The notes below the pieces were generated by a model that had not been told where the DNA came from, did not search any database, and saw only the letters and a program-made list of their open reading frames with translations. The translations under genes were made by a program, and so were the position numbers. This document shows, piece after piece, positions 1-64,000 of a stretch of 64,000 bases of DNA. The DNA lies in the sequence record NC_070882.1; one strand, written 5' to 3'. How positions within the stretch are numbered: position 1 is the first letter of the stretch; the number at the start of each line of letters is the position of its first letter.

Positions 1-29
1 AATACACCCTATCAAAAGGAAATTGCAAA

Positions 30-734
30 ATGAACCAAGTCATCAACGCTGTAAAATCTATGTTCATTCCGTCCCATCGCGAAGTGTTCGGCAATGCAAT
101 TCGTGATGTAGAACATGATGTTGATTTCTTTGAAACAATAATGGATACCTGTAGTTATAATCCAACCGAGCTCCCTAAAGCCAAAGGAGAAAGTATGTCT
201 ATTGATGTCCTTACTGTTGATGATCTTCCTTTGCGGGGTGATCCGGAAGTAACTTACAAAGTGACCTCCACTTTGGATTTGTATCGCTGGGTTAATGGGG
301 AGTATGTAGTATATAACCCCTATCTCGATCCGGTGGTCCAAAGCTCCGGTGAAAAATCGGTGATCGTTGATCCAACTGCAACTCTACCGCACCTGACCGA
401 AGAACATCTCCGTAAAGGAGGTGATATCCGATTGGCTATGGTCTATAATGTCAGAGCCCTTCGTGAAGATCTTCGTCGCATGGAGCTCCTGAACATTTCC
501 ATGGAATCACTGTTGCCTCGCAACCTCCGTGTCAAAGACCTCGATGTTCCGGGTATGTTCCTCTCCACCAATCACACCATTCTGACTCGTCAACTGAAGT
601 CCATTATGCGTGGTAAAGGTAACTATGACAAATACGTCGTAGAGGGTCTTGCACGTATGGGTGTTGATGTTTGGTATGATGAAGCTAAACGTAAAGTTGG
701 CTTTAAAGATGGCACTTTTGTGGCGATGGTGTAA
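30..734 (+). CDS. Hypothetical protein (234 aa)
   Basis: Long ORF with AAGGA-like RBS upstream; no motif recognised. Confidence 0.75.
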   Translation: MNQVINAVKSMFIPSHREVFGNAIRDVEHDVDFFETIMDTCSYNPTELPKAKGESMSIDVLTVDDLPLRGDPEVTYKVTSTLDLYRWVNGEYVVYNPYLDPVVQSSGEKSVIVDPTATLPHLTEEHLRKGGDIRLAMVYNVRALREDLRRMELLNISMESLLPRNLRVKDLDVPGMFLSTNHTILTRQLKSIMRGKGNYDKYVVEGLARMGVDVWYDEAKRKVGFKDGTFVAMV

Positions 735-1007
735 ATGTCTGTCTTCGGTTATGTATTGACGTGGACTCAGGAATTTCACATGTGGTTCCTGATAGCTGTT
801 CTCGCTGCTTTCTTTGCTCTTTATCTAAATCATCGGTTTAGGTATCTCATCTACGTGCCATTTGAAAAGATTGGCAAACGTGATTTCATTAAGATGTCCC
901 TTACTTCAATTACAATGCTGTTGTGTATTGTCGTTGTATTTGGGGCTACTCTACGAATGATCGAGATGAAAGAGATCGATAGAGTATGGTCGATTGAACA
1001 GCGATGA
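735..1007 (+). CDS. Small membrane protein (90 aa, two hydrophobic helices)
   Basis: Abuts upstream stop (TAA-ATG); hydrophobic stretches WFLIAVLAAFFALYL and ITMLLCIVVVFGATL. Confidence 0.7.
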   Translation: MSVFGYVLTWTQEFHMWFLIAVLAAFFALYLNHRFRYLIYVPFEKIGKRDFIKMSLTSITMLLCIVVVFGATLRMIEMKEIDRVWSIEQR

Positions 1008-1014
1008 GTAACAA

Positions 1015-1063
1015 CATAAAGCCCTCTCCTTCGGGAGAGGGCGATATGCTTTATTTTTTTTTA
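1015..1063. terminator. Bidirectional terminator-like hairpin of the CATA..TATG family, followed by a T-tract
   Basis: CATA-AA-GCCCTCTCC-TTCG-GGAGAGGGC-GA-TATG then poly-T, between convergent genes. Confidence 0.8.
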
Positions 1064-1489
1064 TTTCTCGAAACTTAATTCAACTTGTGAAGTTGGAATG
1101 TAGGCTAGAGAACGAGTAGTGGGTTTTAAAATAACCGTATTACCAGTTAGAGGACCATCTAGGAATTCATCAGTATCGACGGGTACAGTCACTTTATCAC
1201 GGAGTACTTTAATAACATCATGGATAGTTGAATAATCAATTCTCTTCCCTGGAATAACAACCCCATTGAGAGCTTCTTCAATTCGATATCGATTAAAGAA
1301 TATTTGTTTCTGTCCTTTAAAATACTTGCTTGTCCCAACAGCCTGAATAGTAGCTCTTGAGTTATTACCGTTCTGCAACCATATTTCAATACCAGTCCAA
1401 ATAACATCCTCAGGACGAATAGCTGGATCCAACTTGTTCTGAATACTAAACTGTTGGAGTAGTTTAGATTTCATGTTTTTAACGTGCAT
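1061..1489 (-). CDS. Probable virion structural protein (142 aa)
   Basis: FFNRYRI motif resembles paralogs at 1499, 19852 and 37776; lies in a structural operon. Confidence 0.6.
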   Translation of the reverse strand: MHVKNMKSKLLQQFSIQNKLDPAIRPEDVIWTGIEIWLQNGNNSRATIQAVGTSKYFKGQKQIFFNRYRIEEALNGVVIPGKRIDYSTIHDVIKVLRDKVTVPVDTDEFLDGPLTGNTVILKPTTRSLAYIPTSQVELSFEK

Positions 1490-1498
1490 CTCTACTCC

Positions 1499-2377
1499 TT
1501 AGTTATAATGAATTCTAATTTCGCCAACGACATCCTGACATAAAGTTTTATGTAACTCGATAACAAGTACATTTTGTATATCAGTACGCCCACTAAATCG
1601 AGGTAGTACAATGCCATTATAAATGATCCTGTACTTTAGAACCCCTATTTCTTCAGTATAAGCGATGTTGTGAGAAGCTGGTGTCTTTGATGCTGTCCAA
1701 GGTTTATTCGTCACCTCGGCGAGAATAGCGGCCATCTTCTTAGGATCCGGATGGGTACCAGCCTTTGTTAGATGACGAAGATACTCTCTATGTTCACTAA
1801 AGTCATATCCAGTGATGTAATAAGTACCATTGATCAGTGAAAGATCATTAGCTTTAACATTGTCAGGTTTACCTACGTCAGGGAATTCAACTTTACTGAA
1901 AGTAGATAATTCCTTTCGTAGTGTATTAATCAAACGAACCCGAAGAAAACCTACAAAACGAAGAGACTTTTTATTCGCATGGAGAATGAATTCTTGGTTG
2001 AATACATTATACTCGGTATGTTCGAAATCATCTACATCAAAAACAATGTTATTTAACTCGGATAATTTTTCGACAACCTTTAAACTGGAATATGGAGTAT
2101 CCACATTCGATAAATCAAGCACTTGGGTTTGTCTAAAAAATGTCGTCAAATCTAATCGATCGTACGTATAAGTATCGAGTTCGACTTCCGGTAGTAAGTT
2201 ACCGGAAGCCTTACTGCGATTTACACTTATAACAATACGAGTCTTGGTACCACCCAGTGATTCGAACTGTTCAAGCTTAGTACTACCCGGAAACAATTGG
2301 GTAAAACAAGCATCGTTGATCATGTCGATTATAGATGTCCAAGGAGTAGACTGTAAATAGTCTCTCGTAATGTACAT
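1499..2377 (-). CDS. Probable virion structural protein (292 aa), phiKZ-like YxYxRLDL domain
   Basis: TYTYDRLDLTTFF motif; co-oriented and tightly packed with 2380..4548. Confidence 0.65.
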   Translation of the reverse strand: MYITRDYLQSTPWTSIIDMINDACFTQLFPGSTKLEQFESLGGTKTRIVISVNRSKASGNLLPEVELDTYTYDRLDLTTFFRQTQVLDLSNVDTPYSSLKVVEKLSELNNIVFDVDDFEHTEYNVFNQEFILHANKKSLRFVGFLRVRLINTLRKELSTFSKVEFPDVGKPDNVKANDLSLINGTYYITGYDFSEHREYLRHLTKAGTHPDPKKMAAILAEVTNKPWTASKTPASHNIAYTEEIGVLKYRIIYNGIVLPRFSGRTDIQNVLVIELHKTLCQDVVGEIRIHYN

Positions 2378-2379
2378 GA

Positions 2380-4548
2380 TTACTCCTTAAGTTTCGGCCA
2401 GTTAGGGTCAGTGGAATTCTGATATTGATCCAAGTCGCCAGTTGTATTCGGCGAATTATTAGTTTCGATAACAACATTACTTACGTTAACACCGTTTACT
2501 GGAATGTAATAATGGGCGTCAGCGTAACTAAGGTCTCTCACTTCTACAAATGGATTAATCCAGAACATATCCTGTTGACTATAAACGTAGTCGACGAATG
2601 GAGAAGTAGAATCATCAACAACACGATACGTATGCCCTGCCGACGTTCTATATGCTTTGACATTTTGAACAGCGACGTTGCAGATATAGTTACCAGCGGC
2701 ATCTACTGTAATATCCCCCACACGTGGCATTACCATACCAAGAATATGGAAATCGGTAAAGCTAACGTTACGAAGATATTGAAGAGGATAACTGGATAGA
2801 CGACCCATCAACCGTAGCAATTCACGCTGCACTTCACCTAGTGTAATAACACGAACCAAGTTGGAGCCAGTTGCAATATTGATGCAATCCATACACATCT
2901 GTTCTGCCTCAGTCTTATTTAGATTGAGGATATCGAAAGATGCTCTACGGAAATAATCTTCAAACTTGGTATTTGGTGGAGCCAGTTTACACATCCGATG
3001 CATGTAATGGAACTTTACAAGTTGCTCACAATAAGCACGACCAGCAGGATGCTCCTGGAAAGAATACATTTCCCATTGTAGGAGATATTCTTTGTGTAAA
3101 CGGACACAGTCCAGATAGAACTGCTCAGTGGAGATATAGTTACCCATTGGAGTAACCATGTCTTGCACAGCTGTAATTAGACGGTCAGGGATAATACGTT
3201 TATCAACAGCTGGTCGAAGTTCACCAAAGGTAGGTAACTTATCTCTTAGTACTTCATATGCTACAAGACTAGGGATGTTATCGGTTGGAATATCACGAGC
3301 CTTGGCATAGGTATACATCATCACAATGAAGGCATCTTTAACCGTCATGGTCATGAATTCGCCAGTCTTAGGATTAGGTATTTGAACATAAGCCCTATAT
3401 TTATCACTTGAGGCCAAATGTAACCATTCGTTCAGCAATACGCTCATTAATGAACGTACGGAACTATTAGACCGGTCAATCACCTCAGAGTCAAGAACTT
3501 TAGTTCTAAGCCAACTGTATTGATCGGAACTCATCTTATCGGTGATATCTTGCTCAGCATCGAAACGAACAAGAGGGTTCTCTCTTGCAAGGTCATCTTC
3601 CCTTTCAAGAACGTCTGCCACAGATGTCGTTTCTTGGCCTTCTTGTACGACAGGGAAGTTAACGTCGTGTTTTATCATATCGACGGTTGGTCGATGCTGC
3701 TCAGGCATTTTAGAACTGTTTTGTTCAATAGTAAAACTGATCAACGGAATGCCACGAGGTGTAAGAATATTCTTAACAAGACGTTGCCAAATTTCCTTCT
3801 TACCCGCATTGCGTTCTAGAAACGCAATGTTACGATATAACCATAAACGTTGCTCAAGAGAAAGATAGGGAATAAACTCATCCAACCCTTGGTGAGATGC
3901 GAGGTATTCCGTAACGTGATAACTATGCGCTTCGTTAGTCTTTGCATTCCGCAGACGAATAAGCATAATAGCAATAGGTAAACGGGTATATAAATGACCA
4001 AGGAAGTTTGCAAGGTATAGATCGTCAGTTAAATTAAACTGCGGGTTATACCAGCGAGTAATAAATACATTAACCCACGACTGAAGTTGATGGAAGAAAG
4101 AGTATTCATTATCTTCTACATACTTCGGATCAAAGTACAAAATATCCCCATCATTTGAATCTATTGCCGTTTGGATGTCAATTGGATATAAGATTCCAGT
4201 AATCAAACCTGCTTGTTCTGGGAACTGTCTTACAAGGCTATTGTATAAAACGCTACCCGGAATATACTCTCGCGCAGTAGCGCGGTGAAGCGCCAGATTT
4301 TCTTTTGTGAAATCGATGATTTCAAGAGTATCCGCGGAACGAACTGTCATCATGACATCTGTTTCATGATACTCACCAGCAAGGTTCTGATAATATTTCC
4401 AAGTCTCCGGTCTTGCTGGATCAGCTTCATGTCCGACCTCTTTTAGGCGTTCATTAATCTGATTAGCTATTTCAGAAAACTTGATTACTACAGATCTTGC
4501 AAGTCTCATGACATCGTCACGGTAAACTCCAAAATACATGCTACTCAT
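2380..4548 (-). CDS. Virion structural protein, baseplate-associated candidate (722 aa; phiKZ gp128-like)
   Basis: Long ORF divergent from the portal; synteny with phiKZ-like structural block (recalled). Confidence 0.6.
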   Translation of the reverse strand: MSSMYFGVYRDDVMRLARSVVIKFSEIANQINERLKEVGHEADPARPETWKYYQNLAGEYHETDVMMTVRSADTLEIIDFTKENLALHRATAREYIPGSVLYNSLVRQFPEQAGLITGILYPIDIQTAIDSNDGDILYFDPKYVEDNEYSFFHQLQSWVNVFITRWYNPQFNLTDDLYLANFLGHLYTRLPIAIMLIRLRNAKTNEAHSYHVTEYLASHQGLDEFIPYLSLEQRLWLYRNIAFLERNAGKKEIWQRLVKNILTPRGIPLISFTIEQNSSKMPEQHRPTVDMIKHDVNFPVVQEGQETTSVADVLEREDDLARENPLVRFDAEQDITDKMSSDQYSWLRTKVLDSEVIDRSNSSVRSLMSVLLNEWLHLASSDKYRAYVQIPNPKTGEFMTMTVKDAFIVMMYTYAKARDIPTDNIPSLVAYEVLRDKLPTFGELRPAVDKRIIPDRLITAVQDMVTPMGNYISTEQFYLDCVRLHKEYLLQWEMYSFQEHPAGRAYCEQLVKFHYMHRMCKLAPPNTKFEDYFRRASFDILNLNKTEAEQMCMDCINIATGSNLVRVITLGEVQRELLRLMGRLSSYPLQYLRNVSFTDFHILGMVMPRVGDITVDAAGNYICNVAVQNVKAYRTSAGHTYRVVDDSTSPFVDYVYSQQDMFWINPFVEVRDLSYADAHYYIPVNGVNVSNVVIETNNSPNTTGDLDQYQNSTDPNWPKLKE

Positions 4549-4583
4549 GGTAATTTACTCACTTGTTAAACGAGGAGCTTCAA

Positions 4584-7280
4584 ATGGCTCGACAAACGAA
4601 TGAGGTAGCGTACCCAAAGTTGCAGACGCTCCGTTTAGGATCGAAAGCAACTCCGACTAACGCCCTCCTCAACCTGTTGCGTAAGGACCCGAACGCAATT
4701 GGCAGCGAAGCAGCAAAGCCTCGTGTGAACGTAAACCGTTTCACATTAGATAAGGTTTCGCGTGATACTTCGCAAGAGATCGTTGACTCCGATTCTATTA
4801 TGCAATTGCTACCAGACCTAGAGCTGGTAGAAACGGTATATGTCGGTAGTATCATCGACCCTAAAGCACTTTCGGATACGGACCTCACATTCGCTATTGA
4901 TCCAGCTATCTTTGATAGCGAGATTGCAAAGCTTTTGCTTGAGCCAGTTGAAACGTACTTTAAACGAGACTATAAGATTGACGAGCGTCTGGACCTGATC
5001 CTTCGGGATTGCTTGTTCCGTAAGGGTGCTTCCATCTTAGCTGTTCTCCCTGAAAACGTTCTAGATAACCTTATTAATGGGCGTCGCCAGGTATCTATGG
5101 AAACTTTCTCCTCTATTAGAGATCGTGTCCAGAATACAACTAATGAAAACTTGGGTTTCCTTGGTCACCCAGATAAGAACAATATCTCTCTTGAGGGATA
5201 TCATGATAATGCTACAGCTAACCGTATTCGTGGAGATAAACTCCTCACTGTAACGGATAACTTTAACATTCTCAAAGTTCCATCGATGTCACAACGTGTA
5301 CGCGAAATGAATATTGCGCGTAAGCTTCGCGGTAACCAGATCTCGATGGAAAACGCTGTTCATAAATTCGGTAACGCTGAAATCGAACAGCTTTATCAGA
5401 ATAGACTAGGTGGCACTGAACATACTCAGGTAATCACAGCTCCTAAGTACATGAATCGGCCTTCGGTTGGACATCCATTGACTCTCCCTCTTCCAATGGA
5501 ATCCATTGTACCCGTATTCGTACAGGGGCGCCCACATGAACACATCGGCTATTTCTTGTTGGTCGACCAACATGGTTACCCGCTCTCCAAAGACTCAACC
5601 CGAGATTTTTATGGTGAGCTTCAATCAGGTTGGAAAGGTGGTAAGAATAACGACAACAGTTCTGAAGTTCTACGCCTTACTCGGGAAGCGATGGGTGCTA
5701 ATACTTCTAAACAAGATTTCGAAGTGGATGAAATCCAGCAAACATACAACGCGATTATTGTGAATGATCTTAACAACCGTCTTCGTAACGGCATGTATGA
5801 TCAGGAAATTGAGATCGGTCTAACTGAAGAAATTCAGAGGATCATGTTGTATCGTTCTTGGAAAGCTAAACATACTCAACTGGTATTCATCCCGGCAGAG
5901 CTTTTAGTTTATATTGCATTCGACTATAACGAAAATGGCATTGGTGAAACTCTTCTGTCTCGCTCGAAGATTATCGCAACCATGCGTTCTACTCTTCTTA
6001 TGGCAGAAGCTATTGGGGGTATGCGTAATGCTGTCGGTCGTAAGCGTGTAAGTATTACTCTTGATCCCGACGATACAGATCCGGAACAAACAATCAGTAA
6101 TATCCAATCGAATATCATGGAATCAGCGCACCGTAGTTTCCCTCTGGCTGCTCCTGACCCTACGCAAGCGATGGACCATCTGATTCGTTCTGGCTTTGAC
6201 TTTGAAATCAACACCAATGGTGCTGACTATGCAGAGACAAAGGTGCAATACGACGATTACAATACCAACGTTAATGCTGGGAATCCTGATCTACAAGATC
6301 GCCTTCGCCGTATGCACATCTCGGGTATGGGTGTACCACCTGAGAAAGTAGACCCGATGTCTTCTCCAGACTTCGCTACTTCTGTGGTACAGAATGACCT
6401 TGTAATGTCTCGACGTGTTAAAGAGAAACAGAAAGCGTTCTGTCAACACTTGTCTAAATTCATTCGTGTATTTGTAACGCACAGTTCTATCCTGCGTAAT
6501 CAAATGTACAAAATCATTCAAGACAACGTTGACATGTTGACATCGCCTGAACTTAAACAGTTGACAGTTGAAGAAGTAGTTGATGAGTTTATCACTGCCA
6601 TTGAGGTTTCTCTACCGGCACCCGATAATACTCAACATGAACGTCAAGCAGAATCGATGGATGCCTATGATCGACTTCTGACTATGGGCTTGGAAAACTA
6701 CATCACCAGCGAACTCTTCCCTGATGAGTTTACTTCCATACCTGGTCTGTCTGACCAGATAATGGTTCAGTTGAAAGCTGTATTTAAACGTCAGTTTATG
6801 GCAACACACAACATCCTTCCAGAACTTAATGTTCTTACAGAAATGGATGGTGATAAACCTGCATTCAGCTTGCTGGATTGGCTGAACGTACAACAGGAAA
6901 CTGTTGGCTCTGCTATCCTTAGCTATGCTAAGCATCAACAAGAAGCTAAGAAGCGTCTTGAGGCTAAGTATAAATCTACTATCGATGGAGCTGATGATGT
7001 AGGTGGTGGTGACAGTTGGAACAATGACAATAATGACGAGTCTGGAGATGACTCCTTCTCTGATTTAGATGGTTCTGATACGGACCTTGGTGTTGATGGT
7101 GGTACAGGTGATACTCCAGCTGGTGATAGTGATATCACTGACATGGATGAATCGTCCAGTGAAAATACCGATGAAACTAATCCCGAAGATGAGCCGCAAG
7201 TTGAGGGTCTTGAAGATCCAATATCGGCCGCTGAACAGGATGAACTGGAAGACGAAGAAGATACATCTGACTTCCGTTAA
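4584..7280 (+). CDS. Portal protein (phiKZ gp129-like), about 898 aa, with long acidic C-terminal tail
   Basis: GAGGAG RBS before ATG 4584; size, synteny, S-x-E protease motifs (VSME, ISLE, ISME) and D/E-rich C-terminus as in giant-phage portals. Confidence 0.7.
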   Translation: MARQTNEVAYPKLQTLRLGSKATPTNALLNLLRKDPNAIGSEAAKPRVNVNRFTLDKVSRDTSQEIVDSDSIMQLLPDLELVETVYVGSIIDPKALSDTDLTFAIDPAIFDSEIAKLLLEPVETYFKRDYKIDERLDLILRDCLFRKGASILAVLPENVLDNLINGRRQVSMETFSSIRDRVQNTTNENLGFLGHPDKNNISLEGYHDNATANRIRGDKLLTVTDNFNILKVPSMSQRVREMNIARKLRGNQISMENAVHKFGNAEIEQLYQNRLGGTEHTQVITAPKYMNRPSVGHPLTLPLPMESIVPVFVQGRPHEHIGYFLLVDQHGYPLSKDSTRDFYGELQSGWKGGKNNDNSSEVLRLTREAMGANTSKQDFEVDEIQQTYNAIIVNDLNNRLRNGMYDQEIEIGLTEEIQRIMLYRSWKAKHTQLVFIPAELLVYIAFDYNENGIGETLLSRSKIIATMRSTLLMAEAIGGMRNAVGRKRVSITLDPDDTDPEQTISNIQSNIMESAHRSFPLAAPDPTQAMDHLIRSGFDFEINTNGADYAETKVQYDDYNTNVNAGNPDLQDRLRRMHISGMGVPPEKVDPMSSPDFATSVVQNDLVMSRRVKEKQKAFCQHLSKFIRVFVTHSSILRNQMYKIIQDNVDMLTSPELKQLTVEEVVDEFITAIEVSLPAPDNTQHERQAESMDAYDRLLTMGLENYITSELFPDEFTSIPGLSDQIMVQLKAVFKRQFMATHNILPELNVLTEMDGDKPAFSLLDWLNVQQETVGSAILSYAKHQQEAKKRLEAKYKSTIDGADDVGGGDSWNNDNNDESGDDSFSDLDGSDTDLGVDGGTGDTPAGDSDITDMDESSSENTDETNPEDEPQVEGLEDPISAAEQDELEDEEDTSDFR

Positions 7281-7283
7281 CGA

Positions 7284-7314
7284 CATAAAGCCCGGCCTTG
7301 AGCCGGGCAATATG
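7284..7314. terminator. CATA..TATG hairpin element between convergent genes
   Basis: CATA-AA-GCCCGGC-CTTGA-GCCGGGC-AA-TATG. Confidence 0.75.
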
Positions 7315-7319
7315 TTGCC

Positions 7320-8606
7320 TTAACCTTCAACCCCTAAAATTCGATAATATGCTGTCTCGTCTCTAAACGGATGAGCTGGATAACGTCCACCATCAACGAT
7401 CTCTTGCTCAGGCCATGCTCGCGTATTAGCATCATAGGAATTCCTACGGTTTAATACAGCGCAGTAGACATACATATTTTCATGTTGAGGGATTATACCT
7501 TCATGGTGAGGTTCTTTGATTGTGTGATAATCTAGCATCCTACCATACGCACCAACGAGAGGCGATCTATCGTATTTGTTATCGAAGTAACGTCCAGGTA
7601 GATTGAGATATTCTACAGCTTCGTATTCCTGGAAGAATGATTGGGAATCAACGATTACAAAGAAACTCTGACTAAGAGTTAAATACTTTCGGATAACATC
7701 ATTGTTTTTGAGTTCATCTACATTGAATAGAGTCGGGTTCTCTTTATCGAATGTTAATCCGAGAGAAGAGAGATCCATTGCGTGGTATGACTCTAGATAA
7801 CGATCTAAAAACATCATGTTACCAAACTGAACTCTCCATGTTCTTTCGCCTACACGATTATAAACACTAGATAGAACGTTTAGATAACCGCCAGTAACAA
7901 GCAATACAGTTTTATTCTCGATGTCAACATTCTCAGGCATGGTTAGATAAGTACCATCCCACAAAGGAGCAGTGGGATTAAGTCCGCTAATCATACTGTC
8001 AACAATAGGAACAAAAGTAAGCTTACCAATAGTTTCGAAACTGTAAACACCAATCTGATTATCGTTACATTTACGTAACGTCGTATTTCCATCAATAATC
8101 CTTACACCAGCACTGGTATAGTCACATAAATGGAAATAACCATTAACAGAGATCATGGAATAATCTCTGATCTTTGAAGGCTGATGTTTTGGATGAGTCA
8201 TAAGGAGATCTTCCTTATGGAAATCACTCCCTTGATCTAAAGGATGGCCTCCACGAGCAACTGGGGTAAAGTTATAACCACAGTGCCATGCTTGAGCATA
8301 CTTTACCAAACGAATTTTTTCGTTAGGTAGTTCTGCATCAAAAGGTAGAGCTTTATTACCTAAAGAGGTTAGCCACTCTTGAACAGTAACTGTTGGACCA
8401 ACATCGTTTAGCCAATTAGTAACATTAACCCAGTGCAGTGCTCTTGTTACAGGCTCACCTTGGCCAGGATATTGGATGTAGAGATAGATATCCCCATACT
8501 TCGCAGCTAGTGTAGTTACTAGCTCATTTGTAAAGTCCGCTTCCTGCCACCGACCACCTCGGCGACTAGGGCGATACCTAGAACGTACAAGCACGTACAT
8601 TGTCAT
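7320..8606 (-). CDS. Virion structural protein (428 aa; phiKZ gp130-like)
   Basis: Long ORF between portal and fibre cluster; synteny. Confidence 0.6.
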   Translation of the reverse strand: MTMYVLVRSRYRPSRRGGRWQEADFTNELVTTLAAKYGDIYLYIQYPGQGEPVTRALHWVNVTNWLNDVGPTVTVQEWLTSLGNKALPFDAELPNEKIRLVKYAQAWHCGYNFTPVARGGHPLDQGSDFHKEDLLMTHPKHQPSKIRDYSMISVNGYFHLCDYTSAGVRIIDGNTTLRKCNDNQIGVYSFETIGKLTFVPIVDSMISGLNPTAPLWDGTYLTMPENVDIENKTVLLVTGGYLNVLSSVYNRVGERTWRVQFGNMMFLDRYLESYHAMDLSSLGLTFDKENPTLFNVDELKNNDVIRKYLTLSQSFFVIVDSQSFFQEYEAVEYLNLPGRYFDNKYDRSPLVGAYGRMLDYHTIKEPHHEGIIPQHENMYVYCAVLNRRNSYDANTRAWPEQEIVDGGRYPAHPFRDETAYYRILGVEG

Positions 8607-8634
8607 GTCTCCGTTAGAAAAGATCGGACAATCT

Positions 8635-8638
8635 TATG
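8635..8638 (+). promoter_or_regulatory. Candidate late promoter (TATG) for the tail-fibre operon
   Basis: TATG about 60 nt upstream of 8695 in a short divergent intergenic region; matches the phiKZ late consensus, but a 4-mer is weak evidence. Confidence 0.4.
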
Positions 8639-8694
8639 TGAATTTCACATCATTACGCTAACAACCGCGCGCTAGCGCTTTAAAGGAGGGCGCG

Positions 8695-10977
8695 ATGTCC
8701 ACCGTTAGTACAACCGGTCTATATGACGAGGATTTGCATGGCACTAACCCAGCTAACCTCATCACAGGGGAAATCCAAACCCTGCAAGTACCCGGCCCTA
8801 CCGATTATTATTTCATTATTCCGAAAGCGGCTCCTTTCTTTGTCGACTCTCTAAAAGTACGGAACAACCAGACCGGTGCTCTGTTTGTAGAAGGCGTCGA
8901 CTACATGATCGGTCACCGTTTCATCGAAGCAATGGATTCTATTGGTCGACCGATCGCTGGTTCTATCCGCTTCATGAAACGCTCTATCGCCGGTCAAGCA
9001 CGTCTTGACTATCGGACCATCGGTGGGCAGTGGGGCTTTAGCGACCAAGCTATTCTGGCGGAACTGTCTCGTCGACAGTATAACCCGCTGATTCGTGCAT
9101 GGGGTAATATTGATGTACTCCCTGCCTCGTTCCCACCTCTCGATCACGATCAACCGATCGATAGTCTTGTGGGTTCTGAAGAGATTAATGCTTCTCTTCA
9201 ACGTCTTGGTGATATCATGGAGGCTACTGCTTCCGGTACAACCGAGTCACACTTAAGAGATTTCAATAACCCGCACCGTGTTAACAAGGTGCAAATCCAG
9301 CTTGGTAATGTGCCCAACTTCTCTATGGCAACAGACCAACAGCACAAAGATGGTAATCGTAACGACCTGTTTACGAACCCTCGTGGTGTACTGTTGTCCA
9401 TCCAAGAAAACGCACTCAAGCCTCTTAATGCACACATTGCCGCCACGGGTAACGTTCATGGAATGGTACCACGTGACATTGGTTTAGGTAACGTTCCTAA
9501 CTATCCTGCTGCAACACCACAACAGGCTGTTGATCCGACGAACAATAGCACCTTGATGACTCCGTATACGGTGTCTTTGCTTATCCAAGCAGTTCAAGGT
9601 GACCCACGTCTGGATCAATTAATTATTGATTTCAATAAACACCTTACTGATACCAACCCGCACAATATCACCCCTGGTTTAATTGGTACATATACCAAAC
9701 AGGAAATTGATCAGAAGATTGCTGCTGGTGGAAGTGGTGGTGATGCGACTACCTTTGGTGGGGAAACTCCTGAGGAATGGGAAGCTAAGTTCCCGCTCAA
9801 CAGCGATATTAATGGCATCATGGCAGAAGTGACTGAGAAGATCGGAGAAGGTATTGCTTCTTCGGCAGATATCAGTTTCAATGACCCGACTCCTCCAGAC
9901 GAGCAAGATAAAGAACGTCTGAGTAAGATTCAAGGTGTTCTCGCCGGTGCAGCAGCATATGCGTTATTCAACGGTTCGGGTGATACAGTTTATCGTTCCG
10001 AGCCAGGTGGAGCAGATGCTTATCCAAAAACTCCAATCCGTGGTGCAGCTTGGTCTTGGTTAAGCCTACAGGATGCAGATTATCATCTAGTTCCAGCCAT
10101 ACGTGACTTCCAGTCCGGTACTTGGTCACAGGGCGATGGTATCCGTTCAGCCGGTTCTGCTAAACTAGCAATTCCTGCTGGTTGGGCTGCTGGTGCTGGC
10201 TTCAACCAGGCAAATGCGATGGTTGCTATGTGGGGCTCTAAAACTGCTCTATATGTTCAACTAAAACCAAGTGACGGTGCGGATGAAGGTAAGATCATGA
10301 AGATCGCCGGAGGTACAGTAACTCAACTGTACGCCGAGTCTGACAATGTAACCGAAATGTGGGTAGCAACCGAAGAAGCGGATTCTCGTCAAATGGCAAT
10401 TGTTGAAAAGTCCCCACCGTCCGGTGACCCGACTTATACAGCAATAGGTGCTAGTGATTGGGTTTCTGCTGCTACGCCTGTAATCGCTGCTCAATTGACT
10501 GGCGGCTGGGAAATCTCCGATATCCGGATTGGTTCCAAGTATCTAGTATTCCAAGGTGGTAATACCACTAATGGAAATGCTAGTCGAATCCGTGTGTATG
10601 AGATTACATATACGCCTACATTTAAATTGACTGAAGTCACTTCTACTCTCGATGTTTGGTCAGCGAAAGATAATCGTTTGGTCAAAGCAAACACCCTAAC
10701 CGATGTGAGTTCTATCTCTGGTAACTATGGACACCACGCCGTTCAGATTCGACGTGATCCATCTAGCCTTGAGAATATGGATACAGACATCGCTATGTTC
10801 GGTTCCAACGAGAATGGACAGTTAGAAATTCCTTACGGGTCAGCACCTTTCTATAGTGCGGCTGCTGGTAAAGGTTTCACTGTTACAGTAAACAATCTTG
10901 GTTATACCGAATTCTGGGGTGATTCTCCGACCAATGCTCTCATCTGGAATGATGGGACGACTATTGTCGCACCCTAA
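8695..10977 (+). CDS. Tail fibre / baseplate tip protein (760 aa; phiKZ gp131-like)
   Basis: GGAGG RBS; repeated HxxDxxNPH...GLGNV fibre repeats; beta-rich C-terminal domain. Confidence 0.75.
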   Translation: MSTVSTTGLYDEDLHGTNPANLITGEIQTLQVPGPTDYYFIIPKAAPFFVDSLKVRNNQTGALFVEGVDYMIGHRFIEAMDSIGRPIAGSIRFMKRSIAGQARLDYRTIGGQWGFSDQAILAELSRRQYNPLIRAWGNIDVLPASFPPLDHDQPIDSLVGSEEINASLQRLGDIMEATASGTTESHLRDFNNPHRVNKVQIQLGNVPNFSMATDQQHKDGNRNDLFTNPRGVLLSIQENALKPLNAHIAATGNVHGMVPRDIGLGNVPNYPAATPQQAVDPTNNSTLMTPYTVSLLIQAVQGDPRLDQLIIDFNKHLTDTNPHNITPGLIGTYTKQEIDQKIAAGGSGGDATTFGGETPEEWEAKFPLNSDINGIMAEVTEKIGEGIASSADISFNDPTPPDEQDKERLSKIQGVLAGAAAYALFNGSGDTVYRSEPGGADAYPKTPIRGAAWSWLSLQDADYHLVPAIRDFQSGTWSQGDGIRSAGSAKLAIPAGWAAGAGFNQANAMVAMWGSKTALYVQLKPSDGADEGKIMKIAGGTVTQLYAESDNVTEMWVATEEADSRQMAIVEKSPPSGDPTYTAIGASDWVSAATPVIAAQLTGGWEISDIRIGSKYLVFQGGNTTNGNASRIRVYEITYTPTFKLTEVTSTLDVWSAKDNRLVKANTLTDVSSISGNYGHHAVQIRRDPSSLENMDTDIAMFGSNENGQLEIPYGSAPFYSAAAGKGFTVTVNNLGYTEFWGDSPTNALIWNDGTTIVAP

Positions 10978-10988
10978 GGAGACTTAAG

Positions 10989-11312
10989 ATGGCTATGACA
11001 GTATTTCGTGTCGAACTCGATAAGCTGAAAGGCAATATCGGTCAGTTTAATAACATCATTCTCAACCTACTCCGTAGTGCTCGGGATCGTATGAACGCAC
11101 ACATCCTTGAAAAAGGTAACGTTCATGGACTTGAGCCTAGAGATATTGGTTTGGGTAATGTCCCTGACTGGCTACCGGCACAGCAAGCACAAGCTAAAGG
11201 TGGAACGAATAACTCTTCGTTCATGACACCTAAACGGGTAGACAACTACGCTGAGGAGAATATCTTCAAAGCGATAGAGAAAGTGTTTAACGACGCTTAC
11301 GATCGTTTGTAA
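10989..11312 (+). CDS. Short fibre-repeat protein (107 aa; gp132-like)
   Basis: AHILEKGNVHGLEPRDIGLGNVP nearly matches AHIAATGNVHGMVPRDIGLGNVP in 8695. Confidence 0.75.
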   Translation: MAMTVFRVELDKLKGNIGQFNNIILNLLRSARDRMNAHILEKGNVHGLEPRDIGLGNVPDWLPAQQAQAKGGTNNSSFMTPKRVDNYAEENIFKAIEKVFNDAYDRL

Positions 11313-11326
11313 CCTACCCTGGCAAC

Positions 11327-11369
11327 GGATGGAATCACTGTGTGTAAAAGCACGGTGGTTCCGTCTTTT
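11327..11369 (+). terminator. Long intra-operon stem-loop (attenuator or processing site)
   Basis: 16-bp stem 11327-11342/11351-11366 with 4 G.U pairs, then TTT. Confidence 0.55.
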
Positions 11370-11389
11370 GTTCAATTTGGAGAATTTAA

Positions 11390-12757
11390 ATGTCCGATGT
11401 AATCGTACAACTACCGTTAGATAAGACCGGACGTGATCCGAATAACCTGGTAGGTAGCGAAGAAGCAACTCTTACCCCTATCTCGGGGTTCCCTTTTAAA
11501 ATGGTAACCATGTATCACGGTGGTTTCTATGTTAATAGCCTCCGTGTATATGACTCTCGTTACGTTCCTTTAATTCGTGATAAAGATTATATCGTCACGT
11601 ATTACCATAAGCAAGCCAGCGAGTTCTATGGTCTTGATATTGCCAGTGGTATTGTTTTCTTGGATCGTACTCGTACCGGTAAGATTTACATGTCGGCGCA
11701 GATGGTAGGCGGCGATGTTGCATTTAGTTTCACAGTCATCGACGATTATGTAAACTTCTGGAAAACTAAGCCTTCTGACTATATTCCTAAATGGCTTGAT
11801 TATAACGGCACTGAACCGATTTATGGTCCTGGCGAGTTAGCTGCCCTACGCTGGCGCTTGGATACATATCAGCCGTTTAACAACGAGATTGAGAATATCT
11901 CTCGGGCAATCACTGGCCAACTTGGTAATACAGAAGCAGAGTTCCGTGTTGATGTAAAAGCTGAATATGATCGTTTCTTACAACGTTTCAATAATCGCCT
12001 CGATCTACACATTCAAGATAAAGAAAACCCACACGTTGACACAAAAGAACATGTAGGTTTAGGTCTTGTAGAAAACTATCGCGTAGCGAGTCTTGCAGAG
12101 GCTACAGCAGGTATATCGAACGAACTCTATCTTACCCCACAGCTTTCGGCTGCGGAAGTAAATAAGATCGGTGGAGATCCACTACAGGCCCACATCGATG
12201 CACGTGGCAACGTTCATGGCGTCACTAATGCACAGTTGAATACCAATAGCAAGCAAGAAGTAAATACTCTGGCTAATACCAAGTATCTGAGAAATGAAGT
12301 TGTTGAAAACTCTAACCTCGGATTTTGGTTAAACCAGGATATGACGTATAACCAAATTCTACAGTTGTATCGTAAAGACATTCCTGCAAATGCTTTTACT
12401 AACTATGATCAAGGCAAGCTTCCTCTTGGTCGATTAGGTCATGGTGTTCTGAATAATCGTGCTGTTCTCGATAACAATCGGAACTGGACTAACATTGATG
12501 CCCTGCTATCTCTTCTTCCTCAAGGTGGCAGTGGAGATGTTGCATTCGCATCTTTCAGTGTCAATATCACTCAGGCGCAAGCCAACGCAATGGTTGCTAC
12601 AACACCGCCGTTCTCTAACATGCGTTTAAATAGTATTGTTTTCTATTACATTCGCGAGACTAAGGCATGGGGTTCTGGTAACGGTGCATGGAACGGTGTA
12701 TATGACATTCTTTACGCTTCTATGAATATCCCAGGTCAAGGTTGGGTACCAATCTAA
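11390..12757 (+). CDS. Tail fibre paralog (455 aa; gp133-like)
   Basis: N-terminal LDxTGxDPxN domain, HIQDKENPH repeat, Gly-rich C-terminal tip. Confidence 0.75.
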   Translation: MSDVIVQLPLDKTGRDPNNLVGSEEATLTPISGFPFKMVTMYHGGFYVNSLRVYDSRYVPLIRDKDYIVTYYHKQASEFYGLDIASGIVFLDRTRTGKIYMSAQMVGGDVAFSFTVIDDYVNFWKTKPSDYIPKWLDYNGTEPIYGPGELAALRWRLDTYQPFNNEIENISRAITGQLGNTEAEFRVDVKAEYDRFLQRFNNRLDLHIQDKENPHVDTKEHVGLGLVENYRVASLAEATAGISNELYLTPQLSAAEVNKIGGDPLQAHIDARGNVHGVTNAQLNTNSKQEVNTLANTKYLRNEVVENSNLGFWLNQDMTYNQILQLYRKDIPANAFTNYDQGKLPLGRLGHGVLNNRAVLDNNRNWTNIDALLSLLPQGGSGDVAFASFSVNITQAQANAMVATTPPFSNMRLNSIVFYYIRETKAWGSGNGAWNGVYDILYASMNIPGQGWVPI

Positions 12758-12767
12758 AGGAATCAAC

Positions 12768-14174
12768 ATGAACCCATTACTTCACGCTCTTCCCTACGAT
12801 GGGACGGGCACTTGTTTCAATAACCGCACGCGTGGAGAATACCACAACTTGGCAGATCAAGCTGGTCTGCCATATCGGGTGATTGTTCTGGATAAAGGTT
12901 ACTTCTACAATAACAATTTGCACATGATCGATGGTCGTGGCTATGTGTTAAAAGAGAAGGACGATTTCCAATGCACTCAGATGCATCCAGAGATTACTAA
13001 GAAGACTGGCATTCCAGCTTTTGCAGTTATTGTCATTAAGAACCCACGGGTTCACCATGAGATCAGGGTTGATGCCCAGATGGTCGGTGGTGTTTACTGT
13101 AATCTTGGTAAAGCAATCGCTAACCAAGCACTCGGGTTGATCAACAATACTCGGAAGATTCATTGGAACAATATTACTGGTAAACCGGATGATTACAAAC
13201 CCAACGGTCACCTACATGCGTTGTGGGAACTTTACGGGTTTACGCCTCAAGTATTACTACTTAAGCGAATTACTGCCGCCGGTGAAAAGTTCGTAAAGAA
13301 AGACATGGATGCTTTGTTTGACCAATATAAAGCCGAGCTTGCTTTAGTTGGAGATGAACTTACTTCCATTGAGCAACGTCTTACTACCCACATGAACGAT
13401 CGTAATAACCCGCACAAACTCACTGCCGCTAAAGTTCAGCTGGATAAAGTGAAGAATGCTGCTATTGCTACGAAAGATCAAGCTGAAGCAGCTAACGGGG
13501 ATATTCTGGATCGTTACGCTACGCCATTACGAGCTAAGCAAAGTATCGACAAGAACTTCTTACCGATTCTACAGGCGCACGTTGATGACCGTAATAACCC
13601 ACACAAAGAGACAGCTGCTAAACTTGGTACGTATACCGTTCAAGAACATCAGCAAGTTGCTGGGAACTATTACAACCGTGGTGAAACCGTTAACAGTACC
13701 GAACGTATTGGTGGCGTTAAAGATGCCAACAACAATACGACTAGCAATGGCATGACTTTCCAAGAGCTTTACGAGTTCACTCGTCAGGATGAAATCCTTG
13801 GACAGCTGAAGACTGGTTTGCTGCCACCGCAAACTTTTGCAAGTGGGGCTATTCCACCTGCTAACAACTACGCGTTCCTTGTTCCTGCTTCTGCTGATGC
13901 AGCAAGCTGGCTTCATTGGATCGATATCCAAACAGCATGGATCGATAAACCAAAGAGCGTTATTTATGCGGCAGGGTCATTTGATCCTAAGGGTGCAAAC
14001 GCTGAAGCTCAGTTGAACAACGTGCTAGGTAGGAACCACCCTGCTGGTACAACGGCCATCTTCCGTTATCTTGGTGGCTGGGGTATCGGTACTGGTAACG
14101 GTGCAATCACAACGTATATTAACTCCGTTGGTTTCGCTGTATTTAATACATCGTTAAATTCCTGGAAGGTATAA
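12768..14174 (+). CDS. Tail fibre paralog (468 aa; gp134-like)
   Basis: Same architecture; HMNDRNNPH and HVDDRNNPH repeats. Confidence 0.75.
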   Translation: MNPLLHALPYDGTGTCFNNRTRGEYHNLADQAGLPYRVIVLDKGYFYNNNLHMIDGRGYVLKEKDDFQCTQMHPEITKKTGIPAFAVIVIKNPRVHHEIRVDAQMVGGVYCNLGKAIANQALGLINNTRKIHWNNITGKPDDYKPNGHLHALWELYGFTPQVLLLKRITAAGEKFVKKDMDALFDQYKAELALVGDELTSIEQRLTTHMNDRNNPHKLTAAKVQLDKVKNAAIATKDQAEAANGDILDRYATPLRAKQSIDKNFLPILQAHVDDRNNPHKETAAKLGTYTVQEHQQVAGNYYNRGETVNSTERIGGVKDANNNTTSNGMTFQELYEFTRQDEILGQLKTGLLPPQTFASGAIPPANNYAFLVPASADAASWLHWIDIQTAWIDKPKSVIYAAGSFDPKGANAEAQLNNVLGRNHPAGTTAIFRYLGGWGIGTGNGAITTYINSVGFAVFNTSLNSWKV

Positions 14175-15539
14175 ATGAACGATATTACTTTTCTTGAGCT
14201 TGACCTTACCGGTGAAGATCCAGATAACTGGATTAAAGGTGAGGAACACACTCTAATTCAAGTTCCTGGTAAGAAGCATCGCGTATTCGTTTGTACCCAT
14301 GGCGGTTTCTATACGAATGGCTTTGTACTGAGGGACTCTACTGGTAAAGCTCTTGTGCGTGGTAAAGACTATGTTCTAACGTATCACTACGAAAAGCTTT
14401 CTGAAATGACTGGTCAAAATGTGATGGGTCTCGTTGTTATCATCAACGCCTCCGTCACACCAGTCGTTCGTGCGGAATATCATGCAGTAGGTGGATTCTT
14501 TAGTGTTTCTGTAAAAGAACTTAAAGCACTAATGGAGAAGATAGATGAGACTAATCTTAAGTTTACTTGGGAAGAAATCATCGGTAAACCAACTGCATAT
14601 ACTCCATCAGAACACATGCACAAATATTGGCAGTTGTATGGTCTTGAATCCACGGTTGTCAATATTAACCGTTTAGGTGATGCATGGGCAGTGGGTCGAA
14701 CTGCAATTCTAGCGGCTGGTACGGATTATTACAAATATTACGTTCAGCTTGCGAAAGACGATGTGCAGAATTATATCAACCGTGTGAACGCTCACATAAC
14801 CGATGAAAATAATCCGCACTCTTCGGATAAGGTAAAGATTAAGCTTGGGCAAATTAACAACTGGCCAATGGCTACAAAAGCTCAGACAACAGATACTAGC
14901 CTAACCAATGTGTATATGCCGATTGGTGGTATTTTCAATCTGATCCAATCCATTTTGATTCCAAAGATTACAGATCACATTCGTAATCAAAATAACCCTC
15001 ATGGGTTAACACTGGCGATCATGAACTTGTACAGTAAAGCTGAAATCGATGCTATTTATGCACAACGGCTTCACCGTACACAACGCGCATTTACATCTAA
15101 ACGGTTGGCTGGGGTTGGTTGGGAACAATTGTATTTCCCTGCACGAGTTGACCTAGATGCTAGTAACGTTTGGAATATCACTCGCTTTGAATTAAAGCAA
15201 TTCGTTACGACTTTCCCAACTCCATGGCCTCCTACTGGAACTGATCCTCAAGGTCGTCCAAATATCCCGTCTGACTACTGCATTATGGGTAATGGACAAA
15301 TCGTTCACTTCCGTGATCTATTTGCGACTTATAATGCCAATGCACGTGGGCACTATTATGCTGGTGGGCGTTATGCTAGCGCTCAAGCTGCTATCAGTGC
15401 TCTCCAGGCAAATATCTCGCAGATTGCTGATGGTGGTTATGGATTTGCTCAATACTTGCTGGACTTCAACAATGGTCGCAAAATGCCAACAATGGTTGTA
15501 ATGCGCCGTAACGGTAGTAGTCTCACTCGAATCGTCTAA
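14175..15539 (+). CDS. Tail fibre paralog (454 aa; gp135-like)
   Basis: LDLTGEDPDN N-terminus; HITDENNPH and HIRNQNNPH repeats. Confidence 0.75.
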   Translation: MNDITFLELDLTGEDPDNWIKGEEHTLIQVPGKKHRVFVCTHGGFYTNGFVLRDSTGKALVRGKDYVLTYHYEKLSEMTGQNVMGLVVIINASVTPVVRAEYHAVGGFFSVSVKELKALMEKIDETNLKFTWEEIIGKPTAYTPSEHMHKYWQLYGLESTVVNINRLGDAWAVGRTAILAAGTDYYKYYVQLAKDDVQNYINRVNAHITDENNPHSSDKVKIKLGQINNWPMATKAQTTDTSLTNVYMPIGGIFNLIQSILIPKITDHIRNQNNPHGLTLAIMNLYSKAEIDAIYAQRLHRTQRAFTSKRLAGVGWEQLYFPARVDLDASNVWNITRFELKQFVTTFPTPWPPTGTDPQGRPNIPSDYCIMGNGQIVHFRDLFATYNANARGHYYAGGRYASAQAAISALQANISQIADGGYGFAQYLLDFNNGRKMPTMVVMRRNGSSLTRIV

Positions 15540-15551
15540 AGGAAATTACAC

Positions 15552-16148
15552 ATGTTCGATTTTCATAATGTACCAGAACCTGAAAAGGGTCGTAAACCTG
15601 TTGTCCTTTGTTTTAACCGTCTGAATGGTAAGTTCATCGTTGCTACTTCGATGACTATCGATCAATGCGATCCAGATAACCCAAACGTGATCTATGTTGA
15701 AGACAACATGGATCTGTTTAATGGTGACCGAGTTGTCGGTGACCTCACCATCAATGACGATGGAACCTGGGAAAAGAACTACTCTATTCTTGGAGAGAAC
15801 GAAGGTCCTCGTCTGATCTATGAAGCACAGCTGGACAACCAGATGGCTTACAAGATCACTCAACGTTATCCTGTCGTAGAACAAGTAAACGTGCTTGGGC
15901 GTGCAATCGTGGCTCTTGCAGAGAAGACCGGTCTTGAACTTACTGAACTTAGTGAGATGCTAGACTATATCAAACTCTGTAAAGATACTAGTCGAAATCA
16001 CAAAGAGTTCTATCAGAATGATCCCAACTACGAATACATTACCAATGAGCAAGAAGCCGAAGATCGAGCTGCTACCTTCGAAGGCGGTCTCCATGAACTC
16101 ATTGGCCCAAGAAACATCGAAGGCGGTCGTGTTTTCGCAACCAGTTAG
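15552..16148 (+). CDS. Hypothetical protein, possible fibre assembly chaperone (198 aa)
   Basis: AAGGA RBS; directly follows the fibre genes. Confidence 0.55.
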   Translation: MFDFHNVPEPEKGRKPVVLCFNRLNGKFIVATSMTIDQCDPDNPNVIYVEDNMDLFNGDRVVGDLTINDDGTWEKNYSILGENEGPRLIYEAQLDNQMAYKITQRYPVVEQVNVLGRAIVALAEKTGLELTELSEMLDYIKLCKDTSRNHKEFYQNDPNYEYITNEQEAEDRAATFEGGLHELIGPRNIEGGRVFATS

Positions 16149-16575
16149 TGAAAGACTGGTGGAGTACTTAAAAGCGCTACCTCGTGCAAGATGGTACAAT
16201 CGCAAGAAGATAAATAGTATCCCTACCAAGGGTACAGTGGAAGCAAACTACTGGTTCCTTGGTAATGGTCAGATGCCAAAAGAACTTAGCGATTATCTGT
16301 TTGAAATTGCACCAACTATCAATGGGATAAAACCCAAAGAAGCATGTGTCAATATGTACGAGGTTGGTTTTGGTATGCCGGAACATATCGACATTGCAAT
16401 GTATCGATTTAATATGGTGATTGCATTGTGTGATAATGGAGATGGACTCGACCTAAATGGTGAGTTCATCCCAGATGTTCCTGGAAGAGCAGTAATCTTT
16501 CCAGCTAAAACACCACCGCATTCTGTACCACCCGTAAAACACCTACGCTTCGTTCTCATCTATCTCTACGAGTAG
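16093..16575 (+). CDS. 2OG-Fe(II) dioxygenase (start uncertain: 16045, 16093 or GTG 16159)
   Basis: EHID (HxD), PPHSV (distal His) and LRFV (2OG-binding Arg) with typical double-stranded beta-helix spacing. Confidence 0.75.
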   Translation: MNSLAQETSKAVVFSQPVSERLVEYLKALPRARWYNRKKINSIPTKGTVEANYWFLGNGQMPKELSDYLFEIAPTINGIKPKEACVNMYEVGFGMPEHIDIAMYRFNMVIALCDNGDGLDLNGEFIPDVPGRAVIFPAKTPPHSVPPVKHLRFVLIYLYE

Positions 16576-16582
16576 GACAGAT

Positions 16583-17071
16583 ATGTATAAACATTACGAC
16601 CCCCTTACCGAAGAGGAAGTAACTACTTTAGTAGACCTCTCTCGTAAGGTTAAATATAAAGACTCGTATGGCTCTCGTTGCCGTATCGGTAAGAACAAAA
16701 CCAAAGCACTGAGTATTTACAACTATTCTAAGTGGTTTGATTGGACATCTAAACAACGAGATATCTTCAAGGTTGGTTTTAGTGAAGATATCCAAAATAA
16801 AGCTGTTCAAGGTTGGTTCCTAGATATTCCAGCTGGTCGTGGTTTCCTCGATCAGATGACAACGTGGGTCAATAAAACTGGTGCAGGTACCATCGTCGCA
16901 ACTGCATTAAAAGATAGACAAGCCATTCAACTTAATGGACGTTTGATCGAACTTCGTAAAGGTGAACAGATCGCCTTTAACCTTAGTACAGTTCACGCGA
17001 TTCCTAAATCCGACCATGGTCAGTTGTGGGCATGTGTAATGATACGTGGTGACTTCCAACAGTACACCTAA
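16583..17071 (+). CDS. Degenerate 2OG-Fe(II) dioxygenase-like protein (162 aa)
   Basis: PLTEEEVTTLVDL N-terminal helix and VHAIP distal His present; HxD replaced and Arg missing. Confidence 0.5.
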   Translation: MYKHYDPLTEEEVTTLVDLSRKVKYKDSYGSRCRIGKNKTKALSIYNYSKWFDWTSKQRDIFKVGFSEDIQNKAVQGWFLDIPAGRGFLDQMTTWVNKTGAGTIVATALKDRQAIQLNGRLIELRKGEQIAFNLSTVHAIPKSDHGQLWACVMIRGDFQQYT

Positions 17072-17074
17072 CGG

Positions 17075-17096
17075 CATAAACCTCCCTAACGGGAGG
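17075..17096. terminator. One-sided hairpin element (CATA side only)
   Basis: CATA-AA-CCTCCC-TAAC-GGGAGG just after the stop of 16583..17071. Confidence 0.55.
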
Positions 17097-17154
17097 CAAG
17101 CCAAAAATTCTTACACAATGGTACAATGAACTTTCTAAGTCAAGGATTAAAAGA

Positions 17155-18051
17155 ATGGCTAGTAACCCTATCGATCAGCAGATTATCAACGTAGTACGTA
17201 CGTGCTATGCATCTTATCTGCAAACTACAAAATATCTCGGTCTATCTCCGTTCCGTGTGATTGCACATACAACTCTGAATGAGAAGTTCGGTGTACAAAA
17301 TGGCGTAACTCCAGCAGCGGGTGAAATTCCGAACGTGCGTTATATGGTAATTGGTAACATGGGTCACTACACAATCAAAGCCGCTGATGGCTCCGATGAA
17401 GTAGAAAACCGTATTCACCGTTCTAACCATGCTGCACTTTATAACCATATTCCGTTTGCACTGCGTGAAGTAACTGATGATCTTCCAGCTGCACAACGGG
17501 ATCGGTTCTGCTTACGTGTTCCGGAAAAACATAATGGTAAAAACTACGTTGCCTATTATGGAATGCGCATTAACGTTACAGGTGTACAACCACAGCTTCT
17601 GGAAATCGAAGTAATTAATGGTATTCCAACACCGAAGCCGTACACACCCACTGTTGATGATCTTAACCCAGTACCGCCAGCTATTTCGAACAACGGTACA
17701 GTTATCGGTTCTAACGTTAATATCTCGGCCAGTGCTATCGTTAAGGTTAGCCTGTCTGCTGAAGATATCATCGAGATTACCAACGCGCATCGAATTCGTA
17801 CTGCATCGACTCGTTCTCCGATTATCTCTGAGATCGGCTTGTGTTCTGGTGTTGACCGTAAGGTCGATGCACCCGCCGGTACGGGTGGTTCGTTCCAATA
17901 TCTCGAAGTAATCGCTTGTCAAGTTAACGTACATATTGCCACTAACCATCCAATTGGTTATAACTCGAATGGTCTTAACCTAACCTTCGATATTGGTGGT
18001 GTAGAACCTACTCTTGGCGACAAGGCTGTAAACGTAGCTAAGTTCGTATAA
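17155..18051 (+). CDS. Virion structural protein (298 aa; gp139-like, baseplate/tail)
   Basis: AGGA RBS; beta-rich; [10 protein letters not shown] resembles baseplate/fibre-base motifs; synteny. Confidence 0.6.
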
Positions 18052-18061
18052 GGACTTAGTT

Positions 18062-18628
18062 ATGTTGCAGATGCCTGAAAGTGATGAACCATTCCGTGTT
18101 GCTTCGTTCGACCCAGGTTCGTCTAACTTGGGTCAAGCGTTGTTGGAACATGGCTTTAAGAATGAAGGTGTGGCGGTGAAAACCGCCTATACCTCTGTTC
18201 TTAGAGATACTCATCCGGACTATTCAATGTTCGGGGAATTGCATGGTAGTCGGGTAGTCCGATTAATGATCATGCGTGATTTGATACTAGACTTCTTAAG
18301 GACACATAGACCACATGCTGTTATTGTTGAATCTAACTATCTAGGTAGATTTGCCACAAGCTTTGCCGCATTGGTTGAATGTGTTGCCGTTATACGAAGT
18401 GCTCTTTTTGAGTATGACCCTTTTATACCGCTTTACATGGTTGACCCTACAACAGTTAAAACCAACGTGGGTATGAAGAAAATTAAGGGTACAGACAAAG
18501 AAGATGTGCGACGTGCATTGGTAAGTAGACCCGATGTTGTTTGGGGTGATGTTGACCATAATCAACTAGATGAACACTCCATCGATGCTGTAGCAATCGG
18601 TTACTATTTCCTTACACAGTTGTTCTAG
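18062..18628 (+). CDS. ruvC: RuvC-like Holliday junction resolvase
   Basis: FDPGSSNLG, VIVESNY, VDPTTVK..VG, DKEDV and HSIDAVAIG catalytic motifs. Confidence 0.9.
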   Translation: MLQMPESDEPFRVASFDPGSSNLGQALLEHGFKNEGVAVKTAYTSVLRDTHPDYSMFGELHGSRVVRLMIMRDLILDFLRTHRPHAVIVESNYLGRFATSFAALVECVAVIRSALFEYDPFIPLYMVDPTTVKTNVGMKKIKGTDKEDVRRALVSRPDVVWGDVDHNQLDEHSIDAVAIGYYFLTQLF

Positions 18629-18640
18629 ATGTGAGGTAGT

Positions 18641-19135
18641 ATGTTCAACTGGTTAAAAAACATCAAGTGGTTTAATTGGGTGTTTATCGGTATAGTTATT
18701 ACCGGTGGGCTTGGACTGTTGTTCTTCTATAACCAGTATACTGATCAGCTTGTACACAATGGCAGTTTAGTTGAGAAAAATGGTCAACTAGAAGTCAAAG
18801 TCGAAATGCAGGGTAAGTCAGCTGCCATCACTGATGAAACCGTTACTCAGTATACCACTCAAAAAGTCGATGAGCTGAGAGAGCTGGAACAATCACGAGC
18901 AGGAGTGATTGATGAGTACATTAACTTATCCGGACAATCTGGGGTCAGTTGGCCTACTACAGAAAATGTCCCTGTGGAAAAAACTAGGGATGAACCTATT
19001 CGGAAAAATCCCACCACCGCCATTAAAGATAATGGTAGTGTTACTGACGATGTTGCTCTTATCACCCTTGCTAATAGGATGTACGAGCACTACTGCAAAG
19101 CCAAGCGGCTGGACCCGCAGTGCGGTACCAAGTAG
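18641..19135 (+). CDS. Inner-membrane spanin (Rz-like)
   Basis: Single N-terminal TM, periplasmic coiled region, two C-terminal Cys; overlapped in another frame by a lipoprotein. Confidence 0.7.
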   Translation: MFNWLKNIKWFNWVFIGIVITGGLGLLFFYNQYTDQLVHNGSLVEKNGQLEVKVEMQGKSAAITDETVTQYTTQKVDELRELEQSRAGVIDEYINLSGQSGVSWPTTENVPVEKTRDEPIRKNPTTAIKDNGSVTDDVALITLANRMYEHYCKAKRLDPQCGTK

Positions 19136-19382
19136 CTTTACTCAACTTTGCTATGTAGCTCCTCCACCGTCAGCTGACGATCTCATCAATGCACCTAGTC
19201 GGTATAAAGTAGCTGGGATCACTGATCCATGGGAAGCTCGTTTCCTATTGATGACAGATCACTGGTTATTACAGACTGACTATCTCGGTTCGTGTAATTT
19301 GCAAATCGAGAAGCTCCGTGACTGGGATAAAAAACAGTCAGAGATGGAGAGAAGCTATGACTCTGGAAAAAATATTAAGTGA
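19032..19382 (+). CDS. Outer-membrane spanin lipoprotein (Rz1-like; start 19032 or 19050)
   Basis: Signal peptide MVVLLTMLLLSPLLIG-C with lipobox; Pro-rich segment; overlaps the 3' end of the i-spanin. Confidence 0.72.
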   Translation: MVVLLTMLLLSPLLIGCTSTTAKPSGWTRSAVPSSFTQLCYVAPPPSADDLINAPSRYKVAGITDPWEARFLLMTDHWLLQTDYLGSCNLQIEKLRDWDKKQSEMERSYDSGKNIK

Positions 19383-19761
19383 CCTTGGCGATAAGCCTTT
19401 GTCGAAAGCTCCTAACTATCGTCAAATCGTAGCATACTTGAACGGTATGTTACATGCAGATGGTAGTGCACATGTTAATGGGAATACAACTGCCGATGAA
19501 GTATTAACTGAGATCTATTCTCTTTCTGATCTTGAAAAGCAGTCGAAGCTTCTCGAAAAAGAATACACTGGTGTTAGAGCTAGTGATACTTACCGCAGTT
19601 CTATTTTAACTGCAAGTGCCTTGTTAGCTATACTATCCACTGGTGTGGTGATGAGTGTTATTAACACTGATGGTCCAATGACTTCAGAAGTAGCCGATAT
19701 CTTTAAAACTTTAGGTATGGGTCTTATTGAAATCATTAAGATGGTAATTTCTACTCAGTAA
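19357..19761 (+). CDS. Membrane protein, holin candidate (134 aa)
   Basis: GGAGAG RBS before ATG 19357; two C-terminal hydrophobic helices; lies between spanins and endolysin. Confidence 0.45.
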   Translation: MTLEKILSDLGDKPLSKAPNYRQIVAYLNGMLHADGSAHVNGNTTADEVLTEIYSLSDLEKQSKLLEKEYTGVRASDTYRSSILTASALLAILSTGVVMSVINTDGPMTSEVADIFKTLGMGLIEIIKMVISTQ

Positions 19762-19771
19762 CAATAATATT

Positions 19772-19800
19772 AGCCCCTCCTTAAGTGGAGGGGCTTTTAT
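19772..19800 (+). terminator. Intrinsic terminator
   Basis: AGCCCCTCC-TTAAGT-GGAGGGGCT-TTTAT. Confidence 0.75.
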
Positions 19801-19851
19801 AATGCTATGTGGGTTAAGTAAATTTTGTAAACCACAATTGAGGGTTTAACA

Positions 19852-20385
19852 ATGAGCGATCGTTTTCCTTATAACCTCCCGTCTCGTGCGGCACTTTGCC
19901 GTTTGATTCGGGAAACGTCTAAACACAAGAATATTCAGGACGAGTTTGTAAACTTCGAAGATATGTTCTTCAGTCCTACTTCTGGTGTTCCGGGGCGTAC
20001 TTATATCGAGATGATCGATAACAAAGCTAGTCTAAAAGACTGGTTCGTTTATCGTCGTCTGGAATTGTCTCACCCTGATTGTCTTGGACCTAATCCGTCT
20101 ATTAAACTATCTGGTGTAGCTACACCTGCGGCCATCGCAGAAGAGATCAACCGTTCCCGTAAGATGACATTCGGTCCGGACGATCTATCCTTCTCTACCA
20201 CTGTCATTAATACCAAAGACGACGTATTCGAATATGAACTCGTTGCAATGACTGGTAGTTACGCCTACTTCGGTTCGACTATCGTTACGATCGAAATGGT
20301 TGAAGGTAACCAATATGCACGTCTACTTGAGGATGGTGGTTATCGTCTAATGGAAGACGGCTTGATTCGTGAGCTGGAACATTAA
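19852..20385 (+). CDS. Virion structural protein (177 aa; gp143-like)
   Basis: WFVYRRLEL motif; C-terminal RLLEDGGYRLMEDG repeat; TATG at 19806 upstream. Confidence 0.6.
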   Translation: MSDRFPYNLPSRAALCRLIRETSKHKNIQDEFVNFEDMFFSPTSGVPGRTYIEMIDNKASLKDWFVYRRLELSHPDCLGPNPSIKLSGVATPAAIAEEINRSRKMTFGPDDLSFSTTVINTKDDVFEYELVAMTGSYAYFGSTIVTIEMVEGNQYARLLEDGGYRLMEDGLIRELEH

Positions 20386-20402
20386 TTACTGGAGACAGAC
20401 AA

Positions 20403-21182
20403 ATGGGTACTGTACTCAAACGTGGCGACCGCGGCTCTGCTGTGGAAGATCTACAAATGAAACTTCGAGTCGCAGGATACGCAGTTAGCGCTGACGGAAT
20501 CTTCGGTGGAGATACAGAGAAAGCTGTTCGTGATTTCCAAGCTTCTAAAGCTTTGGTGGTTGACGGAAAAGTTGGACCTGCTACTCTAGCTGAACTAGCC
20601 AAATCCGCTACTGTTCCTGCTAAATGGGAAGCTATCCCTTTCCCAACAGCCAATAAATCTCGGTCGGCTGCAATGCCCACTCTGAATGCGGTTGGAGCAA
20701 TGACTGGTACCGATCCTCGGTTACTCGCTACATTCGCTTCCATTGAGTCTGCTTTTGATTACACTGTCAAAGCATCCACATCTTCGGCTACTGGTTGGTT
20801 CCAGTTCCTTGATGCTACATGGGATGACATGATCAAAGCACATGGTTCCAAATACGGGCTACCTAAAGATCCAACTAGGGCACTCCGTAAAGACCCACGT
20901 GCAAATGCATTAATGGGTGCAGAATTCCTTAAAGGAAATGCAGCTGTATTACGTCCAGTAATCAATCGCGAACCGAGTGATACAGACTTGTATTTGGCAC
21001 ATTTCCTTGGTGCTGGCGGCGCTAAGAAATTCCTATCCGCAGATCAGAAAACTCTCGGTGAAGTTCTATTCCCGAAACCTGCTAAAGCAAACCCGTCGAT
21101 CTTTAGCAATAAAGGTGTACCACGTACCCTTGCAGAGATCTACAAGCTGTTCGAAGATAAAGTTTCGAAACATCGGGCATAG
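20403..21182 (+). CDS. Modular endolysin: peptidoglycan-binding domain plus SLT lytic transglycosylase (KZ144-like)
   Basis: DGIFGGDTEKAVRDFQ / DGKVGPAT binding repeats; FASIES catalytic Glu, SATGWFQF and DLYLAHF as in phiKZ gp144. Confidence 0.95.
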   Translation: MGTVLKRGDRGSAVEDLQMKLRVAGYAVSADGIFGGDTEKAVRDFQASKALVVDGKVGPATLAELAKSATVPAKWEAIPFPTANKSRSAAMPTLNAVGAMTGTDPRLLATFASIESAFDYTVKASTSSATGWFQFLDATWDDMIKAHGSKYGLPKDPTRALRKDPRANALMGAEFLKGNAAVLRPVINREPSDTDLYLAHFLGAGGAKKFLSADQKTLGEVLFPKPAKANPSIFSNKGVPRTLAEIYKLFEDKVSKHRA

Positions 21183-21313
21183 CGTCCACCTGTTCTTTTA
21201 ACGGTGGTAACACTTAGAAAAGGATTTTGTTAACCTGATACTTCCCCAGGTTTGAAGGTGGTATTATCAGGTTAAAAGAATATGTGCAACGCAGCCAATC
21301 CTGAAGGACATCT

Positions 21314-22333
21314 ATGATGGCTGAAGAAAAGAAAAAGGTTTCTGAACTCGATTTTCTGTCTGGTCTAACCGGACAGGAATTCGTAGAGGTTGTTGCTCGC
21401 GATACAGAAGGTTCTTATAAGAACTATCGTGTACTCGCAGATAAATTACGTGTAGGCGCTTCTGCTTTTGATGGCGCTGTCAAAGCTGGTTTTGTCGGTA
21501 CTGAAGAAGAATGGTTAGAAACACTCGTTGGAAAATCTGCGTATCAAATCGCAGTTGATCAGGGTTATGAAGGCACTGAAGAACAATGGGTTTCTGCAAC
21601 CAATCCTCTATTTGAGATCCTTCCAGAAAATGCTGGTATGGTACTCACTGTAAATGAACTAGGTCTTCCAGAGTGGAAAGTAATTGACCTTTCGTTTGCA
21701 AACTTAGATAAGGTCGATAATACAGCAGATGCTGATAAACCTATTTCTCGTCAGCAGAAGAAAGAACTTGATCGAAAGCTTTACATCAAAGATGCACCGA
21801 GTGCGGTTATGTCCACTCTACAACAAATCGGTGTAGTTGTTTCTGAAGATGGTAAAGAAGTATCGTTCGACGAAGGGCGTGCCACAGAAGTCAGTGAACT
21901 GCTTCTACAACATCGTCGCGGCTCTGCTCTAGAAGCGGCAGCTTGGACAGGCAAAGAAGGAACGTTCTTTGTAGATCTTGAGAATAAGAAGCTTTATGTT
22001 CACGATGGCGTTACTGTCGGTGGTGCTCAGATCGGTGGTCTAACTGCCGCTGAAGTACAAGTCATCATCGATGCAGGTATTGCTATCGATAAAGTTACTG
22101 GACTGGTTGATGCTCTTGCTAAGAAAGCAGATCTCGATGAGGACGGTAAACTGAAAATAGAACAGCTTCCTGAACTGGATATTCCGACTAAGGTTGATGA
22201 AGCTGCTGTCATTGCTGGTGAGGATGATACAGGCTTTGCTACTGCTAAAGGTATTCATGCACTTCTGGACGCCATTGGTTTTACCAAAGACGAAAATGGT
22301 TCTTGGAAACTCGATCCAGCCGTTGTGGCGTAA
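21314..22333 (+). CDS. Fibre-like virion protein with Mtd-N-like domain (339 aa; gp145-like)
   Basis: KSAYQxA..G..GTEEEW repeats; QHRRGS...TGKEG...VDLENKKLYVHDGVTVGG matches the Mtd/hyaluronidase N-terminal pattern; VTGLVDALAKKAD repeat. Confidence 0.65.
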   Translation: MMAEEKKKVSELDFLSGLTGQEFVEVVARDTEGSYKNYRVLADKLRVGASAFDGAVKAGFVGTEEEWLETLVGKSAYQIAVDQGYEGTEEQWVSATNPLFEILPENAGMVLTVNELGLPEWKVIDLSFANLDKVDNTADADKPISRQQKKELDRKLYIKDAPSAVMSTLQQIGVVVSEDGKEVSFDEGRATEVSELLLQHRRGSALEAAAWTGKEGTFFVDLENKKLYVHDGVTVGGAQIGGLTAAEVQVIIDAGIAIDKVTGLVDALAKKADLDEDGKLKIEQLPELDIPTKVDEAAVIAGEDDTGFATAKGIHALLDAIGFTKDENGSWKLDPAVVA

Positions 22334-22375
22334 ATAAAATAGTCGCAACTCCAGATAGATGCTCTCCTGAAAAGG

Positions 22376-22407
22376 CATACTGGAGTCCCCTTTGGGACTC
22401 CTATATG
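22376..22407. terminator. CATA..TATG hairpin element
   Basis: CATA-CT-GGAGTCCC-CTTT-GGGACTCC-TA-TATG. Confidence 0.75.
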
Positions 22408-22500
22408 TTGCTAAAATAATACACTACTCTATGAGTCTTATTTTCCTTTTAAGACGTGCACGAGTAGTTGCGAAGACTCTCTCCAACAAAGGAATACGTA

Positions 22501-24681
22501 ATGGCCATTAAATCCAGTCCGGGTATGATCTCCGGAATGCAGCCTCTTAACACCATCACAGGTGAAGAGTTTGTAGAAGTTATCCGTCTTGAGGCAGATG
22601 GTTCTTATAAGAACTTCCGTCTCATGGTTTCTAAAATCCGTAACAATGAAGGCCTATCGGCTTATGAAGTTGCGGTAAAGAATGGTTTCGTAGGCACTGA
22701 AACTGAGTGGCTCGAAAGTCTAAAAGGTCAAGGTATTTATCAGCTGGCTCTTCAACAGGGCTTCGTAGGTACTGAAGACGAATTCCTCGCCTCTCTTAAA
22801 GGCGAAGACGGCGCAGATGGCGCTGTAGGTAAATCCATCTATGAAGTTGCCGTAGATAACGGCTTCACTGGCACTGAACAAGAATTCCTTGCAACTCTCG
22901 TCGGTAAGTCTGCCTATCAATCCGCTCTTGATACTGGTTTTACCGGTACCGAGGCCGAGTTCATCCAGTCCCTAAAAGGTGACAAAGGCGATGCCGGCGA
23001 GAAAGGTGATAAGGGCGATAAAGGCGACCAGGGTGATCAAGGTAAGTCCGCATACGAATCCGCTGTTGATGGTGGATACGTCGGTACTGAAGAAGAATTT
23101 AACCTGTCGCTTGCCGAACCGAAAGGTGTAAATGGTGGCGTATTCATCACTGATATCACTCCGGTTAATGCCGCTGATAACGTCGGTGAGAAGGTTAAGT
23201 CCGCGGATAGTTTCTCTCTGGTGCAATGTTCTTCGTCTACTCGTGACGTTAAAGTTAAAGTGGCTGCTATTACCGGTCATACTAACTATCGTCCTGTCGT
23301 TAAAGTTAACGGCGTAGATGTATCTCTCGTCGCTGGTGCAAATGCCCCGATGTGGACCGGTGAAGTAACTATTAATCTGCCTGAGCCGGTTGGTAGTGAT
23401 CCCATTAAGGTCGAAGCTGTTCACGAAGATGGTGCTAAGGCATCTACTGATGTAATCATGGATACCGCGCCGGTTGTAACTGCGGCTACATTTACAGGTG
23501 AATATCCTGGTTCTCAAACCGAGCTGAAAGCAGGCGACACAATGTCGATCACTTTCACCACTGACCAAGATGTGGTAGGTTATGAGATTCGTGATGAAGG
23601 TGCATTCGTAGCACGCAATGGTACACTGACTGCTGGTAAGACTCACAGTCTGACTGGTCTGGTTATTGCTGACCGTGGTAACACTGCTACTAACCAACCG
23701 TTCAGTATCCGCGTTAAGAAAGCCTCCGGTAGTTTCTCCGCGTGGTATAAGTCCGACGTAGCTGGTACTACTGAGAAAGTCAACGTTGTCAAGCTGAACA
23801 ACCTGAAACCGACGATTACATTCGGTGCTGTAACTTATCCGGCTGGTCAAACTGCCATTAAAGCTGGTGAAGATGCAACCGTTGCTAACACTGTAACTAA
23901 CGCTACTAGCGCTACTTACACCTCGGCTAATGGTCAGCTGACTGTAACTAACCCGACTCAGATTGAAGCAAACAAAACTGTTTCTTACCTGACTGGTAAT
24001 TACAACGACCTGACTAATAACCTGACAATCACTGCACAACGTGCTGCTAACGGTAGTTCGTCTACTGCATCGACAATCGTTAAGATTGCTAACGGTGCCC
24101 CTGAACTGACTGTTACCACTCCTGCCACTCGTCTGCGCTCTGGTGGTAATGCAGGTACTGTTGTACAGCGTCACACCATCACTATCACTTCGACTCAATC
24201 GCTGGCTGAAGCCCCTGTGATGACTGCTCCTGGCGGTAACTGGGATTCTGCTGGTTGGGTGGGTGATGCAGCTAAGAAAGTATGGACACGCACACTGCTC
24301 GTTCATGATGATGATGCTAAAGGTATCTTCAACTTTACCGATGTTGTAGCCAAAGGTCTGGCTGGCGTTACAGTCAATACCCTTAAAGCTGGTGGCGAGT
24401 ATACCCTTGGTGGCTTCGTTCTTCGTACCATGTCTATCGCTGCTTTCCCGAATCGTGAAGGTGCTATTGGTACAGATGTAGTTATGACTGGTAAACTTCG
24501 CTGCACTAACCTGTCTAAGGGTGCTAGCGGTTCTCTTAACTTCACCTATAAAGCTGACGATGCTGATGCTGTAAATACTTACACCATCAAGAATAGCAAT
24601 AGTTGGTATAACTGCGACGCAGCTAACGCTGTATCTAACACATCCGGTCTGATGCGCGTCGAACTTGAGGAAGTTGTATAA
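22501..24681 (+). CDS. Collagen-containing fibre/appendage protein with Ig-like C-terminal domains (about 726 aa; gp146-like)
   Basis: AAGGA RBS before ATG 22501; five SAY..GFxGTExE repeats; (GDK)n tract; Thr/Ala/Val-rich beta-sandwich C-terminal half. Confidence 0.7.
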   Translation: MAIKSSPGMISGMQPLNTITGEEFVEVIRLEADGSYKNFRLMVSKIRNNEGLSAYEVAVKNGFVGTETEWLESLKGQGIYQLALQQGFVGTEDEFLASLKGEDGADGAVGKSIYEVAVDNGFTGTEQEFLATLVGKSAYQSALDTGFTGTEAEFIQSLKGDKGDAGEKGDKGDKGDQGDQGKSAYESAVDGGYVGTEEEFNLSLAEPKGVNGGVFITDITPVNAADNVGEKVKSADSFSLVQCSSSTRDVKVKVAAITGHTNYRPVVKVNGVDVSLVAGANAPMWTGEVTINLPEPVGSDPIKVEAVHEDGAKASTDVIMDTAPVVTAATFTGEYPGSQTELKAGDTMSITFTTDQDVVGYEIRDEGAFVARNGTLTAGKTHSLTGLVIADRGNTATNQPFSIRVKKASGSFSAWYKSDVAGTTEKVNVVKLNNLKPTITFGAVTYPAGQTAIKAGEDATVANTVTNATSATYTSANGQLTVTNPTQIEANKTVSYLTGNYNDLTNNLTITAQRAANGSSSTASTIVKIANGAPELTVTTPATRLRSGGNAGTVVQRHTITITSTQSLAEAPVMTAPGGNWDSAGWVGDAAKKVWTRTLLVHDDDAKGIFNFTDVVAKGLAGVTVNTLKAGGEYTLGGFVLRTMSIAAFPNREGAIGTDVVMTGKLRCTNLSKGASGSLNFTYKADDADAVNTYTIKNSNSWYNCDAANAVSNTSGLMRVELEEVV

Positions 24682-27600
24682 TGGCTGGTGAATCCGCATT
24701 TGAAGTTTTCGTTAACGGTGAGTTACCAAAACGTATCTCCACCGAAGACAATCCTCTTGAGGTAGTTGCAGGCAAGATCCCGGTTTCGACCGGGGCTGGC
24801 CTGGCTACAACTTTCAAAGACCCGACCGAAATCGAGGGAATGAAAGGTGAGGATGGCGCGGATGGTAAATCCGCTTATCAGCTGGCACTCGATGCTGGCT
24901 TTATTGGTACTGAAGCCGAGTGGCTCGAATCGCTGAAAGGCGAAGACGGAGCTAAAGGTGATACTGGTCTGCAAGGTAATCCTGGTGAACCGGGTCCCGT
25001 TACCAATATCAAAGGTACCGTAACTCTTGACGATTTCGAAACCAACATTGCTCCCATCGATAGTTGGGAATTTGGTGATGCTTGGTTCGTTCGTTCTTCC
25101 ACTGCTACTGTACTGAAAGTATGGTCTGCCCCAGAAACCGGTTCGCCGGATGCTGGCCAGTGGATCGACTCCGGTGACATGCGTGGTCCGGAAGGTACTG
25201 GTCTTGTTATTCGTGGTCAATGGCCTGATAACCAAGAACTTCCGCCCTTGGCTGCCAAAGGCGATACCTACGGTTGGAAAAATGCTCTTTACACTTTCAT
25301 GCTTGTAGCTGGTGAAGAAGATATCTTCCCTGACAACTATGCATACATCCAGATCGTGCCGATGGGTCCTGAGGGTCCTAAAGGTGATACTGGTGCCAAA
25401 GGTGATAAAGGCGACCGGGGTCTGAAAGGTGACACTGGTGCACCTGGTAAGGACGCTACTCCGTTCACTATTAAAGCCGACTTAGCTTCCGAAGATGATC
25501 TGCCTCTGGCTGGCGATGCCAAGCCTGAAGAAGCATATTCGGTTATGGTTGACGATGTACGCCATCTATTCGTCTTCTCCGTCGATGAAAACCGCTGGAT
25601 GGATCTCGGTACTTGGCAGGGCCCGAAAGGTGAACCTGGTCAAGACGGTATCATCGGTGGCGACGGCCCGAAAGGGGACAAAGGCGATAAGGGTGATAAA
25701 GGCGATCCTGGTCAAGATGGTATCGATGGTCAAGACGGTGCTCCTGGTGAAAACCTGGAAATCCTCGGTACGTATCCGACCATGGCAGATCTTCTGGCCG
25801 CAGGTGCTACTCTTGTCATCAAGAAAGCTTACGCTGTTCGCGATGTTAACACCCTCTTCTACGTAGCTACTACTCCTGTTACCTCTGAAGGCGACCTGAT
25901 TAACCTAGGTCAATTCAAAGGTGAGAAGGGCGACAAAGGAGATAAAGGTGACAAAGGGGATACCGGTGCAAAAGGCGATAAGGGTGACACCGGTGACGGT
26001 GGTAAGAACCTGGTTGTCTCCGGTGTTCTTCCTGACCTTGCTGCCATTCAAGCCGTACCTGATCCGCAAGAACAGGAAGCTTGGGTAGCTGCCGATAACC
26101 GCCACCTCTACATGTTCATTGATGGAGCATGGGTTGACCTTGGTACTCATACTGGCGCCAAAGGCGATAAAGGGGACAAGGGCGATAAGGGTGATACTGG
26201 CGCCAAGGGTGACACTGGTGATAAAGGCGACAAAGGTGATCAGGGTGAAAACTTTGAAATCATCGCTGTTGTTGACACTGTAGGTGAAGTTCCTCCGGCC
26301 ACTGCCGACAACAAAGGTAAAGCCGTTGTTGTTAAAGGCGGCGATGTTTATGTAAACATTAGTGGTACTCAGTTCGTATCTGTTGGTCCCATTGGCCAGA
26401 AAGGTGAACAGGGTGATCGTGGCGCCTCGATGCGCATCGTTGGTGAAGTAGGTTCTGTTGAAGCTCTACCTGAACTGGTAGCCGGTGAAACTGATCCCGC
26501 TGATGGCGAGGCGTACATTGTTACCGTTATCCAGGGTGATGACACCATTAAGGTAATCTACGTAGCTAACCGCTCTACGAATACCTACGATGGTCCGTTC
26601 AATATCCAGGGTCCGCAAGGTAACGATGGTCCGCAGGGTGAAGTAGGTCCTCGCGGTGAAATCGGCCAAGGTATCAAAATTGTTGGCGACTATCCGTCTG
26701 AAGCTGCTCTTACAGCTGCTCATCCGACTAGTGCTATTGGTGATGCATATTCGGTTGGTCCTGAAAACAGTAAAGAACTGTTTGTTTGGGCTGTCGATGG
26801 TGCTGATGATACTGAGAAGTATCTGAACCTGGGTAGCTTCACCGTTGGCGCCAAAGGCGAGAAAGGTGATAAGGGTGACCAAGGTATTGTTGGTCCTCGC
26901 GGTATTCAAGGTGCAAAAGGTGATAAAGGTTCTCGTTGGGTAATTCTACCGAACGGTGTCGATATCCCGAATAACACTATTGGTACTCAAGATGACTGGT
27001 GCCTTGATAAGTCTGGTAAAGTTTGGTATCGTGACGCAACTGGCTGGAAAGAATTCATCCAACTTCTGGATGTTCCTGTAGCCGAAGTAGAAACTGCCGA
27101 TCAGAACAAGAAGATGGTTCGCTATCAACTTGGCTGGGCACCTCTACTGGTCGATGAAGTGGAAACCCCTGAAGAAGGTGAACAGTATATCCGTAAGGGT
27201 AAAGCTGATGGCACCACCGAATGGGCTCCGCTTGAAGTAGATGCTGTACCAGACGTTCCTACTCCCAACATTACTCTTGCAATGGTTCGTAAGGACGGTG
27301 AGTGGAAACAAGGTGCACCTATTGTCATTGCCAACGATGTTGATAAGCATTACGTTCTGAAGGGTAAGGCTAGCTGGGTCGAAACCGATGTCTTTAAAGA
27401 CGCGGCTAGCGATGGTAAGTCTTATGCTCGTAAGGATGGTGCTTGGGCTGCGGTAGTACCTGAAACTACCAATGATGATAAACTGTACGCTCGTAAAACT
27501 ACTGTTGCTGGCGTGTCCAGCTGGGTAGAGGTACCGGCTGCAATTATCGCATCGGATGCTCCGGATGCCAAGAACTACACTCGTTCTAACGGTGAGTGGA

Positions 27601-28004
27601 AAGAACTGGTAACCATTCCGGAACCAGGTATCGATGCTACTAAAGTTTGGGGTCGTCAGACAACTGCTGCTGGTACATCGGCGTGGGTAGAGATCAAGAA
27701 AGAATTTGATACCTACTCCCTGCTATCTGGTGCTGCTCCTGCTGGTAACTTCACCATCACTCCGGCTAACCAACAGTGCTATACTGTTCCATCTACTGCT
27801 GCTCGTACTATCACTCTAGGTGATGGTCCGTCTGGCCGAATGATTACAGCTGTACTGGTTCTAACTGGTACGGTCATTCCGACCTTCAGCGGTAACTTCA
27901 AATGGAATGATAACACGGCTCCTGAAGCTGCTGCAACCAAGACTGTCATCACCCTTCTGTGGGATGGTAGTGAATGGCTCGGCGCTAAAGGTGCTGGCTA
28001 CTAA
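24681..28004 (+). CDS. Large collagen-like fibre protein (1107 aa)
   Basis: Gly-X-Y blocks separated by about 8 related globular knobs; D-G-K-x-Y-A-R-K-D-G-x-W repeats; C-terminal lectin-like fibre tip. Confidence 0.8.
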   Translation: MAGESAFEVFVNGELPKRISTEDNPLEVVAGKIPVSTGAGLATTFKDPTEIEGMKGEDGADGKSAYQLALDAGFIGTEAEWLESLKGEDGAKGDTGLQGNPGEPGPVTNIKGTVTLDDFETNIAPIDSWEFGDAWFVRSSTATVLKVWSAPETGSPDAGQWIDSGDMRGPEGTGLVIRGQWPDNQELPPLAAKGDTYGWKNALYTFMLVAGEEDIFPDNYAYIQIVPMGPEGPKGDTGAKGDKGDRGLKGDTGAPGKDATPFTIKADLASEDDLPLAGDAKPEEAYSVMVDDVRHLFVFSVDENRWMDLGTWQGPKGEPGQDGIIGGDGPKGDKGDKGDKGDPGQDGIDGQDGAPGENLEILGTYPTMADLLAAGATLVIKKAYAVRDVNTLFYVATTPVTSEGDLINLGQFKGEKGDKGDKGDKGDTGAKGDKGDTGDGGKNLVVSGVLPDLAAIQAVPDPQEQEAWVAADNRHLYMFIDGAWVDLGTHTGAKGDKGDKGDKGDTGAKGDTGDKGDKGDQGENFEIIAVVDTVGEVPPATADNKGKAVVVKGGDVYVNISGTQFVSVGPIGQKGEQGDRGASMRIVGEVGSVEALPELVAGETDPADGEAYIVTVIQGDDTIKVIYVANRSTNTYDGPFNIQGPQGNDGPQGEVGPRGEIGQGIKIVGDYPSEAALTAAHPTSAIGDAYSVGPENSKELFVWAVDGADDTEKYLNLGSFTVGAKGEKGDKGDQGIVGPRGIQGAKGDKGSRWVILPNGVDIPNNTIGTQDDWCLDKSGKVWYRDATGWKEFIQLLDVPVAEVETADQNKKMVRYQLGWAPLLVDEVETPEEGEQYIRKGKADGTTEWAPLEVDAVPDVPTPNITLAMVRKDGEWKQGAPIVIANDVDKHYVLKGKASWVETDVFKDAASDGKSYARKDGAWAAVVPETTNDDKLYARKTTVAGVSSWVEVPAAIIASDAPDAKNYTRSNGEWKELVTIPEPGIDATKVWGRQTTAAGTSAWVEIKKEFDTYSLLSGAAPAGNFTITPANQQCYTVPSTAARTITLGDGPSGRMITAVLVLTGTVIPTFSGNFKWNDNTAPEAAATKTVITLLWDGSEWLGAKGAGY

Positions 28005-28013
28005 TAATAGCGG

Positions 28014-28045
28014 CATAAAGCCCAGGGTTAACCCTGGGCTTTTAT
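28014..28045. terminator. Perfect 32-bp palindromic CATA..TATG element between convergent genes
   Basis: CATAAAGCCCAGGGTTAACCCTGGGCTTTATG; the stop codon of 28028..28789 lies in the loop. Confidence 0.8.
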
Positions 28046-28789
28046 GTCGTCTTTATCAACTTCGATACCGTTATCTCCAGGACGAATCATGGAGAAATAT
28101 TTAGCATCTATAAATTCAAAGTCCATGTGAATCAGCCGCTCGACCCTGAACTTAAATAGTTCAAACTTCTTCTCCTCGATAGTGAGTTTACTAACGTCAC
28201 GTTCGAAGAGTTTAGGTCCAATAAAATTGAAGCATGGCATTTGAACTTTAGACAAAGCAAGATAATGAGTGTGCATCCATTCATGGAAATCGTAAGTGAT
28301 ATACATCGCATAGAGAGCATCCAAGAATTTAGGTGTGAGCTCTTCTAATGGATGACTAACTACTTCCACGGGCATTTCTTCGCCGTATATTTCTTGGATG
28401 ATATTTTCAAGATCATCGATAACTTCACCAGGTAACGTGTAAGGCCAGATATTGATCGTAAGACCAATCTCGTCTTCAGGATTACCCATGTTATCCATTC
28501 TGTTTACATGATCTTCCGCGAGAATTCGCATCAAGAACGGACTGATACCTGTTAGGATAGAAGCATTGATAGTATCAGCGGAATTATCTCCGCCTCTATT
28601 AGCATACGCTTCTTTGAATTGCTCCGTTGTAACAAGACCACCTGTTAGAGTGGTCCAGTCATCATTTTCACGAAGCCAATATTCCTTAGTGGAAACCAAC
28701 CGTTCTGCTGCCTCCTTGTTAATTGTAGACATGACTCCAAGACGGGTGTCAAGTAATACATCAAGAGGTATCAGAATACGTTTGATCAT
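28028..28789 (-). CDS. Conserved jumbo-phage hypothetical protein (253 aa), degenerate HAD-like N-terminus
   Basis: ILIPLDVLLDTRLG start motif; synteny (gp147-like). Confidence 0.55.
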   Translation of the reverse strand: MIKRILIPLDVLLDTRLGVMSTINKEAAERLVSTKEYWLRENDDWTTLTGGLVTTEQFKEAYANRGGDNSADTINASILTGISPFLMRILAEDHVNRMDNMGNPEDEIGLTINIWPYTLPGEVIDDLENIIQEIYGEEMPVEVVSHPLEELTPKFLDALYAMYITYDFHEWMHTHYLALSKVQMPCFNFIGPKLFERDVSKLTIEEKKFELFKFRVERLIHMDFEFIDAKYFSMIRPGDNGIEVDKDDIKAQG

Positions 28790-29262
28790 TTCATTTTCGC
28801 CTGTGCAATAATGTTATTTACATGGCGAAGTTGCGTAGATGCATATACAAGGAAGAACAACCAGTGATTTTGCTGTAGCGTACCATAGAGTTCATCTACA
28901 TTAGCTGCTTTACCCAGTAACTCCCTATCGACCATTGCCGAATCAGGTGTGAATGGAACCAAGCGTCTAGTGAGATACTCAATTGCTACATCAATGTTTT
29001 CAATTTCTAAAGTGAATGTAGTGGTGGTAGACAGAAGAGCACCCAATACATCCTGCTTAGAACGGATACCTGACCAAATCTGATTAATGATAACTCTATC
29101 ATTAAAACTAGAAATCATCATATTGTTTCTAAGTTCGTTAATATGCTCTAGAATTTGAGCAATAACGAGATCATCATCAACAGATACCAATTCACTAATT
29201 GCAACACCTAATGCATTCTGCAATACTTCGCTAATACCTTCTTCCGCATTCTTAATAGCCAT
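28786..29262 (-). CDS. Hypothetical protein (158 aa)
   Basis: ORF coupled to both neighbours by 2-4 nt gap or overlap. Confidence 0.7.
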   Translation of the reverse strand: MAIKNAEEGISEVLQNALGVAISELVSVDDDLVIAQILEHINELRNNMMISSFNDRVIINQIWSGIRSKQDVLGALLSTTTTFTLEIENIDVAIEYLTRRLVPFTPDSAMVDRELLGKAANVDELYGTLQQNHWLFFLVYASTQLRHVNNIIAQAKMK

Positions 29263-29264
29263 GA

Positions 29265-29939
29265 TTACCCCACTAGGTTATTCTGTAAATGCATGGCCTT
29301 CAAATAGACGGACATGGTTTTGTTAGATTTAACTTGAGAAGGCGTCTCGGCCATAATGGAATCGAGAGAAGCTTCACCTGTTTCAATGATGGATCGATTC
29401 ATAGCGTTATATGCCTTTTCATCACCACCACGAAACTTAATCAGTTCGAGAACCATGTTGTTAAGACCTTTAGAGGCGTTAACCTGAATCTCAGGGGCAG
29501 ATAGACGTGCACCTTTACTATCACCAGTTGCCTGTCCAGAACGCTCGTCAACAACAGTATTAGAACCTGGGATAGAAGCTTTCTTAGCTAGCATCTGAAC
29601 CTGCCGACGAAGCGGAACCATACCAACTAGGTGTTTATTCTGAGTCTTATAAACTTGACCAGTGCCCGGATCAGTTAAGATAAGGTGTTGGAATAGTTCA
29701 AAACCAAGAGCATCAGCTACTTTATAATTCTGAGCGATACTTAGAGTTGGTTCTTCTAAGTTAGGAGCGTAGAGAGCCAGCACTTCACCTGCCTCTAGAC
29801 GTTCCATCCATTCAAAAAACTCTTCGTCAGAATAACGGTCAAAAAGTTCTTGATAGATTTTAACGTTCTCGCTTCCTGGTCGGAACATGTCGATGAAGTA
29901 TAGAATTTCTTTTTCAAGGACTTTACGATCGGGTTTCAT
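29265..29939 (-). CDS. Virion RNA polymerase beta subunit, C-terminal piece (gp149-like)
   Basis: SGQATGDSKGARLSAPE aligns with the RpoB QPLGGKA..GGQRFGEME motif; ELIKFRGGD matches the E.LT.KSDD region. Confidence 0.8.
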   Translation of the reverse strand: MKPDRKVLEKEILYFIDMFRPGSENVKIYQELFDRYSDEEFFEWMERLEAGEVLALYAPNLEEPTLSIAQNYKVADALGFELFQHLILTDPGTGQVYKTQNKHLVGMVPLRRQVQMLAKKASIPGSNTVVDERSGQATGDSKGARLSAPEIQVNASKGLNNMVLELIKFRGGDEKAYNAMNRSIIETGEASLDSIMAETPSQVKSNKTMSVYLKAMHLQNNLVG

Positions 29940-29974
29940 AGTTACCTCTACAAATCAAATGAGCATACGATTAC

Positions 29975-30295
29975 TCAGATTGATTTAGACTCGCAGTGAT
30001 ACATTGGCTGTGCAGCAGCGTCTGTACATGGAGGTAACCGCTTTTTACGGAACAGCGGAATGAAATTAGCAGCGAAGTTACGCCACCATGCTTCAAAATC
30101 ATTCACTTCATTTAGGGTACAACGTAATTCCAGGGTGTTGATTTTGTATTGAGCCAACAACAGATGGAAGAATTGATTAAGAGTTGCAAGATCCTTGATT
30201 TCGGGCATGCGTCTATACAGATCTTCAGCAACCTCTACATCAAGAGCACGGGTACGCTGAAAAATAACAGCGCGATAATCGATGGTATTAGACAT
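29975..30295 (-). CDS. Hypothetical protein (106 aa)
   Basis: AGGA RBS; in operon. Confidence 0.7.
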   Translation of the reverse strand: MSNTIDYRAVIFQRTRALDVEVAEDLYRRMPEIKDLATLNQFFHLLLAQYKINTLELRCTLNEVNDFEAWWRNFAANFIPLFRKKRLPPCTDAAAQPMYHCESKSI

Positions 30296-30317
30296 AATTT
30301 GTTTCCTGATCGGGTAA

Positions 30318-30665
30318 CTACTCTATTTCGCCTAGGTAGTTTACCTCAGTTATTTCTTTTAAAAATTTAACGAGAATGTGTCGATGGCAAAACTTACCAG
30401 CTGGACAGTAACATCCTAGTGCAACCTTGTCCAACTCAGTCAGCCATTCGAAGTAATCTGGGAATGCAGCGTATCGTTCAGAGAGGATGTCCATATACGC
30501 ATCCTCATATTGCTCATCTGTAATGGCGCCGGCTTTATGTCCCATTACCATATTCCAGGTAGGGGCAAGTAATTCCTCACCACTTTTTATAGTTGTATCC
30601 AAAGGAAAGATATGTTTCTGTCTAACCTTTCGCCATTTAGCGATTTGATAAGTATAGACGTTCAT
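30318..30665 (-). CDS. DUF488-like protein (115 aa)
   Basis: LAPTW..V, F..Y...L and LGCYCPAGKFCHRHIL (C..CHR) pattern. Confidence 0.6.
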   Translation of the reverse strand: MNVYTYQIAKWRKVRQKHIFPLDTTIKSGEELLAPTWNMVMGHKAGAITDEQYEDAYMDILSERYAAFPDYFEWLTELDKVALGCYCPAGKFCHRHILVKFLKEITEVNYLGEIE

Positions 30666-30681
30666 TGGAATACCTACTTGA

Positions 30682-30710
30682 CATAGAGGGAGCTAATGCT
30701 CCCGTCTATG
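30682..30710. terminator. CATA..TATG hairpin element between co-directional minus-strand genes
   Basis: CATA-GA-GGGAGC-TAAT-GCTCCC-GTC-TATG. Confidence 0.7.
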
Positions 30711-30713
30711 ATA

Positions 30714-31106
30714 TTAATCACAACAACTGCTATCGCTACTTGAACCACTATCGGTAGTATCGCTAGAAAGGGCCACAGCAGCTCCTACAGCGAAGATTGT
30801 GTTGGACAGGTCCATATCCTCGGCTCCTCTACCAGAAGCGTAACCACGGCCTTCGGGGATCCTTAAAGGTTGAACCTGTTTTGATTTGTTTGCTCTATAG
30901 CGTTCGTACCATTCTTTTGCTGGGTCAGATAAAGTGGATCTATATTTTTCACTACCCATTTCAACGGCTTCGCGTGCCAAAGAGATCTGTTCGCATTTAC
31001 CCAAATCCCCGCGCTCGGCAGGGATAGGTTCAACGATCACAACTCCTTCTTTAGGCAGCTTTCGCTTTGGCCAGATCCAACGGAATAATCTTAGCACGTT
31101 CATCAT
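30714..31106 (-). CDS. Hypothetical protein (130 aa) with Ser/Asp low-complexity tail
   Basis: Overlaps the recA 3' end by 56 nt; GSSSDSSCCD terminus; ends at the hairpin. Confidence 0.55.
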   Translation of the reverse strand: MMNVLRLFRWIWPKRKLPKEGVVIVEPIPAERGDLGKCEQISLAREAVEMGSEKYRSTLSDPAKEWYERYRANKSKQVQPLRIPEGRGYASGRGAEDMDLSNTIFAVGAAVALSSDTTDSGSSSDSSCCD

Positions 31107-32490
31107 CAGTCATCCAGTAAGGTTTATAGTCACCGGTACGCATACGAAGAAGATCGTAGGTCGAAAGGAATTTCTTATCGGTGAGAGCTTCGTCTTCTTC
31201 ACACATCCAATAGCCACGAGTCGTATTCAGGATCATATCCCAATCATAACCCATTGCTTTCAGATCTTCGTACAGTGTCTTTGGATCACATACATCTTCA
31301 GCCGTCCAACGCTGGAACTGGATCAACTGAAGCATCTCAGATTGAATTTCAACAGCCCGACGAAGGGATTCGTTTTCCATAAGCTTCTTACGTACAGTGG
31401 TACGACTAAGCTTGATATCTGGGCAAAGTTCAATGTAGTAGTTCAGAAGGTTACCACCAATACCCCAACCATTTTCTTTGCAGTAATGGAACTCAGTGAG
31501 CGAAGGAAGTACACCTTCAGTCTGAGAAACTACGATATGGAAAGGAAGGCCAGTAATACCACCTTTACCACGAAGGTTCATTACCTCCAGAATCTTAAGA
31601 TCGGTATCCCCTTCCATTGCGGTAGAGTTATCGATCGGATACAGAGGCATCTTCTCTTTGTTAACAAGAGGTTTGTTAGACTCGATAGAGAATACGTTGT
31701 TAGGCAGCGAATAGAAGCCAGAACTAACGCCTTTAAGAACCGTATCCTTCTTCATGTGGGAAAGATTACGTTTATCAGTCGGGTACATCTCCATTTGGAT
31801 GATGTCACCAGTGTGCGCAGTCAGTACGATATAAGTACCGGTCTTAGCACATACCTGAGGCAATTGGTTGAACAACTGGTTCTTAGCCTTACCATTAGTC
31901 ATGGCATCGGTGTTGTTACCAGATGCACCGATAGCATTCTTCTCGTACATATCCGATACGGCAGTAACGATAAACTTCGAGAAACTATCGATCAGGCCAG
32001 TTGTCGGGTACATGCATTTCTTGTTGTTACCTTCAACATCAAGGAACGGAGTAGTGCGCTGATATTCTTTTTCTGCTTTCTCTTTCTCACCAAGTGCTGT
32101 ACGGAAGAGTTTAAAGAACTCATCGCCAGTATATCGAGAAAGGTCAGTGAACATGAATTGCTCGTCATGTTCCCAATCGATCTTTTGCAGATCACTGAAT
32201 TGAGCTGCAAGACTACTGAAACGTGCAACCGGGTTCAAGGTACCCTCGGTATCATAGATCATGCCATGGGAACCCGGCATAGCTCGACGAACCATCGCTA
32301 GCATATACACCGCGAGTGCAGTTTTAAAGTTGTTAGGTCGAGATGCGATACCGGTCATCGGACCGAGACCACCGTTACAGATCATCTCGCCGTGTTTACC
32401 TTGTTCATATTTACCAGTGGATACATCCATCAGGCAGCCGATATTAACCGCCGGGCGGAAGGCCGGACGTTGGAAGTGTTTAGCGAACAT
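31051..32490 (-). CDS. uvsX: UvsX/RecA-like recombinase (479 aa; gp152-like)
   Basis: Degenerate Walker A SRPNNFKT, YDTE motif, Walker B LIDSFS, LTAH motif, NLRGKGG. Confidence 0.85.
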   Translation of the reverse strand: MFAKHFQRPAFRPAVNIGCLMDVSTGKYEQGKHGEMICNGGLGPMTGIASRPNNFKTALAVYMLAMVRRAMPGSHGMIYDTEGTLNPVARFSSLAAQFSDLQKIDWEHDEQFMFTDLSRYTGDEFFKLFRTALGEKEKAEKEYQRTTPFLDVEGNNKKCMYPTTGLIDSFSKFIVTAVSDMYEKNAIGASGNNTDAMTNGKAKNQLFNQLPQVCAKTGTYIVLTAHTGDIIQMEMYPTDKRNLSHMKKDTVLKGVSSGFYSLPNNVFSIESNKPLVNKEKMPLYPIDNSTAMEGDTDLKILEVMNLRGKGGITGLPFHIVVSQTEGVLPSLTEFHYCKENGWGIGGNLLNYYIELCPDIKLSRTTVRKKLMENESLRRAVEIQSEMLQLIQFQRWTAEDVCDPKTLYEDLKAMGYDWDMILNTTRGYWMCEEDEALTDKKFLSTYDLLRMRTGDYKPYWMTDDERAKIIPLDLAKAKAA

Positions 32491-32588
32491 TGATATTACC
32501 TTTTAGTGATTAGCCAATCACTTTATTGATATTGAGAGTAATTTTATGTTTAGAGAATTCGCAACTCTTGTGCCATAGGAAAACAACC

Positions 32589-33557
32589 ATGATTAAAAAT
32601 GTTCTTAATAAATACACTGAGAAGGTCTCCAATGAAAACGTCCAGACTGATGACGTTATCTTTGATAGTTCTCAGAATAAGTTCTTCACTGAGGGTGATC
32701 CTCAAGCAGCAGAGCAAACCCCTGAAACAGAAGTTCTTCCTGTAGATCAAACTCCTACAGACAAACTATTCGATGCTCTGGGTACAATTTCCACTGAAGC
32801 TGGTTTCATTGGTAATGTTTCTAATTGGTTTGCCCGTAAAGTATCCAATATGGGAGTTCATATTAAAGACGGTTTCCGTTATCTGACTACGTGGAACTAT
32901 GATCCGCTTCTACCTCTTAATCCTCTATCCATGAAAGGCTTTGTGGCTACTCTGGATTATTTCGAAGTTGAGAAAGAGATTGTTCCGCAACCAGCTGGCT
33001 TTAAAGGCGAAATGCTTCCATATACCGCTGGTCTGGTATCGCGTGCACAGGTAATGGCGCAAGTAGTAGAGAAGGTTATTCGACCCGCGACATCTCGTTT
33101 TGGTCATTATCTGACTACTCCTGAAGATCGTGCAGAACGTCGAGACTTCCAATACGGTATCGATATTGATAAATCGATTGACCAGCTTATTAAAGAAGAC
33201 GCTCAGTTCTTTGCTAATAACCGCCAGTCAACTGTTGCATTTGGTAAGATTTACAGTTCGATGAATGACTTCTATGAATCTGAACAACATATGTTCGAGA
33301 TTAATACCATTCTTAAAGGTGGTGAAACCTCTACCGTTAAGAGTGCAGTAGAAGCATTAAGTCAAACCGTAACTGCTTTGATGGAACGGATCGGTAAAGA
33401 AGGCGATATCAAAACATCCAGCGAGTTCGCTAAGATGATGTCTGAGGAACTAACCCAAGTAGCTAAGTGGGTAGAGTGGTTCTCCATTCAAATGACACGA
33501 ATTATTGAAACCAATAATGTCTTAGCTGAAACAGAGAAACATCTTCGTTCTCTGTAA
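32589..33557 (+). CDS. Internal head protein with cleavable propeptide (about 322 aa; gp153-like)
   Basis: AGGA RBS before ATG 32589; acidic N-terminus ending ISTE-AG; TATG at 32545. Confidence 0.6.
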   Translation: MIKNVLNKYTEKVSNENVQTDDVIFDSSQNKFFTEGDPQAAEQTPETEVLPVDQTPTDKLFDALGTISTEAGFIGNVSNWFARKVSNMGVHIKDGFRYLTTWNYDPLLPLNPLSMKGFVATLDYFEVEKEIVPQPAGFKGEMLPYTAGLVSRAQVMAQVVEKVIRPATSRFGHYLTTPEDRAERRDFQYGIDIDKSIDQLIKEDAQFFANNRQSTVAFGKIYSSMNDFYESEQHMFEINTILKGGETSTVKSAVEALSQTVTALMERIGKEGDIKTSSEFAKMMSEELTQVAKWVEWFSIQMTRIIETNNVLAETEKHLRSL

Positions 33558-33562
33558 GACAA

Positions 33563-33594
33563 CATATTGCCCCACCTAATGGTGGGGCTTTATG
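33563..33594. terminator. CATA..TATG element between convergent genes
   Basis: CATA-TT-GCCCCACC-TAAT-GGTGGGGC-TT-TATG. Confidence 0.8.
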
Positions 33595-33597
33595 CCG

Positions 33598-34008
33598 TTA
33601 AGCTGTCGCCTGACGTTCCTTCATGCAATGGTGTACTAATTGCTTAAGTTCTTTAACGAAAGTTTCCTTGTCTGTATATAGAAGCCAGCAGGGAGTCTTT
33701 CGAGCGATCCTTTCGAAGTACTTGTCAGATTCAAGATCAACCTTCTCGATAGGGAGGATACCTTTCCAAACGTAAGGTCCAAATAACGTTGGTAAGCGTA
33801 AGGCGCTTTCATCCCTCACGAGACGCATCACTGAATTAAGCGAAGATATCCGCTCGCATTCGTGATCGCGACACTGCACCAGTGCGGCATGCAATGACGC
33901 CATTACGCACATCCGTTTGAAGCCGTTATCCAGGTGATTCCAGATGAAAACCCAGAATGTCCTGAATGGATTTTCATCCAGCCTCAAGAATCTGCTAATA
34001 AGGCTCAT
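33598..34008 (-). CDS. Hypothetical protein (136 aa)
   Basis: ORF directly downstream of RNase H. Confidence 0.7.
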   Translation of the reverse strand: MSLISRFLRLDENPFRTFWVFIWNHLDNGFKRMCVMASLHAALVQCRDHECERISSLNSVMRLVRDESALRLPTLFGPYVWKGILPIEKVDLESDKYFERIARKTPCWLLYTDKETFVKELKQLVHHCMKERQATA

Positions 34009-34018
34009 GAGTTACCCA

Positions 34019-35464
34019 CTATTTTTTCAAAATGAACTGTGTGTACGGTGCTTCATAGATGGCAGAACCATCATCAGTTACAAACACAGTCGAGTATGAA
34101 TAGGCTAACGGACCCGTAGCTACAATCAGTACTTCCACTTTAACACCCTCGCAGCTGATTCGAGCGAGTTGGTTACGAGAAGGAATATCGATTGTCAATG
34201 CCAATCGGAGTGATACCTTCTGTCCTTTATAATCGATAGGAATATCGAGATATGGTGTATTTTGAGTGATAGACTTCTTAAGTTGGGTTACCGTCTTCTT
34301 ACCGCTCTGTACAGTTTCATACAGGTGATCGGTAATGTCGATTTTATAAACCGACTCTCCTATCGTTCCCGCCGTGTATTCCGCCAAACGACGTTCCAGC
34401 ACGTTAAACATGCTTACCGCATCGTTAGCCATACGTGGTGGGTTGAGAGTCCTACTAATGAGACCCATATCTGGAGTTGCAAGAACAAAGATGTCATCAA
34501 AACGTACAAGAGCATCAAGCCCAAGTGATTCGATTTGCTGGCGTTGCTTTGCTCCACAAGCATTACCCAGATTGAGAATACCGAGTTCTGGGAGGTCAGT
34601 CCCAAATGCTTTCGTATGTAGCTCAATTAGATTCTCTAAATACTCGTCGGGTTCCCGAGATTTATAGACTCCAAAGGTTGCTTCGGAAATCCTTCTCCCA
34701 AGTAGCAAATCTGCTTTGGCCAATTTATCTTTGGCAGTATCCCTAGGACGATGGCCCGCATTATGCATACTTCCGAGGTTGTACATGTAGTAGGTCCCAT
34801 CCGAGGGTTTCCCACTATTAATTCCAAAGAGCAGACGGGATTCCAGGATCAGTGGATTCATCTGAACTTTTTTCAGCTTGTTGATGGCATCGCCTTCAAC
34901 CTTAACTGTTTTAGGTGTAACCGAAGCACCGCCTCCGCGTAGCGCATTGACGTCAGCCTTCTCGTTGCCTATATCTCCCGAATGGCCTTTAACCCATTTG
35001 AGTTCCAGTTTGCGGTCGTTCTTAAGCCAATCCATCTTTTGCTGGTTCAGAGCAATCCATAGATCTTTGTTGGCTACAGGATTACCATCTACCTTAACCC
35101 AATTGTTTTTTATCCATTTTGGGAGATAAGATTCGAGACCTTTTCTGACATACTCACTATCCATAAGCATGGTTAGTTTAGTAGCCTTAGAGGCATCTGC
35201 AATCTTAAAGCCGTTAATCGCCGCACTAAGCTCAGCGGTGTTGTTCGTCGGATTATCGACTACCTTACCGAAGGAGTCGATATATTCAATAACCGTACAA
35301 GTATCCTCGGCACCGACATCCTGATAACCCGATGCAGTTGGCTGCTGTTTTGTAGCAGCTTTAGACTTCATCGGTGTATTGGTGTAAGTGTAACCATGGA
35401 CTCCCCAACCAGCTAGACCTTGACGGAATGATCCATCTGTGTATAGCACTATACCGTCGCACAT
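34019..35464 (-). CDS. rnhA: RNase HI with long C-terminal extension (481 aa; gp155-like)
   Basis: YTDGS, TNNTAEL, DSEYV, NKDLW and WVKGHSGDIGNEKAD motifs. Confidence 0.92.
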   Translation of the reverse strand: MCDGIVLYTDGSFRQGLAGWGVHGYTYTNTPMKSKAATKQQPTASGYQDVGAEDTCTVIEYIDSFGKVVDNPTNNTAELSAAINGFKIADASKATKLTMLMDSEYVRKGLESYLPKWIKNNWVKVDGNPVANKDLWIALNQQKMDWLKNDRKLELKWVKGHSGDIGNEKADVNALRGGGASVTPKTVKVEGDAINKLKKVQMNPLILESRLLFGINSGKPSDGTYYMYNLGSMHNAGHRPRDTAKDKLAKADLLLGRRISEATFGVYKSREPDEYLENLIELHTKAFGTDLPELGILNLGNACGAKQRQQIESLGLDALVRFDDIFVLATPDMGLISRTLNPPRMANDAVSMFNVLERRLAEYTAGTIGESVYKIDITDHLYETVQSGKKTVTQLKKSITQNTPYLDIPIDYKGQKVSLRLALTIDIPSRNQLARISCEGVKVEVLIVATGPLAYSYSTVFVTDDGSAIYEAPYTQFILKK

Positions 35465-35506
35465 TGTTTTTTACCTCTGTCAACAGACTCTTAACTAAAG
35501 TATAAA

Positions 35507-35917
35507 TCAGTCGAGTTTTCTTTGACAGTGATCCAACCACTTTTGGTGGGCTTGCTCTATCTTGGATCGTTCGGCAACATTGTACGCACGAAGTTCGGCT
35601 ACATACTCCGAGAGTTTCCGATCGATTTCTTCTGAAGACTGCGCACTCGCTAATTCTTCTTCGTTCGGTTTCTCGGGGAGTAAAGCAGCACGTGGGAGTA
35701 CAAACGGTTCACAGCTTGCTAACGGACGCTTTTGTTCTGTGACAGGTGTTTGTATAACTCGTTCTTTCACTTCCGTTATTGTTTTAATTTGCGGCTGGCT
35801 AAATTCCCAGCTGGAAGTTGTCTCTTGCTGAACCACAGTCTGTGTGGTGTACCTCGGTGCATAAATAACGCAACCAGAAAGAGTCAAACAAAGTACTAGT
35901 AAATATTTTTTAGACAT
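35507..35917 (-). CDS. Lipoprotein (about 136 aa)
   Basis: MSKKYLLVLCLTLSG-C lipobox; Pro-rich linker; C-terminal coiled coil; two further Cys. Confidence 0.7.
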   Translation of the reverse strand: MSKKYLLVLCLTLSGCVIYAPRYTTQTVVQQETTSSWEFSQPQIKTITEVKERVIQTPVTEQKRPLASCEPFVLPRAALLPEKPNEEELASAQSSEEIDRKLSEYVAELRAYNVAERSKIEQAHQKWLDHCQRKLD

Positions 35918-35943
35918 GTGGTTCACCTACAGCCCATTAAAGG

Positions 35944-36231
35944 TTATTTCAGAATTTCACCCAGAAGCTTTCGCCTGGCTTGAAGCGATTCGACAGAGTC
36001 TACACCGCATACACATTCCGGACGTTGTTTCAACTTCCAGTTCTCTGACTTAACATCATTCAACTCGCCGATAGTTAACATGAGCGACATGGCCAAGACC
36101 AGTACCATCGCAAACATAAACGTAACGTGCTTGTTTTCCAGCATCACTTCACGGACAGTACGATCACCGAAGATCGCCCGTTTCAGGAAGGGCCACAACA
36201 GGAGCAAGGCTTTTGCAGTTAAACTGAGCAT
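35944..36231 (-). CDS. Small membrane protein (95 aa)
   Basis: GAGG RBS; two hydrophobic segments, then coiled coil and CxC. Confidence 0.7.
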   Translation of the reverse strand: MLSLTAKALLLLWPFLKRAIFGDRTVREVMLENKHVTFMFAMVLVLAMSLMLTIGELNDVKSENWKLKQRPECVCGVDSVESLQARRKLLGEILK

Positions 36232-36420
36232 GATTTCCTCTGTTCAGTTAGACATTGCGCCTACCCATAAAAGCCGTGGATGGCTGAGATCAATAGACAT
36301 TAAAGACAATATACTAACCGTTTAAAAGCATTAGTATACCCGACGTTTTAAATAAGCACAAGCGGAGTGACTGATTTTATAGATGGAAGACCATCGATCT
36401 CTCGCTCATGAGGATAGCAC

Positions 36421-37728
36421 ATGTACAATTTGAAAGGCTTTTACAGCTTCCCTGCACTCATTTCGAATGCACCTGAAACTGTAGCGAAGCTCGGCGAACT
36501 TTCGTCGAACAGCGCAACCTATGCAAAGGACAAGACTTTCCACACCGGTACGTCCGCACCAAACGTTGTTTTTATTTCTTTTCATAGCGTAAAGGATGGA
36601 AACGTTGTTGATGTTGCTGGTAACAACAAAGATCAAGTTCTTAAGCTAGGTGAATATATTTATCAACAGTCGATTTCTGGTACGATCGGTTCCGATCCTA
36701 ACGTACTTCGTCAACTGGTGATGGCAGAGTTTAATGGGGTTATCCAAAGTTTCCGTAGTGGTCAAATGATTTCTAACGGTAGCATTTGGATGCCAGAATG
36801 GGTTGAATTCGTATTAGTTGGTTCTGAAGCTAACCAGATGAATATCTGGCTTGCAGATGAATCCTTTGCAGCTCAGTACGACGAATACATCATCGAGATC
36901 GTACATCCGATAATTCCGTATGACGATTTCTTTAAAGATCCGCTTATTGTTAAGCAGCTACTGGACGATTATGATCTCGTTGAGAAGATCGAAGAAGTTC
37001 AGGCTAAGCGGGCACAATATCCATATACACATCAACGGGCATTCATGTTTGAATACCATAATCCCCGTGATGATTCTATGCGTTTCCCCGCCTATTGGAT
37101 TGCAATCGTCTATGGCGAGGCTGGCAACAACCCTGACCTCATCAAAGACAAGATTGTAGAGGAACTACTGGCTGACTCTGCACATCCACGGACAGATTGG
37201 GAAGTTATTCTTCCAGACCTGTTCATGACAACTGAGTTCATCTTTACTCCATTCTGGAACCAGTATTCTATCGAACAAGCCGATTATCGAGCTGGTACCT
37301 ACAGTCCTACTGTAGACCATCGTAAACGACTTCCTTTGATTCGTCGAACTGCACGTGGGCCAGGTTATACTCAAACCTACGTAGACAATAAATTCGAGCT
37401 GTCTTCGAACACATACAAATCCATTGCCTTCTCCGTATTGGGTAACCCTCAAAACAGGAATGGTATTACACAGTTCTCGCAGAAATTTAAAGATTATCAG
37501 TTAGTAACTAACGATACTGGGGATATCAATAAATCGTCGCCTGAAACAATTGAATGGATGATGTTGTTCTCGAAGCTACTGAAAGCAGCCGAAGGGATGA
37601 CTCGCTATAGCTCTGTTCCACAAGGGGTGTCTCGCATGATTCGTGATAACGTGATTTATGCAAGCGCATACTTTAAGAACGTTAACTACATGGTTGTAGC
37701 TAAAGCTAGCGTAGAAGAATTATCCTAA
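36421..37728 (+). CDS. Virion structural protein (435 aa; gp157-like)
   Basis: GAGGA RBS; synteny. Confidence 0.6.
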   Translation: MYNLKGFYSFPALISNAPETVAKLGELSSNSATYAKDKTFHTGTSAPNVVFISFHSVKDGNVVDVAGNNKDQVLKLGEYIYQQSISGTIGSDPNVLRQLVMAEFNGVIQSFRSGQMISNGSIWMPEWVEFVLVGSEANQMNIWLADESFAAQYDEYIIEIVHPIIPYDDFFKDPLIVKQLLDDYDLVEKIEEVQAKRAQYPYTHQRAFMFEYHNPRDDSMRFPAYWIAIVYGEAGNNPDLIKDKIVEELLADSAHPRTDWEVILPDLFMTTEFIFTPFWNQYSIEQADYRAGTYSPTVDHRKRLPLIRRTARGPGYTQTYVDNKFELSSNTYKSIAFSVLGNPQNRNGITQFSQKFKDYQLVTNDTGDINKSSPETIEWMMLFSKLLKAAEGMTRYSSVPQGVSRMIRDNVIYASAYFKNVNYMVVAKASVEELS

Positions 37729-37731
37729 AAA

Positions 37732-37764
37732 CATAAGGGAGAGGGGAAACCCTCTCCTTTTATT
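37732..37764 (+). terminator. Intrinsic terminator (CATA on left side only)
   Basis: CATA-AG-GGAGAGGG-GAAA-CCCTCTCC-TTTTATT. Confidence 0.75.
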
Positions 37765-37775
37765 AGGGGATACAC

Positions 37776-39350
37776 ATGCGTCAAATTTCTATTTCACTTG
37801 CCGATAACCCTATCGGTGCTAGTCCATTAGTTGGACTTTATAAAGCGATTAACGCTAAATATTCCAGCCTAGGTCTGACCAAAGCAAACTCTCGGGTTAT
37901 TAGAGTACAACCAGCAGCAACTAAAGAAAGACCCAACCAGACAGTAGTGTTTATTCAGAAGGGAACTTCTTATGACACTATTTACGATTTTTATTACGAT
38001 CGTTTTAACCTAAACGATTTTATTGAGAATCCATACTGGACGGCTTCTGAAGTTGAAGAACTCCAACAGATGGAGAACTCTACTGAAGTCCTTGGTGAAG
38101 TGGCTCGTAAATCGACTTTGAATTTAACAAAATCAGATATTTGGGTTAACGATACTTCTATCGATTATACCGGTGGACAAGTCGGACCTAACTGGTTATT
38201 AAAGTCTATTTACAACTCACTGTATTTTACCGGCGAACTAGTTCTTTGGTTACATTCAGGTGGAGATGGTCCTGGTCCAGAGCCTGAACCTACAGATGGT
38301 TTCTATGAACATATCTTCGAAGGTTCGATCTCTAATTACATTACTGGTACATTTGGTAACCCAGGTTACTATGTATCTCTTAGTGTACAACAGAATGGTA
38401 ACCGTGTTTATGTACTCGAACCAATTCCTGAGGGTGAGAAGGTACCTACACTGAACTGGCCTACCTACCATGAAAATGATCCAGCTACACTTGTACCTGG
38501 ACATGAATGGATTATTATCAATAACTCCGGACATGAGATCACATTTGATCCAGAGGGACTTAGTCGTAATAAATTCCTCTTACCTGCATGGAATGTAATC
38601 GCAGTTAAACAGGGTGGGACTATTCGTGGTACTGCCATCGGTTGGGATAATAATACCAATCAATGGATTTGGGCAATTTCTGGGGATATTGTTCAAGGTA
38701 AAACTGTAGGTAGTTCTATCATGGATGACTTGATTAGTTGGTATGCCATGGAAGGGATTGCTACAGACTCACACGGCGGTCATAACTTCGGATTTAACTC
38801 TGAAAGTACGATACCTGGTAAAGTTGGCCAAGCACTAAGTGGTATAAAAGCTTCCGGTGCTGAAGGTAACTTCGGTAGCTATAATAGTGGTACGGCAATG
38901 TTTGGTTGGTTTAAAGTAAATAACCCAACCGTAAGTCAGGAATATGTATTGACTCTTGGTAAGTTTGGCGAGTACTATGGCTGTAAGTACGGCTTATCGT
39001 ACAGAGGTTCCAACGGCTGGAGAGGATTCTCTCGCAATGCTGCTAACACAGAGACTACTGTATCTACTGGCGGTCAACACATGGGTAAAGGAGAATGGCA
39101 ATTCATCGTTCTTCAAGTAAAAGATCGATTCCTTGAAATCTATGTTGACAATGGTAATCCGATACGTAAAGAAATTCCATTACCAAGTAGTGGTTCTTAT
39201 GATGGTCTACAGTTCGGAGAAATCTTTAGTGATTCCAAGTTTGATGGTGCTGTGGATGAAGTTGGATTATGCTGGCGACCGCTAGAGAAAGAAGAGATCG
39301 CGTGGCTATACAACAATGGTCAAGGTCGTACTTATGAAACTCTTGTTTAA
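37776..39350 (+). CDS. Virion appendage protein: YxYxRLxL domain, PE linker and LamG/concanavalin-like lectin domain (524 aa)
   Basis: FYYDRFNL; GPGPEPEPTDG linker; WQFIVL..LEIYVD..FDGAVDEVGL..RPLEKEEIAWLYNNG. Confidence 0.7.
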   Translation: MRQISISLADNPIGASPLVGLYKAINAKYSSLGLTKANSRVIRVQPAATKERPNQTVVFIQKGTSYDTIYDFYYDRFNLNDFIENPYWTASEVEELQQMENSTEVLGEVARKSTLNLTKSDIWVNDTSIDYTGGQVGPNWLLKSIYNSLYFTGELVLWLHSGGDGPGPEPEPTDGFYEHIFEGSISNYITGTFGNPGYYVSLSVQQNGNRVYVLEPIPEGEKVPTLNWPTYHENDPATLVPGHEWIIINNSGHEITFDPEGLSRNKFLLPAWNVIAVKQGGTIRGTAIGWDNNTNQWIWAISGDIVQGKTVGSSIMDDLISWYAMEGIATDSHGGHNFGFNSESTIPGKVGQALSGIKASGAEGNFGSYNSGTAMFGWFKVNNPTVSQEYVLTLGKFGEYYGCKYGLSYRGSNGWRGFSRNAANTETTVSTGGQHMGKGEWQFIVLQVKDRFLEIYVDNGNPIRKEIPLPSSGSYDGLQFGEIFSDSKFDGAVDEVGLCWRPLEKEEIAWLYNNGQGRTYETLV

Positions 39351-39356
39351 GGAGGA

Positions 39357-39779
39357 ATGATGGCTACGATGTGTGTTAGTTGGCCAGAGATCATCACCAT
39401 GGATCTTTCTGGTGCCAGCGCAGGTGGAGAGACTGTAAGCAATAGAAAGGATATTTTGAGTAGTACACTGATTTTAACCGGTGGTACTTTCGATGGTAAA
39501 GATAAAGCTAATGGAAATTATAATGACGCGTTTATCTTCTACCTGGATACTCCAGATATGCCTGCTGGCCAGCGTGTCCGATTTAAAGTTTTCAACCATA
39601 GCGAACGTTCGATCATATTCAACGTCCCAGAGAGATGGCTTGGTAAACGAAATGGTATTCAACTAGTTATCCAACCTGGTAACGGAGTTGAGATTCTACG
39701 TGTAGTCTGGATTGATGAAGATACACCGATTATTCGATGGATCATGCGTGGACCACATTACGAATTCAACAACATGTAG
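39357..39779 (+). CDS. Hypothetical beta-rich protein (140 aa)
   Basis: GGAGG RBS; resembles the middle domain of 37776. Confidence 0.65.
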   Translation: MMATMCVSWPEIITMDLSGASAGGETVSNRKDILSSTLILTGGTFDGKDKANGNYNDAFIFYLDTPDMPAGQRVRFKVFNHSERSIIFNVPERWLGKRNGIQLVIQPGNGVEILRVVWIDEDTPIIRWIMRGPHYEFNNM

Positions 39780-39786
39780 GTGTTAT

Positions 39787-40242
39787 ATGGACATTAATCC
39801 AATTAATTGCTGGAACTTTGTTGAATCACCAAACCAGCTTCTGATCACTGATTACCCTGAGCAGTTTAGTTATGACGGCTACACAATGGCCGTTAACAAG
39901 ATCGATGTTTCTAAATACGTCGATACTATTCTTATACTTGGTAATCCCTCAGATGAAGGTAGGGAATATGACATCGGTATTGTTTTAAAATACAATAGCG
40001 ATTATGTTTCTGGTACTGCATGTGATATCGTCTTTCCGACAGGTATCATAAGTGGAGGTTGTGTACTCTACGAAGACAGTAATGGTGATTATCATCGTCT
40101 ACGTTCTAATTATCCAAGTCTCACTCCAGATGGCACCTATTATTTTGAATCAGGTGAAGCCATCAGAGTGACATTGTTTATTGATAAGTGGACTAACAAA
40201 TATTACTGGCAATTATCAGAACTGATAGAGCGTCAATACTAA
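39787..40242 (+). CDS. Hypothetical beta-rich protein (about 151 aa)
   Basis: AGGTG RBS before ATG 39787; ends at a terminator. Confidence 0.65.
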   Translation: MDINPINCWNFVESPNQLLITDYPEQFSYDGYTMAVNKIDVSKYVDTILILGNPSDEGREYDIGIVLKYNSDYVSGTACDIVFPTGIISGGCVLYEDSNGDYHRLRSNYPSLTPDGTYYFESGEAIRVTLFIDKWTNKYYWQLSELIERQY

Positions 40243-40246
40243 GAAT

Positions 40247-40273
40247 GTGGCTCGGTTAACCGAGCCACTTTTT
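40247..40273 (+). terminator. Canonical intrinsic terminator
   Basis: GTGGCTCGG-TTAA-CCGAGCCAC-TTTTT. Confidence 0.85.
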
Positions 40274-40318
40274 ACTTTCATTACCAATTACATGACAATT
40301 CAATAGTGAGTATGATAC

Positions 40319-40948
40319 ATGGCCACTAACAATTTAATGGTCCCTCCAATTGGTACAAAGGGACTATACGTTCTTCTACCTCCGTTTGATAAAGTATTGG
40401 AAGCAGCTGAACTTTACGAATGCGGTGCTATCCGCTACTTCGAGGATGTAGAAAATAATGGTCGTTCAGTTTATGACCTTTATTACAAGCCTTGGAAAAT
40501 CAACGAGGCACGCGTCGCGACAGATCGACAGCAAGGTCATGTAATCGTAACGTTGCTGTCACCTAAATTCCCACCTGTTTATGTACCATCGAGCTACATC
40601 AAATCTTATCCTGATCTTAGCTCTAAGCCATACAACCAAGTCATCATGACTCTGTCGCTTGGTGCATTGCCAGATGACGTAATTCTAGATACAGCCGCTA
40701 ATGCTGCTGCGAATGCAGTTAGTGATACGATCGGTGTTAATCCAGAAGTCCACTTTGGCATTATGCCGTTGTCAGATGCTGTAACACCAGCCGTCCACGA
40801 AACACGTGAGGCAGCACGACAAGGTAAGATCAAGAATCGTACGACGGATTATGCTCGTCTACTTGAACTGGAAAATGCCAACTCTATTTTAAAGCAACAG
40901 AACCTTATTCTTGAGAAAATCATCAAGGATAACAACCTGCTGCCTTAA
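40319..40948 (+). CDS. Virion structural protein (209 aa; gp161-like)
   Basis: TATG at 40311; C-terminal coiled coil; synteny. Confidence 0.55.
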   Translation: MATNNLMVPPIGTKGLYVLLPPFDKVLEAAELYECGAIRYFEDVENNGRSVYDLYYKPWKINEARVATDRQQGHVIVTLLSPKFPPVYVPSSYIKSYPDLSSKPYNQVIMTLSLGALPDDVILDTAANAAANAVSDTIGVNPEVHFGIMPLSDAVTPAVHETREAARQGKIKNRTTDYARLLELENANSILKQQNLILEKIIKDNNLLP

Positions 40949-41001
40949 CAACCTTATGTAGTTTAAACTCACGAAATCCCCCGCAATTGTGGAGTATATA
41001 A

Positions 41002-42762
41002 ATGGCCCGCGCTAACCTTTTCGATCTGTGCCGTAGCATCTCTAACGAATCCATTACTGAAGAAGTAGAGAACAAAGCTGCCGGTACTGTCACTGAAGCC
41101 TCCGATCAGAACGTGGATCTGGAAGGCAAGAAAGATCTCGAACCTCAACTGAAGAGTGATGAGGGCGAAAAGCCTGATGCTGATGATGTTGATGCTTCGG
41201 TCACTAACACACAGACTAGTGAACCAGGTCCCACTGAAGGTGGTGGCGATGGTACTGCCGAAACTGTAGATGTGACCAATGTTCATACTTCGGACACCGT
41301 TGAGAATCACGTAACCGCCGTTGACCAAACTGGTCTTGGGGATGTTGGTTCTGCACATGACGAAGTATCGGCTGACGATGATAACGTCGCTACCACTACT
41401 TCTGTAGAAGAACACACTGATGGTCTCGATACCATCGAATCTGGTGAAACTGAATCCGTTGGCGAAGCTGACGACATGGTGCAGGACATCGATGAAGCTG
41501 TTGAAGCTCTTACTGCCGATGGCCTTACATCTGCTACTGATGCCAAAGGTGCCGTTGTAAACGAGATTGCTTCGGATATGGGCGACATTGAAAACGCCAA
41601 AGCTTCCGTTGAGCGTTATCTTGGTATCCTGCGTGGCATGCGTGAAAACGGCTATGAAGTTACTAACGAGCTGGCTGAGTCGATGCGTGTCGGTCTGGAA
41701 ATGATTGATCCTGATTTCTTCTCTGATACCGTGGTATCCGTTGAAGAACTTGACGACAGCGATAAGCATACTTCTGCTCGTGATGCTACTGAAAGCAAAC
41801 TCACTGCTAAGATGAAGTCTTTGCTGGAAGCAGCCCGTAATGTTCTGATGCGTATCTTCAACGCATTGATGGACTTCTGGCGCTCCTTTACTCAAGATGC
41901 TACCAAACTGAAAGAACGTCTGCGTACTCTCCGTAGTAAAGTAGGTACTCTTGATGGTGGTAAGCAGATTAAGATTGGTGGTCTGCAACGTCTGTCCATT
42001 GGTAAAGAATTCGTTGGCGATAGTCCTGAAGCTATTAAGCGTGTTGAGAATACCGCTGATATCGTTCTCATCAACTGGCCGAGCAAACTTGCCGAAATTC
42101 TGAAGAAGTTTGATGATAAATCTACTTACTACTTCGGCGTTCAAAGCGGTCTCGCTCCTGAAATGCTCGATGCGATCGATGACATCCTGTCTAACTCCTT
42201 CCGTGGATTCAAGAACGTTAATTCCAACGAGAAAGATAAAGTTCCGAGTGGTATGTTGAATAGCACCTCGGTTCATATGTCCGAAGTTCTTCCGGGTAAC
42301 CGTGCAATGTTCGTTGGTGTGAACACCGATTACGCAGCCGATAAGACTTTCAACTTCAACAACGCTATCAATATCAACTTCTCGGTTATTCCGGGCGGCG
42401 ATAGCTATGGTGGTGCCGATACCATCAAAACGATGTCTGCTGGTGAAGCAGTTTCTGTTATTCGCGCTACCGAGCAACTGATCAATAAAGTTGAAGCAGC
42501 TGTTGAAGGTCGTAGCAAGCTGAATGAACTCGCCCAACGGGTTAACCAGAAAGGATCTAGCTTCCTGTTTGGTGCACTGATGACCGGTGATGAGAACTCG
42601 GCTATTTCCAGTCTGCTTGCCATTACTCTGGCTCGTCAAACTGCTAATGCTAACCATCTGTTTACAGGTTATTGCCTGAACCTTGTTAAAGCTGAAATCG
42701 CTGTTATTGAAGCCATGCTGAAAGCTGAACATGGTGATGTTATCGAAGGCGAGAAAGCCTAA
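41002..42762 (+). CDS. Internal head protein, gp93/gp162 paralog family (586 aa)
   Basis: Long acidic propeptide with many S/A/G-x-E sites; strong codon bias; TATG at 40955. Confidence 0.7.
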   Translation: MARANLFDLCRSISNESITEEVENKAAGTVTEASDQNVDLEGKKDLEPQLKSDEGEKPDADDVDASVTNTQTSEPGPTEGGGDGTAETVDVTNVHTSDTVENHVTAVDQTGLGDVGSAHDEVSADDDNVATTTSVEEHTDGLDTIESGETESVGEADDMVQDIDEAVEALTADGLTSATDAKGAVVNEIASDMGDIENAKASVERYLGILRGMRENGYEVTNELAESMRVGLEMIDPDFFSDTVVSVEELDDSDKHTSARDATESKLTAKMKSLLEAARNVLMRIFNALMDFWRSFTQDATKLKERLRTLRSKVGTLDGGKQIKIGGLQRLSIGKEFVGDSPEAIKRVENTADIVLINWPSKLAEILKKFDDKSTYYFGVQSGLAPEMLDAIDDILSNSFRGFKNVNSNEKDKVPSGMLNSTSVHMSEVLPGNRAMFVGVNTDYAADKTFNFNNAININFSVIPGGDSYGGADTIKTMSAGEAVSVIRATEQLINKVEAAVEGRSKLNELAQRVNQKGSSFLFGALMTGDENSAISSLLAITLARQTANANHLFTGYCLNLVKAEIAVIEAMLKAEHGDVIEGEKA

Positions 42763-42772
42763 GGGTGAAAGC

Positions 42773-43957
42773 ATGTCCTATCTGGCACAATGGAATGAAG
42801 TATCTGAAGACCTGAGTAAGATTCAGCGTCTTGGTTCTTCTCTAGAACGCTACCGCGATCTGCTAGCTGGACGTGACGTTGTAACAGGGGCTACTGCTGA
42901 TGTTATCTCGGTAGCCCTTGAGAGTATTGACCCTGACTTTGATATCAAAGAAGGTTCTAAAATTACTCTGAGAGCAATCAAAGAAGGCATTATCGCGGCG
43001 GCGAAAGCCACCCGCGATATTGTCCGCTACATCTGGGAATTGCTTAACTCTTTCTACGTCAAATTCACCGGTAGCATTCGTCGTGTTCGTCGCACACAAG
43101 AAAGCATTAGTCGACGCTTGGGTAAACTAGGCTCGGCAACTACTTACCAGAAAATGTCTGTAGCTGGTGTACAACGTCTATCTATTGATGGTAACTTCGT
43201 GGGGTTAGACCTTAACCACTTGAACGACATCAAAGATCTAACCAACTACATTCTCAACCATTATCCTAAATCGGTTGCAAAGATCGCACGGAACAGTTCT
43301 CGACAGTTCCTGAATATCTTGGATAAATCTAAGGATGCTAGCTCTAATGAAGTAGCTGGTGAGGTTGTAGAAGCATTTGCAAATATCCTCCAACGTGATT
43401 TTACCCCTCCGCCTGGTCATGCCCCTCTCCAACAGAGAGAACTGACTACTGCGGAAAAAGGTGTCCATCGTTCGGTTGTCCTACCTGGCAACGTAGCGTT
43501 CATCTATACACCACCTGACGTTATCAGTCAGATGTTGAATAATAGTAAAGTCGCTAATGAGGATGTTGTAAGACGTTCGTTTACAATGCAGTTCGCTGAG
43601 CTACAGCTAAATGTAGCTGACCGTTCTGAACGTGAGATTGATGTACCTTCTGTCCGTACTCTTAGTGAGATCACACAGTTGATCTCCAGCATCCTTTCTC
43701 TAGCAGAGAAAGCTGAAACGGGTCAGCGGGACTTCTCCACGGTCAAAGTAGTTGTAGACGACGCTATTCGACAGATCGCTGAAGCGGGTGAAGAGGCAGG
43801 TAAATCCTATAATTCTGTTCTCTCTATTATCGGCGAGATTTCGAAGAAGTTAGCTGAACCAATGGGTTTCTATACTCACTGGCTGGCTGTATCGCTTAAT
43901 GTGTATTTGACTTTCATTAGTCATTGCATCAAGCATTACGAAGCTGAAGGCGTATAA
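42773..43957 (+). CDS. Internal head protein paralog (about 394 aa; gp163-like)
   Basis: Shares GxQRLSIxxxFVG and SVxPGNxA motifs with 41002; VALE-SI site. Confidence 0.7.
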   Translation: MSYLAQWNEVSEDLSKIQRLGSSLERYRDLLAGRDVVTGATADVISVALESIDPDFDIKEGSKITLRAIKEGIIAAAKATRDIVRYIWELLNSFYVKFTGSIRRVRRTQESISRRLGKLGSATTYQKMSVAGVQRLSIDGNFVGLDLNHLNDIKDLTNYILNHYPKSVAKIARNSSRQFLNILDKSKDASSNEVAGEVVEAFANILQRDFTPPPGHAPLQQRELTTAEKGVHRSVVLPGNVAFIYTPPDVISQMLNNSKVANEDVVRRSFTMQFAELQLNVADRSEREIDVPSVRTLSEITQLISSILSLAEKAETGQRDFSTVKVVVDDAIRQIAEAGEEAGKSYNSVLSIIGEISKKLAEPMGFYTHWLAVSLNVYLTFISHCIKHYEAEGV

Positions 43958-43960
43958 CGG

Positions 43961-43994
43961 CATATCGCCCCTACCATTCGGTAGGGGCTTTATG
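43961..43994. terminator. CATA..TATG element between convergent genes
   Basis: CATA-TC-GCCCCTACC-ATTC-GGTAGGGGC-TT-TATG. Confidence 0.8.
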
Positions 43995-43997
43995 TTG

Positions 43998-44264
43998 TCA
44001 ACCGCTACTAGTCGCATCGGGTCTACCGGTTGCAGTATGACCACAGCTAGCGGACATTCCTTGCAGAACAATTGGCACGCCTTTAATAAAAGCTTTCGTT
44101 GAAGCTTGTACCATGTTTGCGCTGTTATGTGGGGATCGCCCATGACCATCTACGGGATCACCTAATACAGCAATTGGATTACCTTTATAGAAGCCAGTTG
44201 AATTACCACTTGGTCTTATTGTTCCACCAGCAGAATCTATATTACAAACAGCTATACCAGGCAT
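43998..44264 (-). CDS. PAAR-repeat spike-tip protein (88 aa)
   Basis: [23 protein letters not shown] and SCGH metal site; TAATG overlap with the spike gene. Confidence 0.88.
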
Positions 44265-45073
44265 TAGACAATATCCCATCTTCCAGTTTGTTCGATAATG
44301 TGACCCGCCACAGTTGTATGTGTCCCACTACTCGTTAGTGTAGTATTAGACGTATTACTGTTAATCGAATCTGGTCGCAGCTCAAGAGTTGTTCCGCCCA
44401 CGGTCATTTTGATATGATCATCCGCAGACATTTCGATCCATTGCCGTTCTACCTTAACAAAAGAGTTGTCCGAGTTTATTAATTGTACACGTCGTTCAGT
44501 TGAATCAAGTTCTATAAGCTGACCAACATCGTCTTTAATATAGACTGCGCCATAATCAGTATTGATTTGGAATGTGTATGCGAAAGGTTCTCCATTTGCT
44601 TTAGATGTACCGATTGTCCAGTGTTTGTCATGTGCTGATATAGCCATGAAATAACACGTGCTAAAATCGATACCACCACCACCAGGTTTGGGCGAAGCAT
44701 TCCATGCAAATACAACGGATTCTAATGTACGGAGATTGTTACGAAGACCCATACACCGCCAATAGTACTGATCGGTGTCTCCCATCCGCCAAATCTCTAC
44801 GATCTCGTTACGACGTACATCTGGTGGAGTAACACGGTTGTCTTCGTTCGGTAGCCATTCACAGTTAGTCGTTCTAGTTGTAGTAGCTTTAACATTATAC
44901 TGATTACCCTCGGCATCGAAACCTTGTAGTGTTTCCTGCAATGGGTCAAACGTTACTTCACCATCAGTACCAGTGGCAAGCTCTACAGGTAAAACGTCCA
45001 CATGTCTTGAAGAACGTTCTTTGTTTGCAGCTACTCTACCAATACTTACTAATTTGAAAATTGAAGCTTCCAT
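44264..45073 (-). CDS. Baseplate central spike (gp5/VgrG-like; gp164-like)
   Basis: OB-fold-like N-terminus ([14 protein letters not shown]), beta-helical C-terminus; coupled to PAAR. Confidence 0.8.
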
Positions 45074-45141
45074 ATGTTCCTCTGAATAATTACTGGTAAC
45101 CTTAGTTCTATAGGGTAACGTACGATTTTAAGGGCTTACCA

Positions 45142-47634
45142 ATGCAAATCACTCTACTGCGTTTGAAAAAATTCAAACGACTTATGACGGCAAATATCCA
45201 ATTCTTCGAATGTACTCCCACTAAGAACATGATGATTATACTCGGTTCTAATGGTTCGGGTAAATCGTCAGTTATGGATGAACTAACTCCATTGCCATCT
45301 CGACATACAAACTTTGACAAAGATGGTTTTAAAGAATTCCATTGCTACCATAATGGAAGCCTTTATGTACTTCATTCGGTATATGGTCATGGTACTGGTC
45401 GTCACTCTTTCAAACGGGATAATGAAGAGTTGAATAGCGGCGGTACATATAAAATCCAAGAAGAACTCTGTCTACAAGAGTTTGGACTTACGCGTGAAAT
45501 CCATGAGATTGCAACTGGTCGAGTTAAATTTACCGCTATGTCTACAGCAAAGCGCCGCGAGATTCTTACGCGGATGTCAACTGTTGATTTGACTTATGCG
45601 TTAGATGTATACAGAGACATTAAACAGGAACATCGCAGTCAGAAAGGTGTCATCGATCTAATCACAAAACGCCTAGTCACTGAAAATCACGATATCTTTA
45701 GTGATAGTGAAATGACACTGATGCGTGAAGAGACCTCTCGTCTTACTAAGCGATTGAATAAACTCTTCCAAGAAAAGCAAAATGATGTTCGACCTGCTTT
45801 CCAGAATGTGCAACAAGCTGAAAACGAACTCGAATCTATTCTGAATGATGCACGCGCCTGCCTACGTGATTATCCAATGTTACCGGCCGCTATTCGTGTA
45901 GCTAACCATGGAGAATTCCAGGCAGAATTCAATCGGGTATCGGAGCAATACTCTTCGATCAATGCAGTGATTAATCGTCTTGCAGAAGAACTAGAAAAGC
46001 TTCGTACTAACTCTCCATCGGCGATTGAAATATCGGAAGATGATGTTAATGCATTGAAACAACAGCATGCTGCGAATCTGGCGAATGTTGAATCGTGTAT
46101 TAACTCGATGAAAACTTATACTGGTCAATTTCCAATTATTAAGTTTAATACAGCCGGTGCTGATCCTATTTGTAAGTTGGATGGAATGTTCGACCGATGG
46201 TTTGATCTGTTAACTAGTTTCCCTGATAACGGTGACGGTTGGATGAATCGGGAAGAAGCAACCAAACGACAGAACCGTCAGAAAGAACTTAGGAATATTT
46301 ACGCACAAGTCTCAGATAAAATCGAGCAGGCTAATTCCAGGTTGTCGCGTTTGAAAGGTTGTGAATCTGTGGTATGTCCATCTTGTACCCATGAATTTAA
46401 ACCTGGCGTAGATCCATCTGAAACGGATATGCTTGAAGCTTCTAAAGTTAAACTCCACGAAGCTATCGATCGTATCGAAGCAGAACAAAAAGAGAACGAA
46501 GAATATCTTGAGAAATTCCAGGACTATTCAAGTTATGTTTTCCAGTACATGTCTTTGACAAAAGACTACCCAGAGTTTAATGAACTGTGGGATTATTGTG
46601 CAACTAACATGACAATGTATCGGACTCCTGCATTGCATAAGACTGATGCTTTGCAATGGCATACAGCCATGCGGAGTTATGTCAAATCCCGTACTGAACT
46701 AGAGCTTGCTACTAATATCGAGAAACGTCTTAAAGTTATCGCTGAGATAGACCAAGATGCAATCGGTTATATGAAACGCCGCGCCGAAGAATTGGAAACT
46801 GAAATTAACATCATGTATGTTAAAGCTTCAGATATCAATCAGTATATGCAAGATCTACGGTCCGGTGAACAATCTATTCTACGTAACAATAAACGTATCC
46901 ATGATGTCCTGGACCGTTATGAAATGTGGAAAGATAAAGTAGAGCGTCATTCGGAGTATTTGCTTGATAGAGCCTATACCGAAGAGATAGGAACCATCCA
47001 GGTAAAACTCGCTGAAACAACGCGACAGCTCACACAGATGGAACAACGTGAAACGACCATACGTACGCTTGAAAACGAAGTAACAAATGCTACTGAAGTA
47101 CATAGCGATCTTGGTATTCTAATTAAGTCGTTATCTCCAAACGGCGGATTGTTGGGTCGATATATGCTTGGCTTCTTGCAGGGTGTTACTTACATTGTCA
47201 ATGCATTCATTGACGAGGTGTGGACATACCCAATGGAAGTACTACCTTCTAAAGTTGAAAAGGAGGAGTTAGACTACAACTTCCCTCTCAAAGTAGCAGG
47301 TGGTCAAGTAATGGCACCTGACATTTCGTATGGTTCCGATAGTCAATTGGAAATCGTTAACTTTGCATTCAAGATGGCTATTCTGAAGTTCCTCGGTCTT
47401 GAAGACATGCCATTGTATCTTGATGAATTTGGTCGTACGTTTGATGAACAACACCGCGCAAACTTAATCCCGTTTATCTCTCGTCTTATCGAGAACGGTC
47501 AATTTAAACAAGTGTTCTTTATCAGCCACTTCCAGTCTACTCATGGTGCTTTCAATAATGCAGAAGTAGTTGTTATTAACCCAACTAATATCACCGTACC
47601 TGAAGCTTATAACAAGAACGTAGTTATCAAGTGA
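45142..47634 (+). CDS. sbcC: SbcC/Rad50-like SMC ATPase (830 aa)
   Basis: Walker A GSNGSGKSS, coiled coils, zinc hook CPSC, signature SYGSDSQ, Walker B LYLDE, FISH loop. Confidence 0.9.
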   Translation: MQITLLRLKKFKRLMTANIQFFECTPTKNMMIILGSNGSGKSSVMDELTPLPSRHTNFDKDGFKEFHCYHNGSLYVLHSVYGHGTGRHSFKRDNEELNSGGTYKIQEELCLQEFGLTREIHEIATGRVKFTAMSTAKRREILTRMSTVDLTYALDVYRDIKQEHRSQKGVIDLITKRLVTENHDIFSDSEMTLMREETSRLTKRLNKLFQEKQNDVRPAFQNVQQAENELESILNDARACLRDYPMLPAAIRVANHGEFQAEFNRVSEQYSSINAVINRLAEELEKLRTNSPSAIEISEDDVNALKQQHAANLANVESCINSMKTYTGQFPIIKFNTAGADPICKLDGMFDRWFDLLTSFPDNGDGWMNREEATKRQNRQKELRNIYAQVSDKIEQANSRLSRLKGCESVVCPSCTHEFKPGVDPSETDMLEASKVKLHEAIDRIEAEQKENEEYLEKFQDYSSYVFQYMSLTKDYPEFNELWDYCATNMTMYRTPALHKTDALQWHTAMRSYVKSRTELELATNIEKRLKVIAEIDQDAIGYMKRRAEELETEINIMYVKASDINQYMQDLRSGEQSILRNNKRIHDVLDRYEMWKDKVERHSEYLLDRAYTEEIGTIQVKLAETTRQLTQMEQRETTIRTLENEVTNATEVHSDLGILIKSLSPNGGLLGRYMLGFLQGVTYIVNAFIDEVWTYPMEVLPSKVEKEELDYNFPLKVAGGQVMAPDISYGSDSQLEIVNFAFKMAILKFLGLEDMPLYLDEFGRTFDEQHRANLIPFISRLIENGQFKQVFFISHFQSTHGAFNNAEVVVINPTNITVPEAYNKNVVIK

Positions 47635-47664
47635 GTACAAGGTAATCTGTTTGGAGTCTATCAA

Positions 47665-48009
47665 ATGACCGAAAAAGAGAGAGTAGAGTTGCTGGAGATT
47701 ATCTTCGATAACTTCTATTACCTACTTATACCACATTACCGACATGATCTTTCAGCCATCACTGGTCGGTTTGAATATGTGTTTAAAGAGCAAGCGAGAT
47801 TATTGTTGGGGGATCTACGTATAGAAGTACCTCATATTAGGTCTAAAACGCTCTTTACGGTGGCGATCAATGAAACACGTGTCCTTGTAGTAGAATGGGA
47901 AGAAGGTGTTAAGGTGGAGCTCCTAGAAGGTTTAAATGGACAACTCTGGCGCTCCCTGTTGAAGGCTATAGTTGGTAGTTCATCGTACGTCCTAAGAGCA
48001 TCATGCTAA
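47665..48009 (+). CDS. Hypothetical protein (114 aa)
   Basis: GGAG RBS; ends before a terminator. Confidence 0.65.
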   Translation: MTEKERVELLEIIFDNFYYLLIPHYRHDLSAITGRFEYVFKEQARLLLGDLRIEVPHIRSKTLFTVAINETRVLVVEWEEGVKVELLEGLNGQLWRSLLKAIVGSSSYVLRASC

Positions 48010-48016
48010 TATAAAA

Positions 48017-48040
48017 GCCTCCCTTCGGGGAGGCTTTATG
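48017..48040 (+). terminator. Hairpin element (TATG side only)
   Basis: GCCTCCC-TTCG-GGGAGGC-TT-TATG. Confidence 0.75.
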
Positions 48041-48069
48041 TTATCTTACATTTAAAGCATTTTAAACCC

Positions 48070-48077
48070 TATATTAC
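48070..48077 (+). promoter_or_regulatory. Early (virion RNAP) promoter TATATTAC
   Basis: Exact phiKZ early-promoter core, AT-rich upstream, 37 nt before the 48115 start. Confidence 0.75.
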
Positions 48078-48114
48078 AAATGTGATAAAACTACCTATGT
48101 AAAAGGAAATTACC

Positions 48115-48426
48115 ATGAATATTCAAACCAATGTACTCCTTGAGTGTGGTTACCGTGATGGTGACAAAAACAAATCGATAGCAATCTATCGCTTCGAGCA
48201 GACTCTTCCAGGACGAGACCTTTCTTATTTTGCAGTAAGTAGTATCGATCCTAAAGAAGACCTCGATAAGTTCTTGGTATATGCCAAGTTCTTTAACACT
48301 CGCTCCGTTTCAACTGCATACTTGCACGCGTTCATGAAATATGATTCTGGTCAGGATTTCACTGAACAAGATTATCATGACATGAATGTAGGTAAGTGCT
48401 ACGAAGAGCTTCTCGCTGACGTTTAA
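48115..48426 (+). CDS. Early hypothetical protein (103 aa)
   Basis: AAGGA RBS; first gene after the early promoter. Confidence 0.75.
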   Translation: MNIQTNVLLECGYRDGDKNKSIAIYRFEQTLPGRDLSYFAVSSIDPKEDLDKFLVYAKFFNTRSVSTAYLHAFMKYDSGQDFTEQDYHDMNVGKCYEELLADV

Positions 48427-48441
48427 CGTCAAGGACTAGTC

Positions 48442-48798
48442 ATGTTTAACGTAGACAGTATCAATCGGTTAGCTAAGCGTATACGCCTTATTAAAGGGTG
48501 TCCCGCTCGGATGTTTGTTACACTGAGATCAGAGCATGGGCATTACTATGATCTTGATATCAGTGGTGACGCTTTCATCTTTGTAATGCGTAATGGCCGA
48601 CCAGATGCTACTGTTTACGGTCATTATAAAGAGGATGTTGGTGGGTACATCCAATTGACTCAATGGACATGTACGCTGACTGACGACGAAGTTGGAGACC
48701 TTCTCCACACAATAGATCGTACTATCGCACTGCATACAGAATGCAATTACATTGTACTTGCTAACAAACATCTTTTTAAGGATACATTTCATGTTTAA
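48442..48798 (+). CDS. Early hypothetical protein (118 aa)
   Basis: AAGGA RBS. Confidence 0.7.
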   Translation: MFNVDSINRLAKRIRLIKGCPARMFVTLRSEHGHYYDLDISGDAFIFVMRNGRPDATVYGHYKEDVGGYIQLTQWTCTLTDDEVGDLLHTIDRTIALHTECNYIVLANKHLFKDTFHV

Positions 48799-49486
48799 CA
48801 AAGATCTCTCGCGTGACGTAGCAATTGGTGTAACGTACTCCATCGATTTCCTTTGCCAGGTTTATGGCGTCAAGAATTCGCTGGATATGATTTCTTCTGA
48901 AGGTTCAAACCAGTCTCTTATCGATATCGCGCACGTACCTATGTTCCACCGTAGGGTTCCGATGAACCTGGTTCGATCGGCTTCCAACTCCACTGGTTGG
49001 AAATATCATGAACGTGATACCAATGAAGAGACCTGGAAAATGATGGACCTTACGGATGAAAAATTCCGTGAGTTCGTAATTCCTCTGGATGCTTATAATA
49101 AGATCCTGAAGTCCACTCCACCGACTGGCGTATGGGCAGCTGTATCGGGCCTATTCAATTCCATGTCGGCTTCCGAAGCATGCGATATTCTTTTCGGTAA
49201 AGCTACTTACGGTGAAGCCTTTGCTGTCTCAGAGGAACGTCGTCGTAAAGAGGCCGAGGAAGCCGCCAAAAAGGCTGTATATCGCACGATAGTGAAAGAG
49301 CTGCATCGTCAGGTCTCTGAGACCCAAAACGTCATAGACGCCATGGAGCGCTCCTCTTTCATTGAACGCTTGCTTCGCACTGGTGAATACGGTGACGTCT
49401 ACCGTATTGTTTTCATCGATCTGTACACTCAACACTTCGGTACTCCCCCGCGGGATAACGAGTGGAAAGGTACGGCACTTTTCTAA
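48791..49486 (+). CDS. Early hypothetical protein (about 231 aa)
   Basis: AAGGA RBS before ATG 48791; charged coiled segment ERRRKEAEEAAKK. Confidence 0.75.
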   Translation: MFNKDLSRDVAIGVTYSIDFLCQVYGVKNSLDMISSEGSNQSLIDIAHVPMFHRRVPMNLVRSASNSTGWKYHERDTNEETWKMMDLTDEKFREFVIPLDAYNKILKSTPPTGVWAAVSGLFNSMSASEACDILFGKATYGEAFAVSEERRRKEAEEAAKKAVYRTIVKELHRQVSETQNVIDAMERSSFIERLLRTGEYGDVYRIVFIDLYTQHFGTPPRDNEWKGTALF

Positions 49487-49522
49487 TCAACATAAATTCA
49501 ACCCCAACGAAAGGAATATACA

Positions 49523-49915
49523 ATGACTACTCTTGCTCAGAAATACGCTGGCCACCTCGTTAACCTGACCGCGACGGCTGGTAATCTGGCTACCCTCACT
49601 CGCGATATCCTGAACAACGCCGACAACCGTTCGTTCATGGATGATGTTCGTGAAGCGTCCGATATGTCTCTGTCTCACCTGCAACAGCTCGTGGAGATGG
49701 ACATGAAGACGATTGAACGTAACATGGCTCTTCTCAAGGCTGCTCTGTACGTCCAAGACGTAGAGCTGGCCAACGGTAAGGGCGACTGGCGTGAGGTTGC
49801 CGATACCGAACACACCATCAAAGCGGTGGTGGCGCTTCGTCGCAATATCCCCGAACTGTCCGTATCGGAAGCGAAGGCGGTCGTCGAAGGTTACAAAGCT
49901 GGTATCTTCAAGTAA
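49523..49915 (+). CDS. Early protein with C-terminal ribosomal bL12(L7/L12)-like motif (130 aa)
   Basis: TIKAVVALRRNIPELSVSEAKAVVEG resembles bL12 [25 protein letters not shown]. Confidence 0.55.
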   Translation: MTTLAQKYAGHLVNLTATAGNLATLTRDILNNADNRSFMDDVREASDMSLSHLQQLVEMDMKTIERNMALLKAALYVQDVELANGKGDWREVADTEHTIKAVVALRRNIPELSVSEAKAVVEGYKAGIFK

Positions 49916-49927
49916 GTTGTAAATAGG

Positions 49928-49960
49928 CATATGCCCTCTCCTTCGGGAGAGGGCTTTATG
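49928..49960. terminator. CATA..TATG element
   Basis: CATA-T-GCCCTCTCC-TTCG-GGAGAGGGC-TT-TATG. Confidence 0.8.
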
Positions 49961-49982
49961 TCAATAAAATTTTTTTCAGATC

Positions 49983-49990
49983 TATATTAC
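49983..49990 (+). promoter_or_regulatory. Early promoter TATATTAC
   Basis: Exact core 22 nt downstream of the hairpin element, AT-rich upstream. Confidence 0.75.
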
Positions 49991-50039
49991 CTAATTGAGC
50001 CGTATCTAAGGATACCGTTCGTTTAAAGAGGTGACTAAC

Positions 50040-50183
50040 ATGAACTGGAAAACTTTGACCGCTATTAGCATCGGCGTATTCATTGGTGCTACCATTGTAT
50101 TCGGAGGAGATCTATTCGCGACTAATCAGAATGATGAAACTACTGTCGATGAGGCAGATGCAACTCCAATCAACGTAGAATGA
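50040..50183 (+). CDS. Unannotated 47-aa single-pass membrane protein
   Basis: GAGGTG RBS; MNWKTLTAISIGVFIGATIVFGGDLF + acidic tail; ATGA overlap with the next gene; below the ORF-track size cutoff. Confidence 0.8.
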   Translation: MNWKTLTAISIGVFIGATIVFGGDLFATNQNDETTVDEADATPINVE

Positions 50184-50620
50184 CTTACCGCAGCATAGAG
50201 GTCCTTAGGAGCCACTTTGCTGTCGATCATTTAACGGATCTGTTGTACATAGATTCGGTAAGAGAACAGATTGAACATTTCCGTTTCTATTACCGTGGTA
50301 CTGAAAGACATATCTGTAAAGAGAAAGGCGAGTATTGGTGTCTTCATAGAGGACGTAATGGGGAGTGGGTTAAAGAGCAACTCACTGAAACAATCCTTTC
50401 TGAATTTAAGGTACTCGATCACGAATGGCGTATACTTGCTGGCATTGAGTTAGATGATACTACTGAAGTAAAAGAAGAACAAAAGGAGTATTATGATTAC
50501 TTGAAACAAAATGAAAAGAAAGTAGAAGAGGAGAGTGCTAGTGAATTGATGGCAGCATTGTTCATGGGAACAATGTTTACTGTAACAAGTTGCCACATCT
50601 ATCGGATGTGGAATAAGTAG
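50180..50620 (+). CDS. Early protein with C-terminal hydrophobic anchor (146 aa)
   Basis: LMAALFMGTMFTVTSCHIY near the C-terminus. Confidence 0.7.
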   Translation: MTYRSIEVLRSHFAVDHLTDLLYIDSVREQIEHFRFYYRGTERHICKEKGEYWCLHRGRNGEWVKEQLTETILSEFKVLDHEWRILAGIELDDTTEVKEEQKEYYDYLKQNEKKVEEESASELMAALFMGTMFTVTSCHIYRMWNK

Positions 50621-50747
50621 TTTGAGTGATGTTTGTTCATGGGAATATTTACCTGATAGGTAAGGATATGTAGGACTAAGAATAAGGAGGGGACTCTTTA
50701 TATTCTTTTATCCTACAGTTCTTTTAAATAGACCTAGGTAAATACTC

Positions 50748-51383
50748 ATGAGCAACATCCCTTTCTACTGGACTGTAAAAACAACCGGTTTAACCGAATC
50801 CGAATTAATCAACACCGTACTTCGTCTTCATGAAGAAGTTGATAGTGTAAATGATACTATCATCGATGGTACTCTAGTAGACCTCGATGTATTGTTAGAA
50901 GTTAAAGGACAAGATGATCTAGTTGATGATGCTATCATTGATTGGATCCGTGATAACTATAAAGCAGGCGATAACATCGTTCTGAAAGTAAAAACTAATC
51001 GATTTGTATTTGGTTGGTTTGCACAAGGTATTGTTGATATTGGAGCAATTCTCCAGAAATATGAACAAGTCCCTGACATGCCAATGGTATTCGATACCTT
51101 TAAGCTGAAAGATTACAATAAAGAGAAACCCCGTAAGAAAGGTTTCTTTGAACAGTTTAAAGAAAGTATAAATCCGTTGGTTGAACTAGCATATCAGAAT
51201 AAAGGCTCTATCGCTGGAATTGCACTCGTTGCAGGTAGTGTACTCTTTGCAAAAAAGTTACAAGACGATCTGGTCAAAACCACAGAAGAAACCGTCCGTA
51301 AGACAATGCAAGAATTTGAACCACCGACCGTCGAAATCCATATCGATGAGTATGGTACATTTGAAGACGTTATTGTTGATTAA
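50748..51383 (+). CDS. Hypothetical protein with one hydrophobic helix (211 aa)
   Basis: SIAGIALVAGSVLFA segment; AGGT RBS. Confidence 0.7.
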   Translation: MSNIPFYWTVKTTGLTESELINTVLRLHEEVDSVNDTIIDGTLVDLDVLLEVKGQDDLVDDAIIDWIRDNYKAGDNIVLKVKTNRFVFGWFAQGIVDIGAILQKYEQVPDMPMVFDTFKLKDYNKEKPRKKGFFEQFKESINPLVELAYQNKGSIAGIALVAGSVLFAKKLQDDLVKTTEETVRKTMQEFEPPTVEIHIDEYGTFEDVIVD

Positions 51384-51388
51384 GACAG

Positions 51389-51423
51389 CATAGAGCCCAG
51401 CCTTCCATAGGCTGGGCTCTATG
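51389..51423. terminator. CATA..TATG element between convergent genes
   Basis: CATA-GA-GCCCAGCCT-TCCAT-AGGCTGGGC-TC-TATG. Confidence 0.8.
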
Positions 51424-51426
51424 TCG

Positions 51427-51939
51427 TTAAGAGAGACCAAGTGCGGCTTCTTCCTCACGTGCTTTCTTTTCAGCAACCGCGCGCATGCGTTCGTTGAACT
51501 CTTCAGATGTCTCGTTAATGACACCAATTTCACCTTCACCGGCGGCGTGTTCAAACTCACCAAGATCTTCATTATCGATATCTGGTTCTGAACCGCGGTT
51601 ATCTTCACCAGGTACGGCAACGAACGGGTTCTTGTTCTTAGCTTGCCTAATGAACTCTGCCATCGATTCAACCAGATCACGTGCAGACTTATTACCTTCT
51701 GCTTCAATCTGTGTACGACGATTCTGGATAGTCGTGCGATCCATCGAGTCCATAACTTTCAACATCGAATCAATAGATTCTTTGTCGGTTGGAATAGTAC
51801 CATCCACACGGGAGGTCATTACACCATGAAGAATCCGATGCTTAACGTTTTGTGTAAGTTTTAGCTGGTCTTCATAAGAAAGCTCAGAGTACAAAACCTC
51901 TGGTTCTGTCGGAATAAATTCCGGGATCGGAGTTTCCAT
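51427..51939 (-). CDS. Conserved hypothetical acidic helical protein (170 aa)
   Basis: GAGG RBS; divergent from 52015. Confidence 0.75.
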   Translation of the reverse strand: METPIPEFIPTEPEVLYSELSYEDQLKLTQNVKHRILHGVMTSRVDGTIPTDKESIDSMLKVMDSMDRTTIQNRRTQIEAEGNKSARDLVESMAEFIRQAKNKNPFVAVPGEDNRGSEPDIDNEDLGEFEHAAGEGEIGVINETSEEFNERMRAVAEKKAREEEAALGLS

Positions 51940-51980
51940 TTTACTACCTCACTGTTGAGAAATACTCAACGGAATAACAA

Positions 51981-51989
51981 TATGCCATA
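51981..51989. promoter_or_regulatory. Candidate face-to-face late promoters TATG-C-CATA
   Basis: TATG on both strands in the 75-nt gap between divergent genes. Confidence 0.45.
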
Positions 51990-52014
51990 AAATGCGGATT
52001 AGGGAGTTTTCTAT

Positions 52015-52557
52015 ATGATTAATACGCTACGCCGCTGGTTACGGGTGTTCCAGCCAGTATCCAAAAAACAACTGTATTCAGCACTGCTTGATCAGTTTGA
52101 AGACGAGGGCGTGCGTCGTGATAATTATCCCATCATGCTTGCAGAATTATGGAATAGAATCGATGTCAAAGACTTCGGTGAAATTTCACCTAGAGACATG
52201 ATGGCAGTAAACATGGAGCTGCGACATACTAACGTAACTTATCTGATTGAACAGATGAATGTCATTAACACAATGGTATCCACCGGCGATCAAGCAGCTT
52301 TAGAACAAATTAGTAAGAATGAATTCACTCAATTCAGTAGAGTTAACTTAGATGAATACTTTGCTGATGCAAGAGGTTATTCTGTAGATATAGTCGACTC
52401 TTTAGAAAAGCTTAAGACGTATCTTGATAAACATGCAATGATTCTTGAAACACAAACCGCGAGCTTCTATAGAAGAGTTTTAGGAAGAGTGTATCATGAT
52501 ATCCTTGTACTTACCCAAACGCTTGTTGATACCATGAAGGAAGAAACTATGAAATAA
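52015..52557 (+). CDS. Hypothetical protein (180 aa)
   Basis: GGGAG RBS. Confidence 0.75.
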   Translation: MINTLRRWLRVFQPVSKKQLYSALLDQFEDEGVRRDNYPIMLAELWNRIDVKDFGEISPRDMMAVNMELRHTNVTYLIEQMNVINTMVSTGDQAALEQISKNEFTQFSRVNLDEYFADARGYSVDIVDSLEKLKTYLDKHAMILETQTASFYRRVLGRVYHDILVLTQTLVDTMKEETMK

Positions 52558-52610
52558 ATAGAGTTGCGAAACGAAACCTTCTCTTTAATCACCGTAGGTG
52601 TAAATGAAAA

Positions 52611-53366
52611 ATGGATTCTGTACAAGACCTTCTTTCCGATCCCCTTAAGGGAACGTTGCGAGCATCCGATATCCCGTGTTATCTGTTTCGTGAAGTTCTA
52701 TTGTGGCGTAAGATTAACCAACGTACATGGAACCGGCGGCAAGAAGCTTTCTTTGAGAAACCTTGGAATAAAAATAATCAAGACAAGGGTAACCTGAATA
52801 AAGCTCTTAAGTCAGACACGATGCAGTGGTCCGCTTTCAGAAAAGCAATTGACTTCCTGAACCCAGTCCACGCAACACTGGAGATTAAACTGACATGGCG
52901 TGACGATCGTGTTAGTTCGTATGTCATCACGATGGATCCCGAAGAACGGGAAGATGTTCTGACGACCAACAGTTTCCCTTGGCAGGATTGTAAGATATTC
53001 GAGAATGCTAAACCCGCAGGTACATTGATGGCGCATCTTTTCAGGCACGTTGTTGCAATGGAAGGGAAAGATAAACCAGATATTAAACTCTGGTGGGAGA
53101 AGCTTTTTGATGATTACACGAAGAATCCCGTTAATGTAGTTGGATTGACTCAGAAAGAAGTGAACCAAAATGTAAACACGTTACGACGTGCTCTGCTTGA
53201 TCCGAGGGTATCTTTGAATAACTTCCGTCGTGGCATCCATTTGCTACGCGCAGTTAAGGAAGAATATATTCTGACCCTCCGTTGGTCCGATGATCCAGTT
53301 GTCCGTGAATCACTTCCGGACTCTGTTCACAAGATCACTATAACTGACCCTGTAGTTGTGGAGTAA
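52611..53366 (+). CDS. Hypothetical protein with internal domain duplication (251 aa)
   Basis: AL..D.....FRKAI.FL......L.W.DD pattern occurs twice. Confidence 0.75.
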   Translation: MDSVQDLLSDPLKGTLRASDIPCYLFREVLLWRKINQRTWNRRQEAFFEKPWNKNNQDKGNLNKALKSDTMQWSAFRKAIDFLNPVHATLEIKLTWRDDRVSSYVITMDPEEREDVLTTNSFPWQDCKIFENAKPAGTLMAHLFRHVVAMEGKDKPDIKLWWEKLFDDYTKNPVNVVGLTQKEVNQNVNTLRRALLDPRVSLNNFRRGIHLLRAVKEEYILTLRWSDDPVVRESLPDSVHKITITDPVVVE

Positions 53367-53370
53367 GAGA

Positions 53371-53748
53371 ATGGATAACTGTATTGACCTGAGCTCTCCC
53401 CTTTGCCCTGATGTCCTTCAGTTCCATTCATCCGTGTTGAAACATACGGTTACCGGAACAGCTTTTTACAGCTGGAACGGTTTCCGTTTGTATCTTATTA
53501 CAGGAAAGGTTCATCCCAAATATCTAGATGGTATCAACCTTGAAGAAGCTGGGGTGGAAAGTAGATACAAGTTCGTTCCAGATCTGTACGAAAAGATGGA
53601 GGAAACTCTTCGTGTGTGCATTGCCAAGTACCCCCTCCTAAAACTTAAACTTAATAAAAACACACAGATTGTGTGGCGTGCTCACGGTATTACCCCAGCT
53701 GAAGAAGAATGGGTCAATATCGTTAAACGTGTTGCTTCAAGTATGTAA
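53371..53748 (+). CDS. Degenerate NADAR-like protein (125 aa)
   Basis: FYSWNGFRLYLITG...EETLRVCIAKYPLLKLKL resembles the phage NADAR pattern F.S.EGFW.WL.TG...KI..NP.L...L. Confidence 0.4.
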   Translation: MDNCIDLSSPLCPDVLQFHSSVLKHTVTGTAFYSWNGFRLYLITGKVHPKYLDGINLEEAGVESRYKFVPDLYEKMEETLRVCIAKYPLLKLKLNKNTQIVWRAHGITPAEEEWVNIVKRVASSM

Positions 53749-53760
53749 AGTGACTGCCTT

Positions 53761-53783
53761 GGGTTCTCCCTTCGGGGAGAGCC
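53761..53783 (+). terminator. Hairpin terminator
   Basis: GGTTCTCCC-TTCG-GGGAGAGCC; poly-T at about 53808-53819. Confidence 0.65.
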
Positions 53784-53830
53784 TAATGGCAATCATTGTA
53801 TGACTCTTATTTTTTTTTTGGTGAAATTCA

Positions 53831-54955
53831 ATGGTACAATTAGCGATCCCTTCATTTACTGGTTTACCAGATGCGGCTGTCAAAGAGGTTGATGCCTATA
53901 CAGAACAAAGCGCTGAATTAAAAAATCAGCTAGCCTCTAAGGTAACAGCATTTGGTGTAGGTGCAGACGAACTCATTCAAAAATCACTTGGTGTTGTTAA
54001 AGGTATCGGTAACAAGATCCTTAACAACGGTATTGATCTCAACATGGCTAGAACACGAATTGCGGATGCCCTAAAAGGGTCACGTAGTTCCATTGTAAGT
54101 CTAGCTACGGATGTTGAACGATCGATTATGGAAGAGTTAACCGGAGAAGATACCGGTACAGGTTATGTTCGTAAAGCAACGGATATGATCGATGGCGTTA
54201 AAATGGTTCTCAACCAAAAGGATTATTATTTTAAAGATGGGAACTTTAGCGGAGTTAATAGTATTATTGGGTTCATGGGTGACCTGACTAATAACTCATT
54301 GCTCCGTGTATTCGATCTTGGTGCTGAAGCAGCACTGATGAAAGGGATTATCGAAGAGGTTACAGCTTGGGGTATACCCGATCTAGTTGATGAAACCTTT
54401 GGAGCCAAGTGGACGGATAACAAGTATGAATACGACTATGATGATGATTTCAGATTCTCTGTTGTTAAGCGAGCTTCTGCTAGTATTAGCCCTAGTACTG
54501 ATCTTGCCACAATCGAAAGGTTAATGCTACATGGCGGTGTTTCAGCACTGATCGCTGAGAACCCAAATTTTCCTGCGCAGTTACTACAGAATTACGTGTT
54601 CCCTGAAGAATGTGTACCTGGTGGTCCTTTCCCTAAAATGATTCCTGACCCGAATAATCCAACTGGACCTGAGATCCCAGATCCAACTGGTGCACAGGAA
54701 CGTCCTAACTACGCCGACCAAATGGCTACTTTAGTACGCATCCTTAATCAACTCAAACCAGACTGGTTCACTACTCGGCGCCAGGGTCAACCCGTGTGGA
54801 ATCTTTACTTCCTAAGTCACGCTTCTGAAGATGCGACCACATTGATTCTTAGTAGTGAAACTCATCGTGAAGCAATGTTGACAGCTCCGTTCTACAAGAT
54901 GGAAAACCCAATAGAGCTGATCAAGTCGTTCTATCCTGATGCTGCTATTCAATAG
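53831..54955 (+). CDS. Virion structural protein (374 aa; gp174-like)
   Basis: TATG at 53799; synteny next to the protease block. Confidence 0.55.
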   Translation: MVQLAIPSFTGLPDAAVKEVDAYTEQSAELKNQLASKVTAFGVGADELIQKSLGVVKGIGNKILNNGIDLNMARTRIADALKGSRSSIVSLATDVERSIMEELTGEDTGTGYVRKATDMIDGVKMVLNQKDYYFKDGNFSGVNSIIGFMGDLTNNSLLRVFDLGAEAALMKGIIEEVTAWGIPDLVDETFGAKWTDNKYEYDYDDDFRFSVVKRASASISPSTDLATIERLMLHGGVSALIAENPNFPAQLLQNYVFPEECVPGGPFPKMIPDPNNPTGPEIPDPTGAQERPNYADQMATLVRILNQLKPDWFTTRRQGQPVWNLYFLSHASEDATTLILSSETHREAMLTAPFYKMENPIELIKSFYPDAAIQ

Positions 54956-54958
54956 CGA

Positions 54959-54991
54959 CATAAAGCCCTCCCTTTTGGGGAGGGCAATATG
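54959..54991. terminator. CATA..TATG element
   Basis: CATA-AA-GCCCTCCC-TTTTG-GGGAGGGC-AA-TATG. Confidence 0.8.
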
Positions 54992-55018
54992 CCGTCTTAA
55001 TCTAACTTAATTGAGAAC

Positions 55019-55026
55019 TATATTAC
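55019..55026 (+). promoter_or_regulatory. Early promoter TATATTAC
   Basis: Exact core 27 nt after the hairpin element. Confidence 0.75.
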
Positions 55027-55122
55027 AAACGTGAATTGGGTGAGATGTTCGAGCATCCCACCCAGTTTGCGATACGTCTGATTCGGTTAAACTCAGACTT
55101 TCTTCACATGGGATAGAAACCT

Positions 55123-55434
55123 ATGAAAAAATGGCCTTTCATTAACGAGAACTTCCGAAGATTAGTAAGAATCTTCTCGGTAGATGAAGGGCGGGAATAT
55201 TACCTTACACCTGAAGGTTTAGCACTGGATGATGTGAGTAATACTCTCGCATATAATTCGGTAGATAAGTATAAACTTGCTTTAAATAAAGCTCGTAAAC
55301 TTATAACCCAAGGTGTGTTCGGGAGATCAGTCTACCTGGACGGTCAAGATGTAACAGAAGAACAGATCAATGGTAAACCACAGTTAGTCCGTTGGCCACC
55401 TGTTAATGAAGAAGCTTATGGCTTCGTAGCATAA
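55123..55434 (+). CDS. Early hypothetical protein (103 aa)
   Basis: Single gene between an early promoter and a hairpin element. Confidence 0.7.
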   Translation: MKKWPFINENFRRLVRIFSVDEGREYYLTPEGLALDDVSNTLAYNSVDKYKLALNKARKLITQGVFGRSVYLDGQDVTEEQINGKPQLVRWPPVNEEAYGFVA

Positions 55435-55437
55435 AGG

Positions 55438-55471
55438 CATATCGCCCTCTCCTTCGGGAGAGGGCTTTATG
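55438..55471. terminator. CATA..TATG element between convergent genes
   Basis: CATA-TC-GCCCTCTCC-TTCG-GGAGAGGGC-TT-TATG then a T-tract. Confidence 0.8.
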
Positions 55472-55482
55472 TTCCATTTTTT

Positions 55483-56316
55483 TTATCGCATGTAAGCAGG
55501 TACACGAATCGGCTTCTTACGCGACCAACCTAGTTGTTGAATTAGATCAGTAACGTCTAGATTAGGATCAGATTCCATACCGATATTAGCACGCTTCTGT
55601 GCTTCATCCTGCATCTTCCAAAGGGTAGCAGGTGTGATGATAACTTCGGTATCGGAGAAACTTTCCAAAGCAGGGGAGGTATATTTGTTAGCAATATAGA
55701 TACCACCCTCACCGACGAAGTCCCAGGTGGAGATTTCCCGTGTATACTTAATACCACGCATTACGTCGTCCTGTGTGATAGAACGAACGGAACAATAGGT
55801 ATTGATGCTTGGGTTATCCAAAGACTCTTTAAAAATGTGACCAAACGGACCGTAAGGTTTAACCTCACCGACGACCATTTTAACAGTCTTACCATTTTCA
55901 TTCTTACCGGGAACAATAGTCAATGCACGGATATGTGCACAAACCCGGTTATCGTCGATCATACGAATACGTTGCAGGTATTGACGATCATCCATCGGTT
56001 GACGAACAACACGACCATCAATCATCAGGTCTGTAAACGGTTCAGGGTGTTTGAACTCCATGAAGAGAACACCTTTCTTAAGGCGACGCATCAGGGAAGA
56101 GTTCGGATCAAACATCGCAACGCCACTGGCTTCGTCATAGAACATACCAGCAGAGTTATGTGTACCATAGGCACCCAGAACTACAGTATAATAACCGTCC
56201 GCATTCGGCGCAAGAATTCCTTTTTTGTCCGTACCAGCTAACATAGTGCAGCCAATACGTACCTGATTCTGCGGAGAATTTTGGACACCAAAAGAAGATT
56301 GTGCCAAAGGATGCAT
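55483..56316 (-). CDS. Prohead (head maturation) protease, gp175-like
   Basis: YYTVVLGA, EFKHP (His), YCSVRS (Ser), STWDFV motifs; C-terminal ALE/GME self-cleavage candidates. Confidence 0.85.
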   Translation of the reverse strand: MHPLAQSSFGVQNSPQNQVRIGCTMLAGTDKKGILAPNADGYYTVVLGAYGTHNSAGMFYDEASGVAMFDPNSSLMRRLKKGVLFMEFKHPEPFTDLMIDGRVVRQPMDDRQYLQRIRMIDDNRVCAHIRALTIVPGKNENGKTVKMVVGEVKPYGPFGHIFKESLDNPSINTYCSVRSITQDDVMRGIKYTREISTWDFVGEGGIYIANKYTSPALESFSDTEVIITPATLWKMQDEAQKRANIGMESDPNLDVTDLIQQLGWSRKKPIRVPAYMR

Positions 56317-56331
56317 TTCTGCAACTCCGTG

Positions 56332-57054
56332 TTATGTCCTCAATAGCTCTTCAATCACTTCTACTTTCTCACTAGGGTTCACTAGTGCAGAGTTGATAGC
56401 GTCGCTGAAGTAAGCACCATTAAGTTTTGAGGTGGTATCTGAGGTGTTCCAAATAACCGATCGGAAAGGTACGGTTACTGGAGGTTTATTTTTAACATCA
56501 TCATGCCGCGACAGAATGTGGCGGTATAGTCTTGTCATATCATCCGGATCACGAGCGATGGTTGAAATGATAAGCTCGATAATCGAACGACCACCAATAA
56601 ATGTATCTGCATGTTCTTTTGCAGTTTCGAACATTTTCGCCATGTCATAATAGTTCATATACCAAGGGATGTTCCCTTTGGATACGAACTCGTCGTACAT
56701 GTAATATGTTAGTGTGTCGTTGACCACAAGATGTGTCGAATAGAAAACTTTATCACCTTTCTCGAAACTAAATTCGTAATAAGGTTCACTCTCTACAACA
56801 ACACGCTCAGTAGAGTTTGGAAGAATGCGCATCATCGCGATTGTATTATTAACCGCGTAAAACTCTTCATTCATGATGATAGGAAAGAATCCAAATATGA
56901 ATACTTCACTACCTAATACAGCCAAGTTCTTAGCAGCAAAACGTTCTGGAATTTGAATCTTACAGGGAAGGTTTGTAGCAATACCACCATCTTCCAATTC
57001 AATCAGATTTGCATTTACGCGTGCAGCATCACGTGTTAATTGCCTAACGTTCAT
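56332..57054 (-). CDS. Virion protein gp176-like, proposed fifth subunit of the virion RNAP (240 aa)
   Basis: Position between protease and gp177/gp178; PFRSV..N.S..SKLNGAYF motif; functional link recalled from SPN3US work. Confidence 0.55.
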   Translation of the reverse strand: MNVRQLTRDAARVNANLIELEDGGIATNLPCKIQIPERFAAKNLAVLGSEVFIFGFFPIIMNEEFYAVNNTIAMMRILPNSTERVVVESEPYYEFSFEKGDKVFYSTHLVVNDTLTYYMYDEFVSKGNIPWYMNYYDMAKMFETAKEHADTFIGGRSIIELIISTIARDPDDMTRLYRHILSRHDDVKNKPPVTVPFRSVIWNTSDTTSKLNGAYFSDAINSALVNPSEKVEVIEELLRT

Positions 57055-57089
57055 ATAAGTCTCTTCTTAGAAAAAGGAAAGTTGACACA

Positions 57090-57115
57090 CTCCGGTACCC
57101 CGAAGGATACCGGAG
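57090..57115 (-). terminator. Hairpin after the gp177-like gene
   Basis: Minus strand CTCCGGTATCC-TTCG-GGGTACCGGAG followed by TGTGTC. Confidence 0.65.
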
Positions 57116-57123
57116 GTTATCAA

Positions 57124-58830
57124 TTATGCTTGTTCTTCTTCTTCAGTTTCGGACTCAGTTTCTTCTTCACTGGCTTCTTCCTGCTCTTCTTCGACTTCTT
57201 CAGTCTCAGATTCAGTAGGAGTTTCATCAGCGTAAGGATCTTCTTCGTCTTCTACTTCCGGAGTTTCAGCCAGGGGACCTTCACCTTCTACTGCATCACC
57301 GACAGCATCGGCAACTTCTTCACTAGTTGGTTCAGTGATTTCCTCTGGCACTTCTTCTGGTTCAGGAAGAGTTGCATTCGGATCAACATCAGGATTGAAT
57401 GTTTCTACTTTGATCTGCTGTGCTTGGAAAATAGCAATCAGCGAAATCAGAGCTTGAGTATTCAATTCACGTAGTTCTGCACCGGGGAAGTTTTGGCCAT
57501 ATTCATCGATAGTATCGAGATACAGCTTATACATCGGTTCGGTGTAGTAAGTACGGCAGATAAGATTACTGAATACGCAGTATGGATTATCCAGATCTTC
57601 GCGCCGAACGAAACGCATGGCGGTAGCCAGTAGTTCACGTACGTTACCGATATTCATTTCACGTAAAGGACCTTCACCACAGTGTGCGAGGAAGGTATCA
57701 ATAACGTCCTGCCGACGACGGCTCTCAGCGTAGTCGAGTGCTGCTTGTTTGATTAGCGGATATGTAGCGGTCCAGCGTTTGATGTAATGATCAGCACGTG
57801 CGTCAATGCCTTGTGCATGTACGACATTACCGCCATCAATAGCTGCACCAAGCAGAGCTTCAACAGAACCACCTTTAACGAGCCAGCTCTCAGCAACGTC
57901 ACCGTTAAGAGTAACAAGTACACGACGGTTTTCAACTGGGCGATGAGCTTCATAACGAAGTACAAGAGTATTAGACTCTCGCATTTCAAGACGATTCTCA
58001 TACGCACGGATGATGTAGAAACCAAGCATCTCGTGGAGTAGACGAACCGTTTGTTCCCATTCTTCCGATGTTACGGATTCACCAGGTACTTCTTGTGGGT
58101 TCTCGATGTAATGACCACAGATGAAATAAGCTAGAGTCAGTTCATCAAGATTAAACGGGAAAGCATTAGGATTGATAAAGCTCAGGTTAGAAACAGTCAA
58201 ACCACGTGCAGTACCAAATAGTTCACTCCAAACGTTTTCTACCCGTTGTGCCGGAATCTTAAGAGCCCATTCAGTAACTTGCTCTTGATCCAGGTGTGGG
58301 TTATTGATGGATACCATCTCGATGATGGTAGCAGCATCAACCGGGCGAAGCATAAAGGTACGATATTCCGGTAGAGGGCGCACTTTAGCATAGCGAGTTT
58401 GGATGTGGTTAACTAGACGAGGATCGTTATGAATCGGGTCGTAGTTGAAAGTGCTGACATCGCAATCCGCTTGAGAACTTACGTTCTGACGGGAGGCATA
58501 GTCAGTGGCCATTGCTTTAATAGCCGGAATGATAACGTTTTGAGTATTGAATTGAATCTTGGCAATAGCGGTATGCATATTGCTGATGATCGCTTCACGT
58601 TCTTCATTAACGTTCTCGGGTGCTTCAACGTTACTTTCGACGAAATGAGCTTCAACGGAAGCAGCCAGTTCATCGGACATTGCAACTTTATTACCTTCGG
58701 TTTCACAGTTGAAACCGTCAGCATATACAGCTAGAGGGAACTCGGGGTTCGGAATTGTCAGAACACGTTCCTGTTCAGTGAATGCTTGAGCTGCATCGCG
58801 AACAGCGTCCAGAGTTTCGGGATTAAACAT
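57124..58830 (-). CDS. Head protein gp177-like (568 aa) with Glu-rich tail
   Basis: AGGAG RBS; S/A/G-x-E sites in the N-terminus; very acidic C-terminus. Confidence 0.6.
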   Translation of the reverse strand: MFNPETLDAVRDAAQAFTEQERVLTIPNPEFPLAVYADGFNCETEGNKVAMSDELAASVEAHFVESNVEAPENVNEEREAIISNMHTAIAKIQFNTQNVIIPAIKAMATDYASRQNVSSQADCDVSTFNYDPIHNDPRLVNHIQTRYAKVRPLPEYRTFMLRPVDAATIIEMVSINNPHLDQEQVTEWALKIPAQRVENVWSELFGTARGLTVSNLSFINPNAFPFNLDELTLAYFICGHYIENPQEVPGESVTSEEWEQTVRLLHEMLGFYIIRAYENRLEMRESNTLVLRYEAHRPVENRRVLVTLNGDVAESWLVKGGSVEALLGAAIDGGNVVHAQGIDARADHYIKRWTATYPLIKQAALDYAESRRRQDVIDTFLAHCGEGPLREMNIGNVRELLATAMRFVRREDLDNPYCVFSNLICRTYYTEPMYKLYLDTIDEYGQNFPGAELRELNTQALISLIAIFQAQQIKVETFNPDVDPNATLPEPEEVPEEITEPTSEEVADAVGDAVEGEGPLAETPEVEDEEDPYADETPTESETEEVEEEQEEASEEETESETEEEEQA

Positions 58831-58842
58831 GTTGACTCCTAA

Positions 58843-59037
58843 TTAACCGAGGAATTTGCACATACGGGCAACGATAGCTGCCTGAATATCTTCTTTGGTC
58901 AGATACTCACCTTCTAGAGTAGCTGCCGAGGTGTCACCGCCGATGGAGCGAAGCAAAGCTTCGGCTCCAAGTTCGGCAGCAGCAGTCAGAACAGCGATGT
59001 TCTGACTGAGTACTACGTTGTTACTTTGATTTTGCAT
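58843..59037 (-). CDS. Small protein (64 aa) overlapping the end of the RNAP beta gene
   Basis: GAGGA RBS; fills the gap exactly; strong codon bias. Confidence 0.7.
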   Translation of the reverse strand: MQNQSNNVVLSQNIAVLTAAAELGAEALLRSIGGDTSAATLEGEYLTKEDIQAAIVARMCKFLG

Positions 59038-62000
59038 TTGTGGTTCCTCGATAGAGAGCAGCTACGTGCTTGGAAAGAGCTTGCTGCAAGATTGTAGTGG
59101 TCGCAATCAGTTTAGGGGACATGACCATCCGTTCTTCAACCGAAGTGTTGCCGAAGATCAGACCAATCGGAGTACCGTCTTCACATTCGTTACGGCCATC
59201 CATTACCCGAGAGAATACAGTTTTCATCTGGTTCGCTACTACACCTTTGTCACCAGTACCACAAGGGATATCATGGTCGATGTAGATTCGGATAACCATG
59301 TTGTCAGGTTCAAGCATTTGACCTTTAACACGGAAGGATGCGTCGACTTCACCTGTGAATTCTGGTTCGTTCAACGACTTGGCCCTATCGGCTCTCTCTT
59401 TATCAGATGCTCTGGCTATCTTCTGAAGATTACTGGACATGTCTTCAATGTCACCATGATAGTAACATTCGATTTTAGAGATGGTCCCTACGACTTTAGC
59501 ACGGGGCGCATTAGCCGAAAGTTTCTTCAGTGTTTCAATAGCAGCGGCACCAAACAGAGAGTTCTCGGCCATTTCGGGGTCTTGAATAGTACATAGAATT
59601 GAATCCAAGTCTACGTGTTCTCCAACTTTGACCAAATTCTCAATCGACTGATCAAATCGAACAGTAATGTTCTTGATGTCAGTTGTCTGAGTATTAAGCT
59701 TAATAGCCACGTCTTTACTAATAACAGATCCGTCTTCAAGTGTATCAAGGTTATCGCAGAATGCAACACGAACCATGACACCAGCTTTCCAAAGAACTTG
59801 TCCAGGGGTATAACGATCTTCGGTAAAATACTTACTATTGAAAGTAAGCGTATCACCGCGTTTGAACTTATCACCCTTCTTAAGTGTGGTAACGAGAGTA
59901 TGCGGATAGTTTACACCCGCCGCAGTACCATGGACGGTTCCAAGCTGAGAACTAAAGATCTCACCGTCAGCATATTTAACTGTAATGCCATGACCGTCTA
60001 CTGCAATCACCTCTCCATCTTGTTCGGCGGCAGACGCAAAGATCGAACTGGTACGTTGAGCGATAATCTGCTCATAACCAGTGCGAAGAGGAGTTACCTC
60101 ATAGCCATCTGCATAGATACCTTGCTGTTGCTGAATACTAACGAAGTTAATCCGTTTCGGGTCATCGTTTGTTGTAGCAACCCCGGTGAGAGCACCGGTA
60201 GATAGCATCTTAGCGGCGCCATCCTTACCTTTCTCAAACAACCGAGTTGTACCACGCATGCTGTTGAAGTTAGCATCAGGAGATAGATAAGCGATTACAC
60301 CCACATCACCAGAGTCTACAGTGGATTCAGAAACTACACCCACGTCAGATTCATGGTAGATACGTGTACGGGCAACCATTGAAGTCGACCCACGACCACC
60401 ATCACCACGATAAGTCATGGCTTCTTGCTCACGTAAGTTAGCGATTGGGTTAGAATCTTCAATAGTAGCTACAGTTGGGTCAGATGCAATCTTACGCCAA
60501 ACTTCGTGTTGGTCCATCACGATCTGTTGATCCGCAGAACCTTCACGGTTGTTGTAGATACGAACAGCGCGGTTCAGACTACCGTAGATAGTTCCTGCCA
60601 TGCGTTCATAACCACGATAGCGCATATATGCACCATCTACTTCTGCTGGTGACCAGTCATTAGTTAGCAGCTCTACGGAACGATACAGTAGCCCTTGGAA
60701 ATCAGTAGGTTCTTTCATTTCTTCCAGCAGACCTTTTGTGATCGGGTCAACGAAAGAAGTAAACAAGCCATCGATTTCACGAGTGTATCGGGCAGACATA
60801 CCAGCTTCTTCTAATAGACGGAAGTAAACATCACGCCGGTCAAAGTCCCATCGAGAGAACTTCTTCAAAGATTGATGGTAACGTTTCAGCCCGGACAACA
60901 CCAACGTCGCACGATAATCTTGACGACTGAATACAAGGATCTCGTCAGAGAATGCCAGTGTATAATCATCAGGACTAACACTAATGCGAGTGCCACGCGG
61001 ATGGCTCTGGTATTGAACTCCAAGTGTATCAAGTAGAGTGGACAGGCCTTGGCGATAACCAAGAATGAAACCAAGTGGAAGCTCTTTGTTAGCAACTGAA
61101 ACTAGAATAGCTTCAAGAGGAGCTTTAACCTGATTAAGACCTAGGATATCTACCATGGTGCCCATGGGTTCAAGTTCATTACCTTCTTTAACATAGAACT
61201 GAGACGAGCTGTCAACCAGAATAGGTAACCGATTATGGGCACCTACTACAACCATCCCATCTTTCTCTAATGCTTCTACCGAAATACCGTAAGTCTTTTG
61301 GAAATATTCGGCATGGTCATCGAACTTAAAATAGAACTCATTTGCTCCGTTCTTGAAAGAACGATAAGCTCTACCCAATGCAGAGTACACTCGCGGTAGA
61401 ACGAACATAGACTGGTCTAGTTCTGCATAACGCACCTCAGTTACAGAGACATCGTTATTATCTCTTGCCCTAACACCAATCTGTCGAATCAACCAAGTAT
61501 CGTAGTTGTTTTCTGCTCGTTCAGAACGTGTAACGAATGTCTTATTGTAATAACTTGTCAGAGCAACTTTAAGTGGGTTTACTTTACGGATTGGAATATC
61601 CGCACGTTGCAGACGCTGACGATAAGTTACACCATTAGAACGGAAACGTCCATCGCGATCGATAACTGGAATACGGAAGCGCAGTTGAGAAGGTCGGCCA
61701 CGAATAGGCTTGACTGTTACAGTGAACGACTGATAATGGTTCATCGCGTCACGTACTTCTTCCATACGAACATCAGTTACTGCAACACCTTGCGCTTGAA
61801 CAGACAAGATAGATTGCATGATGTCTTTAGGTAGAAGAGTCTTCGTGTACTTACGCATCATCGATTTGTGAATAGAACCCAACATCGATTTATCAGTAAT
61901 CGTGGATTTATCAGCGAACTGTTCGACTGGTACTTTAAAGTCTTCTTCTTCATAAACCATCGCCTCAGCGATAGTTTTACCAGATCCAAATGGATCAGGA

Positions 62001-63382
62001 ATAGACTTGTACATAGAAGCATCATCAACGGCTTGTTCAAACGAACGACCAGAGATCATGCCAACTTGATACAGTTCAAATGCTTTTTGTCCAACAGGGT
62101 CTACTAAAGCGTCACCGCTACTAAAAGCAGGTACGACCGATTTAGTTACCGGGGCTGTCTCTACTTTGAGAGTTGGTGTTTTATTGATCGGCGCCGTTTC
62201 GAGCGGATCTTTCTCGATGACGAGAGTAGTTTTCTCAAGCTCGGATTCAGGCGGTGGATCATAAACAACTTCGAGCATCCCGAGATCGAGTAATGTGCTA
62301 ACATTAGATCCAGTTGCATTGGAATCATCGATCGCATCAATGTCGTTAGCTTCTTCAGTTTCTTCAGCACGTTCTGTAACTTCTTCGACTTCTTCGTCGT
62401 CTGTGTCAACCTTATCTTCGGGTTCGATCGGGTCAGTGATCTTTGGAGTTTCAGGTTCGACTTCCATTAGAGTGTCGTTACCATTATTGAACTCAACCAA
62501 AGTAGTCAACAGGCTGATAACTCGACGTTGCATTACATCCGGTTTATAGAAAACTTCAAGACCGAGTTCATCCACAAAACTTTCAGTAGCTACGGTCTCT
62601 TGTTCTGCTATTACTTCTGGTGCATCCCGCCATGCTTCAAGTTGTCCAAGGTTAATAACAAAGAAGTTATTCTGGACACGAATCAGGAAGTTAATCTTTT
62701 CATAAGCTTCTTTAGGTACGATCGACATATAAGACGAAGATCGATTATCACCAAGGAAACGATAAAGATCGAAAACGTTTAATACAGCGTTAGTACGGAA
62801 TTTCTCAAGTAGTGCCTGAGTGGTGCCGCGCTCTAACATCTTAAATTCATTAAACGTTGGCATGGATTCTGGAATATGGAGTTCGATGAACTGATTCCAA
62901 CCAAAGCGTTTATGTACATCAACAACACCTTTCCAGAAAGTAGCGGTGTTGTTACTCCAGCGATACCAGTTAGATTTGAAATTAGCTTGGTACTTCCAGA
63001 GTGGGTTTAGCATGCTGTAGTTAAACACAGCAACGTTTTGAATATTGAGTTTTACAGCCGCATCTTTACGCAGTGGTTTGAAGAAACGGTGTTGGCGACG
63101 GAAATCAGCTTCAAGGGTAGTCGGAATAAGAGAAGTACGCCGAGCGTTACCATCGAGTGTTTCTAGCTGTGTAATGTGTTCAATGAACACCTTTCCCTGC
63201 AACTTAGCAAAGAGGGGGTCCGATTGACTCGGACCCTTTACAGCAGCGTTGTCATCAAGGAACTGATACACTACCTCTTGGGGTAGCTCTAGCTTCGTCA
63301 ACGGGAACAGACGAGGACGCAGTAGTTCGCCTGAGTTTCGAAGACTGTAATTCTTCAGAAACTGATGAATTTTCAAACGCAT
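59021..63382 (-). CDS. rpoB: Virion RNA polymerase beta subunit, N-terminal/main piece (1453 aa; gp178-like)
   Basis: YLSPDA, DDPKRINFVSIQQQQ, FCDNLDTLEDG and GDKGVVANQMKT correspond to RpoB conserved regions; truncated after the GDK region. Confidence 0.88.
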   Translation of the reverse strand: MRLKIHQFLKNYSLRNSGELLRPRLFPLTKLELPQEVVYQFLDDNAAVKGPSQSDPLFAKLQGKVFIEHITQLETLDGNARRTSLIPTTLEADFRRQHRFFKPLRKDAAVKLNIQNVAVFNYSMLNPLWKYQANFKSNWYRWSNNTATFWKGVVDVHKRFGWNQFIELHIPESMPTFNEFKMLERGTTQALLEKFRTNAVLNVFDLYRFLGDNRSSSYMSIVPKEAYEKINFLIRVQNNFFVINLGQLEAWRDAPEVIAEQETVATESFVDELGLEVFYKPDVMQRRVISLLTTLVEFNNGNDTLMEVEPETPKITDPIEPEDKVDTDDEEVEEVTERAEETEEANDIDAIDDSNATGSNVSTLLDLGMLEVVYDPPPESELEKTTLVIEKDPLETAPINKTPTLKVETAPVTKSVVPAFSSGDALVDPVGQKAFELYQVGMISGRSFEQAVDDASMYKSIPDPFGSGKTIAEAMVYEEEDFKVPVEQFADKSTITDKSMLGSIHKSMMRKYTKTLLPKDIMQSILSVQAQGVAVTDVRMEEVRDAMNHYQSFTVTVKPIRGRPSQLRFRIPVIDRDGRFRSNGVTYRQRLQRADIPIRKVNPLKVALTSYYNKTFVTRSERAENNYDTWLIRQIGVRARDNNDVSVTEVRYAELDQSMFVLPRVYSALGRAYRSFKNGANEFYFKFDDHAEYFQKTYGISVEALEKDGMVVVGAHNRLPILVDSSSQFYVKEGNELEPMGTMVDILGLNQVKAPLEAILVSVANKELPLGFILGYRQGLSTLLDTLGVQYQSHPRGTRISVSPDDYTLAFSDEILVFSRQDYRATLVLSGLKRYHQSLKKFSRWDFDRRDVYFRLLEEAGMSARYTREIDGLFTSFVDPITKGLLEEMKEPTDFQGLLYRSVELLTNDWSPAEVDGAYMRYRGYERMAGTIYGSLNRAVRIYNNREGSADQQIVMDQHEVWRKIASDPTVATIEDSNPIANLREQEAMTYRGDGGRGSTSMVARTRIYHESDVGVVSESTVDSGDVGVIAYLSPDANFNSMRGTTRLFEKGKDGAAKMLSTGALTGVATTNDDPKRINFVSIQQQQGIYADGYEVTPLRTGYEQIIAQRTSSIFASAAEQDGEVIAVDGHGITVKYADGEIFSSQLGTVHGTAAGVNYPHTLVTTLKKGDKFKRGDTLTFNSKYFTEDRYTPGQVLWKAGVMVRVAFCDNLDTLEDGSVISKDVAIKLNTQTTDIKNITVRFDQSIENLVKVGEHVDLDSILCTIQDPEMAENSLFGAAAIETLKKLSANAPRAKVVGTISKIECYYHGDIEDMSSNLQKIARASDKERADRAKSLNEPEFTGEVDASFRVKGQMLEPDNMVIRIYIDHDIPCGTGDKGVVANQMKTVFSRVMDGRNECEDGTPIGLIFGNTSVEERMVMSPKLIATTTILQQALSKHVAALYRGTTNAKSK

Positions 63383-63384
63383 GG

Positions 63385-64000
63385 TTAAATCCTACTTTTC
63401 GGTTCCCCAGTCATATACCGGAGAGTTAGATTAAGCGTGTGGATGTTGACACTGAATGCAAGACCACCACCAGCCTTGATATAAGCTAAACGAGATTTAA
63501 AGAATCGATCGGATTCTTCAATAGCTTCTTTAGAATACACGGCGTTGAATGACACGGTATCACCGTCGAAGTCCGCACCAAGAGGAGCAAGTATAGACGG
63601 GGAAATAGACGTGGAGTCATGCCATTGCGCCGGTTCGTTAATAGTGATGATTGGATATTCTAATGCGATCTCAGCATTAGTATCTCGTTCCCAGTCCCAA
63701 CCAAGTGGGTAGCGCATCTCACCTTTAACAGTTGTCTTCACGTACATCTTTACAGGAATAGAACTGTTATAGTTCTCAACAGGGTAACGAGTAACGAATG
63801 CGGAGTTTCTTTTCCACATAGGTAATCCGCTTAGGTAAATCAATTCAGCATAGGAAATAGGACGCACGAACTTCTTGTCGAGCTTCTTCGGCATTTCTTC
63901 AATATCCCTAAAGATCTTGAAGTTTTGCTTGTCATCAAGATAGACCAATGCCAAATAATGCCCAGTGATCTCAATTGCACGAGAACGCTTTTCGATGACC
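63385..64000 (-). CDS. rpoC: Virion RNA polymerase beta-prime piece with catalytic loop (gp180-like); 5' part lies beyond the window
   Basis: LGADFDGD metal-binding motif, VTRYP; frame stays open to the window end (VIEKRSRAIEITGHYLALV), so TTG 63954 is not the start. Confidence 0.9.
   Translation of the reverse strand, partial: VIEKRSRAIEITGHYLALVYLDDKQNFKIFRDIEEMPKKLDKKFVRPISYAELIYLSGLPMWKRNSAFVTRYPVENYNSSIPVKMYVKTTVKGEMRYPLGWDWERDTNAEIALEYPIITINEPAQWHDSTSISPSILAPLGADFDGDTVSFNAVYSKEAIEESDRFFKSRLAYIKAGGGLAFSVNIHTLNLTLRYMTGEPKSRI

Follow-up and report, generated by a model that had tools for sequence, protein, structure and literature searches.

The window analysed in this study, a 64,000-nt stretch of DNA, corresponds to positions 124001-188000 of record NC_070882.1, the genome of Pseudomonas phage vB_PaeM_PS119XW (hereafter PS119XW). 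This is a phiKZ-like jumbo phage of the genus Pawinskivirus that possesses its own multisubunit RNA polymerases (RNAPs). Its genes include those for PhuZ, a nuclear shell protein (48% identical to that of phiKZ), a GP123 homologue (70% identical), RNAP beta-like proteins, and SbcC- and SbcD-like nucleases, and a ribonuclease is annotated at 34019-35464 of the window. An initial annotation had flagged a family of hairpins flanked by CATA and TATG in this stretch.

Hairpin elements of the window

The search pattern ran from CATA to TATG, each set off by 0-3 nt from a hairpin with a loop of 3-9 nt and a perfect stem of 6 bp or more, in which four or more pairs had to be G/C. This independent scan of the 64,000-nt window returned exactly 11 full elements, identical to those of the initial annotation, while each of 200 dinucleotide-preserving shuffles of the window contained none. 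The three one-sided copies that had been listed (17075, 37732 and 48017) were likewise found as described. According to the RefSeq annotation, convergent gene pairs flank seven of the 11 full copies, as had been claimed, and these are all seven convergent junctions of the window.

The convergent copy at 1015..1048, between gp149(+) and gp150(-), reads CATA-AA-GCCCTCTCC-UUCG-stem-GA-TATG and is followed by a T-run. At 7284..7314 (gp153(+)/gp154(-)), the tails are AATATGTTG on the + strand and TTTATGTCGT on the - strand, and in phiKZ the element at the orthologous position (133072) shares these flanks but not the stem. The TATG of the copy at 28014..28046 (gp171(+)/gp172(-)) overlaps the last codons of gp172, and stop codons adjoin the element at 33563..33594 (gp179(+)/gp180(-)), whose sides read TAAGACAA-CATA and TATG-CCGTTA. 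Compensatory stem substitutions with retained flanks are seen in phage HPP-Temi for the copy at 43961..43994 (gp190(+)/gp191(-)). The copy at 51389..51423 (gp201(+)/gp202(-)) forms a perfect 15-bp stem including the flanks, its GA/TC spacers being AA/TT in HPP-Temi. The last convergent copy, at 55438..55471, separates gp207(+) from gp208(-), the head maturation protease gene.

The remaining full copies lie between co-directional genes: 22376..22407 between the + genes gp169 and gp170 (sense tail TATATGTTGC), 30682..30710 between the - genes gp176 and gp177, 49928..49960 between the + genes gp198 and gp199 (ATCTATATTAC ~30 nt downstream), and 54959..54991 between the + genes gp206 and gp207 (sense tail AATATGCCGT, antisense tail TTTATGTCGC, with AACTATATTAC downstream). 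Among the half copies, that at 17075..17096 lies within the + operon gp162/gp163 and carries the TATGCCGT motif on the - strand only, a half-site state common to HPP-Temi and phiKZ (142923). That at 37732..37764, between the + genes gp184 and gp185, has a T-type sense tail (TTTTATT) and the antisense tail CTTATGTTTT. The TATG-only copy at 48014..48040 (+ strand) follows gp194(+), with the early-promoter-like CCCTATATTAC ~45 nt downstream. Terminator-like hairpins devoid of TATG are also present, namely at 19772-19795 (+ strand; tail TTTATAATGC, identical to that at phiKZ 145621), at 40247-40268 (+ strand; canonical-looking, tail TTTTTAC) and at 53765-53780.

The predicted RNA folds of the 11 full copies (-19 to -35 kcal/mol, z-scores -4.9 to -8.3) contain the GC stem and, in most cases beyond a 2x2 internal loop, a CAUA:UAUG helix. 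Of the full copies, roughly half have CATA and TATG out of register. The proposal that stem and loop vary freely holds only in part, as the stem GCCCTCTCC-TTCG-GGAGAGGGC recurs three times in the window and seven times in the genome. Stems with C-tract and G-tract arms, such as GCCCTCTCC/GGAGAGGGC, conform to the phiKZ type. No Rfam family matched at the gathering score across the 64-kb window.

Canonical Rho-independent terminators carry a U-tract of ~7-9 nt right after the stem, and the generic threshold of five or more T within 8 nt is reached by some copies only. At best, the stem runs into UUUAUG; on the other strand of many copies it is followed by AAUAUG or GAUAUG, which makes a weak U-tract by the standard of canonical intrinsic terminators and counts against a terminator reading.

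The conserved tail and its placement

A genome-wide motif search, as the initial annotation had recommended, located a CATA-hairpin element at all 18 convergent junctions of the genome, with TATG as well at 16 of them, whereas the 17 divergent junctions contained neither the hairpin (0/17) nor TATGYYG (0/17). The conserved flank proved longer than the four bases originally assigned to it: the stem is followed by 2 nt and TAT-K-YY-G-T, mirrored on the 5' side as A-C-RR-M-ATA. At convergent junctions, the elements are wedged between both stop codons (TAA-CRR-CATA ... TATG-YYG-TTA). Of 62 sense half-sites, 50 have TATG starting exactly 2 nt past the G/C core stem, whatever the length of stem or loop; along the duplex, CATA and TATG lie at varying distances from each other, and the spacing is constant if measured from the stem base.

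In the sense half-sites, TATG is followed by YY (98% pyrimidine per position), then G (61%) and T (71%), and over the different half-site sets these values range from 93 to 98%, 53 to 71% and 62 to 86%, respectively. Position K varies: T prevails in a putative early block and G elsewhere. The tail is cleaner at convergent junctions, where K is G in 93% of half-sites.

Within operons, 93 co-directional hairpins were identified, of which 22 possess both halves, 13 and 14 possess one half, and 44 neither, giving 27 single-half copies. TATG faces the antisense direction in 36 of the 93 and the sense direction in 35, and the antisense half stands alone in 14 copies, which a pure sense-terminator model does not predict. 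The sense half is nevertheless the stronger and better conserved of the two. Among these 93 hairpins the loop is UUCG in the sense orientation 39 times versus CGAA once, which indicates that the hairpin acts as RNA.

Covariation was assessed from complementary 4-mer pairs flanking 110 hairpins that were picked blind to their flanks. CATA/TATG accounts for 31 of the complementary pairs and most others are register shifts of the same motif; flank covariation was absent among the 110 hairpins, a covarying alternative such as GATA/TATC being seen once. The claim that CATA and TATG do not co-vary thus holds, while their invariance was an ascertainment effect: in flank-blind hairpins the base after TAT is G or T, and many copies are half-sites.

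The relatives present a similar picture. In HPP-Temi (83% identical), loops and stems are altered with compensation and the flank is kept in 24 of 25 half-sites, while positional orthologues in phiKZ have other stems and the same flanks. The element positions are syntenic with phiKZ and not scattered. The same tail occurs in 201phi2-1, KpGz_1, RAY/Ea35-70 and LucasX at 21-38% of half-sites, versus ~1-2% by chance, and full palindromic copies are present in 201phi2-1 DNA. A pattern search of IMG/VR gave 87 matches, about half of them on contigs of 188-325 kb. For the 3' half, the absence of covariation, the fixed 2-nt register, the one-sided copies and the retention of flanks beside differing stems all support the view that the flank is read as sequence. 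The argument is weaker for the 5' half, because covariation is not expected in the pairing partner of an invariant sequence either.

Probable terminator function and alternative readings

The motif is already known, being the same as the published phiKZ terminator consensus YTTATKYYGT (PMC10914365), as the initial annotation had itself suspected. Its placement at gene 3' ends, bidirectional between convergent genes, matches that of the phiKZ terminators. It is thus highly probable, judging from sequence, that the CATA-hairpin-TATG elements are factor-independent terminators of the phiKZ type in PS119XW. This agrees with the sequence-specific terminator that had been offered as one option, and with the terminator motifs reported in the available parts of the phiKZ (PMC10914365) and 201phi2-1 (PMC11512511) studies.

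In such a terminator, the nascent RNA would fold into a G+C-rich hairpin, in most cases with UUCG as its tetraloop; the stem would be followed by two bases, for the most part UU, and by UAU-K-YY-G-U, and the polymerase would halt within that tail. Transcript 3' ends at the tail have been mapped in phiKZ and 201phi2-1, and those of PS119XW presumably lie at the same place. CATA would be the same tail on the opposite strand and not a separate signal, so that an element with two halves would terminate transcripts arriving from either side. The elements would then look palindromic because they face both directions, and two-sided termination would explain why every convergent junction holds one. 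In operons, the antisense half may block antisense read-through and may also pair with UAUG, closing the 3' end of the transcript. Since the tail is kept over hosts and G+C contents, it seems to be read by the phage multisubunit RNAPs and not by host factors.

TATG with G as +1 is also the late-promoter core of phiKZ, necessary though not sufficient (Yakunina 2015, PMC4666361), as the initial annotation had stated; the preference of the non-virion RNAP (nvRNAP) for single-stranded or fork templates that it had added was not found in the available phiKZ nvRNAP literature. In phiKZ, the beta-like core subunit GP123, and not a dissociable sigma factor, binds T-3 A-2 T-1 G+1 of the single-stranded non-template strand, the promoter-complex structure having employed a mismatch-bubble analogue (PMC12809450). 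All seven residues of this TATG pocket are identical in PS119XW, and the phiKZ late promoters and the PS119XW elements share the tetramer. The elements themselves are unlikely to be late promoters of the phiKZ kind. Both TATGs face the 3' end of a convergent gene at seven of the 11 window copies, and P119L, a proven phiKZ late promoter, and its PS119XW orthologue read TATGTAGACA, a context that differs from that of the elements, without an upstream GC hairpin and without YYGT after the G. Furthermore, the terminator tetramer tolerates T for G, whereas the late-promoter core is TATG.

A terminator fused to a late promoter, or termination-coupled re-initiation, would have nvRNAP start at TATG (G as +1), restarting the next operon or producing antisense RNA. 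Besides the shared tetramer and the conserved pocket, this would suit an nvRNAP that needs an open strand to read TATG and keeps its sigma-like subunit permanently, since a polymerase halted at the terminator would already have its bubble over TATG; in operon copies, moreover, 13-50 nt separate the G from the next start codon downstream, which would do as a leader. We nevertheless consider such a fusion unlikely, and the outward-facing promoters of the initial annotation with it. TATGYYG occurs at every convergent junction and at no divergent one, although divergent junctions are bound to hold promoters, and the elements are obligatory precisely where a promoter would yield antisense RNA only; antisense-facing operon halves would similarly direct transcription against the gene upstream. 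In divergent spacers, the TATGs that are promoter candidates precede A/T-rich sequence and not YYG, the P119L orthologue is hairpin-free, K can be T, and several copies, at least three of them in the window, have a separate early-type promoter motif 35-60 nt downstream.

A role that is primarily post-transcriptional appears very improbable. Here, the CAUA:UAUG helix and GC stem would form an exonuclease-resistant blunt 3' end or a site for an RNase or RNA-binding protein, with termination secondary or the 3' ends made by processing. CAUA does pair with UAUG in the minimum free energy folds of all 11 copies, the two halves co-occur in operons above independence, and a ribonuclease is encoded in the window; against this stand the frequent one-sided copies, the offset between CATA and TATG in roughly half of the full copies, a sense tail better conserved than the 5' half, and the finding, in the available part of the report, that 201phi2-1 elements stop reporter transcription in uninfected cells (PMC11512511). 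A palindrome acting at the DNA level, be it the target of a dimeric protein, a cruciform or a mobile repeat of the REP/MITE kind, would account for the symmetry, the recurrence of identical stems and perhaps the SbcC- and SbcD-like nucleases. It is the least credible of these readings, as a DNA-symmetric function would not need a loop that follows the direction of transcription 39 to 1, and the spacing is constant from the stem base and not along the duplex. A mobile repeat in particular was rejected, since BLAST similarity between copies ends within ~30-60 nt without flanking repeats and the positions are kept in HPP-Temi and phiKZ.

Returning to the terminator, we tentatively entertain, with considerable doubt, that its tail re-uses the promoter-recognition pocket, nvRNAP being caught by its own GP123 at TATG. 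The bubble of the elongating nvRNAP would reach TATG 2 nt past the hairpin and pause 5-6 nt beyond the stem, and the weak AU-rich hybrid together with the hairpin would then free the RNA, in a manner akin to sigma-dependent pausing at -10-like sequences. If true, this would account for a promoter tetramer that is fixed at terminators without covariation, for the dominance of T in the putative early (virion-RNAP) block and of G elsewhere, and for the fading of the motif in chimalliviruses with a diverged pocket. A polymerase with a four-base promoter core keeps the same word at a fixed terminator register in several genera, and if the two are mechanistically linked, the promoter-recognition site of a core subunit would double as a termination signal.

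For PS119XW and its relatives, the analysis provides a precise terminator model that takes the strand into account (stem, 2 nt, TAT-K-YY-G-T) and marks the ends of transcription units, antisense-facing ends among them. The elements are small and face both directions, and terminators of the same family have already been shown to work in Pseudomonas reporters.

Comparison with known terminators

In phiKZ, the available part of the report by Putzeys et al. (2024, microLife, PMC10914365) describes a stem-loop followed by YTTATKYYGT in 61 terminator regions, the full motif being BCCYCCCCHWWDGGGRRGGBYTTATKYYGT. These regions lie at transcript 3' ends from ONT-cappable-seq and are predicted as intrinsic by ARNold; six bidirectional terminator regions at convergent gene pairs are reported as well. 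That part of the report describes neither the mirrored 5' half (ACRRCATAA) nor the 2-nt register, the split between G and T by genome region or the overlap with the TATG promoter core. The phiKZ and PS119XW elements have in common a GC-rich stem with C- and G-tracts, a short loop and a TTAT-K-YY-G-T tail after the stem; both are mostly intergenic and bidirectional between convergent genes. PS119XW differs in belonging to another genus, and its terminators are predicted from sequence.

For 201phi2-1, the corresponding study (PMC11512511), as far as its available text goes, reports a motif A that resembles the phiKZ motif and a motif B that makes the hairpin longer and accompanies A in 21 terminators. 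Its bidirectional sites number 15, and eight terminators proved functional in vivo; the authors suggest that long stems may protect against antitermination. Since hairpin lengthening is shared by motif B of 201phi2-1 and the CATA half of PS119XW, motif B, as described in that text, may be the counterpart of the latter.

Bacterial bidirectional intrinsic terminators consist of a hairpin flanked by an A-tract and a U-tract. As in these, one hairpin would act for both strands at a convergent junction of PS119XW, with an A-rich 5' and a U-rich 3' side. Unlike them, the PS119XW flank is a specific UAUGYYGU and not a U-run, often with UU beside the stem on one strand only and AA or GA on the other.

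Hairpin elements in the window and along the genome

The window is 100% identical to positions 124001-188000 (+ strand) of vB_PaeM_PS119XW (NC_070882.1, 301,543 bp, genus Pawinskivirus). The genes of this phage include PhuZ, a nuclear shell protein and homologues of phiKZ RNA polymerase subunits, and PS119XW is therefore a phiKZ-like jumbo phage. Three genes on the - strand (window 59021-63382, 63385-64000 and 29265-29939) are 'hypothetical' in RefSeq, and their orthologues in HPP-Temi, a relative with 83% identity, are annotated as RNA polymerase beta subunits; their products are probably parts of the virion RNAP.

The CATA-hairpin-TATG pattern described in the initial annotation is real and highly non-random. 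An independent scan recovered exactly the same 11 full copies (window 1015, 7284, 22376, 28014, 30682, 33563, 43961, 49928, 51389, 54959 and 55438), and no full copy arose in 200 dinucleotide-preserving shuffles of the window. The three half copies are also as described (17075 and 37732, CATA only; 48017, TATG only). Seven of the 11 full copies were said to lie at convergent junctions, and by the RefSeq annotation these represent all seven such junctions in the window. Each copy is predicted to fold as RNA into a GC stem plus a CAUA:UAUG helix, mostly over a 2x2 internal loop (z-scores -4.9 to -8.3). No Rfam family matches the elements.

A 22-nt stem-loop, GCCCTCTCC-TTCG-GGAGAGGGC, is identical at window 1021-1042, 49933-49954 and 55444-55465 and occurs seven times in the genome, while AGCCCCTACC-TTCG-GGTAGGGGCT has two exact genome copies and two loop or stem-length variants. 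The similarity between copies of these repeated stem-loops is confined to the element. REP-like mobility was considered and rejected, given this confinement of similarity and the conservation of the element positions in HPP-Temi and phiKZ. The same genome holds dozens of 30-45 bp near-palindromes alongside genes for SbcC-like and SbcD-like 'palindrome-specific endonuclease' subunits (window 45142-47634, + strand; record 48093-49091). Downstream of the 48017 terminator, the HPP-Temi alignment is interrupted (window 48017-48430); HPP-Temi is ~390 nt longer here and carries extra small genes on the opposite strand, which marks an indel hotspot adjoining the terminator.

For the genome-wide counts, which cover the entire PS119XW genome with its RefSeq annotation, every perfect GC hairpin was collected blind to its flanks (n = 211, of which 110 lie outside genes); since the hairpins were ascertained first and the flanks second, the counts are free of the circularity of a flank-trained model. 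The intergenic hairpins are restricted to convergent junctions and co-directional runs, and the 17 divergent junctions of the genome are devoid of a GC hairpin. A CATA-hairpin element is present in 18 of 18 convergent junctions, with TATG also in 16 of them, and is usually wedged between both stop codons in the arrangement TAA-CRR-CATA ... TATG-YYG-TTA (gap of 37-53 nt). The 93 co-directional hairpins possess both halves in 22 cases, TATG on the sense strand only in 13, on the antisense strand only in 14, and neither in 44. Confinement of the motif to the transcription-downstream side was rejected, as sense-only and antisense-only copies are equally common in operons. One hairpin within a + strand operon (window 17075-17096) bears a terminator tail on the antisense strand only; the conservation of this half-site state in HPP-Temi and phiKZ suggests a maintained antisense-facing terminator or another role.

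The extended tail and how it is read

In 50 of 62 sense half-sites, exactly 2 nt separate TATG from the G/C-closed core stem, independently of how long the stem or loop is; two pyrimidines (98% each), a G and a T come next. Half-sites without TATG often carry TTATT-YCGT, and the two forms together give the consensus TTAT-K-YY-G-T, K being G or T. Compared with the invariant 4-nt flank that had been proposed, the motif is longer and its K position varies. Outside a + strand block of ~135 small genes beyond the window (record 216168-286170), K is G in 56 cases and T in 11; within it, the counts are 5 and 11 (Fisher p = 9e-5), and the tails there are mostly T-type or plain U-rich. We infer that this block is early-transcribed, based on an early-promoter-like motif at its start and the unidirectional layout reported for phiKZ early genes.

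The idea that the spacer mismatch is a designed internal loop was dropped, as complementary spacers occur at chance frequency among 95 IMG/VR elements (44 observed versus 42 expected under independence). AA beside the stem on both strands was seen in one of these 95, and two of ~21 in-register PS119XW copies have complementary spacers.

Among co-directional hairpins, the loop of the sense transcript is UUCG in 39 cases and CGAA in one; as loop orientation is irrelevant to a DNA-symmetric function, this argues that the element acts at the RNA rather than the DNA level. The tail position is constant from the stem base and variable along the duplex. The proposal that the flanks are read as sequence is supported for the 3' half: covarying flanks are almost absent among the 110 hairpins, and the flanks outlast stem change in relatives. 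Complementary tetramer pairs flanking these hairpins comprise 31 CATA/TATG, most others being register shifts of the same motif, and the covarying alternative GATA/TATC occurs once. Unlike the flanks, stem positions each show all four Watson-Crick pair types. In HPP-Temi, loops and some stems are altered with compensation and the flank is retained in 24 of 25 half-sites, while the positional orthologues in phiKZ (e.g., 126775, 133072, 142923 and 147154) have the same flanks on unrelated stems; at 142923 even the half-site state matches. For the 5' CATA, pairing with the invariant UAUG could by itself be enough to preserve it; the 14 antisense-only copies speak for CATA serving the other strand as a tail as well.

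Proposed late-promoter activity and the promoter pocket

TATG was correctly identified as the core of the phiKZ late promoter, in which G is +1 and the core is necessary but not sufficient (PMC4666361). The suggested option of terminators fused to outward-facing late promoters is not supported: TATGYYG occurs at none of the 17 divergent junctions and is obligatory at convergent ones. Furthermore, the orthologue of the proven phiKZ late promoter P119L (divergent spacer 114544-114680) reads TATGTAGACA without a hairpin, as it does in phiKZ. In divergent spacers, TATG is about as frequent as expected by chance (nine versus ~7), and the P119L orthologue is the one clear case. The window copies at 48017, 49928 and 54959 are each followed, 30-60 nt downstream, by a separate early-promoter-like motif (CCCTATATTAC, ATCTATATTAC and AACTATATTAC; window 48070-48090, 49975-49995 and 55015-55035). 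Minor re-initiation activity may occur at the elements. The early-promoter-like motif is also present in several divergent spacers, e.g., at record 16480, 39128 and 216122.

In the phiKZ promoter complex, TATG of the non-template strand sits in a pocket of GP123, the beta-like core subunit of the non-virion RNA polymerase, formed by F151, K158, H185, K190, H331, Y399 and Y406, and an already open strand is required (PMC12809450). PS119XW and HPP-Temi have the same residue at each of these seven positions. We speculate that termination arises from this pocket: a polymerase permanently carrying its promoter reader could be arrested once TATG enters the bubble right after the hairpin. If true, such arrest would explain why the register is fixed, why the flanks do not covary and why K is split between G and T. 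Pocket and motif were compared across eight phages, with GP123 identities of 19-28% for all except the PS119XW homologue. SPLA5c, with the most diverged pocket, has the TATG tail in 0 of 36 half-sites next to GC hairpins, and in Ea35-70 the pocket is still aromatic and the motif is present. RSF1, whose pocket matches that of Ea35-70, has only a weak motif, and because of this counter-example the sequence comparison is only suggestive of co-variation.

The elemental pause consensus of bacterial RNAP has G at -10, Y at -1 and G at +1. The G-rich 3' arm together with Y-G at tail positions 8 and 9 resembles it, and by this analogy, which is not exclusive with pocket arrest, the RNA end would fall 8 nt after the stem.

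Comparison with mapped phage terminators

The initial annotation had offered a sequence-specific terminator, perhaps noted before, and indeed the tail matches a published phiKZ motif. ONT-cappable-seq on phiKZ defined 61 predicted-intrinsic terminator regions with a stem-loop followed by YTTATKYYGT (E = 1.7e-212), six of the phiKZ regions being bidirectional and between convergent genes; 9% of terminators in the six phages studied are antisense to genes (Putzeys et al. 2024, PMC10914365). In 201phi2-1, the same motif (motif A) co-occurs 21 times with a partner, motif B, which makes the hairpin longer; 15 sites are bidirectional, and strong in vivo activity in P. chlororaphis was shown for eight terminators (PMC11512511).

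Against a chance level of ~1-2%, the tail adjoins GC hairpins at 41% of half-sites in phiKZ and at 21-38% in 201phi2-1, KpGz_1, RAY/Ea35-70 and LucasX; Goslar, RSL2/RSF1, Aphrodite1 and KpLz_1_41 show it weakly or not at all. Scanning IMG/VR for the exact pattern gave 87 loci, with about half of them on contigs 188-325 kb long; 201phi2-1, PhiPA3 and Noxifer are represented. Judged by motif and position, the PS119XW elements are bidirectional versions of the phiKZ-type terminator motif. They are new members of a family already published for two sister genera.
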